A stretch of DNA of 53,739 nucleotides from Cyanophora paradoxa CCMP329 (Eukaryota > Plantae > Glaucophyta). The stretch spans positions 1 through 53,739 of the forward strand of contig QPMI01000299.1 in assembly GCA_004431415.1 (NCBI GenBank), written 5' to 3'. Shown piece after piece: positions 1 to 53,739 of this stretch. The notes under the pieces are model-generated. The model made no database searches, had not been told where the DNA came from, and saw only the letters and a list, made by a program, of their open reading frames with translations. Numbering within the stretch: the stretch's first letter is position 1; each line of letters begins with the position of its first letter. The translations under genes were made by a program, and so were the position numbers.

Positions 1-325
1 TCACGTACGAGATCGCCGCCGCCTCGGGCAGCGGCGAGGCCGACATCACCCTCCACTCCGACGAGCCCCAGGCCCGCCCCCGCCCCCGCCCCCGCCCCCG
101 CCCCACGCCTCCACCCGCGCCACGCGCCTTTATCTTGCTCTGCCACGCGCCTTTATCTTGCTCTGGATCGAAACGTCTGTGCCTGACGCTGGCCCCCCGC
201 GCGCGCAGGTGCGGCTGGCGATGGTGATCCACAAGGACCGCATCCCGCGCATCCGCGAGCGGCTCGAGGCGCTCTTCCCCAACGCAGCCCCCGACGACGA
301 GGAAGGCGGCGACGATACGAGATGA
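1..325 (+). CDS. 3' end of an unidentified protein-coding gene (partial, 2 exons)
   Basis: Exon ...TYEIAAASGSGEADITLHSDEPQ, then a GC-AG intron 72-208 with a CTGAC branch site, then exon 209-325 VRLAMVIHKDRIPRIRERLEALFPNAAPDDEEGGDDTR*. High GC3 codon usage. Confidence 0.7.
   Translation, partial: HVRDRRRLGQRRGRHHPPLRRAPGPPPPPPPPPPHASTRATRLYLALPRAFILLWIETSVPDAGPPRAQVRLAMVIHKDRIPRIRERLEALFPNAAPDDEEGGDDTR
119..165. repeat. 23-bp perfect tandem duplication inside an intron
   Basis: GCCACGCGCCTTTATCTTGCTCT at 119-141 and again at 142-164. Confidence 0.9.
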
Positions 326-657
326 TCATGTAATTACAATAAGCAATTCACTGCACAGATTCGCGCGCTCCCTTGCTGAAGTAGCACAGGCCACGGACGT
401 GCGCGCGCGCGCGCGCGTCTAGCGCTAGCTAGCGCCAGCTACGATCTGGCTCTGGCCTAAGCTTCGCGCGCGCATGCGTATATTAGCGCTGCAGCTGCGC
501 TGGTTAAATGGCGCTGCATGAAAGCGACTTAGCTGGACCGATCGGCGAGCTCGACCTAGGAGCCGCGCCTTCGTTCGCATCCGGCGTTAGTGGTACCTGT
601 CGTCCTGGGTTCGAATCCTGGGAGATTTCAGCTAGAGTCGGCGCTGCGCGGCCAGGA

Positions 658-3477
658 ATGGCGGGTGCGTGGTCCCATCGCACACATAGCGTGACGAATG
701 GACGATTTCTAGAACTGCTGGTTCGGAGCTCTGCGCACTGCCGCGAAAACGAACTTTTTCCCCGACGCCGCGGCCGCGGACGACGCTGACGTGTTTTTAC
801 TTTCGCTGCAGACCCTTTCAACCCATTCGGTGACCCAGTGCCGGCAGCCGCGCCGGCATTTCCGACGAGCTCGCCGCCACCCTCGACAGCGGCCGCACCA
901 GCGCACGGCTTCGTCGACAACCCATTCGCAGACACAGCTCCTGCAGCAGCGCAGCCGTTCGATGCACTTTCCAGCCAGTTCGCGGCAATGAGCACGGGCT
1001 CCTCTGGCGGCATTCCGCACAACCCGTTCGCCGAGCCGCCGACACAGAGCCCGCCGACGTCCGCGCCGAACGCAGGCGATCCATTCGGCTTCTACGGTAG
1101 TTCTTCCGGCGCGCAGTCGCCGTCCCCGTCGGCCTCCCCGCCAGCGATGCCGGCCGCGGCGAACCCATTCCCGTCATTCCCGGCGGCGCCGTGGGACCCG
1201 TTCGGCGCGCAGCCGACGACGGGGTCGCCGTTCGACGTGGCGTCGCCAAGCGCGGCGGCGGCGGGCCCCTCGCAGGCCGCGTTCGACAGCTTCTTCGCGG
1301 CGCAGGCCAGCTCGCCCAAGGCCGCTGCGGACCCGTTCGCGCCCCCGCCGGCCGCTCCGGCGGCTTCCCCGTCGCCCACCGGCGAGGGTGACGAGGAGAA
1401 GAAGAAGGAGAAGGACAAGGAGAAGGGCAAGGAGGGCGAGAAGAAGGAGAAGGGGGACGGGAAGCCGCGGGCGCCGCGCGTGGTGGCCGTCTTCAACGCG
1501 GAGGGGGCGTTCGCGCGTGACGGGTACGAGGTGGTGGCCGAGATGGAGGACGCGCCGGAGCGGTCCTTCCCCGTGCAGGTCGCCGTTGGCGAGAACCACG
1601 CCCTCGTCCTCCTCGGTCCGCCCCGCCCCCGCCCCGCCCCGCCCCGCCCCGCCCCGCCCCCGCCCCGCCCGCCCCGCCCGCAGCGCGCGCCTCACGCCGC
1701 GCAGACTGCGGCGTGATCTACGGCCTCGGCGGCTTCGACAAGGGCCGCCCTCGAGGCCTCATCCCGAGCCCCATCAAGGGGACCCGCAAGCTCACCATCA
1801 TCCAGGCGCGCCCCGCCCCTCGCCCGGCTGGCCCGGCGCCTCACGCGGCGGCAGGTGGCGTGCGGCTCGTTCCACTCGGCGGCCCTCACGGAGGACGGCC
1901 GCGTCTTCACGTGGGGCCGCAACGGTGCCCCGTCGCCGCGCGCCGCCGCGCCGCGCCGGCCGCTGACGAGGGTGGGCAGACTACGGGCAGCTGGGGCTGG
2001 GCGACTCGGCGAGCAGCCGGCCGGTGCACGAGCCGACGTGCGTCGAGCGGCTGGAGCGGCGCAAGGTGCGCCAGATCGACTGCGGGCATCAAACGACCGC
2101 CGCCCTCGCCGGTGCCGCCCCGCGCCCCCCGCCGCCGCACGTAGCCTTGCCGGCCGACGCGGGGGCAGACGACGGGCGCCTCTACACGTGGGGCGACAGC
2201 TCGCGGGGCCAGCTCGGCCACTTCGGGTGCGGCGTGGCCGGCCGGGGCGGCAGGGGCCGGCCGGGGGCGGCAGGGGCCGGCGCGTGACGCGCCCCGGCGC
2301 GCAGGTCGCTGAAGAAGGGGGACAACGGGATTCCGGGCCCCGTCGTCGTGAAGGAGACGGTCACCAAGTTCGCGTGCGGCTTCGAGCACATGGCCTGCGT
2401 CACCTGTGCGCCGCGCCGCGGGGCGGCGGGGCGGGGCGGCGCGCGGGGCGGGGGGTGAGGCGGGGCGCAGCGGACAACCATGTGTGGAGCTGGGGCCGGA
2501 ACGGCCTGCCGAAGTACGACTCGTCGAAGATCATGCACAAGTTCGTCAACTACGACGAGTCCTTCCGCCCCATGAAGGCCCGCCCGGCCCCGCGAGCCCC
2601 GCCCCCGGCCCCGGCCCCGCCCCCGCTGAGGCGCGCGCAGGTCACGCCGCACCACATCACCCAGAAGATCCTCTACATGTCCGCCGGCGGCTGCCCCGAG
2701 ACCAAGGGCCACACCGTCATCGTCTGCGACTCCCACCGCGGTGCCCCCCGCGCCCCGCCCGCCCCGCCGCCCGGCCGACGCCCCCGCAGGCTGCGTGTAC
2801 GGCTTCGGGCGGGGGTACGACGGGCAGCTGGGGCGCGAGCACCGGGAGACGCGCCGCGTGCCCATCAAGCTCCTCGGGCGCGCCCCGCCGGCCCCCTCTG
2901 CCGCTCCTCGCCCGCTGACGCCGCGCAGGCTCTCGAACGACATGAACGGGCGCATCGTGCAGGTCAAGTGCCACCGGAAGAGCACCTACTTCCTCACCGG
3001 CGCGCCGCCCCCGCGCAGCGCCTCGCGGGGGGCGGGGCGAGCGTGGGGGGCGGGGCGCAGAGAAGGGGGAGGTGCACCAGTACGGGCAGGCGGACTTCAC
3101 GATCCCCGAGAAGATGTCCGTCTGCTACCTCGAGCGCTCCGAGGCCCTCGGCGTCTGCCTCATCGGCCCGCCCCGCCCGCCCGCCCGCCCGCCCCGCCCG
3201 CCCTGACGCCCGCGCAGACAACCCGTACCTGACGGGGACGGGGCCGCCGCCGTCGACGGAGAGCGACGAGGAGAAGCGGGAGGTGCGGGCGCGGGAGCGG
3301 GAGGAGCGGCGGGAGCGGGAGCGGAAGCAGGCGCGGGACGGCTCGCGCTCGAGCTCGGGCTCGCGCTCGCCGCCCCCGAAGTCCTCCTCCAAGAAGGACC
3401 TCGCCAAGTCGGCCTCCAAGAAGGAGAAGGAGGCCCCCGCCCCCGCCCCCGCCCCCGACGTCGACCTCCTCTCCTAG
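658..3477 (+). CDS. RCC1-repeat beta-propeller protein with an N-terminal NPF/DPF-motif low-complexity region (multi-exon)
   Basis: ATG 658 plus intron 665-811 gives MADPFNPFGDP.... Repeated NPF/DPF motifs follow, then RCC1 repeats VQVAVGENHALVLL, VACGSFHSAALTEDGRVFTWGRN|DYGQLGLG and IDCGHQTTAALA|DDGRLYTWGDSSRGQLGH. Ends DVDLLS* at 3475-3477. Confidence 0.85.
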
Positions 3478-3685
3478 CCCGCCCGCCCCCGCCCCCGCCC
3501 CCGCCCCCGCCCGCCCCCACTTGCTGCTTCGCTTCTCATTTCATGCACCTGCTCCCACGACGCTCTCCCGGCCCCCCTCGCCGAAGCCAGGCGCTCACGG
3601 GAGATGCGTACGCGCTGCGGCAGCTGCAGGCCACTGTCACGACCACGAGAGATTCTTCGACTGAAGAGGCGGGCGGGGGGCGAGG

Positions 3686-5628
3686 TCAGTCGTCGAGGCG
3701 GGGCTGGGCGTCGGCGTCGGGGTCGTCGAGGGCGCCGGGGGCCCCCGCGAGGAGCGCCCCCTCCTCCCCGTGCCCGTCGTACAGCAGCTCACCGTCCCCC
3801 GCGGCCGCGCCCTCCCCCTCGCCCTCCTCCCCCGCCGCCTGCAGCGCCTCCTCCCGCATCGCCGCCCCGTAGCTCTTCGCCACCGCCGCCCCCGGCCCCG
3901 CCCCGACGACGAGCCCGCCGCCGGCGCGGGGGCCGCGCCCGCCGCCGCCGAGGAGGACGAGGAGGCGGCTGGGGCCGACGAGGAGGAGGCGGCGGGTGCC
4001 GCGGAGGAGGAGGAGGAGGCAGGGGCGGGGGCGGGGGCGGGGGCGGGGGCGGGGCTCTGGGCGGGGAGGAGGCGGCAGCCGCCGGGGAGGAGGGCGCCGG
4101 GGGCGGCGGGGCCGGAGGAGGGGCCGCAGGAGAGGGTGGCGGCGAAGTTGTAGAGGTACTTGACGGTGACGGGGCCCTCGAGGGGCGCCCCCGAGGGGTC
4201 GGGGAAGTGGAGGGGGAAGGGCAGCCGCGAGAGGTCCACGATGACCTCCTTGGCGGGGCCCACGGGGCCCCCCGCCGGCCCCTCCCACGCCACGTTCACC
4301 TTCGGCGGGATCACCCGCTGCCGGCCCCCGTCAGCCGCCGCCGGGGCGGGGAGGGGCGGGGCGGGGCGGGGCGGGGCGGGGCGCACGACGGGGACGTCGG
4401 GGACCTTGACGACCTGCATCTCGGGCATCTGCAGCACCACCTGCCTGCACCGCCCCGCCCCGTCGGCCGGGCCGGCGTCGCGCGCGGCGGGGCGCGCACT
4501 GCTGGGGCACGTCGACGGTGATCGGCTCCACGCCCCCGACGGCCGCCCCCGAGGCCCGCGCCTCCGCGTGCACGCTCGGCGCCTGCGGCGTCACCTTGAC
4601 CTGCGCACGGCCTCAGGGGCGCCACCCGAGCTCGCCGAGGCCGAGGCGCGCAGACCTGCACGTTGGGCCCCGCGATTTCCGTCGCCGGCTTGTCGTAACC
4701 TGTGGTCGCCATCGCCGGCTTCTGCACGAGCACGCGCACATCCTAGGGCAGGAGCAGCCCGTCAGCAGGAGCCCTGAAGCTCTGGAGCTGGTCGGGGCGC
4801 ACCTGCGGCTTCGCTTCCACCGCCGTCGCGCCGCCGCCGGCCGCCGCCTCCACCCGGGGCGCCTCCGCCCGCACGCTCACCGACGTCGCGGGGGCCAGCA
4901 CCGGCGCAGCCGAACCCGCCTTGAAGAAGATTTGCGGCTCCGGCACCTTCACCTGCCGGCGACATCGGCCGCGGGGCCCGCGGCGGCGCGGTGCGGGGCG
5001 CGAGCGGACTGTGATCGGCGACGAGGGGACGGGCACGTGGATGCCCTTCTCCAGTGCCGGGAGGCGGACGGAGATGGGGCCGGGCTTCACCACGACCTCG
5101 GGCTTCCCGAGTTCGACCTGCGCAGTGCTGTCGTTCAGATGCCGCACGCCCCGCGGTCTAGTGCGGCGAGGCTCTCACGTTCGTCACGGGCGAGTCGGCG
5201 TACGTCGCGGCGACGCCGGGCCGCCCCACCGTCACGCCGGTTGTGATCGTTGTCTGCACCGGCGCCCCGGCCGCCTCCACTGCGTGCCACCGAGTTGGGA
5301 ACGGGCATGGTCTCCGGCGAGCGGGCGGCGGGGCTGGCACCTTTAACGTCGACCGGAGCTTGGCTGACCTTCACCTCCGCGGCCGGAACCTGCGCTCAAG
5401 CGTCGGCCAGGGGCCCGCAGGCGCGCGGCGTTCGGGCCGCGGGCCGCGCACCGTGACGGCCTTGCCCACAGAGGTCTTGAACTCTACCGACGGGGCATCC
5501 TGTGTGAGCAGCACTTGCTGGCTCGGTATCGGCGGGACTGTTGCCGCCAGCTTGGGCGCATTGGCTGGCTTCGGCGGGTCGGCTGCCATCGACTTGGGCG
5601 CATTGGCTGGCTTCGTCGCGTCTGCCAT
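3686..5628 (-). CDS. Val/Pro/Ala-rich low-complexity protein A (articulin/epiplastin-like; paralog of 9062-12606)
   Basis: Starts MADATKPANAPK.... Exons include VPAAEVKVSQAPVDVK, VELGKPEVVVKPGPISVRLPALEKGIHVPVP and VKVPEPQIFFK, with an acidic C-terminus ...AQPRLDD*. The exons align with the plus-strand paralog. Confidence 0.7.
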
Positions 5629-5688
5629 ATAGATGCAGACAGCCGAATCGCGCGAGTTCGGCAACGTGTGCCGCGTTCCAACACCTCC

Positions 5689-5752
5689 TGTTGCCACTCC
5701 ACTACGTACCCTTTTGCACCACGTAGCAGAATCGAGTTGGACGGGCCTATTA
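5689..5752 (+). repeat. Left terminal inverted repeat of element 1 (64 bp)
   Basis: TGTTGCCACTCCACTACGTACCCTTTTGCACCACGTAGCAGAATCGAGTTGGACGGGCCTATTA, the exact reverse complement of 8917-8980. Confidence 0.95.
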
Positions 5753-5951
5753 GCACTCAGGCAAGGCTCAGGAGCAATCTTCGCACAGGGGGCCCAAGCA
5801 TGCGCCCTCGCGCGACGACGAAGCCAGCACTCAGGCTCCCCCGTGCGTTCCCGTGCTTGGGCACGGTCTGGGTACTATTTGGGCATGTCGCGTCCTTGGT
5901 CGTGCTGCACTCTCGTGCCCAAACGTGCCCAATCGTGCCCCAACGTGCCCC

Positions 5952-6655
5952 ATGGTTCTCCCGACGAAATCTGATTCCGGAGCGTCGCTGTTGCAGGCGA
6001 GAGAAGGGAGGCACTACGACTTCAACACGATGGACCCTACAGGGTGCTTTCTTCGGTCCGCCGTGCCTTCTTTCTGCCCGACTGACATGTCAGACGCAGA
6101 AAAACGTGGCGGGATCGGTTCCCCCTGTAGAGATCGTCCCAGCCTTGCGGCAAGCCGGAGCCCAGAGGGCGACATTCTGTACATGATCGACGTGTACACC
6201 GGCCGGTACGGGGGCCCCGTCGACCTGGTCGACGATTCCCGCGGCACCACGCAGTCTCTCTTCATCTGCTGGACGGTCAGCTTGGATGGTATGAGGACGA
6301 CTGGGCATATGCCCCTGTCGTTCAGGGGGCAGAGATCACGACGCTCGAGTGCGAGTTCGATGCCGAGCACGCGGATTCCAAGGTGCTCAACTCCAAGAAA
6401 ACACCTCCGGCGGTGAGAGCACTGCTCCTCTTATCTCTCCTTTCATTTCTTAGCGAATCCCAGTTCAAGTACTTCCTCTGCATACGGGAGACGGTCAAGT
6501 CCAAGAGCACATACAAGCAGGGCCACATCTTCCCCAAGTGCAACAAGCACGGCGATCCGCCGTCGGGCTGCCTAGGGGTGTACGGGATCAAGCAGCTCAT
6601 TCAGGACACCGCAAAGCTAGCTGCGGCCCAAAAAAAGGCGGCGGCGGCAAAGTAG
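5952..6655 (+). CDS. Hypothetical spliced cargo protein inside element 1 (start uncertain)
   Basis: Frame is kept across GT-AG introns: ...SPEGDILYMIDVYTGRYGGPVDLVDDSRGTTQSLFICWT|GAEITTLECEFDAEHADSKVLNSKKTPPA|FKYFLCIRETVKSKSTYKQGHIFPKCNKHGDPPSGCLGVYGIKQLIQDTAKLAAAQKKAAAAK*. Confidence 0.55.
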
Positions 6656-7266
6656 ATCAGTGTCTATCTCCTAGTAGCAGTCCTAGTAGCTCTACTAGCA
6701 TTGATAGTGTTGCTCTATTAGGGTTTTTGCAGCGTATCTTCCTTAGAATTGGGTCGTGCACTGGTCGTGCCCGGCTCGTGCCCAAACATGCCCAAATGTG
6801 CCCCGTCATGCCCAAACCGACTTGATCCTGAATTTAGCAGTGATTGACGTCGCGGAGCACGATTGCGCATTGAACTGCACATTTGCCATGTGAACTTAAC
6901 AGTATTGATATTTTACAACGTTTTGATGAAGAAAGGCGATGCGAAGAACTTCAGCATGACATGTTCCGCGTCGCTCAGAAGTCTGACCATCGGACTCGCA
7001 TCATGATGTGAAGCCAAGGGTCATGAACTCATGATGAGGCCCGGCCTCGAAGACCTGAAGCAGTTCCGACCCGTCCGAGAGGCCGCACAAGTTGAATTTG
7101 AGAATGCTGAAGCCTTGTTTAACTCGTATTCATGAAGCTTCATGGTTCGCTCCCTCTTTACCGGTTTCTGCTACTTGCTCGTGCCCACGTCATGCCCAAT
7201 CGTGCCCAAGTACGTGCCCAGACGAAGTTCGGACATGCTCAAGGAGGGCACGACTCGGAAACTCTT

Positions 7267-8785
7267 TCACAACGAAAGGCTATTCCAAAATCGATCGTCC
7301 AGGGCACGCGGATCGCAGTCCTTCACGCTGATGGATACCAGCTGCGCGCCCAACGTGAGCTCCATTGTCGTGTCCAAATGGTGCTCAAAACCATACCCAA
7401 ACGTGCCTCGCGGGGCACGTTTGAGTATGATTTGGGCACGTCGGAGCATGGGGTTTGGGTATGACAGAGACGCACGTCGCCGACTGCAAGGTTGGCGATC
7501 TCCCCGGCTCTCTTGCGGGCGAAGTCAATCATCCTGTTCCTGTACGCCGAGAGACGATCGTTCAGGACCCCTACGTAAGCCTTGTACTTCTCGTGCTCCT
7601 TCTGCGGGAACAATGTCAGTGCCGACAGCCATTAACGTAAACAGGACATAGCGAACCATGAAAGCGATCGGCATCCCCTCGATGGTGCCACGACGGAAGC
7701 CGCCTTTGAGATGGCGCTCTGCGGAGTCCAAGTACTGCTCCGATTCCTTAGATTCCTCCTCCTCCATGTCCTTCACATACTTGTCCCAGAGGATCTGCTG
7801 CTTGTCGGTGGGCACCCAGCTGTCCCGGGCAGCTGCAGCCTCAACATCTTCGTCCGTGCCGACATCGACAGTGATTCCCGCATCCTGCACGACGGGCATG
7901 GGAGGGAGCAGCATCAAAGCGTTCAAGAAGGCCTAGGGAGGTGTGCACCTTCATGAGCTCCTGGAGCGTAGTGCCCTGCACGACCTCCCGCTCGTTGTAG
8001 ACACGATCAGAGGAGGCGGGAGCCAGGTTTCCGAATCGCTCGGACGGATCTCTGTTGAACATGACCTTGAAAGGCGTCTGCTTGTGCCCCTTGGTGAAGA
8101 TGGATGTGTTCATCTGCCACTGGACCTGTGCCTGGGTTGGTTGCAGGGCGCGAGCATGTCGGCACGGTCATACCGGGCCCAGGGCGGACACCCAGTCTTT
8201 CGTTCCGTTGAAGAAGCAGTACGCAGTGACTCGGCGGCCGAGCGTCCGGTTCGCGCGCTCCACAGAACCTGCAAAACACGGTCATACCCGAACATGCTCA
8301 AACATGCTCGGCACGTGCTCAAAAAGATCGTTGGGCACGATTGAGCATGATGTTGGGCATGTCGCGGGCATGACGCTGGGCGCTGCGCCGCCGTCCGAGC
8401 CGTCCGATTGCCGCTGGGTCGCAGCAGTTGGTGCCCTACGCTGCTCCGGAGGGACGACATACGCGCCAGGCGGCGGGCCAGCTGCTGCCGTGCTGTTCCC
8501 GCCACCATTGCTTGAACTGCTCGAAGGCCCCGCGCGTGCCTGCTGGAGCTGATCTAAGAGAGATCTAGCAAGATGCCCGCCAGGACAATGGCCGCGGTGG
8601 CCCTCCTTGTGATCGCAGTCGCAGCTCGAGAACGACGAGATCAGCTGCTCGATGTGGCAGGTACACTTGCGGCCGCACCACGCGCGACCCGCGAGCACAG
8701 CTGTCTGTAGCGCGAAGCTGCAGAAGACGCAGAACTGCAGAATCTGGCCGGCCGCCTGAATCTCCTCCGGCGACAGGCCCAACAT
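7267..8785 (-). pseudogene. Incomplete integrase/transposase gene of element 1: N-terminal Cys/His domain plus the C-terminal half of the DDE integrase (lacks HHCC and both catalytic Asp)
   Basis: ATG 8785 gives MLGLSPEE...FCVFC...WCGRKC...SCDCD...HRGHCPG. Exon 8268-8174 reads (G)SVERANRTLGRRVTAYCFFNGTKDWVSALGP, followed by VQWQMNTSIFTKGHKQTPFKVMFNRDP and LAVGD|LVSISV. These match the motif order of KRBA2/SCAND3/Ginger2-type integrases. Confidence 0.85.
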
Positions 8786-8916
8786 CGCTGCAGCTGTCTG
8801 GGCTCTAACACCTGTCGTGCCCAACACAAAGCTTACGTGCCCAAGCCTTTGGGCACGACGCGCCCTAGCCCCGACGTGCCCAAAGCGGATTTGGGCACGG
8901 GGCCCCGGCAATCATG

Positions 8917-8980
8917 TAATAGGCCCGTCCAACTCGATTCTGCTACGTGGTGCAAAAGGGTACGTAGTGGAGTGGCAACA
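8917..8980 (-). repeat. Right terminal inverted repeat of element 1 (64 bp)
   Basis: Reverse complement of 5689-5752, followed directly by the TSD CCTCC. Confidence 0.95.
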
Positions 8981-9061
8981 CCTCCGCGGCGTGGATCAGA
9001 CTGGGGTACAGCGCGCTCTTACACCAGAGGCCAGCGGCACCGCCGCGGTTCGCTTGCGGCC

Positions 9062-12000
9062 ATGTCGGGGTCTAAGGTTCAAGTCAGCAAGATGAACCTC
9101 GCTCAGTTGCCGGTAAAAATGCCGTCGAGGGCTAGCAAAGCTGCCGTCGCTGACCCCCTCGCCAGCTTTTCGATAGCGTGACCGCCGCTACTCCGGTCCC
9201 TGCTCCACCGGTCATGAAAGTAAGATGTGAGCGTGGGCCACCAGTTCCGCCTTTCAGAGCCGACCGACCGTGGTCGATGGGCCGCTGGCCCTGAGAGCCC
9301 AAGCTGACTCCGCCTCAGCTGTTGACGATGGACAGTGCTCGAATTGCAAGCAGCCGACCCCTCTCACGGCTTCGGTTCGTGCCCCACTGCCGCTCGACCT
9401 GATCGACGCGCACGTTACCGCCCGTCTCTCCGTTGCCCGGAGGCTGACCCCGCGGCGGGGCGTCCCCGGCGCAGATCGCACGCACCTACACCGAAGCAAA
9501 GGCACCACAGTGCGCCACTCGTCGAGCTTCGCGGCTCGCGGCGCGCTGACTGCGGCCGGCGCAGGATGGTCAACGCGCCGCCGCAGAAGGTCCTGGTGGC
9601 CCAGAACGGGGGCCCGGAGGTCAAATTCGCGGCGCCCAGCGCGCCCAAGGCGGTCGCCGTCCCGCCGGCGGAGATCAAGGTCTCCCAGGCCCCCGTCGTC
9701 GTCGAGAGTGCGCGCCCCGGGCCCCGCGCCGGGCGGCTGCGGCAGTGCTGACCGTGCGGCGCGCAGTGGACAAAATACCGACGTTCAAGCCGGTGAGACG
9801 ACCGGACGAAGCGCCGTGGGCCGCCCAGAGAGCCTCTTACTCGTGCCTCAGGGAATGATATCCACGTCGGTCAGCTTCACTCGGCCAGGGCTCAAGCCGA
9901 CGTACGAACCGAACCCCGTGACCAAGGTCAGCTGCGAAGCTGCGGGCGCGCCAGCGCGGGGAGGAGCTGCGAGCTCTGACGCGGGCGCGCAGGTGGAGCT
10001 GGGGAAGCCGGAGGTGGTGGTCAGCCCGCCGAACATCTCCGTCCGCGTGCCGGCCCTCGAGAAGCCCATCTCCATCCCCGTCCCGACGGACCCGCTGCTC
10101 GTCCGCGTTCCGGAGCCGGAGGTCTACTTCAAGCCGGCGGCGGAGAGCAGCGTGACGGCGCCGGCGACCGAGGTGGCGGTGCGCGCCGAGGCGCCCAAGG
10201 TGGCGGTGCCGCCGGCGCCGCAGCAGCGCGCCGTGGAGGTCCCCGCGCAGGACGTCCGCGTCCTCGTCCAGCAGGTGCCGTCGCCCCCGGCCCCTCTCTC
10301 CTCGGAGGCAGCAGCCGACGCCCTCGGCCTCGCGCGCGCAGCCGACGATGACGCACGTCGGCTTCGACAAGGCCGTCGACCTGCCGGGGCCGACGGTCCC
10401 TGTGAAAGTCACCCCGCAGGCGCCCCAAGTGACCTCGGGGCCCGCCAAGCCCGTCACCACGGCGCCCCTCCAGCCCATCACCGTCGACCTCGCCCAGCAG
10501 TGCGCCCGCCCCGCCCCGCCCGTTCTGCCGGGCCGGGGCCCGACCGCGGGGCAGGGCCGTGTACCTGCAGCTCCCCGAGAAGGCGACGAGCGCGGCGGCG
10601 CCGCCCCAGAAGCTCACCGTCACCCTTCCCGACGCCAACGTCTCCGTCCAAGGCCCCGGGCCCGCCGTCCCCGTCGAGCTCCCGCCCCAGAAGGTGCCCC
10701 CGCGCGCATTTCTGCCTTCCGTTGAATTTGAACGCGCATTTGAGCCCGGCGTGACGTTTCTTGTCACGGACAGGTCTTCGTCAAGGTGGCCCCCGTATCG
10801 GTCCAGGTCGACACGCCCAAGCCTGTCGACGTGCAGGTTCGATTCTTCCACGCCGTCGATTGTCCTCCCCCCGTCGGACTCGGCGAACGCGCACGGCAGA
10901 TCCCGGAAGTCCCGGTCCGCGTGCTGCCGGCCAAGGTCATCGTGGACGTGGCGCCCGTGGCGCGCCAGACGACCTACGAGCTCCCCGGTGCCCCCCGCGC
11001 CGGCCTCGCCGTCGCCCGCGTGACCGCCCCCTTTAGCCGAGGAGATCAAGCTCGACATCGACGAGCGCATCGTCAAGATCAACGTCCGCCCCGCCCCGGC
11101 CCGCCCCGCACCCCTGCCCGCCCCCTCCGACCCCGCCCGCAGAAGCCGCCCGTGCCGCTCGCCGTGAAAGGTGCCGTGCACGGTTGCGCCGTCGCTGCGC
11201 CCTCGCCCGCCCCTGACGCCCCGGCGCATAGTCGTGTACGGCTACCCGAAGGGCGCCCTCTGCGAGGCGAACGCGGGGCCCACGCCGCAGACCCCGGGGC
11301 CCGATGCCCCGTCCGGCTGCCCGAGCCTCCCCGGCCCCGACACGGTGCCCGCTGCGGCGCCCCCCGCGCGGGGCCGCTGGCCTGACGGGGGGAGGCGCAG
11401 AGCGACCCGAAGGCGGCCGGCTACGTCCTCCTCCGCGGCGGCGTCGAGCCGTCGCCCCGCCCCCGCCCCCGCCCCGGCCCCCGCGGTGAGGCCCCGCCCA
11501 AGCCCCCGAGCGCGCACCCCGGCAGGCGTAACGGGGCGAGCAGCCGGCGCCGGCGCCGGCGACGTGCGTGGCGCCAGGGGCGGCGCCGGCGGCGACGGTG
11601 ACGTACGTGCAGGCGCCGGCGGCCACGCCGGCCGTCACCGTCGTCTCCACGCCCGCCGTTGTCTCCGCCCCGCCCGGCCCCAGCTCCGGCACCCGCGCCC
11701 GCGCCGGCCCCGACCCCGGCACCCGCCCCGGCACCGGCGCCGGCTCCGACCCCGGCACCTGCCCCGGCGCCCGCCCCGACACAGGAGGCGAAGGTGACAC
11801 TCACGCCCACCACGCCGCCGGCCAAGGAGCCGGCCAAGGATCAGGCGGCGGATGAGGCGGCGAAGGCCAAGGCGGCAGCCGAGGCAAAGGCGAAGGCAGA
11901 GGCAGAAGCCAAGGCGAAGGCAGAGGCTGAGGCCAAGGCGAAGGCGGAGGCTGAGGCCAAGGCGAAGGCGGCAGCCGAGGCAAAGGCGAAGGCGGAGGCA

Positions 12001-12606
12001 GAAGCCAAGGCGAAGGCGGAGGCTGAGGCCAAGGCGAAGGCGGCAGCGGAGGCCAAGGCTAAGGCGGAGGCTGAGGCCAAGGCGAAGGCGGCAGCGGAGG
12101 CCAAGGCGAAGGCGGATGCGGAAGCGAAGGCGAAGGAGGGGGCGGGGAAGGAGGGGGCGGGGGAGACGAAGGTGGGGACGCTGTCCTCGAAGCCGGCAGC
12201 TGGTGCGGCGGCGGCGGAGGCACCCAAGTTCGGGCTAGAGCTGGTGGGTGCCCGTCTGAACTCGCTGCTGCCCGCTGGCCTCTGAATCATCGCTCCGCGT
12301 GCGTAGGACGACGACGCGCTGCTCGCATCCCCCGAGGCGCTCGAGGGGGAGGCCCCCGCCGTGCCCTACTCGGCCGCCCTCGCGGACGCCGACGCAGCTC
12401 CGGACGCCGTGCGCCCCGCCCCGGCCCCCGCGCCCGGCCCCGCCCCGCGCTCAGGGCCGGCCCCCGCGCAGGGCGAGGCGTGGGACGCGGCGGAGGGCAC
12501 GGACGTCGCCGGCGTCGAGGGGGAGCACGCCGCGGACGGGTACGGCCACTACGGCAACGCCGCCGACTACCACCCCGCCTTCTCCTTCTCGGACGGCCTC
12601 TACTGA
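9062..12606 (+). CDS. Val/Pro/Ala-rich low-complexity protein B with an AKAEAE helical repeat (articulin/epiplastin-like; paralog of 3686-5628)
   Basis: MSGSKVQVSKMNLAQLP|LFDSVTAATPVPAPPVMK|...MVNAPPQKVLVAQNGGPEVKF...VPPAEIKVSQAPVVVE. Also VELGKPEVVVSPPNISVRVPALEKPISIPVP and (AKAKAEAE)n. Ends YHPAFSFSDGLY*. Confidence 0.7.
11860..12135 (+). repeat. Coding tandem repeat, about 24-nt unit encoding AKAKA(E/A)AE
   Basis: Repeated GCCAAGGCGAAGGCGG(A/C)(G/A)GC(T/C/A/G)GA(G/A) units within gene B. Confidence 0.9.
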
Positions 12607-12874
12607 GCGCGCGCGCATCCCGCTTCGAATTCGGCGGCGTCTGCGCGCCCCTCGCATGCTGTACATGGCACGGGCTCGAGGCCCCTAGTGTGAAGCCCCG
12701 CTTTTTTTAGGTAGGTATGAACTCTTGTATCCATTCGCACGTTCAGCTATTTCCCGCGGCAGCAAGGCGGAAGGCAGGGGTCCGTTTCTGCAGGTTGTAT
12801 TGTACACGCGTGACACCCAGAAACGATGCATGGAGCCAGGGCCGGCTGGAAAAAGAGCAAAAAGCGAAGCGCTA

Positions 12875-14478
12875 TCAGCGGCTGGCGCTCCGATCACGGC
12901 GGCGGCTGCAGCGGGGTGAGGGGCGGGCGCGGGGGCCGGGGGAGGGGCGGGCGGGGCGGACCGGTCGCTGTCGCGGTCGTCGCGGCGGTCGCGGCGGTCG
13001 CGGTCGTCGTCGCGCGCCTTCTTCTTCGGCCGCTCCTCCTCGCTGCGCGCCGGCCGGCCTCACGACGCGCCCCGCGAGCACTGCGGCCGCCGCACCTGCT
13101 CGAGCCGCTCTCCGAGTCGGACGAGTCGCTCCCGCTGCTGCTCTCGCTCCCGCTGCTCTCGTCCTTCCGCCCCTTCTTCGACGAGCTGCCCCGCCGCTCC
13201 TCCTCTGCGCCCCCGTCAGCGCTTCGGGATGCACGGGCCTGCGAGCCGCGCACCCTCCTCGCGGCGGCTGCGCGGCGGCTCCCGCGGCTTCTCGCGCTCG
13301 CGGCGGTCGTCGTCGTCGCGGCGGCGCTCCTCGACGCGGCGGCGGTCGTCCCGGTCCTCGTCCCGGCGGCGGTCGTCCCGACCCCGGTCCTCCCGGTCAT
13401 CCCGGCGCCGATCGTCCGCCCGGCGGCGATCGTCGTCGTCCTTGCGCCGGTCACCGTCGTCGCGGACTGCGCGCCGCTCGTCGCGCTCGTCGCTCTCGCG
13501 CGGTTTGCGGCGGTCATCGTCATCCCGGCGGCGATCGCGGCTGCGCTCCGCTTCGCGCTCCTTCTCCCGCTCAATCTCCTTCGCTTTCTGACTCTCCTTC
13601 CGCTTCAGCTCCTTCACGCGCTCCTTCTCCCGGCGCTTCTCTTCCTTCTGCTCGCATGCGTCAGGTGTTGAGCTTGGGCAAGAAAGGAGCTTGACGCGAA
13701 CCCTGCGACGCTTCTCTTCCTTTGCCATCTCTTTCTCGCGGCGCTTCGCCTCGCGCTCCCTCCGGCGCTGCTCCTTCTCGCGTTGAAGACGCATCTCCTC
13801 TGCGATGCGCGCCTCCTCCTCAATCTGCAGCAGATCAGAGGCGAAAAGCTAGCCAAAGCTCGATCAAGAACGCGCACCTTCGCAAGACGCTCAAGGCGCT
13901 TCTGATCCTGCAGCTCGCGATTGAAGGCCTCCCCATCTTTGTGGCTGGATGTGATTCCGAACGCGGACGACAGTTTCTGCATCTCCTTCTCCTTCGCAGC
14001 AGCGATCGCGTGAGTCTCGTCCCTGGGTGGCGTGTCAGTGACCAACGAGAATGGAAGCGCGAGTTCATCTTGGGCGCACTTCCGCCGCTGGTCGATCGCC
14101 TCCACTGCGGCCTGTGCTGCACCTTCATCCATTAGCTTCTGACGAATCTCAGCGATCTTCTCCTCAATTTCCTCGTCCGTGTAGCTGGGTTGCGCGGGAG
14201 GCCCGCGTGTCAGCGACGGAGCGCGAGGGCAGGCGGGGGATTGCGTACTTGCGCTCCGCCATCGCATCCCGGAACTGAACGAGCTTCAGCTCGATCTGGC
14301 GCTTCCGCTCGTGGTCCAGGATATCCTTGTTGGGCTTCTTGGGCGGCGGAGGCGCCATAGCGAGCTGCTTCTGGAAGTCGTCCTGCTTCGGCCGCGAGCG
14401 AACGTGCGACAAGTTCCGCTGCACGTAGCCATTTGTGCCCGACCCACGCGGGGTGACCAGGCCGATGCCGTTGTACAT
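12875..14478 (-). CDS. CWC21: Pre-mRNA splicing factor CWC21 (SRRM2/cwf21 family) with RD/RS-rich tail
   Basis: Hallmark N-terminus MYNGIGLVTPRGSGTNGYVQRNLS. cwf21 domain NKDILDHERKRQIELKL...YTDEEIEEKIAEIRQKL, then ETHAIAAAKEKEMQKLSSAFGI...DGEAFNRELQ. Confidence 0.95.
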
Positions 14479-14602
14479 CTTTCCTCGAGCTTGCCCGCGC
14501 TTAGGGCGTCGGAGGCGATGTCTGGGCTTCGCGGAGGCCGAGCGAGAAGGAAGGTCAAGGTGAATTGCGTACCCCCGCAAGCGGTTGGTTTGGTTTGAAA
14601 TT
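14479..14602. promoter_or_regulatory. Compact bidirectional promoter between CWC21 and the FAM161-like gene
   Basis: Divergent ATGs are only 124 bp apart. Contains CGTACCCCC (reverse complement GGGGGTACG) at 14568-14576, a motif seen in other divergent intergenic gaps. Confidence 0.6.
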
Positions 14603-17600
14603 ATGTCGTCCCACGCGGTCCGGAACGGCGCGCGGGCGCCGTCGCCGGCGCCAGCGAGGCGAGGAGCAAGTCCAGCAGTCAGGGCAGCCAGCCCAGCGCC
14701 CCGGGCGCCAGTATACTCGGCCGCCGCCGCGGACGCAGCAGCTGCGCGCGCCGTGAAGGTGCACTTCGCCTCAAACACGCAGATGAATCCTGCTCCATTA
14801 CCAGCTACCCAGCCGGCAGCAGCTCCGCGCCCACCGAGCCCAAAGATTGCTCCTGCTCGAGCGTATGTGCCGACCCAGTCCCCGCTGGTTTCAGCTGCAG
14901 CTGCAAGAGGTTCGACACCAACTCCAGCTGGCAGGATCGCCACTCCCGCACAGCAGGCTGCAGCCGCCCCGAACGTGCGGCCTGCGAGCCCACAGAGGCA
15001 GGTCGTCGCGGCAGAGGCGCGGCCGCCGAGTCCTCCAAAGATCTCTGGTGATACCGTCAGCAAAGGCGCAACGATCTTCCACGCGAACCCTCGGGTGAAT
15101 CCGCACCCCGCTGCTCTCGAAGTCGCAGCTAAAGCTCGCGCAGGACCCGGCCTCTTACGACACGCGCGTGCTTCTGTACGGGGAGACGGGGCGCCCGACG
15201 ACCTCTAGCCTCCCTGGTCATGGATACGGCCAACCGTACGACGAATACGACGCTGGCGACGAGGATTACCTCGACTACGGCTATGGGGACGGATACCCGC
15301 GGGCACCGCAAAACCCGCGGGCTCCCGCACACAACGACAGAGAAACCGGTCAAGATGGATACTGGCGCGAACGCGGGGCGGGACGACCAGCCGGTCGGGC
15401 CGAGGAGCAGGCGTGGTACCAGGGGGAGCCCCGTCCGTACCGCGAGCACGGGGACTATCGCAATGCGGCGGCCCGTCCGGAGGGGCGTTCCAGCTACGAC
15501 GAGTACGAGGAGGACTACCTTGACTCGCGCCCTGGGGCCTCGCTACAGGCGATGCGCGATGCGGAGCGGGCGGCGCAGGAGCGGCTGGACGCGCTCGCGG
15601 AGAAGGAAGAGGCGCGGCGGCAGCGCGGCAAGCCCGTCACGGCCGTCGACGACCTCACTCAGGAGATTACTCGCCTGCGCGGTGAGCTCTTCTGTCCGAT
15701 GGCCGCTTATCCGAGCAGCCTCGTGACGGCCGCGCAGCCGAGTGCGAAAGCCTGGCCCGCAACCTCGGGGAGAACGAGAAGGGGGTCGTGAGCGCGCCGC
15801 GGCGGGAGGCGGGCCACCCGTACGCGGAGCCGGACCGTGTGGGGCAGGAGCGGCTGCTGGGCGAGCTCACGCGGATGCGGGAGGAGAACGCGGCGCGCCT
15901 CCAGGAGCTCGAGGCCCGCTACAGGGCCGCCCGCGGCGACGACAAGGCCGACAAGCCGCTCCGGTGCGCCCCGGCCTTGCCGCTCTGACAAGCCGATCCC
16001 CCGCGCATGCCCCTCCCGACGCGCCCCGCAGCTCCTCCCCGCCCCCGTACCACGGGCCGGCGCCGGCATGGGAGCCCCCGGTGCCCCGTGGGCAGCCCGC
16101 ATTCGCGCCCATGGCCCCGTTCTACGCGCCGCCTGCGCCGTACGCCGCGCCCCGGCCTGCGCACGGCCCGCCGGCGCCGCGGCACGGGGATTACCTCCCG
16201 TACCACCCGCCGCCGCGCCGCGAGCAGACGCCGTACTACGCTGCGCCGCCCCCCGGCCACCGGCCCGCGCCGCCCCCCGACGCGTACGGCCACCCCCAGG
16301 AGTACTCGCGCAGCCACGCCGCCGGCCCGCCGCGTGGCCACCATTCCCCGGCCCATCAGACGGGGCAGCCCCTCGGCCCGGCCCCCGAGCAGCTCCCTCC
16401 AGGCGAGCCGTCGCGCCAGCCGCCGCCGCCCGGGGTCGGCCCCGCGCCCATCAGCTGGCCCCCGGCCCCGCACCAGCTCAGGTCCAGCCAGCGCACGCTG
16501 GCGGGCCGCCCCAGGAGCGCGCCCCGCCCCAGGGGCCGGCGCCCCGCAGGCGGCAGGCAAGCCGCCCCGGGGCCCCTCTCCGGCGCGGGGGCCGGGCCCG
16601 GCGGGCCAGCCGCCGACGCCCGGGGCGGGCGGGCACCGGCGCCGCAGCGTGAGCTTCTCGGACGAGGACGAGTTCTTCCCGAGCGAGGGCGCCGGGGCGC
16701 CCGAGCGGCGGCGGCGGCCGCGGGGCACGACGCCGCCGGAGCACGGGGCGGCGGGGCAGATGAGGCCGGAGGAGCGGGAGCGGGCGGCCTTCGAGGGGGT
16801 GCACCGGGGTGCGGCGGGGCCGCCCCCGCCGGCGGCGGCGATGACGGAGGAGGAGGAGGAGGCGCTGCTCGAGGCCGAGGCCGAGGCGCTCCTGGACGCC
16901 GGGTACGCCTCCGACGGCGACATCCGCTACGACGGGCGAGGCGGGCCCTTCGCCCGCCCGCCCCCGCACCTCGCCCACGGCTACGAGTTCGGCCCGCCGG
17001 GAGCCTTCGAGGAGCTGCCGCCGCGGGGCATCACCCGCTCCGCGTCGCTCACTGACCTCTCCAAGGTGCGCGGCGCCGGGCGCCCCGCGGGGCGGCGCTG
17101 AGGCAGGCGGCAGGTGACGGCGCCGGAGGAGTTCGAGTTCATGAAGCGGGAGCGGCTGCGGGAGAGCCTCGGGGTGATGTCGATCGCCCAGGCCCGCTCC
17201 GCCGAGGACGCCCTCGAGCGCCACGCCGCCCTCGACCGCGAGCTCCGCACCCGGCCCCGCCCCTCGCCCCCGCCCCGCTCCACCTTCGGGCCCTCGTCCG
17301 CCCCGCCCCGCCCCGCCCCGCCCCGCGCCCCGCGTGACGCGGCGGCAGGTACATGGAGCGGGCGCGGCAGGAGGAGCGGGCGCGGCAGCAGCGGGTGACA
17401 GACCGCGCGGTGGACCAGCTCCTCGAGTCCGCCCCGCCCACCTGCTACGAGCCGCCCCACGTCGTCCGCGTGCGCCCCCCGCCGCCCGCCCCGTGCGCGG
17501 CCGCCGACGGCGCGCAGGCGAAGGGCAAGTCGGAGATGAAGGCGGTGGACGAGGCGGCGCTCTTCCGGGCCCGGCCGATCCCGACGGACGTGCGCCGCAC

Positions 17601-19190
17601 CGCCACGGAGGACTACGCCAAGGCCACCGCCGAGCGCGAGGAGCTCCGCCGCGTCCGCAGCCTCCCCCCGCCACGCGCCCGGCCCCTGAGCGCCTGACGA
17701 CCGCCCCCGCACAGCGCCGCATCAAGCAGCGGGCGGACGAGCTGTGGCAGAGCGCCGCCCTCCCGCCCCGCCTGCACGTCTGGGAGAACAGCGTTGGGGC
17801 CTACCACCGACGCGCCCTCGAGGGCCCGCCCCGTGCCCGCCCCCCGCGCCGCCCCTCGCCAACGCTGGGGCGCAGAGGCGCGGCAGAACGCGGGGCTAGG
17901 CCCGGACCACACGTTCCGGCCGCACGTGAAGGCGCGGGTGCCGAACTACGAGCGGCTGCAGAAGGCCTTCGAGCGGGCACTGCGGAAGCGGCGCGTGCAG
18001 CAGCCGCTCACCGTCCCCGAGGTCTTCACCGGCTACTCCGAGCGCTCCGCCCGCGTGCGCCCCGCCGCTCCCGCCGGCCGCGCCCCCGCCGAGCCCCCCC
18101 GCAGCTGCAGGTCGCCTCCTACGAGCGGAGGCTGCGCCAGCACCGCAAGGAGCAGCGCCTCCCGCTCGGCGCCCGCGAGCCGCGCTGGCCGTGCGCGCCA
18201 CCCCCGCCCGCCCTCCCCCCGGCCCCCTCCGAGGCCGGCGCGGCAGGTTCATGGCGCAGGCGCGGCCGGTGGCGGGGGTGGACGTGGCGGACGTGCAGCC
18301 GGCGCCGAGCGCCTTCCGGGTGACCAAGGCGGTGCAGAAGCGGAAGGAGCAGGTGGAGGCCAAGCTGCGCGCCGAGCGCCAGGCCGCCGAGGCCCGCGAG
18401 CGCGAGGCAGAGCTCCGCGCCATGAAGCTCAAGGCCCGCACCCCCCGCCCGCCCCCGGCGCCGCCTCGGGGCCCGACGGCGCCTGCAGGAGATGGGCCGC
18501 CGGCTGGTGGGCAAGCTGCGGGACGTGGAGAAGGAGAACCAGCGGAAGATGGCGGAGCAGGTGCAGAGCATGCGGCAGGGCCAGAAGGAGATGGCGGAGG
18601 CGTACAAGCAGCGGAAGAAGGAGATCGAGGAGCGGGTGCGGCGGCGGCCGACGCTGGTGGACATGCAGACGCGGGACTACCTGCGCAAGCGCATGCAGGC
18701 CAAGTACGAGGGCGCCCTCCACGAGCACGGCCTCGGCCCGCCCCGCCCCGCCCCGCCCGCCCCACGCCCCGCTCACGCCCCCCGCAGACCACATCCTCGA
18801 CCAGGAGTACGAGGAGAAGGTCCGGCGCCGCCCTTCTCACGGCGGTCCCCTGCGCTCACGCAACTCACCCCGCAGTTCTACGGGCCCAAGGCAGGGAAGC
18901 CGTCGGGAGGCTCGCGCCCCGCCTACCCTGCGGCGAGCTCGGAGTACGAGCCCGTCATGCCTCCGCCCCGCCAGAGCTCCGCCTCGCTCGGCGGCTCCGG
19001 CGGGGCCCCGCCAGGGGCCTCCCCCGCGCTGGCCGACGCCCTCGCGGAGATCACGGCGGAGGCGCGGGGCACGGCCGCCGCCGCCGCAGAGGACCGCCCC
19101 TACGAGCCCCCCGAGCCCCCTGCGCTCCCCTCGGCCTTCGAGAGCGACTCGTATGCCGCCGGCGTCGGCTCCAGCGGCGGAGAGTACTAG
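14603..19190 (+). CDS. FAM161-like (UPF0564) centriole/cilium-associated coiled-coil protein
   Basis: Motifs VTAPEEFEFMKRE, LFRARPIPTDV and HTFRPHVKARVPNYERLQKAFERALRKRRVQQPLTVPEVF, plus C-terminal RVRRRPTLVD, resemble the FAM161 family. Long Pro/Ala-rich N-terminus. Many short introns. Confidence 0.75.
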
Positions 19191-19610
19191 CGAGGCAGCA
19201 GGAGCGTGTTTAGCGAGCTTTGTATGTCGCGGCGTCCGCGAATCATCAATTTCATTTCTTCGTCCAAAACGAAGCCGTGACGGCTGCGCCGAAAATTTGC
19301 CGCTCTACCCCTCAATTCTCAAGCGTTGTAACAAACAACGAACGACCTCCATAGGTAGCCGCTGAGCTCCCGGTCTTTCTGAGCGTTGACGCCGCACGTA
19401 TCCTGGGCCCTCGCCGCACTCCAGCAGCATCTTGCGTGCGCTCCAGCACAACGCAGGCACCTGTCCAGCGCAACCCCGCGCAGTGTCGCCTTCTCGCAAC
19501 GATACAGGCAGCTTTCCGCTCATGGCCCCCGATGGCTAGCTAAGCTCATTGATACCCAACTTAGCTACGCAAGTTCTCGACAGCTTCAAGGTTTAGCTTT
19601 ATAGATAGCT

Positions 19611-22591
19611 ATGACAGAAGAGCCGACAGAGGGCGAGATGGCCCCGCCGTTGCAGCCCGTCTGGGCGCGCGAGCAGTGGAACACCCTCACACACGACCCG
19701 GAACTGCCCCGCCCTCCCAGGCCACGGGACTGGAGGGGGGACGATGTGACTGCTTTCCTCCTTTCGACGAAGCATTTAATGAAGAAGGTGTGAGGATCGC
19801 CTGGGTTCCGCCGCGCTACTCTCAACATGTGCGCAGACTCGGCCACCAGACACACTTCAGATCCTGAGGCACCAGCGCGTGCTGCACAGCACCGGCGTCT
19901 ATGCCCCCCCTGGGTACGCACGGCCTGCGCTATTCGACCGGCGCCTCTCAAGGGCGCGCAGAAAACCGTACGCGGCGCTCGGCGGTGCCCCTGACTTCAC
20001 GCTCTCCGGTGCGACGCGCCCCGCGGGGCTGCGGCGTGCAGCCGATCTGCGCGAGCGCAGGCCACGTCTACAACAAGTTCTTCCCAGGCGAGGGGCGCCG
20101 GCGGCCCGCCGCCGCCCGCCGCTGACGCGCCGCGCAGACCCGCTCTCGCCGACGGGGTACTCGACGCCGGGCTTCCCCGCGGACAACTTCAACAGCGGGC
20201 AGGGCCAGGACATCTGGGGCACGGTGCGGGGGACGGGCCGGGGCCGGGGCGGGGGGCCGGGGCGAGGCGGGGCGCAGGGGAAGGACTCGATGGCGGAGGA
20301 GGAGCGGGCGATGGCGCGGCGGAAGCGGGAGAAGCTGAAGCGGGCGCTGCAGCGCAAGGCCGCCCTCGGCCTCCCCGTCGCCCCCGCCCTCGCCGAGCTC
20401 CACCCGTGCCCCGCCCCGCCCCGCCCCGCCCCGCCCCGCCCCGGCCGGCGGCGAGGTGCGGGGCAGGAAGAAGAAGACGGAGGGGGCGGAGGAGGAGGCA
20501 AGCAGCTCGTCGAGCGACGCGGCGACGAGCCACCGCTACTCCATCGCCCCCTCCATGCAGGCCGCCGGCCCCGACGCCGTCAACGTCTCCTACTCCCACT
20601 GTGCCCGCCCCGCCCCGCCCCGCCCCGCCCCGCGGCCGACGGGGGCGGGCGCTGGGCAGCGAAGCGGGTGCACCGGTTCCCGAAGCGGCTGACGGCGGCG
20701 TCGCACGAGCGGGTGGCGAAGAGCAAGGCCGGCCAGCGCCTCGTCGACCTCCTCCCCGGCGCCCCCCGCCCCGCCGGCCCACCCTCGACCCCGCCCCTTC
20801 AGCGGCCCCGCCGGCCTCGGTCCGGCCGCCCCGCCCCGCCCACCCGTCCCCGCCACGCGGCCCCACGGGGGCTGACGTGTGCGCGGCAGAGCCCTCCGTC
20901 GTCCGGCAGGCCGTTGAGTCGAGGCGAGGCCTCCCCCGCCGCGGCCGGCGTCGGCGGCTGACGCCGGGTCGCGCAGGCTGCAGGAGCTGGTGCCGGCGCC
21001 GGCGGCGGAGGAGCAGGTCCCGGTGGGGAAGCGCACGAGCTTGCTCCTGCCCGGCGGCGCCGGGGCCGGGGCCGGGGGGACGGGGAGCGGAGCGTGGCGG
21101 GCCTGGTGGGGGCGGTCGCCTCGGCGCTCTCGCTCATCGCGGGGGCCGGCGGCGAGGAACGGCCCCGCCCGGGCCTCCCTCCGCCAACCCCTCCACCGCC
21201 CGCTCCATGCGCCGCCGCCGCGTGCGCCCGCCCGCGCGGGGCCGGGGGGCGTGCGGGGGCGGGGCCGAGGGGCCGGGGCGCAGCGGCGGAGGAAGGACGG
21301 GCTGGACGGGATCTTCGGGGAGGGGTTCGGGGGCGGGGAGCCCGGGGAGGCCCTCGCCTCCCTCCTCGAGGCCCTCCAGAGCTCCGCCCCCACCTCCTCT
21401 CCCACCGCTCCGACGTCCGCCCCGCCCCGCCCCGCCCCGCGCCCCGCCCGACCCCGCGCAGGCGAGCGTCGAGACGATCCCGGACCCGCCGCCCGTCGAG
21501 GAGAAGGTCGAGGTCGACCCGCACGCCGGCGAGACCCTCGTCCGCCCGGCCCCGGCCCCCGCCCGCCCCGCCCGCCCCGGCGGCGCCGCTGAGGGCGGGG
21601 GGGCAGCCGGAGAAGCACCGGCGGGAGTTCGAGGAGGGGCGGGAGGAGCTGCAGCGGCGGGAGCTCTCGCGGATGGAGCAGCACGTGCGCAAGCGCGGCG
21701 CCCTGCTGCGCTCGCCCGACTACGCGAGCGGCCTCCTCCACGAGCTCGAGGCCCGCAAGACCCGCCCCGACCTCTACTCCCACTCCCTCTGGCCCGCCCC
21801 CCCGCCCCGCCCCGCCCCGCCCCGCCCCGCCCCGCGGGGGGCGAGCCGGGGGCGCAGGGAGGAGGCGGCGGAGGCGGAGGCGGAGGCGCGGCGGGGGGAG
21901 ACGATCCGGGAGCGGCAGGAGTTCTTCGAGAAGCTGCTGGACTGGATCGAGCTGGCGGGGGACGGGGCGCCGCCGGCCCGCGAGCACGCGGCGATCGCGC
22001 ACGCCGTCAAGTGGCTCCTCGAGCACGGCGCCGGCGTGGACGAGGGCCTCTTCTTCGGGGCCCTCCGCCTCCTCGGGCCCGAGGCCTGCGCCGACGAGGC
22101 CGTCCTCCGCGTCGTCAACCAGGCCCGCCCCGCCCCGCCCCCCGCCCCGCCCCCGGCCCCTCACGCGCCGCCAGATGCGCGTCGAGCTCGGCGTCGACCT
22201 CGGCGCCCTCGCCGACTGGCTCAAGCGCGAGGCCTGGGGCGAGAAGGCCCGCGCCCGCTCCGCCCACGCCCCCGCCCCGGCCCCGCCTCCTCCCCTCCTC
22301 CCCGGCCCGCAGCCGCGAGCGCGGGGCCGCCTCCCGCCAGGGCCCCTCCCCGGCGCCGCGGACCCCGCGGGGACGCGGGCGCTCCTCGCCTCGGCGTCGG
22401 CCCCCGCGCTGCCGGGGCGGGCGGGGCCCTCGCCGGGGCAGTCCCCCGGGAAGGCGGCGGGGGCGATCCTGCAGCCGTACCGCTCGCGGGCGATGCACTC
22501 GACGGTGCCCCTCTCCTCCTCGGGCGAGCTCGAGAAGGCCCTCGCCGCCCTCAACGCCCCGCCCCGCGCCCGCCGCCTCGCGCCCCTCTAG
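19611..22591 (+). CDS. Hypothetical multi-exon protein, function unknown
   Basis: Starts MTEEPTEGEMAPPLQPVWAREQW.... Coding-like exons include GKDSMAEEERAMARRKREKLKR and ERQEFFEKLLDWIEL...AVKWLLEHGAGVDEGLFFGALRLL, separated by typical CCCCG-rich introns. Stop at 22589-22591. Confidence 0.65.
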
Positions 22592-22708
22592 CCCCCCGCC
22601 CCGCCCCGCCCCGCCGCCCCGCACCCCCCCCGCCCCCGTGTCGCTCGAATCCGGATCCGCACGCGAGCTCGAGGACACTGGAACTGCAGACGGGTCGGGG
22701 CTGGGGGC

Positions 22709-23959
22709 CTACTCGGTGGGGACGCAGCCGAAGAAGTGGAAGACCTCCTCGCGGTCGTACACGCCGATCTCCGTCCCGCACGCCGCGCACTCCACCTGCC
22801 CCCGCCCCGCCCCTCACGCCCCCGCCACGCCCCGCCCCCAGCCCCCGCGCAGGCGCACCGGGTGGTAGACCTCCTCCTGCGGCTCCTCGCGCTGCGCCGC
22901 GCCCCCGCCGCGCCCTCGCCGCCCGCCCCGCCGCCCGCCCCGCCGCCCGCCGCCGCCCCTCGCCTGCGCCGGCGCCTCCTCCTCGTCCATCGGGTCGGGG
23001 AGGATGTTCGCCCACTCGGAGGCGCCTGCCCCGCCAGCCCCCGCCGCCGCCGCTGCTGCTGCCGCCGCCAACGACTCTGCGTAGGCCTGCTCCGACGGCC
23101 CCGCCCCGTCGCTGCCGCCCGCCGCCGCCGCCGTCCCGCCGGCCGCCTGCGCCCTGGCCTGCTCGGCCCGCTCGAGCTTGGCCTTGTGCTCGGCGAAGCC
23201 CGGCGGGGGCCGGCTCGTGTCCGCCGCCTCGTGCCCGCGCGCGAGGCTCGCCGGCGGCTCCGCCATCCCGGGGTCCGAGTCCCCGTCCTCCTCGTCGTCG
23301 AACTCGTCGTCCCCGCCCTTCCCCTTCTTCCCTTTCCGCCTGCGCGCCGGCTCAGCGCAGCGGCGAGGCCGCCCGGCCGCGCGCCGCACCTGTTGCGCTT
23401 CTTCTTGTCCTTGCCGGGCGCGTAGCGGAGCACCTCCCCCATGATCACTTTCACGTTCTGCGCGAAGACCGCCCGGAACTGATTGTGGTACCGTGTGTGC
23501 CTGCAGGGCCCGGACGAGTGGAGGTTGGCGACGACCACGGAATCATCGCGTGCAGGGCAGCGCACCGCTGACACTGGTAGCAGACAGTTGTAAAGCAACA
23601 CGGGCAGCTTAGGATGGCGTCCGTCTGTCCGCCGCGAGTGAGTATACGCGCTGCAGCCGCTGTCGGAGACGCCGGCGCCGCGAGCGCCCGGCACCTTGCT
23701 TTCCGCTCGGGTCTTCGACAGGCGCTTGTTCACCCACCGCTCGTCGACGTCGTCCGCTTCTGCGCGTCACAGTGAGCGCGCGACTCCGTCTGCGTCGGGC
23801 GGGGCACGAACGGGGATCGTAAAAGGGGTCCGCCTCCATGCGCGCATCCTCACCGGCGTCATCGCTGTCTTTACCATCGTCCGATAGCGTATCGGCGCCG
23901 AGCTCGCGGTCGGGCTCGGTCGGCAGCCCAAGGTCGTCGATCTGCTTCGCACGGGGCAT
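22709..23959 (-). CDS. EAPP: E2F-associated phosphoprotein homolog (Eapp_C domain)
   Basis: FYDP|EADDVDERWV, TDAILSCPCCFTTVCYQCQR|HTRYHNQFRAVF and EEVYHP|VECAACGTEIGVYDREEVFHFF match the EAPP consensus. Confidence 0.9.
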
Positions 23960-24268
23960 CGTTGCGCTCTGCGATCTTCTCCTGCGCCGTGCGAGTCGTC
24001 GCTCGAAGCGCCGCTCTCTGCGCTGCTCGCTGCGCTGCGCACTCCTGGTGGGGGTATCGCCAACAGCGCTTCGGCGATCAGACTTCAGGCTTTTCGAGAG
24101 CTAGGGTGATTTTAACCTGCAAACGCACCACAACATTCGCTCGTCGTTCCCGACCGCTCATACCAAACGTTCCGATCAGCAGCGGCGAGGCGTACACGTC
24201 AGCCCGCGCCCGCGCTCCTCCGCCCGCGCGGTTGCGGTGCTGATAGGCGAGCTCCAGCTTAGCTACAG

Positions 24269-26294
24269 ATGGCACAGCGCGATTCGAAGCGCGCGAAGAT
24301 CAAAGAGGAGTCCCCTGCGGTGCGCTGACACCTCGGACTGCGGTCGCGAGCCCAGCGTTGACGCCACCGCTTGGCTGCAGGGCTCTGGCAGTCAAACGGG
24401 TCTCTCCGAGGTGATCGACATGTCGATCGCTAAGCAGATCCTGAAGATGGACGACCCGGATGTGAAGGAGGGCTGGGACGACGTTCCGAGCGGTGCGCCT
24501 GCCTGCACCAGCCCCCGCCGCCTGCTGGTCCGCTCGAGCGCTGACTCGAGCGCTGACGGCCGCGCAGATTTGGAGGACCCGGAGTCGTACGTGGACGCGA
24601 TGTACGAGGAGGCCGTGCGCGGCGCCGCCGAAGACAGCGACGACGAGGGCGACGCCCCGAAGCTCAGGCCCGGCGACAACGTCTCGCAGGCGCGCACTCC
24701 GCGCGCGGCGCCGGGCGGGCGCGCGCCGATGCGGGGCGGCAGTTCATGGAGAACAGCAAGACGAACCCGTACGACGAGAAGAACGCGCTGGGCCTGTTCA
24801 TCAAGCTCGACGGGGACGGCAAGCGGCAGTGGATCGGGCCCAACGGCGAGACGATGTCGCGCAAGCAGTGGAAGAAGCTCAGGAAGCGCCTGAAGGGGTC
24901 CGGCGTCGCGCCGGCCCTCCGAGCGCGGCGGCGGTGACGCTGCGGGCAGGGAGCAGGCGATGAAGGAGAAGAAGGCGGCGCGGAAGAAGCAGGTGGAGGA
25001 GCGGCGGCTGGCGCGCGAGCAGCGGCTCAAGGAGGAGTGCGTGGCCGGCGCGGGGCGGGGCGGGGCGGGGCGGGGCCGACGGGGCGGCAGGCTGGAGGCG
25101 ATGACGCCGGAGGAGCGGCAGACGTACATCGAGATGAAGATGGCCGAGGTCGCCCGGCTCAAGGCGCGCCGCCCCCGGGCACCGCCGGCGCGCCCCTCCG
25201 CGCCCGCGGCGAGCCGGCTGGGCGGGGCGGCAGGCGGAGAAGGCTGCCCAGAAGAAGGAGCTGGAGGCGCGGATGCAGGGCGGGCACCGCATCGTCTTCG
25301 ACCTCGAGTTCGAGGCCCGGCGGGACCCTTCCCTCCTCTCGCCCCCGCCGGGCGGCGGGGCCGAGCGGGGCGCAGGAGCTGATGAACGAGCGGGAGCTGA
25401 AGAGCCTGGCGCAGCAGATCATGTACTCGTACGGCGTCAACGTGCGCTCCTCGAAGCCCTTCCGCATCGTCCTCACCTCCCTCAAGGGCCAGGTCCCGCC
25501 CCGCCCCGCCCCGGGCCCCGCGCGCCCCCGGCCGACGCGCGGCGGGGGGCAGACGCTGGAGCAGATGTGCAAGGTGCACGGCTTCCTCTCCTGGTCCCTC
25601 GCCCGCCACGACGCGCCCTACATCGAGGTGCCCGGGGCCGGCGCCGGGGGCGGGGCGAGGCGGGGCGGGGCCTCGAGGGGGCGGGCGGGGGCGGGCCAGG
25701 TGTTCGGTAAGGAGGAGCTGGTGTACCTGACCGCCGACTCCCACAACGTCATCGAGGAGCTCGACCCCGCCAAGGCCCGCCCCGCCCCGCCCCGCCCCGC
25801 CCCGCCCGCAGCGGCGCTCACCGCCCCGCAGGTCTACATCGTCGGAGGCATCGTCGACCACAACCGCAACCCCGTGCGGCCCGCGCGGTCGCCAGTGGGG
25901 GCCGGCGGGGCGGGGGCGACGGTGCGCGCAGAAGCTGACGTTCAACAAGGCGGTGAAGCAGGGGATCGCGCACGCGCGGCTGCCCCTCGAGAGGCACGTC
26001 CAGCTGCAGACCACCAAGGTCCTCCTCCTCCAGGAGGTGCCCGCCCCGCCCCGCACAGCGCCCGCCCGCCCGACGAGCGGGGGCGCGGCAGGTCTTCACG
26101 ATCCTGAAGGAGTTCGACTGCACGGGGGACTGGGCCGGCGCCATCATGAAGGCCCTCCCCGAGCGCAAGGCGAGCCGCCCGGCGCCATCCCCCTCCGCAC
26201 CCCGGCCACACCGCCCCAAGCCGTAAGCGTGACGCCCTTCGCCGCGCAGACGGAGGGCATCGAGGGCGGCTCCAGCTCCAAACAGCTGCAGTAG
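24269..26294 (+). CDS. TRM10: tRNA (guanine-N1, position 9) methyltransferase Trm10 family
   Basis: RIVFDLEFE|ELMNERELKSLAQQIMYSYGVN, LVYLTADSHNVIEELDPAK|VYIVGGIVDHNR and GIAHARLPL. 13 introns inferred. Confidence 0.93.
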
Positions 26295-27305
26295 CTATAG
26301 TCCCCCCATCATGATCCCGCTGCATGCGCAGCTGCAGCCGCTGAGCTGTGCACGGCGCCCCGGCCGGCGCCTCGGCGAGCTGTATATGCCCCCCCAGCCC
26401 CAGTATTTATCGCGGCCATCATGGTGCCCATGTGCAATGCCATGATGTACTTCGAGAAACATGCAGGCTGCAGACAGAACGTCTACAAGCTAGACGGATC
26501 TCAACTTTGGGGCTCCAGTTCGTGGGATTGGACCACGAGTGGCGCCCAGCCCGCCATCCACCGCCGGAGCAGCTTCGGTCGGCCGAGCACGGAAAGGCCC
26601 CCTTGAGGGAGGGAGTACTCCCCCCCCGGCACCTAGGTGGAGTGCCGAAGATTGCAGCACCGGTGGATCGGGAGGCGACGGCCCGCCGCGGGCGGAAAGT
26701 GCCCGCAGGGGGGAGCCTGCGCACGGCGGCGGCGCGCGCGAGGTCAGGTCACGCGCACGCGCAGGATTTGATCTCGAGATCGAGACAAGCTTCGCACCCG
26801 AGACGGCGCCACGGGAGGTGGCGCGCTGCTGAACTCGAAGCGCTGCTGAGCGCGGCCCGAGCTGCACGCGACGCGCCCGCGCGAATATTACTGCGCGGGA
26901 ATATTAATGCGTGCGCGCGCGCGGGAGAGGCTCGAGCTCACGCTGCTACGGGAGCGCCAGGGTTGCCGCGGCGCTGCTTCGAATTCGACGAGCTCATGCG
27001 CGGAGAAGCGCACCCTTGAGAGGCGATCGAGAGCGCGCCCGGCCCGTAATTGAGCGCGCGCCGAGAGCGCCTGCCGCAGCAGCGGAAGTAAGACAAGGTG
27101 CATTTAAGGCGCCGCACGCGTATATTGCACCTTCGCCCCGGCCGCGCGTTGCCGCGCGACCACGCCTGGTGGCGATTTACCGATCAGGTTCGGTGGCAAT
27201 GACGCCAAACACCGTCTCTTGGACCCTTTTATACTGGGACCTAGAGAGAACTTTAATACGTACACTAGTACTTTAAGAGACCTTAAGCTTTCTAGAGAGG
27301 CACTG

Positions 27306-27418
27306 AGTTGCACCTCTAATACATGTACTCCCGTGCCACGTAGCAGAAAGAGGTCGCGGAGTTCTAATTCATGATCGGCTCGGGCCGTGTCCCAGTCCCC
27401 CCTCCGGACACGGGGGCG
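27306..27418 (+). repeat. Left terminal inverted repeat of element 2
   Basis: (A)GTTGCACCTCTAATACATGTACTCCCGTGCCACGTAGCAGAAAGAGG...GGACACGGGGGCG matches the reverse complement of 31901-32012. Confidence 0.93.
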
Positions 27419-27487
27419 ATGGCGGAGCTCGTGTCCCACAATAGTTAGAGACTGAACCTGTTGCTCCGTGTCCAGTAGCCGTGTCCG

Positions 27488-29905
27488 ATGGCGGGAGCGC
27501 CGGAGCCTCCGCCTGCGCCGGCGCCGGAACAGCCGCTTGTAGTGTGGACACTTAACTTGTTTGTGCACACCAGCATCCAAAACGTAGACGAATTCGGCGG
27601 CGATCCGAAGATTCCCTGCAGCGTGATGCCCTTCCACGGCCGCCTGCCGGACACCATGCAGCCTGTGCTAGACGAGCTGAAGGACATCAAAGCTCTAGCA
27701 GCGGACGTGAAGGATGAATCGGGCATACGATTCTACCAGGCGCTGCCGCCAAAGCACGGGCAGCCGCCATTTCACAGGCTCCCCTTCAATGTGCGTCGGA
27801 ATCCTGCCCGCGCGCGCTTCGCGCTGCGCGCTCGCCAGCAGTTGAGGCTGCGCTGCGCATCCGCAGCGTCCGAGATGGCTTGCGACCGGCGATCCAAGGC
27901 TGCCCGAGTACTACAGGCTCAGCGTCGTCTGCACGCCTAACGGCGCCGATGCGCCGAGCCCGGACCTGGACTACTTTGGCCTTCCGAAAGAGGTGCGCAT
28001 GCGAGCGCGCGCCCGTTCTCAAACTGCCCGCGACCGGCTTCGCGCAGGAGGCCCCCAGGCCTATCGCGATAGCGCCCCAGCCAGCAGCGCCGGCGGCACC
28101 GGCGGCGCCAGCTGCAGCGTCGGCAGCAGAGGAGTCGGAGGAGGAGGGAACTGGAAAGCGGCGCAAGCCGGATGAACCCTACAAGCGCATGCTCACGGTG
28201 CTGGACAAGAAAGGCATCTTCCAGGGGATGCCCGTCGACAAGGTGGTGGAAACGGTGCGAGCAGTGCACGGGGCACGGGCCGGACACGGGGACACGGGGG
28301 GACACGAGCGCGAGCACTAGTCGGGACACGAGCAGGGCGCGATGGGACACGGCTCATGCTTTCCGCAGGTTATGGGGCACCCGGTCGGCGGCGGAGACGG
28401 GAACAAGCGAGATCTGAATGGAGCATGTGCTGTCCCCTTCCGCATGGCGTACGGGGGCAAAGAGTCCGGCCTCCCCGTGCACGGAAGCAACAAGACGGTC
28501 CTAAGGAGGATCGCGAGCTCGTACGTGCTTCTTCCTGCACAGTTTTGCTGCAGATCCTCCAGATCCCGACTCACGGCGTCGGCAGTCTGCAGATCCTCCA
28601 GAACCCGGCGGTGGAGGCGAAGGACATCCCAGAGCGAATTGCTGCTCTGTACACGGCGGGGAGGAAGAAGAAATATGACGCAGCAGAGGAGGCCGGGAAA
28701 AACGACAAGGAGAAGCTGACCGAGGACAAGAAGAAGCTCCTGGCGGGGAGGACGATCGGCGAGCTGAAGGACAAGGAGCAGAAGAAGGTCGAGGCCATTG
28801 ACAAGAAGCTGAAGACTATCAATCGCGAAATCGCGAAACGGCGGAAGAGGTATCTTGAAGCCAAGCGGGCCGCGAACATCTGGCGAGTCGTCATCACTGG
28901 CTCAGACTCCCCCTTCCTTGTTCACACTGCTGGGTCAGAACCTGCTTATTCACTGCCACATGACGTGATTCGCTGCTAATAGCGGGATTTGCAGCGAGAC
29001 TTGGCTATCGAACATCTCAGCCTTGAAGAAACAAGCAGCGAATGCTCCTCTCAAGAAAGGTTCGTGCTAGCACGAAGAGAGCTATCCAATCTCATACATC
29101 AGAGCGATACCGGATGTCATGCGTCGCCCCGCAGGAGCCGCAGGAGAAGCCCCGTCCTCCTCAGAAGACGAGGAATCTGCAGAGGACGAGGAGTCAGGCA
29201 GGGAGGAGGAGGAAGAGGCGCGGGACGAGGCGCCGGCACAGGCGGCCCGCAAGAAGAGCGGGTGCGCTTGTCGTGTCCGGTTCCGTGCTCGGACATGGCA
29301 CGGACACGAGACTTCGATGTCTCGTGTCCGTGCCATGTCCTGCATGGACACGGACGAACCACGGACGCAGTTTTCGCCGTGTCCCGTCCATGTCCGTCAT
29401 GTCCCAAACCGCGTACTGACGGGAGCCGGTTTTTTTCTGCAGGGGCAAGAGGGGCGTTCCGCAGGCGCCGCCTCCCCCCGCCAAGACGATGCCAGCTGGG
29501 CATCTGCATGCGAAGCCGCAGGGCAAGGCGTCGGCTGTGAAGCCGCCTGCCAAGGCTTCGACTAAGAAGTGCGTCAGGGTAACATGTTCTGTGATCGCAA
29601 TTGCCATGTAATTCTGACACGTGCACTCCACGCATTCAGGGGCGATCAGCCGGAGCCGAAGAATTCGAAGAAGGACAAGGAGGAGAAGGTGAGCAAGAAG
29701 ACGTCGAAAGAGGATAACAACAAGGGCAAGAAAGCTTCTCGTTCTGGTCCACATTTCCCCCCGCGTGCATCGGCAATTTCAATAACAGAACCGGCCAGGA
29801 GATGGGGATGAGGCCGATACGGAGTCGGCGAAGCCGGGACCGAGTATGAAGCGCAAGGCCGAGAAGGACGAGAACGAGGAGGACGCGGGAGGCGCCAAGA
29901 CGTAG
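27488..29905 (+). CDS. Hypothetical spliced cargo protein inside element 2 (globular N-terminus, Lys/Glu-rich coiled-coil C-terminus; may be frameshifted)
   Basis: MAGAPEPPP...VVWTLNLFVHTSIQNVDEFGGDPKIPC...FN|RPRWLATGDPRLPEYYRLSVVC...PKE|EAPRP...YKRMLTVLDKKGIFQG, then ILQNPAVEAKDIPERIAALY...KKVEAIDKKLKTINREIAKRRKRY. Ends ...EEDAGGAKT* at 29903-29905. The frame could not be closed across about 28370-28520. Confidence 0.5.
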
Positions 29906-29971
29906 GCGACCGTGTCCCAGTGGAGGGACACGAGCGGGACACGGGTCGGACACGGTCAGGGCATGGCGCAC

Positions 29972-31781
29972 CCTGGTGCCATGGGTGGTATGGCGTGCCC
30001 GTGATGATTACGATTTGGCGCCCCGTTACGCGCTCCCACTCCATGCAAGTGGCCCGCACGACCTGACTGAACAATGAGAATTGCAGATCTTCAAATTCTA
30101 CAAGCAACCTATTCTTCGCGCTGCGCCTCGAGTACACTTGCCGTGTTCACGAACTCTGACCCGTTGTCGTGATGCAAGACTTGGGGGACGCCCATGATTC
30201 GGAAGATCTCGACCAGCTCCTGGGCCACGCAGAACGCGCTCTTCCACTCCAGAGGACGGAGAATGCTGAAGCGCGAGAAATGGTCCTGCGCACTGCGATG
30301 TCAGGAGCAAGTCATGATCCTGTAAGGGAGTTGGATGACACGCACACGAACATGAAGAACGTAGCGGTACTGGCGCTCGGGGTCCTCGACCCACTCGACA
30401 TCCTCACCGGTGTAGGCAAGGTTGTCTGCGTCCTGGGGACGCTTCGGATGCTTCGGAGCAAGGTATGGCATGGGCATCTTGCTGAAGTCCTTCAGGTCGA
30501 TGAAGACACGGGACCAGGCCGACTTGGCGATGATGGGCTTCAGTCCCGCTCGCTTCGCGGCCATCTCGCTCTTCTTGGTGGTGAGGCAGTACGGGCAGCG
30601 CTGGGGGGAGGCTCCCGGTCAATTCAGCGCCTGAAATGATTGCGAGCCGCACGCACGGCGCAGAAAGTATCGATGTACTTGTCCAAGATGTCGTACGAAC
30701 GAGAGATCTTGTACTTCACCGTGCCCGCCGCCTCGTGCGCCACGTTGTGGTAGTCCTGCGGGCGGGGACACGGATCGGACATGGATGGACACGGCGGGGC
30801 ACGGGTAGGGACACGAGTGCGCACGGAGATAATTTCGAAGACCTCCTGGGCGTTCCTCGGAAGGATGCGCACGTCTTTCGGTGCCGTGGCAGCGTCTCCA
30901 CCAGACTTGTTCTTGGCACGCTTCGCGGGGACCTTCGTCTCCTGCATCACGAGCACGTGCCCTTCGCCGTCCGGGTTGGGGTGCTCCGCCAGCGTGTACT
31001 TCTCCAGACGCCGGGCGCGGCGCCCGTCGTCCCTCTTCCGAAGCCGCCGGGCTGCAGCCGCGTCCTCTTCAGCAGCTTCAGCCGCGTCCGCGTCCTCGCC
31101 AGCTGCAGCTTCGGCTGCCGCTGGATCCGGACGCTGCTTGCGCTTCTCCTTCGGGGGCTTCCCCTTCAGCTTCGCGTGGCCGCGCGCCTTACACTCCGGC
31201 TTGTTTGCGTCCAGCTCCTTCATCTTCTCCTTGTTCTTCGCCGCGACCGCCGCCTTCCTCTCGCGATCCCACATCAGCACTGCGTATATGTCGGTCTGGT
31301 CGAGCTCCTCCTCGATGTTGCACGCATGCACGACGCTGAGGTCGTTCACGAACGCGTCGTACGTCAGGCGCATCGTGTACCGCTTGCTGGTAGTCGACGT
31401 GCGATCGGGAGCGGCCCCATATCGCGACGGGCGCCCCGGCCCGGCTACGAATTCGCTGCCCTCCTCTTCATCGGCTGCGTTTGCTGCTGGCTGAGTCGCA
31501 TTCGATGGCGCCGGAGGTGCCCGGCGCTCTGCCGGCGGGACGACATAGGCGCCAGGCAGAGGCCCGCTCGCGCTAGCGCTAGCGCTGCGGGACGCCGCAG
31601 CTGCGGCGCCGCTTCCGCTGGTACCAGGACAGTGCCCGCGATGGGCGTTGCGCGGATCGCACTGGCAGCTAGTGTACGTCTGCTGCACCTGCCGACCCTG
31701 CTCGCATGCCCCGCACCAGGTCTTACTGGCGAGCCGCATGAAGACATCTTGCTCTGCGCTGCAGTACGCGCAACGAGACAT
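29972..31781 (-). pseudogene. Incomplete integrase/transposase gene of element 2: N-terminal Cys/His domain, HHCC zinc finger and both catalytic Asp; lacks the catalytic-Glu exon and C-terminus
   Basis: MSRCAYC...WCGAC...SCQCD...HRGHCPG, then EIIS|DYHNVAH...TFCA|RCPYC, LKPIIAKSAWSRVFIDLKDF, YRYVLHVR|DHFSRFSILRPL...GVPQVLHHDNGSEFVNT|VV...GTPYHPWHQG|. No stops or frameshifts up to the donor at 29971. Confidence 0.9.
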
Positions 31782-31900
31782 CTTTGCTCGTCACGGCGTG
31801 CCGCAGTGCTGCAAAGATCGCGACCGAACAGGCTCCTGGGAACAGGCTCTAACGCTGCCGTGCCCGAGGCCATCCTTCCCGTGTCCAGACGCCCGGCCCG

Positions 31901-32012
31901 CGCCCCCGTGTCCGAGGGGGGACTGGGACACGGCCCGAGCCGATCATGAATTAGAACTCCGCGACCTCTTTCTGCTACGTGGCACGGGAGTACATGTATT
32001 AGAGGTGCAACA
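31901..32012 (-). repeat. Right terminal inverted repeat of element 2
   Basis: Ends ...AGAGGTGCAACA and is the reverse complement of the left TIR. Confidence 0.93.
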
Positions 32013-32206
32013 CCTGTTAAGAGGGACCTAGAGAGAACTGAGGGGTACGCGGGGGGCGCGGGTTCGGCGCCGGGCGAAGCGGTTTGAGTCCAGGGGGGCG
32101 CAACTGCTTCGAGTTCGCTGCGCCGGCTGCGCTTTACAGCCGTCCAAACGTTCGTATAGCATCGGCCAAGTCGTTTGCGGCCGTATCGATCGGCAGCCGT
32201 CATCAT

Positions 32207-33426
32207 ATGGCCTTCATCGGTGCTGCCGTACCGCCGGCGCACGCCGCGGCCGTGCACGTCGACGTCGCGGCGTGCTCGCGCAAGAGCGCCACGGCACCGC
32301 AACTTTCAGGAAGTGCGACGTGCGGCCGCCGGCGGCTGCCGCCGCTTTACAGTGTCGTGGGGCGATCCTTCGTTACGAGCGGCCGCCAGCTGTGGCGGTT
32401 CACGTCTTCGGCCTCCCGCTTCCAGGAGCCTGTCCGGCTGCGTGCTGCCGCGGATGCAAACCAGCCGCCGCGGACCGCGGCGCCGGAGCAGAAGCGCGCG
32501 GCGGCTGGCTCGAAGGACTCTGGCGCCGTGCGCGCACGCCACCGCTTCACCTCCCATTTCTTGACCCTCTAAAATGCGCAGGCCGATGTGCAAGCGCCTC
32601 CGCCGCCGAAGAAGAAGCTGGTTCGCGGCTACGGCATCCGGTCCGTCGGGCTGCAGCGGCGGCAGCGGGCACCTCCGCCGCTTTTAACGCGCGCGCAAGG
32701 TACTGGGATGTGAAGCTCGAGCGGCAAGGCTACCACCCGATCATCCCTGTGGGCCAGGAATATCCCACCGAGGCAATCTGATCCGCCCCGCCCGCTGAGC
32801 TGTGTGGCCGGCTGACGGGGGCGGCGTGCGCGGCAGGCGCCGATCGAGATCCTGCTGAAGGCGTCGAGGGCGGGCCAGGAGGCGGTGGAGCTGGTCTTCG
32901 GCGAGCTCTCCCCCAAGTCCAAGGTCGCCAGCAACGAGGCACGCGCCCCGCCCGGCGGCCCGCCCCGCCCGCCCCGGCGCGCGGCAGCCGCCGAGCGGGG
33001 CCGGCGGGCACGCGCAGGTGTTCTTCGACTCGGCGGGGAAGATCCTGACGCAGGAGGCGGAGGACCAGGACCAGTACGAGGTCGGGCCGGTCACCGCCGC
33101 CGAGGGCGCCCCCCAGGAGGACCCCGGTGCGAGCGCCGCTGCGGCGCGGCGCTGGGCCCCGCGCCGGCGCCCCCGTGCTGCGTGCCGAGGGGGCTGCAGG
33201 GCGGGTGGTGATCCCGCTGGAGCCGGTGGGAAAGCTGGGCCCCGACCGCCTCCGCGTCTACCTCGAGGTCCCCCGGGCCCCCGCCCGCGCCAGAGCCGCC
33301 GGCCCGGCGTGGCTGACGGGGAGGGTGCGGCAGATCGGGGCGGACGCCGTGCTGCGCGTAAGCGTGCAGGACATGGCGACGCTGGCGGAGCCCCTCATCC
33401 GCGCCCCCGTCTGCCTCTGCTCCTGA
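32207..33426 (+). CDS. Putative plastid-targeted protein resembling the C-terminal domain of cyanobacterial Hsp70-family proteins (no ATPase domain)
   Basis: MAFIGAAVP... Ser/Ala/Arg-rich transit-peptide-like leader. Spliced mature part: LVRGYGIR|YWDVKLERQGYHPIIPVGQEYPTE|APIEILLKASRAGQEAVELVFGEL...VFFD...DRLRVYLE|IGADAVLRVSVQDMAT. The family match is from memory. Confidence 0.7.
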
Positions 33427-33668
33427 GCCAGCCCCCCGGCGCGCGTCGGCAGCCCCACGCGGTTGCACGTTCAAAAACCCCACACCACGCCAGCGCCTCC
33501 CAGCCCTCTCCATGCCAGCTCAGTGACTCGAGAGCATATCTTTTTCAATTTTCATAATTTACTGAGAAAGCTGTTGCCCGGAGCTACCGGGCCCAGCGCC
33601 AGAGCTGGGGGAGAGGGGGCGGGGCTGGCGCGCGGGCTGGCGGCGGCGGTGGGCGCGCGCGTGTGCGC

Positions 33669-35784
33669 TCACTTGGAGGTGCGGAAGGCGGCGCCGGCGA
33701 ACTTCGCGTGCGCGCCGAGCTCCTCCTCGATGCGCATGATCTGGTTGTACTTGGCCGTCCGCTCCGAGCTGCCCCCGCCCCCGTCAGCACCCGCCGGCGG
33801 GGCAGGGCGGGGCGGGGGGCGGACCGGCAGGGGGCGCCCGTCTTGATCTGGCCGGTGCGGAGGCCGACGACGAGGTCAGCGATGAAGGTGTCCTCCGTCT
33901 CGCCCGAGCGGTGGGAGACCATCACGCCGTAGCCGTTGTCCTGCGACATCTTGCACGCCTCGATCGCCTCGGTCACCGACCCGATCTGGTTCACCTGCGC
34001 GGGGCCTCGGCACGGGGCGGGGCGGGGCGGGACGCAGGGCGCGGGGCGCGGGGCGGGGGCACCTTGAGGAGGAGGGCGTTGCAGGCCTTCTTCTCGATGG
34101 CGGTCTTGATGCGCTTGGGGTTCGTGACGAGCAGGTCGTCGCCGACGATCTGCGTGTCCTTGCCGACCTTCGCCGTGAGCTGCGCCCCGCCCGCCCGTCA
34201 GCGCCCCGCCGCGCGGAGGGCGGGGCCCGGCGGGCCTTGGTGTAGGTCTCCCAGTCGTCCTGGTCGAAGGGGTCCTCGATGGAGATGATCGGGTACTTGG
34301 AGATGAAGCTGCTGTACAGCTCAACCATCTCGTCCTGGCTCTTCTTCATGTCCGCCGCCCCGTTCTCGTTCTGCCCCGCCCCGGCGCCCCGCGTCGGCCC
34401 CGCGCCCGGCCGGCGGAGCGGAGCGGTGCGGCGCGGACCTTGAAGTCCAGGTCGTACTTCTTGATGTCCTCCTTCCAGAACTCGGAGGCGGCGACGTCCA
34501 TGCCGATCTTGACCTGGCGGGCGCGGCGCGGGGTGAGGCGAAAGGAAAGGGAGGGGCGGGGGCGGGGGCGGACCTTGCCCTCGAGGCCGGCCTTCTTGAT
34601 GGCCTGAACGAGGAACTCGAGGCCCTCCTCGTTGTTGACGACCGGCGGGGCGAAGCCGCCCTCGTCGCCGACGTTGCACGAGTCGAGGCCGTACTTGGCC
34701 TTGATCACGCTCTTCAGGTTGTGGTAGACCTCGCAGCCCATGCGCAGCGCCTCCTTGAACGACGGCGCGCCGACCGGCAGGATCATGAACTCCTGCATCG
34801 CCAGGCGGTTGCCGGCGTGCGAGCCACCTGCGCCGCCAAGTGGGCGAAGCGTCGACACGAACAGGCGTGCCGCGTGACCACGCACCGTTGATCACGTTGA
34901 AGGCCGGGACGGGCATCACGAACTCCTCAGTCGACTTGCCGGCGAGCTTCGCGATGTACTTGTACAGGGGCATCTTCGAGTGAGCGGCGCCAGCCTTGCA
35001 AACGGCCATCGAGACCGCGAGGATAGCGTTGGCGCCCAGCTTGCTCTTGCTGTCAGTGCCGTCCGCCTCGAGCATGATCTTGTCGATGCCAGTCTGGTCA
35101 GTCGGGTCCTTGCCAATGACGGCCGGGGCGAGAGTCTTGTTGATGTGCTCGACGGCCTTCAGGACACCCTTGCCAAGGTAGCGGCTCTTGTCGCCATCGC
35201 GAAGCTCGAGGGCCTCATAGATGCCAGTGGACGCGCCCGACGGGACAGCCGCGCGGAAGACGCCTGCGGACGCGAATCGTCAGGCGTCGAACCAGTCAGA
35301 CGACTGGGATGCGGCGGAGGAGGCGAGAGAAGACAAGGTCGACGATATTGAGGCGCTCGTGCAATTAGTATGCACGCGGAGAGCCTCCGTTAAAAAGCTG
35401 GTGAGTTGGGAAAGATGCGATGGTTCGATGGCCATGCTCAGTAAGGGGCGTGTGACGTCCAAAGTTTAGTACGTGCATTAATCTAGAATGGATGCAGAAT
35501 GGAACGCGGAAGCTGGCAGCGTGGGAGAAACGGCGCTGCCGGAGAGGCCAGAAAGGGAGCTCACCGAGGTCGGTCGTGAGGTCGCACTCGACGGTGGGGT
35601 TGCCACGCGAGTCAATGATTTCACGAGCGTGAACCTTGGTGATCGGCTGCGCATCGGGAGAAGCGTCAGGCGAGGTTCGCGAACGTCGACCGTTCCGCGA
35701 TGCCGCGGGACCGCGGGAGAATCTAAAAACGAGCCATTCGGGGCATGTGGAATTCCGCGAGCAGGCGGACGTCGCCCGCACCAT
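33669..35784 (-). CDS. ENO: Enolase (cytosolic; no targeting extension)
   Basis: M|[88 protein letters not shown] and [10 protein letters not shown]|[18 protein letters not shown]. Confidence 0.98.
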
Positions 35785-36094
35785 CTTCTTGACGGAACTT
35801 GCACAGAACTGAGGGGGTACGTCGACGAACACCTAACGGGTACAAGGCATCACATTCGTGGACATACAGCAGACGAGCAGCGAACATACGCCGAGGTTAT
35901 GCAGAACAAGCAACAGCGATAGCATCTTGTGGCTTCGCCGCTAGCTATATAGCCGAGTCCCTGTGGCCAAGTCCTCTGGCCTGAGCCGCTGGAGGCGTGA
36001 GCAGGATTGCATTGCCAGCGCTGAGCTATCAGAGAAAGTAAGTAGAGCCTGCAGGGCCCGGGTCTGCTGTAGCTAGTGCCCACAGGAAGCCGAG
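35785..36094. promoter_or_regulatory. Bidirectional promoter between enolase and the EF-hand gene
   Basis: Divergent ATGs are 310 bp apart. AGAACTGAGGGGGTACG at 35805-35821 is nearly identical to AGAACTGAGGGGTACG at 32034-32049. Confidence 0.55.
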
Positions 36095-37590
36095 ATGCAG
36101 ACCCACAGCGAGTTGCAAAACCAGCTGTTGGACTTCAGCATCATCCGGTGGCTGAGGCATCACGGCACCAGGACAAAGCCAAACTTGACCCCAGAGCAAC
36201 AGGCGCGCGGTCGAGCACTCTGCGCGTGGCTCCTTGCAGCAGTTAGCGAGGGCTCACTCGAGGGCAGGTCGAGCTCGCGCGATGCTTCAGGCTCCTCGAC
36301 GAGGACGGATCCGGCACGCTCGAGTCCGATGAGCTCGGTTCGCGGCCAGGTCACTTCCGCCGCTGTGCCCGCCTCACTTCTCCACAGCACGGGCACTCGA
36401 GATGATGGGCATTCCGGCGCGGCAGAAGGACATCAAGCGGGCGCTGAAGGCGACCAACCCTGAGGGCACGGGGGAGTTCGACTTCGAGGAGGTGCCGGCG
36501 GGGCGGGGCGGCGCGCCTCGCACCTCGCGCCTCGCTGACGGGGCGGCAGTTCACGCTGCTGATGGCGGGGGACGAGCCGGAGGAGGACCTCCCCACCGAG
36601 AGGCGCCGCGCCAAGCAGCTCGTCAGCGGGCTCCCCTTCGGTGCCCCCCGCCCCGCCCCCCCTCCCCCGCGCCCCGCCCCCGTCTCACCCTTTGCCCCGC
36701 TTTCTCCGTCAGAGATGCTCGCCGCCGGTGCGCGAGGCGGCGGGGGCGGCGGGGGCGGGGGCGGGGGGAGGGGCCTGAGGGGGGCGGGGGCCGGTGGGGG
36801 GCAGCGTACAGGAGGAAGCGGCTGATCGGGGACATCCTGGTGGAGAAGCGGGACAAGAAGAAGCTCGAGTCGATCATGCGCAACATGGCCGCCGACTCTG
36901 CCGCCGCCGCCACCGCCGCCGCCTCCCCCGGCGAGGGGGCGCGCACCTCCCCCAAGCGCCCCGGGCGGCGCGGGGCGGGCCCGGCGAGCGTCGGCCTCGC
37001 GCCGAACAAGTCGGCGCCGCTGCTGCACGCCGGCCTCGGCATCAAGGACTACATCGCCGGGGGCCGCAGGAACCAGGCCTCCACCTCCGCCCTCGACAAG
37101 TGCGGCGCCCGCAGCCCGCCGCTCCGGGCCGCGCCCGACACCCCGCCCCCAGATACGCCGACGTCGTGGGGACCGAGGCCGAGAGGCGCGCGTCCCGCGC
37201 CCCGCGGGGCTCGCGGGCGCGCTGAGGGGGCGGCAGGTTCGCGTCGCACAACCTGGAGGCGCTGGCGAAGCAGGCGCCGCTGCGGCGGAACCTGCTGCCG
37301 CCGGACTGGAGCTCGCGCCTCGCGAGGGCCGAGGGCCCGCACGCCCTCCGCGCCCTCCACGCCGACCCCTCCCACAACCTCCTCCCCCCGATCGAGCCCC
37401 CCAGCCGCTCCCGGAGCCCCTTCACCGCCCCCTCCGCCGGTCCGTGCCGACGGCAGCGCGCGCTGGGCGCCTCGCGGGGCTCAGTGGGGCGGCCGCAGGG
37501 GGCAAGTTCCGCCAGAGCTCGCCCGTCGCCTCCCAGATCCGCGCCCGCGTCCAGGCCCTCGGCCTCATCCGCACCCCGTCCGCCCCCTGA
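36095..37590 (+). CDS. EF-hand (centrin/calmodulin-like) domain protein
   Basis: LTPEQQ|VELARCFRLLDEDGSGTLESDEL (canonical EF loop DEDGSGTLESDE) and a second degenerate hand TNPEGTGEFDFEE|FTLLM. Ends LIRTPSAP*. Confidence 0.8.
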
Positions 37591-38838
37591 CCCCCTGCCG
37601 CCACCCGAACTCTCCCCTCCGCCTCCCCCCCGTCCGTCACCCTTTCGGCTGAGCTCGGGCGTAGTCTGTAGCCCAGCTTGGTGTATCATAGTGAGCTGTT
37701 ATTCAACTTGGCAATGATTATCGTTGAACATGGAACTCCAATTCAGCGAGCCTCGGAGCTTGCATGTCAAGTCAATCAAACTTGAAAGCCTTGAAGGCTT
37801 CAATGCCTTTAATTATAAGCCTCGAAGGCTGCCAGGCCGCCGGGCTGAAATATCGATTAATATTGCATATTTCCCGGAGTCCGGCCGGTCTCAACTTAAG
37901 CTTTCAAAGTTTGGCAACTTGGCCGGGCAATGTGGCACTGCGGCAAGCTCAGCGGCTTGAAGCTTACTATGTCACGGCCCCCCGCCGGGCCGGGCCTAGG
38001 CCGGGCCGGCGGGCATCGGAGGGCCCGGGGCCTGGCCCAGTGGGGCCCAAGGCCCTGAGGCCCTCATGATCAGGGCCTGAGGCTTGAGCTCATGATCGTG
38101 ATGATGCCATGATGTGCATGCAATGATCCGACTCGACGATGCAAATCATGATGATCACTGAGAGGTCATGGCATGATGATCATCGGATCCGATGCCATGA
38201 TGATCGGATCATGGATACTTAACTTAGTAACCGGCCCCTGCAGCCGCTGATCATGCCATGATGAGCTGCCGCCTGGCCCATGGCCAGTGGCCAGGCCTGA
38301 CTGCGTCTCGGCCCCGGACCCGGCGGATCAGTGGCTCGCGGCTGCAGCTCAGCGGCTACCGCTAGCGCTGCTGCTCAGTGCTCAGCCGCTGAGCGGCTGG
38401 CCCACTGCTAGCGCACAGCAAGAATCATGGAATCAGCTCGGGTTGATCATGAGCTCACTGTACATGTCAGATACTATGCATATAATTAAATTCGATACTA
38501 TGCTATACCCTTTCTTGCAAGAATCCGATGCACAGTGCAAGGACTCCCGGGATGCCATGGCCAGTGATCATGACATGTGCAGCCACCGAGGCGGGAGGCG
38601 CCGCGGCGGGGCGGGGCGGGCCCGCCGGGCGCCGGCCGAGGGGCCAGCGGCTAGCTAGCTACAGCTCCAGCGCGCCTCGTTGGCCACCCCGGGGCGCGCC
38701 AACCGTGCCGCGCCATCGCCCACTTGGCCCAGCCGCCGGCGCCGAAGGCCTGAAGTTAGCTCGAGCACATAGAATGGAAGCTCCAGCAGCTATGCTCAAA
38801 AGACCGGGCTGTCTTGTCGATGCCTGCGGGCGCTGTGA

Positions 38839-39364
38839 TCAACGAGCGAAAAGATTGCGCACCGGGGCCGAAGCAGGGGGAAGTCGTGGAGGGCCGGCGC
38901 GAGAGCCGCGCGCGGGGCCTCGGGCAGGCCCCTTGAGGGAGGAGCCCTCCTCCTCGTCGAAGTCCGATGCTATGGAACTTTGAAGAACGTCCTCGTTGAA
39001 GAACGTCTCCACCCGGCGACGGCGAACGGCAGGGTTAAGAGAGAGCGGAGGAGAAGAGGCAGTTCCACTACGAACTCGCGTGTGATGAAATGAGGTCATC
39101 GCGCTCAGCGGCTTGTGCTTGAAGCGACTCAGCGCGGCGTCTGTTGATTGTGTTAACGACGTGTGACCATGGGCGGCGGGGGGATTCCTGGGAGGGCGCG
39201 GGACGAGGCGGCGGATCTCGGGAGGGGGGGAGCGCTAGCTGAGAGCGCTGCTGCGAAAGGCGGAGAGGCGGCGAGAGCCACGCGAGGCGAGTCGGGGGGC
39301 GCCGCGGCGGGGCGGGCAGCCGGACCGAGCCCCCCGGGGCGCAGTATCCATTGGGCCTGCGCAC
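38839..39364 (-). CDS. Possible small hypothetical gene divergent from PP2A B56 (boundaries uncertain)
   Basis: Coding-like segments WSHVVNTINRRRAESLQAQAAERDDLISS and ETFFNEDVLQSSIASDFDEEEGSSLK. No recognisable family. Confidence 0.25.
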
Positions 39365-39780
39365 GAGGACGCCGGAGTCGACACGTGCGCGAGGATTGCG
39401 CCCGCGGCTATCATAGTATCACGAGCGCGCACGGGCCGTTACGACAGCTGGCTGCTACAGCAAAGATTTCGAGTCCGATGGTCACCTGCTGCGGCGCGCA
39501 GCTCTGGATGCGCACGTGCACGGCGCTGCGTCCACACGCGCATCGGCCGAGCTATTGCGAAGTGCCAGGAAGTTCAAGCGGCGCTGCCCGGGTATGTGCG
39601 ACACCGATCGACCAGTGTACCCCCGCAGCGCGGTCAGCCGCCAGCAATCGCGGACTGAGCGGGCCGGCGGGCATGCGCTGCAGTCGATAAGCAGGGTGCG
39701 GTGCAACCTAGGCCAGTCGACAGGGTGCGGGACGCCCGAGCTCAACGGTGGCCGCAGACACTGCCCGGAAGGCTGGAGCG

Positions 39781-42265
39781 ATGATCAAAGGCGGGAGCAC
39801 ATCACAGAAGCCCAAGATTAGGTACGCGATATCATAAGAGCCGCGCCGATGGCCGCCCACGGGCCTTTGAGTCGCACACCGGATTTCATCCATCCGCTCA
39901 CCGTGCTTGTCTTCGCTCTTGCTCTTTTCAGCACGCCGTACAAGACGAAGGCAACGCAAGTGCGCCGCGCCGCTGTGAAGCTGCCCCCAAATGTCTCTGT
40001 GCCAATCTCGGCCGTCCGCAGGATGGTGTCCCCATCGGCGGACCTTCGGCAGCTGCGAAGCAGGCAAAGGTCCCACAGACCCCGACGCAGCCGAAGGCCC
40101 CTGACAACGCGCGGGACGTGAAGGACCCGGTGAATAAGGCGAAGCTGGGCGGTCCGAAGCAGGCGCCATCGCCGGTGTTGTACAGCGACACACTTCCGGC
40201 CTTTCGAGGTGCGATGATATTGCCATTCGTTGGCATGCATTCATGGAACCCTGGCGCGATTCGCTGAACCGCTTTTGTCCTCCGCACACAGATGTCCCGG
40301 TGTCGGAGCGCCAGGCGCTATTCGCGAAGAAGCTGCGCCTGTGCTCGGTTCTGTTCGACTTTACGGACCCCACCTCCAAAGTTCGCGAGAAGGAGATTAA
40401 GCGGCAGACGCTTTTGGAGCTGGTCGACTACGTCAACAACACGAAGAACGTGTTCACCGAGGCTCTATTCGAGGACATCATCAATATGGTGCGCACTTCA
40501 GCGGCGATTAACGCGGGGCGCGCCTGGGTCTTGCGGCATCCGGTGGAGCGGCTTGCGGAGGTGAGGCGCTACTCGTGACGCGCGTTTGCTCGCAGGTGTC
40601 CACGAACCTGTTCAGGACTTTGCCGCCTAGCTCGAATCAGAACAGTGAGAATTACGACCCGGAGGAGGATGAGCCCGCCTTGGAGCCGGCGTGGCCTCAC
40701 CTGCAGATCGTGTACGAGTTCCTGCTGCGCTTCGTGGTGTCCAACGAGTGCGATCCGAAGATCGCTAAGAAGCCCAACTACATCGACAACGTGTTCATCG
40801 TGAAGGCAGGCGCTTTTGTGAGTTTCGGCCGCTGCCCGTGTGCTGATGCGGTCTTTGGCAGCTCCTTGAGCTTTTCGATTCGGAAGACCCTCGTGAGCGG
40901 GATTACTTGAAGACTATCCTGCACAGGATATACGGGAAGTTCATGGCGCACCGGCCGTTCATCCGGAAGGCCATCAACAACATCTTCTTCCGCTTCATTT
41001 ATGAGACAGAGCGCCATAACGGCATAGCAGAGCTCCTCGAGATTCTGGGGAGGTGCGCCGGCGATTACGCCCCGATCGGAGGCCCTGGTCTCGATCGGCC
41101 CACCTCTCGGCCCCCGCTGATCGCTTTGCGCAGCATCATCAACGGCTTCGCGCTGCCCCTGAAGGAGGAGCACAAGCAGTTCCTTAATAAGGCGCTGATT
41201 CCGCTGCACAAGCCGAAGGTCTGCCCCCCCCCGCCGCGCGATGCAGCCGGTCGGTTCTGATGGCCCCGGCAGATCATCGCTATGTACCACCAGCAGTTGT
41301 CGTACTGCGTCACGCAGTTCGTAGAGAAGGACCCGAAGCTGGCAGAGCCGGTGCGCGCCGCCCTCGCGCCTGGCGCGGCCCGGGAGCCTAGCGGGGGCGC
41401 GCAGGTGATCAAGGGCCTGCTCAAGTTCTGGCCCGTGACGAACAGCGCGAAGGAGGTCCTCTTCCTCAACGAGATAGAGGAGGTGCCGCCCCCTCGGCTC
41501 GCCCTGCGCCCCCGCCCTGAGAGCGCCGGCCGGCAGGTGTTGGAGCTCACGCAGCCGGCCGAGTTCCAGAAGATCATGGAGCCGCTCTTCAAGCAGATCG
41601 CCCGCTGCCTGAACAGCCCACACTTCCAGGCAACCGCCGCCGCGGCGCCCGCGCCGCGCGGCGCCTGCTGACGGCGGGGGGCAGGTCGCGGAGCGAGCCC
41701 TCTTCTTGTGGAACAACGAGTACATCGTCAGCCTGGTGGCGCAGAACCGGCAGCGCGTGCTGCCGATCGTGTTCGGCGCACTGCAGCTGAACATCAACGG
41801 CGCCCTCCAGAACAACATCAAGGCGCACTGGAACACGTCCGCCCACGCCGCGCAGCCTCGCTCGCCCCGGCGCCCGCTGACGGCGCCGCTCGCAGGACCG
41901 TGCACAACCTCACATACAATGTACAGAAGCTGTTTATGGAGATGGACTCGGGATTGTTTGACGAGTGCGCGCGCAAGTGGAAGGAGCAGCAAGAAACGTG
42001 CGCCCGCAGCGCCCCCGCCCTCTTCCGCGCCCTCCTGAGCGGCGCCGTGCCCCCACAGGGAGAAGTCGCGGCTAAACAACCGCAAGAAGAGCTGGGAAAA
42101 GCTGGAGGCCATCGCACGGAAAGCGGGTGTGCCGCGCCGGCGTCCCCCGAAGCATTCGCTCCGCGCTCACACCTTTGCGCAGCCCAGCAGCGGGGTATCC
42201 CTCTTCCCTCGTCGCTGCAGCCGTCGGGCGCGGCGCTGCCGTCCGTGCTGCCCTCGCGGAAGTGA
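39781..42265 (+). CDS. PPP2R5: Protein phosphatase 2A regulatory subunit B' (B56)
   Basis: LPAFR|[86 protein letters not shown]|[15 protein letters not shown] and SPHFQ|[14 protein letters not shown]. Confidence 0.97.
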
Positions 42266-43027
42266 TCCCGCCGGCCCTCGTCTACCGTTTTGTCGCGGCG
42301 GGGCTTTTTTCAAGGCTACCCCGAGCACCGCAGCCGCCCTCCCAGTGCTTCTAGTGTGCCTTCGTCTCGTGCTTCCGCCGTCTTTGTTCCAGCTCCCTTT
42401 TTCCGTCCATCCACGCCTTACCTCGACCGCCCCCCCTCCGATCGAGTTTCCCCCGCTCCGCCCTCGCCTGCCCACTCCCCCACCGGCCCAGCCCGGTCTG
42501 TACTCTTGACAGTTATCTCAATGAATCATTTGCGTCCCGTACTCGTCTGCCGGCGCGGGTTTTCAGAGCCCGCGCCCCCTGCGCACACGCAATTGCTCCG
42601 TCTTGTTTCATCTTCGAATTTCTCAGTTCTGCGACTGACGTCGACAGCGCCACTGTAAGAGCGGCGTGCAGCATATGCGCTGTGCACTACGTCTTCGCTA
42701 TGCGCTACGTATACATATGCTCGGGCCGCCGATCGCGAGCTACAGCCTGGCAGTACGCGCGACGGCGCGGCCCCACACGGCGCGGCCGCGGGAAAGAGAC
42801 TCTGAGAGCCGGCCGCTACCGTAGTACATATGTGCACGTGGAGGGTCTCGAGTCCCGCAAAATCGACTACTGTCAGTACTACAATGCGCAACGTATACGT
42901 AACGGTACTAAGCCGGTACTAAGCACTACTAGGCTAACTGGTAGGGTCGAGAGGGCTGCAGTCGCCGCCCGGGCCGCCGCGTGCCACGGTGGGGCGCTCG
43001 GGGAGCGGGCGGGGCGGCGGGGCGGGG

Positions 43028-46000
43028 CTAGACGACCTCGAGGAGGAAGGAGCGGACGTCGAAACCCATGACGCGCTCCTGCTCGCTCCACTCCACCCGG
43101 TTCAGGTACCCTGCCCCCGCCCCGCCCGCTCGCCGGCGGCCCCGCGCGGGCGGGGTCCGGCGGGGGCGCACCGGAGGCGCCCACGATGGTGACGAGGAGG
43201 TCGAAGAAGCTGCTCTCCGGCACCGCCGTGCACCGCAGCGCCTCCCGCAGCGTCGTCAGCTGCCCGCCCCGCCCTCAGCGCCGGCCGCGCGGGGCGGGGC
43301 GGGGCGGGGCGGGGGGGCGGGCCACGGCGGGGGTGGAGCGGTGGATGCGCTGCACGCGGGCGTCGCTGTCGGGGAGGGTCATGTAGGCCCGAAGCTGAGC
43401 ACGCAGAGCTTCGTCTTGCTCCAGAAGCTCTTCTTGCGCGCCGCCTTGAGGTGGCACTCCACGTCTGCGGGTGGCCGGGGACGATCAGAACGGGAAAGGG
43501 CGGAGCGGAAAGCAACGGGGAAGGGGCGGACAGTAGACGGGGTTCGGCTCCGCCTCGCTCGTGTTGATCTGCATCGCGCTGAAGAAGAAGGAGAAGAAGG
43601 TGCGGTCCGAGCCGTCCTGCGAGGGCCCCCCGCCGGGCCCACGCTGCCCCGCCCCGCGTCGGCCCCGCCCCGCCCCCGCCCCCCCCGGCCGCCCGGGCCG
43701 GGCGCACCTGAACATGACCTCGCGGCTCCCGCTCTGGCCCTCCAGCACGCCCTTGTGCGAGCCTGCGCCCCCGGCGTGAGGCCGGCGGCGCGGGGGCGGG
43801 GCCGGCAGCGCGGGGGCGGACCGGTGCGCTTGAAGTGGGAGAAGACGAGGGTGCGGGCGAGCTGGGAGGCGGCGGCGGCGGCCTCGGCGGAGAGGTTCGC
43901 CCCTCGATGTACGCCGCCAGCCGCCGCAGCGCCGAGAGCTGCGCCCGCCCCGCCTCGGCCGGGGCCGGGCGCGTGGGGCGGGGGCGTGGGGCGGGGGCGG
44001 GGGCGGCACCCGCTCGCGCTCGTTGACGAGGACGTCCAGCGATCGCAGGCGGCACTTCGTCGCCCCCTCCCCCTCCTCGCCCCCGCCCCTCCGCCCCGCC
44101 GCCCCGCCTCCCCCTGGGCGGCCGCCCCGGGGCGGGCTGGGCATTGGGGCCGGCGGCGGGCGGGGCCCCGGGGAGCCCGGCATGCAGCCGTCGAAGGAGC
44201 ACTTGGCGAGGGCGGTGGCCTTCACGCGCGACGCGTGAGGGCGGGGCCGGGGCGGGGCGGGCGGGGCGGGGGCGGGCCTGCACGCGGAGGTCGTCGGCGG
44301 CCTGGCTGAGCTTGACGTCGGCGGTGAGGGGCTTATAGCCGCGGCACTGGCACGCCAGTGTGCAGACGACGCGGGAGCAGAGGCAGAGGAAGTTGAGGAA
44401 GGGCACGGCGTCCGCCTCCCGCAGGCCCAGGTGCCTGCCCCGCCGGCCCCCGCTCGCCCCCCGCCGAGCCGCCCGGGGCGGGGGCGGGGCGGGGGGGCGC
44501 ACCGGAGGGAGGCGAGGAAGGAGGGGGGCGGGGAGGGCTTGCGGTCGGAGCGGAGGAAGAAGCGCCAGGCGTCGCAGGCGAGCGCGTTGCCCGCCTGGTC
44601 GTGCTGCACCGACTGGATGATGCTCACGCACGAGTCCGCCGGCGCCCCCGCCGGCAGCGTCCTGCCCCGCACCCCTCGGCCCCCGCTCGCCCCGGCGGGG
44701 GCGGGGGCGGGGCGGCGCACCGGGCGAGCTGCGAGCGCCCCTCGAAGTCGGTGCGGGAGCCGTCGAGGTTGAGCACGCTCACGCAGCAGCGCACGACGGG
44801 GACCAGCCTGCCCGGCATGCGCCCCTGAGCGTCCCGCGTGCGCTGCACACTCGAGAGGCCGGGCCCCCTCACCTCTCGTTCCCGTGCTGGGGGTGCTGAG
44901 GCCCCGCCCGAGCGGCGTCAGGCATCGGGGTGCAACACGGATCGAAGACGAGCGGGGCGGACCATGCCGTGCCAGTGGTGGGCCTCGCACTGGGGCAGGA
45001 ACACGACGCGCTCGCACATCCGGTGGTAGAAGTCGCTGCCGGCGCGTCAGGCGCCCGCCGGCCGGGCGTCGGATGGCAGGGCAGTTCACCGGTAGCGCTG
45101 GAATTCGGTCTGCGAGCACATCTTGAAGAGGGCCCTGGCGGGGCCGAGGGTTCAGCGCGCGCAGGTCGGCCGACGCCGTGACGCCGGGCAGCGACGCGGG
45201 GGCGTACTTGTGGTACTCGACGGAGTGGAGGAGGTCGGCGGCGCGCTCGAGGTGCGCCTCGGCGGGCGGCCCCGGCACGAACTGCCGGAGGCCGGCGGCG
45301 CCGCCGTCCACGGCCAGCAGCTCGGCCGCCGAGCGCCCCTCCGCGTACATCCGCAGGCACCGCCGCGCCTCCGCCTCCGCCCGGGAGTCCGCACTGTGCC
45401 GAGCGCGCGTCAGCGCCAGCGGTGCGGAGCCACATCCGGAGGGGCGGGGGCGACGGACACGAAGACCCGCTTCCAGAAGCCCTGCGGGCCGCCCGCGAGC
45501 GCGAACGTGTGCTCCAGCTCCAGCTCCCGGAGGATCGGGTCGCGAGGCCTGGGGCGCGGCCGCGTTAATCGACCGTCCAAGTTCGTGAATTGTGGTGCAG
45601 TTACCGCCGGTGCGGTGCTGCCCAGAAGAGCCGCCAGAAAATCGCTGCTCACACAACCACAATTAATTCCAGGCGCCGCGGCGAGCTCGGGCCGGTGCGC
45701 GAGATTTGCAGGGCGCAATTACCATTCTCCGAGCTGATGGCGTACCAAGTCTGTGGCGGGACTCGGAGTGAGCTCCCTAGAACAGCGAGGAGATATCTGT
45801 GAGAAAGATGTGTACCTTGCAGGTGAGGGCAGCGCTGAGGACGTCCGCGGGATTGTCCAGGAAGAAGAAGAACCGCAAAATAATCTACATAACAGGTTCA
45901 ACCACGAACGCCGTCAGTTCGCGGGAATGGGGCAAGCACCTCGCCTGGCAACAACTCCGCTAGTGAGGGCTCGCGGCCGCGTACAGAAGAGACGGCGAGG

Positions 46001-46382
46001 ATCTCGTCCTCCTCCTCGCCGAGCTTGTACGAGAGCACGGGCTGCGGCAGCACCGACGAGCTCTTGCACAGCTGCGGGAAGCGGTCCAGGACGTGCGCGA
46101 AGGTGTCCTGTCCTAGAAACTGCACAGTCGTCGCCCCTCGGCCCGCTGCGTGTGGTAAGCTGCCATCTGTCTCGGCGGGAGCGACCGCCGCGGATCTGCG
46201 CGCGGCGGAGCAACGTCGACCACAAGTCTGGGGAGAGCGGCAGTTAGTGCGGCGCCGGCGCACCGATCGTTGGACATGGATCGAAGCAAGCGGCGCGCCG
46301 CTTTAAAGAAAGTTGCGCTCATCTCGTCTGGGTCGGGGAGCGGCGACGGCGGCGACGACAGATCAAGACAGCCGCACAACAT
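43028..46382 (-). CDS. F-box protein with an unrecognised C-terminal region (start uncertain: 46382 or 46322)
   Basis: Spliced F-box SLAELLPGE|IILRFFFFLDNPADVLSAALTCK|TWYAISSEN|AIFWRLF. Many downstream coding-like exons, ending ...FDVRSFLLEVV* at 43030-43028. Confidence 0.7.
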
Positions 46383-46704
46383 GCAGGCGGCCGACGGACG
46401 CGGGAGCGAGAGCGTGCAAGTGTGCGGCGGGCGTCGATGAACTCAGCTTTGGAACTTTGAAAACCAGAACCAGCCTCGAGCTCGACTGGCGGGGTAGAGC
46501 CTCGGAGTCGAACTCCTACCCCCCATTCACGCTTGCACATTCACCTTCGCCACGCGGCGCCGGCATCCGTACGCACGTGCACCGGCGACCCTCGCAGCTA
46601 TAGCTAGCCATGCTACAAGGCGCCGGCGCTAGGATCACATTTGAACTGACACACGCTCGAATTTAATTTAGAGAGAACGAGGGCGCCGCGGTGGACGGCG
46701 CCGG

Positions 46705-48262
46705 CTAGTTGTGGTGCTCTTGGAAGAACCTGTGCGATCGTGGGTCGATCAAATCACGCGCCGAGCCGGGCGGCGGGGGCGGGAAGCGAGGCGGCGGGGC
46801 ATGCGCACCTGAAGACAGACTCGCGGCAGCACTCCGAGGTGTACTCGTGCTTCGAGTGGCCGGCGGAGATGCACCTGCAGCCGCTGTCCCTGTGGTGTGG
46901 CGTCTCGGCGTCCAGCGGCTTCGAGCTCTGCGCGCGGGGTAAATCGCTATTCGCGATGCCCGAGAAGCGCCCGCGCGTGCAGCCGCACGAGCTAGGTGCA
47001 GAGGCTAGGTCTGCTGCTCGCGGGGTTGGGGAAGCGCACGGCGACCCAGTTGACGGCGAGCTTCTCGAAGAGCTTCTTCGCCTTGCTCGACATCGTCGGC
47101 GGTATGTGGTGCACCCTGCCGGGCGCTCGGGGGCAGGAGGGCGGGGGCGGCGGGGCGCTCGCCGCGCACGAGTCTGTCAAGGCGATGGCGCGCACCCTCT
47201 CCTTCACCTGGTCGGCTGCACGGGCGCTGAACGGGCCGGCGAGGCGCGAGAGGGCGGGGATGGGTAGGGGCGCACTTCGCTCGGACAGGAGCGCGACTGT
47301 GCAAATCCCGCCGTAGGAGTGGGCCACGAGGTAGACGTCCCGCGCCGGCGACTTCGAGACGATGTGGTCCCACACGTACCTGCCCACGCCCGCAGGACGC
47401 CGGTCAGCCGCTCGATGACGCCCGCGCCCGCAGGGCACCCGCAAGGCGAGGGGCGCGCACAACGTGTGCGCCTCCGCCTTCTCGCTCCCCCGGATCTTCT
47501 TCGGCGCCCCCTTCGGGTCGCTGGCGGAGGGGGCCCTGTTCAGGTTCGGATTGGTGATGACGAGGCTGTAACCCTGGTGATAAATGAGAGGGAGCAAGGA
47601 AGGGCTGAGGGGCGGCGGCGGGCCTGCGCCACGGCTTGCTCGATGTACGCTGCGCAGAGAACGGGCGGTTACGACAAGCTTGCCCGGATAGCAAAGCAAA
47701 CACTCACGGAATATTGTGCCCGTCTTTAGGGAGTCATTTATGCACAATGCCCGCGCCCACTGGCCCGCCCGCACGGCGCCGGTTCCTTGCTGTATGAATA
47801 GGAGCTTCGCCGCATTCGTCTCAAGGTCTCCCGACACAAAAATGTTGCTCGTAGGTTCGTCAGCGGTCGCGTCAAGCGGGAGGCGGACCTGCAGTCGAGA
47901 AGCTGGGGCTCTATCTAGGCTTTGCATTAACAGGGTCGACGCACGAGCCGAAGGTTGTACTTCGTCACGAGCGCTCGCTGTATATACTCTAGAACTTTGT
48001 CCCCGAGCCTGTCGTAGTGCGCTGGACGAACAGATCAGCTAGGGCCAACCTTGATCGACGATCGCAGTGTCTAGCTAGGCCCAACCTTGATCGACGAACT
48101 GCGAGGCGCGCTGAGATCATGCGAATTTCCCGGTCAGCTCAAACCAATTACCTCGAAAGCTTTCCCATCTTTCTTGTTCCTTAGCTTGCCTTGGCCATCG
48201 AAAGTGTACGTGGCGTCTTCTAGCTCCAGGCCCGCCGGCGCAGACCAGGTGAAGTCGTGCAT
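46705..48262 (-). CDS. FAM172A: ARB2/FAM172 family alpha/beta-hydrolase-fold protein
   Basis: YTFDGQGKLRN...FE|FVDQ|AHYDRLG, NIFVSGD...LLFIQQGTGAVRAGQWARALCINDSLKTGT, YVWDHIV...VYLVAHSYGG, IALTDS|VH, NWVA|SSKPLD and ISAGHSKHEYTS. Confidence 0.9.
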
Positions 48263-48504
48263 CGCGGACTTGCTTGCGTCTGCTCCCGGCGTGCCCTCGT
48301 GTCCGTGGCGGCTCCCCAGCTTGATCGACGCCGGCTGACGCGACGCAGAAGCGTAGGCGGCGCGGTTGAATGGATAGAAAGAGAGCGAGGCCGGATCGCC
48401 GATCGAAGATTGCAGGATCTGCAGCCGTCGCCTGGCTTGTACGTGCAACACTTGTGACCACACCCCGTTGGCTCTACCCCCCTCTTGTTGGGCCGTTTCG
48501 CGGC

Positions 48505-51093
48505 ATGGCGTTTCTCGCTCCGGCGCTCCCTGGCAGCGCCGCGGGATGCCGAGGTGGGCCTCCTCTAGTCGATAGTCCTCAAGCTGCCATAGCGAAGTCC
48601 CGGACGCCGCCGAGCCTCGGTCGCTCGGCGCAGCGCAGGCGGGCTCTGTCAGCAGCAGTCAGCGAGAGGAGGTTCTTCGGAGTGGAGCCGACTGGCTGGA
48701 GCGAGCTCTTCCGATCGCAGCCCGTTCTCTTTGAAATCTTCTGCCGCTCATCGAGGCCCGGAGAAAGCGTGGGCGATGCAGACCATCCGGCGGGCGGCAG
48801 CACTGGCGATAAGACAGGTTCAGGCCGCCCGAAGCCGCAGGTCGGGCCACCGCCTCAGTCTCTCCTTTCGTCGATCGCTGAGGACACGGTCGGCTCGTCC
48901 ACTCGAAGCGGCGCGAGCAAGCCCTCCGGCAGCTCTTCGAATCTCCCGGGGGGCTCTGCACCAGCGCGCAGTGCACCGTCCGCCGGCGCGGAATCGGCAG
49001 CGGCAGCGAAGACCGCGACTCCAGCACCGTCCGCAAAGTCGCCTAGCGGTGGCTCGTCACCATCTTCTGGATCTCAATCAACCGCCGCTGCGCCGGCGCG
49101 CGCGCAGAGCTCGACCCCTGCTGCAGCGCCCTCCACCCCACCTGCATCGGCGGCCGTGGCCCCCGCTTCCGCCACCCCCTCCACTTCCACCGCCCCACCC
49201 GTGTCGGGCCGTGACGCTCCCACTAGCACCGCGTCCGCGCCTACCGCTTCCACCGCTCCTCCCGCTGCCGCGCAAACCACAACGACCTCCACCGCGGCAT
49301 CTTCCGCCGCCTCATCTAAACCCGACCTGTCGGCCACCGACTTGCTCGTTCGCGGGTTGAAAGGTATTGCTTGCGAGTTGGCGTAATCTCAACTGCCCTG
49401 ACCACATCGTCATCGGCAGGCCTCAACAAGTCGTCGAAGGCGGAAGGCGAGGTCGTCAGGACGAACCTGCAAACGACGTGGACGCCGCCGTCGGGCGATG
49501 ACGAATCCAGCATGGCGCGGCGCGGCTCCGTCGGCTCCTTGTCGAGCGAGGAGCTCGACGCGAGGGGCCGCGCCAACATCGACGAGCTCCTTCCTGAGCG
49601 GTGCGCCCCGGCGCGCCCCCTCCGCTCCGTCAGCCGGCCCACGCGCGCCGCAGGTACCGGCGGAAGCAGGATGCGGCGCAGGCGACGGGTTTGGTTGCGA
49701 GCCTGCAGCGGTTGGCTGGCTTCGTGGCCCGAGCCGCGGCGGCGCTCGCCGTCGCCGTCCTGATCTGGGCCGGCGGTCGCCAAGCATCCCTCCTCAGCTC
49801 CCTCCCCAAAGCGCCCGAGAACGGCGCCGTCACAGCCTCCGCGGCTCCGCCTGCTGCTGGCGATGAGGCGCCCGCCGCACCCGCCGGAGTGGCGGGAGAC
49901 GCCGACGCTGCGGGGTCTGCGGCGGAGGGCGGCGCGCAGGCCGCGGCGGCGCCGGCGCAGCAGCCGCAGGCGCAGGCGCAGCAGCAGCCGAAGCGGATGC
50001 CGATCTTCGCGCGGCTCATCGCCTCGTTGGACGGGAAGCGCGCCAAGGGATCCCCCGACGCCCCGGCCGTCGCCACGGCGGCCGCGTCGGCCCCCGCGGC
50101 CATCACTGCGGAGGCCTCCGGCGTCGCGGGGTCCCCAGCGGCCGCGCCGGCGGCGGGTAGCGCGGCGGCGGGGGCGCAGCAGCGGCCGCAGCGGGTGCCG
50201 CGGCTGCTCTCGATGATTCTGGCGCGCCTGATGGAGCACAAGGGGACGCAGACGGACGGTGCGCGCGCCCGGGCGCCGGCCCCGCCGGGCTGGGGCCGAC
50301 GGCGCGGGGGCCAGGGGTGTGGGACGGGGACAGCGCGCGGGCGGAGCGGGACCAGGCGGTGGGGACGGCGAAGCGGACCCAGGTGCTGGGCCACCACGCG
50401 ATGGAGGAGGCCCCCGCCGCCGACCTCCTCGTCCTCAAGTCCTCCCGCGGCCGCCAAGTCAAGCTCCGCTCCGCCGCCGCCCGCGCCTTCGACGCCGTCC
50501 GCCGCCCCGCCCTGCCCCGCCGCGCGGCCGGGGCGCGTGGCCCGACGCGGGGGCAGATGGTGGCGGCGGCGCGGGCGGACGGCGTGGACATCTACCCCGT
50601 CTCGGGCTTCCGCTCCGTGAACGACCAGGTCCGCCCCGCCCGCCCCGCCCCGGGGCGCCCCGCCGACGCGGCACTGGGCGGCAGGTGCGGGTCTTCTTCG
50701 ACATCAAGGCCTCGCGCTCGCAGGCGGCGCACGAGCGGGCCAAGGTCTCCGCCCCGCCCGGCTACTCCGAGCACCACACCGGCTACGCCATCGACGTCGG
50801 CGACGGTGCGCCGCCCGCCCCGCCCCCGCCGCCCGTCCCGCGCCGGCGCGCCTCCCGTGCGAGGCGGGGCGGCGTGGTGCGCAGGGAAGCGGCCGGACAC
50901 GATCCTGCAGGAGAACTTCGAGACGACGGCGGCGTACCGCTGGCTCTGCGCCAACGCCGCCCGCTTCCACTTCGAGATCTCCTTCCCACGGGACAACGCG
51001 CAAGGGATCATGTACGAGCCGTGGCACTGGCGCTTCATCGGCGACATCCATTCCCTCGAGACGTTCGCCCCCAGCCGCCAGCCCGGCAAGTAG
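48505..51093 (+). CDS. vanY: Plastid-targeted D-alanyl-D-alanine carboxypeptidase (VanY / peptidase M15B), cyanobacterial type
   Basis: MAFLAPALP... transit-peptide-like leader, an S/T/A/P linker and a TM-like stretch ARAAAALAVAVLIWAGG. Catalytic domain: VSGFRSVNDQ|...SAPPGYSEHHTGYAIDVGD...AYRWLCANAARFHFEISFPRDNAQGIMYEPWHWRFIG (SxHxxGxAxD and ExxH zinc motifs). Confidence 0.93.
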
Positions 51094-51216
51094 CCCCGCG
51101 CACCCTCCGAGCGCCCTCCCGGCCACCGTTTTTTTGTCAGAGTCTCCTTCTTTCTAGGTGTATTTCACGGTAGGCTAGCCAGCTGTCGTTAATTTGATTC
51201 GAGGACCCCCCTTGGC

Positions 51217-53349
51217 CTAGTACTCGCCGCGGGCCTTCCTGCCGGCGGTCGCCGCGAACCTGCCGAAGCGGCGCCGGATGCCGCGCTTGACCTTGGACCG
51301 GTCTGCCGTGCTCCTCGCGCCAGCGGCGCCGGCCCGCCACTTGTCCGATGCTGTCCGGCCCGCCGGTGCCGGCGCGGCGGCTCTGCTCCTCGTGGCGGGG
51401 GCGCGCGCCGCTGGCCGGGCCGAGGAGGGGCCGGAGCGGGCGCGGGCCTTGAGGCGGGGGCTGGGGCGGGGCGGGGGCGGGGATGCGGGGCGGGGCGGGA
51501 GGCGAGGGCGCGGGCGTTGGAGGAGGAGGCGTCGAGGGGCAGGGGGCGGCGGCGGCGGAGGGCGTCCTGGAGGAGGTCGGCGAGGGGCCCGTCGCGCGGC
51601 GCCACGAGGTTCGTGACGACCCCGGGGCGCCCCGCCCGGGCGGTGCGGCCGGCCCGGTGCAGGTAGTCCACGGCCGTGCGCGGGAAGTCGAAGTTCACGA
51701 CGTGCCCCACGCTCGTCGTGTCCAGGCCCCGCGCCGCGATGTCCGTGCACACCTGCCGCACCCCGGCGTCGGCCCCCTGCCAGCCGGCCCCGCCCCGGCG
51801 CTCGCACCAGCACGCTCGCCTCCCCCGACGTGAACTTGGCCCACTCCTCCGCCCGGAGCTGCCGCGGGGCGTGGGCGGCGGCGCGGGGGGCGGGGAGGGC
51901 GGGGCGGGGCGGTGCACCCGCGGGGGGATGCCGCCGTGGAGGGAGGCGGGGGCGGGAACGCCGGACTCGGCGAGGAAGTGGGCGGTGGCGCGGCACGAGT
52001 CGATCGTGTTGCAGAAGACCAGCGTCCCCTGCCCCGCCCGGCTCCGCACCACCCGCAGCAGCTCCTCTGCGCCGCGCCGCGTCGGTCGCGCCCCACGCGG
52101 CGGCCCGCCGGGGGCGCGCACGCTGCTTCTGGAGGGCGGGGATGCGGAGGAAGTGGTGCTGGCCCTTGGGCGGCAGCTGGTGCGCGTCGGGGGCGGTGAT
52201 GCGCTGGGCGCCCTGCGGGGCGCTCGGGCGGGGCGGGGGCCGGAGGCCAGGGGCGGGGCGGGCGCACGGGAAAGTGCTTATCGCAGAGGCGGGAGACGGG
52301 CCCCGTGACGGATGCGCTGGCGAGGATGACCTGCACGCTGCGGCCCTTCTCCTCGACGTTCCGCTGCGCCCGCCTCGCCGGCCTCGGCCTCGGCGCGGGG
52401 CGGGGCGGGGCGGGCGGGGCGGGGCGGACGCGGATGGGGACGAGGAGGGCCTCGAGGTCGGGGAGGAAGGTGGGATCCACCATCGTGTCCGCCTCGTCGA
52501 TCACCAGGTACCGCACCCGCGTGAAGAAGACGTTCCCTGCGCCGCGGGTTGGCCCCGCCGGCCGGCGGCCGCGCGCCCCGCCCCCCGCACCGCGCTCCCG
52601 GTGCTTGAGCAGGCGCCCGGGCGTGGCGACGACGAGGTCCACACCGCGCTCCATCGTCTTCCGCTGCTCCGACTGCTTCTTGTGGCCCACGACCGCCAGC
52701 GAGCTGAACTTGGCGTGGTGCGCGAGCTGCTTCCCCACCGACAGGACCTGCAGCGCGAGCTCCCGATTCGGCACCAGAACGAGCGCCCGCGGCCGCATCT
52801 CCGTCGTCTTTCCCTCCTCCACTTCCTCCTCCTCCTTCAAGTTGTGGACGACGGGCAGCAGGAAAGCGAGGGTCTTGCCGGTTCCTGAGCGCGCATTTCC
52901 GCTCGATCTGGCGACGCGCTGACGTCGCCCGCCGCGCACCCGTCGGGGCCGTAATCAGGACGTCGGTGCGCCGCTTAATCGGCGGGATCGCCAGCTCTTG
53001 GATTGGAGTCGGCGAGTGAATCCCCATTCCTTGTAGTGCCGTTTGCAGTGATGGCACCAACGTCCGGAAGACGCCCTGCGGCGCCTCGGCGCTCGTGGAG
53101 GAAGGCCGAAGCAGCACCAGCGCTGGCGCTGGCGCGAGGCCACGCCGAGCGCAGTTCGCGGCCTGCGATCAGAGTCCGCGTCACTGCCGGACGCATAGCG
53201 TGTGCATGGCGCGCACCAGTGGCCAGCGAAGAGCGCCACGGTACATTTTTTGTGCTGCCAGCGGGGTACACAGGCTTTGACTGGGGCCGCGTCTTGGCTT
53301 CGTGTCTGGACTCGATTCTACTCTCCTCGATTGGTTGCTTATCTTGCAT
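51217..53349 (-). CDS. DEAD-box RNA helicase, RH39/DDX28-like organellar type (5' end uncertain, may extend further)
   Basis: Q motif PTPIQ, APT|[31 protein letters not shown] (motif III), [14 protein letters not shown] and [19 protein letters not shown] resembles plant RH39. Confidence 0.9.
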
Positions 53350-53739
53350 GAACTGAGAAGGCGCCGGGGAGGAAGCCTAACAGCGAGAGCTTCCTCCATT
53401 CCTCCTCCAGCTGGCAGCTGGTCCTCCAGAGCGATGCCGCCGATTGACAGATTAAGTCATGGTCTCATGGTGAGTCGTTTCTGAGCCCGAGGCGCCCGTT
53501 GCGTTGATTTTGACAGCGCTCGCTGCAGGAATATAGCAGCGCGAGGGCCACCGTCGCGTCGCCCTACACGCCGCGCATGAAGCCTCGGCCGCCGACGACG
53601 CCCCGCACCGGCGCCAGCGGGCGCAACGCCGCATCTCCGCGCAGTCCGAAGGGCGATCTCCGAATCAACAACTTCACCGCGAGCCCGGACGCTACGCAAG
53701 GCCCAGCAACGCCGAAGACGGCGGATGGGGCGCAGAGAG

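Follow-up and report, generated by a model that had tools for sequence, protein, structure and literature searches.

Complementary-looking integrase halves in Cyanophora paradoxa are probably internal-deletion derivatives of two sister TIR transposon families

Transposons of the Ginger2/TDD type are recognized by TIRs of 50–180 bp, TGTNR termini, TSDs of 4–5 bp, and a transposase that combines an H2C2 zinc site with an integrase DDE core (PMC2836005). Integrase-related transposases also occur in other TIR-bounded DNA elements, namely Ginger1, GingerRoot, and Polinton/Maverick (PMC2836005; PMC6839031). Two elements found in the window, the whole stretch of 53,739 nucleotides analyzed here, resemble Ginger2/TDD in their cut-and-paste architecture, with TIRs of 64–112 bp; in their TGTTG ends, which fit TGTNR; in the 5-bp TSD at element 1 (the flanks of element 2 do not match); in a putative H2C2 zinc site and integrase DDE core (with sub-threshold Pfam matches, and with the Glu taken from the SVER motif of the other element); and in the spliceosomal introns of the transposase gene. 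Unlike Ginger2/TDD, they have an added Cys/His-rich N-terminal module with a long charged linker, a convergent second gene, and arrays of the subterminal motifs inside introns, and their host is a glaucophyte. The two families are Ginger2/TDD-like in architecture, a likeness of features rather than one of sequence comparison with Ginger2 proteins. With Ginger1, GingerRoot, and Polintons they share an integrase-related transposase in a TIR-bounded element, but the CCGG/CCGT 4-bp TSDs, the YPYY and GPY/F motifs, and the OTU/Ulp1 domains of Ginger1 are not seen here, nor are the 6–8-bp TSDs of GingerRoot and the 15–20 kb length, DNA polymerase, 6-bp TSDs, and AG...TC ends of Polintons. An LTR retrotransposon and a Polinton were both rejected as identities: the repeats are inverted, and the elements, which measure 3–5 kb, contain no reverse transcriptase and no polymerase.

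Autonomous DNA transposons give rise to derivatives with internal deletions, among them Ds (from Ac), dSpm, and KP with further deleted P elements; these have kept their ends and lost an internal part of the transposase gene at a single junction. Their breakpoints differ from copy to copy, microhomology at the junction is short, and transposase is supplied in trans. The elements described here resemble such derivatives in that both ends are retained, element 1 has one internal junction, and breakpoints vary among copies, but they differ in that two families each have one breakpoint in an intron that is homologous between them, so that the leftovers look complementary. Faced with this complementarity, the original prediction had weighed a bipartite transposase against independent deletions and had preferred the latter on the ground that the TIRs have diverged. 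The preference stands, with the junction of element 1 located, an intron-5 loss inferred for element 2, and other copies broken elsewhere, whereas the reason given for it is not the strongest argument, the additional copies being a stronger one. With a probability of roughly 0.85, the two halves are separate internally deleted, non-autonomous copies from two sister cut-and-paste families of the C. paradoxa nuclear genome.

The window is nuclear DNA of C. paradoxa, not human DNA; gene models of this alga in EukProt (EP00741) match it at 100%. Other copies of the elements are known as automatic gene models, that is, as predicted proteins (P0001, P0016, P0017, P0018, and P0019); P0017 and P0019 come from contigs other than that of the window. 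The region is strongly GC-rich and repeat-rich. Ten long ORFs located between the two elements gave no usable Pfam match, and a GC3 screen gave no reliable delimitation of host genes in the window.

Element 1 (positions 5689–8980, minus strand) is a 3.3-kb copy of an integrase-type TIR transposon, internally deleted and non-autonomous, with the ends TGTTGCC...GGCAACA. Its TIRs of 64 nt are 100% identical between both ends, TGTTG is present at both termini, and a perfect 5-bp TSD (GGAGG in the minus-strand reading) lies at 8981–8985, with its second copy at 5684–5688. Exon-wise translation gives five open exons with GT/AG boundaries on the minus strand (8268–8174, 8125–7949, 7884–7657, 7601–7476, and 7341–7267, the last with the stop codon), which agrees with the earlier description of intact spliced C-terminal exons. 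These are numbered 6–10 here and are presumed from motif and context to be the C-terminal part of the integrase; exon 6 (8268–8174) encodes SVERANRTL with the presumed catalytic Glu. Exon-by-exon searches of Pfam and PDB with exons 6–10 returned zero matches to integrases. Of the two motifs considered in the comparison with Ginger2/TDD, neither is visible in the exon translations, but the last integrase exon of element 1 is short and may be incomplete. Two parts of the element had been overlooked. First, 137 N-terminal codons (8375–8785, minus strand) represent a remnant of integrase exon 1 with the Cys/His-rich module, which is 35% identical to exon 1 of element 2 (E = 1e-15). Second, frame analysis finds a small, spliced, convergent gene (5952–6652, plus strand), for which there was no Pfam match; a convergent second gene in each of the two elements had likewise gone unnoticed.

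The remnant of exon 1 is 100% identical to residues 1–137 of P0017 and P0019, with which element 1 is colinear to residue 137 save for one internal junction. Because both models are identical to it over these residues and then continue, the comparison shows element 1 to be an internal deletion with the single junction 8375|8374. Behind this junction lies the retained intron 5 (8269–8374, minus strand), which is made up of copies of the CATGCCC/CGTGCCC motif together with inverted copies and ends in a phase-1 acceptor (...TTTTGCAG|GT at 8269|8268), followed by the SVER exon. Upstream of the acceptor there is no consensus-like phase-1 donor. The sole donor-like GT nearby, which sits at the junction (8374), is in phase 0, and from the start codon of element 1 itself exon 6 is out of reach in frame; the claim that this acceptor has no strong in-frame donor upstream was correct.

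Element 2 (27307–32011, minus strand) is a 4.7-kb copy from the sister family, has TGTTGCACC at its 5′ end, and is missing the integrase gene's 3′ part. Its TIRs measure 98 nt at 100% identity or 112 nt at 99%, so that both elements are indeed TIR-bounded as proposed. The 5′ end is TGTTG, and the 3′ end agrees with it from the second base, the outermost base being mismatched; when the flanks were compared, no matching pair was found as a TSD. Translation places integrase exons 1–5 on the minus strand at 31781–30825, 30755–30657, 30600–30346, 30285–30142, and 30062–29972, with one GC-AG intron, listed with 30285–30142. These exons encode the N-terminal module, HHCC, the Asp in FIDLKD, and the Asp in HHDNGSEF, and the exon 1–4 junctions agree with the independent gene model P0016. 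Exon 5, which had zero matches in Pfam and PDB, closes with ...HPWHQ and one G, after which comes the phase-1 donor GTGCGC (29972|29971). On the same strand no AG occurs beyond this donor until 29745, 226 nt further on. The integrase had been described as open through HHCC and both Asp as far as this donor, with about 225 nt free of AG thereafter, and its coordinates and frames hold.

What is left of intron 5 in element 2, together with the presumed deletion junction, occupies 29906–29971 (minus strand); besides the donor GTGCGC, this stretch contains four motif copies of the GGACACG type, and it borders immediately on the stop codon of the convergent plus-strand gene. That stop codon is only 66 nt from the integrase donor, a proximity that had also been overlooked. 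According to frame analysis, this second gene (27488–29905, plus strand) has multiple exons and a Lys/Glu-rich tail; no Pfam family was found for it. Motif arrays are located in its introns at 28282–28351 and 29272–29404, and intron 1 of the integrase gene (30756–30824, minus strand) is made up of nearly nothing other than copies of the family motif CGTGTCC. In tblastx comparisons of the elements with each other and with the whole window, N-terminal homology alone was detected and no missing halves; the C-terminal exons of element 1 have no counterpart in element 2 or in the rest of the window.

Pfam and structural comparisons agree on the identity of the enzyme. P0016 matches rve (1.3e-5) and Integrase_H2C2 (2e-3) in Pfam, both under the gathering score, and aligns with prototype foamy virus (PFV) integrase at E = 1e-6, with HHCC, FIDLKD, and HHDNGSEF placed on its zinc site and on both Asp. 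PFV integrase (PDB 3L2Q and related entries) is the best match among solved structures; the N-terminal extension, HHCC, and the first two Asp align, whereas identity is low and element 2 has no codon for the third catalytic residue. To judge from these alignments, the element 2 family encodes an integrase of the retroviral type. Taken together, the copies suggest a layout for the full gene. Exon 1 would encode the Cys/His-rich N-terminal module and the long charged linker, exon 2 the His-His pair, exon 3 the Cys-Cys pair and the first Asp, and exon 4 the second Asp; exon 5 would end in HP..QG before the phase-1 intron, and exon 6 would supply SVER with the presumed catalytic Glu, to be followed by four more C-terminal exons. 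The extra N-terminal zinc-type module and the second gene are of modest interest.

The protein databases searched, with models up to 628 aa, contained no complete gene of either family. A HMMER search of 1.84 billion representatives, with exon 3 as the query, produced only spurious matches to repeat proteins (TPR-like and tandem repeats), a word-indexed search of 5.8 billion proteins with the core of P0016 had no match, and scans of viral and metagenome contigs detected no relatives. An integrase-type TIR transposon lineage in a glaucophyte is of some modest interest in that it is without true relatives outside Cyanophora in the very large protein collections searched.

Sequence comparison shows the two elements to be members of sister families, with protein parts 35–44% identical and with related TIRs. 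P0019, a model of the element 1 family, is 44% identical to P0016 of the element 2 family (E = 2e-44). The TIRs of the two elements align, with a common TGTTGC end and a common CCACGTAGCAGAA core, and this core is present in the window at the four element ends and nowhere else. The question had been raised whether the copies sort consistently into N-halves and C-halves. With one class to each family they do not: P0019 extends through the His-His and Cys-Cys exons, and P0017 and P0019 both carry the N-half, so that the element 1 family is not a C-half class.

The other copies also differ in where they are broken. P0001 joins window positions 30804 and 28256, which implies a further copy of the element 2 family with a different deletion of 2.55 kb and a microhomology of 3 nt. 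A reading of P0001 as a spliced model of this window was rejected, as no GT-AG or GC-AG intron yields the join. P0018 departs from the reading frame of element 1 after codon 51, and P0019 departs from it after the Cys-Cys motif. Breakpoints are thereby shown to vary among derivatives, as the original prediction expected of ordinary deletions, with the qualification that these three are automatic models and some of their junctions could be prediction errors. That the truncations in the window are artefacts of assembly or annotation, produced by long reads mis-joined in repeat-rich DNA, is extremely improbable. The region is GC-rich and repeat-rich and element 2 has no clean TSD, as might be expected of such an artefact, but in each element both TIRs are correctly oriented and nearly perfect in identity, element 1 has its perfect 5-bp TSD, and the parts retained are 100% identical to independent gene models of other contigs.

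Under the internal-deletion explanation, element 1 has lost the stretch from codon 138 of exon 1 as far as the beginning of intron 5. The loss in element 2 would extend from within intron 5 to the convergent gene's stop codon; this deletion is inferred from the example of element 1 and from what integrases generally contain. Autonomous copies elsewhere would mobilise both elements in trans. Intron 5, with the same position and the same phase, is homologous in both families, and because this phase-1 intron is held in common, any N-part that ends there joins any C-part in frame. The main value of the case is negative, in that complementary-looking halves can arise trivially when sister families have a common intron position. 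Against the explanation, breaks in the same intron in both elements, as seen here, would be expected by pure chance only a few percent of the time.

The same in-frame junction is what a bipartite system would need, in which the N-half of element 2 and the C-half of element 1 are rebuilt into one enzyme through trans-splicing, through cis-splicing across 21.7 kb, or as two polypeptides that associate. A transposase rebuilt from two different elements would be the first of its kind if true, and on the evidence it is very unlikely. The phase-1 donor and the phase-1 acceptor fit in frame and recreate the HP..QG-SVER motif, but the protein parts are only 35–44% identical, and the end motifs are GGGACACG in one family and TTGGGCACG in the other. 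The near-perfect TIRs of both elements, hence their recent movement, and the absence of a complete gene from the protein databases searched would also suit such a system; however, P0017 and P0019 give the element 1 family an N-half of its own, the 137 codons of element 1 end at a plain deletion junction, and from its start codon there is no in-frame route to exon 6, the GT at the junction being in phase 0. We know of no precedent for a split RNase-H-like core with both Asp on one chain and the Glu on another. The halves do lie on one strand and in transcriptional order, but the intron needed to connect them would be about 250 times the genome mean and would run antisense through the convergent gene of element 2. 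Since the C. paradoxa genome has a mean intron of 86 bp and a mean intergenic distance of 770 bp (PMC6704402), long-range splicing is implausible.

The distribution of the end motifs may bear on how the two internal deletions came about. Motif copies are grouped near the ends, in the subterminal regions, and within certain introns of the integrase gene as well as of the convergent gene. They are concentrated in the element of their own family: all 13 of 13 copies of GGGACACG are in element 2, and 14 of 15 copies of TGGGCACG are in element 1; the end motifs of the families are unlike (TTGGGCACG vs GGGACACG), and the intron arrays change along with the ends. Intron 5 of element 1 forms a hairpin from its first base, exactly at the junction (DNA fold −24.4 kcal/mol, z −4.6). 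Other arrays also fold strongly, with z −4.8 and −8.3, the latter value belonging to a palindrome at 29291–29340 in an intron of the convergent gene of element 2. Moreover, one end of the P0001 deletion lies within the intron-1 array, which is its left breakpoint, and the other is 25 nt from another array, compared with 11% of element 2 that is this near a motif copy.

These features are of modest interest as possible marks of deletion hotspots, and hairpin-forming arrays in introns would favour breaks there. A refinement of the internal-deletion explanation, and not a replacement for it, is that the deletions were non-random: hairpin arrays would be hotspots for breaks or template switches, for instance in gap repair after excision or in replication, with intron 5 as a recurrent breakpoint, and a regulatory role may fall to truncated products, the HHCC-Asp-Asp protein of element 2 among them. 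We regard this refinement as possible but somewhat doubtful, since the deletions sampled number three, the left breakpoint of element 1 is in plain exon sequence, the intron-1 array and the intron-5 remnant of element 2 fold no better than shuffles, and both binding of transposase by the motifs and production of truncated proteins are purely hypothetical. It is rather unlikely that the intron arrays are functional internal sites for transposase binding or for breakage, with which the gene would regulate itself or by which deletions would be programmed to recur at fixed introns. If such programming took place, truncated HHCC-Asp-Asp proteins and complementary-looking derivatives would be produced repeatedly, and the coincidence of breakpoints would reflect designed fragility, not luck. 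The arraying of family-specific end motifs within introns is the more unusual feature of these elements.

Self-comparison of the window delineated two TIR-bounded elements, element 1 at 5689-8980 with 64-nt TIRs of 100% identity and element 2 at 27307-32011, whose TIRs extend over 112 nt at 99% or 98 nt at 100% identity, each carrying an integrase gene on the minus strand and a convergent second gene on the plus strand. Their TIRs are alignable and have in common the TGTTGC end and a core, CCACGTAGCAGAA, which occurs in the window at these four element ends only. Element 1 has a perfect 5-bp TSD, GGAGG. GC fraction across the window is 0.56-0.81 (2-kb windows), introns are short and of GT-AG type, and exon translations match the EukProt EP00741 Cyanophora paradoxa gene models at 100%; these models are named in the contig_gene style used by the published assembly (PMC6704402), which marks the window as nuclear DNA of a glaucophyte and not of a human. 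Ginger2/TDD transposons have TIRs of 50-180 bp, TGTNR ends, a 4-5-bp TSD, and an integrase-like transposase with H2C2, DDE, and introns (Bao et al., PMC2836005); both elements agree with them in TIR length, ends, and an intron-bearing gene for an integrase-like transposase, as does element 1 in its TSD, and the putative H2C2 site and DDE residues of the transposase would fit as well. Ginger1 (CCGG TSDs, YPYY and GPY/F motifs, protease domains), GingerRoot (6-8-bp TSDs), and Polintons (polymerase, 15-20 kb) differ and are set apart by description. No true relatives outside Cyanophora were found in the collections searched (proteins, viral and metagenome contigs). Placed by architecture, both elements are ordinary non-autonomous copies of a new, putatively Ginger2/TDD-like family.

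The element 2 integrase gene has five exons on the minus strand (31781-30825, 30755-30657, 30600-30346, 30285-30142, and 30062-29972), bounded by GTGCG-type donors, one GC donor, and CAG acceptors. P0016, an independent gene model of this family from another contig, has the same exon 1-4 junctions. Its Pfam matches, rve (1.3e-5) and Integrase_H2C2 (2e-3), both fall short of the gathering score, and its zinc site, FIDLKD Asp, and HHDNGSEF Asp align with those of prototype foamy virus integrase (E = 1e-6). Intron 4 (30063-30141, minus strand) is a GC-AG intron with the donor GCAAGT; the public P0016 model reads through it to a stop, leaving the annotated protein truncated. Exon 5 ends in ...HPWHQ plus one G, followed by GTGCGC, between 29972 and 29971. 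The first AG lies 226 nt downstream of this donor, and only 66 nt, made up of four family-motif copies, separate the donor from the stop codon of the plus strand gene (29903-29905). Counterparts of element 1 exons 6-10 were found neither in element 2 nor in the rest of the window, and element 2 is most simply read as having lost the stretch from within intron 5 as far as the convergent gene's 3′ end. The homologous interval of element 1, 7267-6652, comprises about 610 bp of intergenic sequence with two motif arrays.

In element 1, the acceptor ...TTTTGCAG followed by GT (between 8269 and 8268) leads into five open exons and a stop at 7267. The SVER exon presumably holds the catalytic Glu, and the exon after it, we assume, resembles the post-Glu segment of retroviral-type integrases; searched one by one, the C-terminal exons gave no match in Pfam or PDB. 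Upstream of the acceptor, an ATG at 8785 begins 137 codons homologous to the start of element 2 exon 1 (35% identity, E = 1e-15), a piece that the original prediction overlooked; a Cys/His-rich module and the stretch PGAYVVPP are common to both. Searching with this N-terminal piece recovered P0017 (202 aa) and P0019 (493 aa), gene models from other contigs whose residues 1-137 are 100% identical to element 1 8785-8375; P0019 extends across what remains of exon 1 and on through the His-His exon and Cys-Cys motif, and is 44% identical to P0016 (E = 2e-44). Since both models are identical to element 1 up to residue 137 and then continue past its break, element 1 is a derivative produced by internal deletion, with one junction, between 8375 and 8374, joining codon 137 to what comparison with element 2 (GTGCGC then CATGCCC) identifies as the opening few bases of intron 5. 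The element 1 family possesses an N-half of its own. At the junction, the donor-like GT is in phase 0, and none of the phase-1 GTs further upstream is consensus-like; therefore the element 1 start codon has no good route to translating its own C-terminal exons.

The original prediction proposed that the halves form either a bipartite transposase, rebuilt for instance by trans-splicing, or the products of independent deletions in one repeat-laden intron, and preferred the latter; the phase-1 donor and acceptor on which it drew are indeed present. The proteins of the two families are 35-44% identical; these are sister families, so that a phase-1 intron splitting HP..QG from SVER is expected in both, and with this intron position in common any copy that ends there will join in frame to any copy that begins there. 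The open exons are weak evidence, because the near-identical TIRs show both copies to be young. A working gene split between the element 2 N-half and the element 1 C-half is highly improbable: the end motifs differ between the two families, the intron needed is 21.7 kb as against a genome mean of 86 bp (mean intergenic distance 770 bp; PMC6704402), the transcript would need to cross element 2's own convergent gene in antisense, and the element 1 family is supplied with its own N-half by P0017 and P0019. Independent deletion is supported by the continuation of these two models and by the varying breakpoints of other copies.

One such model, P0001, from another contig, runs from window 31373-30804 straight into 28256-28182. 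Neither a GT-AG nor a GC-AG intron could yield this join, and P0001 therefore most likely reports another copy of family 2, one that has lost 2.55 kb and shows 3-nt microhomology (ACC). P0018, likewise from another contig, departs from the family 1 frame after codon 51, and P0019 after the Cys-Cys motif. Jointly, these three automatic models, their individual junctions being read from models and not from DNA, place breakpoints differently among copies, which the original prediction itself had named among the signs that would refute a split gene. In P0018 (52-161) and P0019 (about 365-493) the same Cys-rich (CXC-like) segment, absent from the window, follows; it may belong to a further portion of the full element, represent a fragment captured from the host, or be an artefact of gene prediction.

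The motif GGGACACG occurs 13 times in the window, always inside element 2, and 14 of the 15 occurrences of TGGGCACG lie inside element 1. Within its own element, each motif clusters in both subterminal regions and in particular introns: in element 2, these are introns 1 and 5 of the integrase gene and two in the plus strand gene; in element 1, integrase introns 5 and 9, together with the intergenic region. Retained intron 5 of element 1 is predicted to form a DNA hairpin that begins at the intron's first base (-24.4 kcal/mol, z -4.6); z is -4.8 for intron 9, and the array at 29265-29405, in an intron of the element 2 plus strand gene, reaches -48 kcal/mol (z -8.3). Element 2 intron 1 and the intron 5 remnant gave no notable DNA folding. 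One end of the P0001 deletion falls within the intron-1 array and the opposite end 25 nt from a different array; only 11% of the element is as near a motif copy. This suggests that the intron arrays may be deletion hotspots, in which case the odds of both families breaking in the same intron would be higher. The arrays and the transposon lineage merit attention; the split-gene reading itself is of low interest. Within 29265-29405, the element 2 motif forms a near-perfect palindrome of 25+25 nt at 29291-29340.

The conserved Cys/His-rich module that both families have ahead of their integrase (8785-8600 and 31781-31630, minus strand) shows the pattern C-x2-C ... W-C-G ... C-x-C-D ... H-R-G-H-C-P-G and no Pfam match; as a candidate DNA-binding domain, it may recognise the family motifs sequence-specifically. 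The convergent genes, at 5952-6652 in element 1 and at 27488-29905 in element 2 (multi-exon, with a long Lys/Glu-rich tail), likewise gave no Pfam match, and comparing one with the other detected no similarity. Element 2 lacks a clean TSD; its surroundings carry GGGACCTAGAGAGAACT as a perfect 17-nt direct repeat at 27236-27252 (55 nt beyond the 3′ end) and 32023-32039 (12 nt beyond the 5′ end), and the AT-richer flanks 27253-27306 and 32012-32041 resemble diverged copies of one ~30-nt unit, which may reflect insertion into a local repeat or post-insertion rearrangement. An inverted repeat of ~100 nt and about 80% identity (5026-5123 and 9987-10084) lies 0.6-1 kb away on either side of element 1; its two arms resemble paralogous coding segments more than they do transposon ends. 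Between the elements, 11820-12143 and 20360-21890 contain diverged, tandem or dispersed GC-rich repeats of 75-83% identity.
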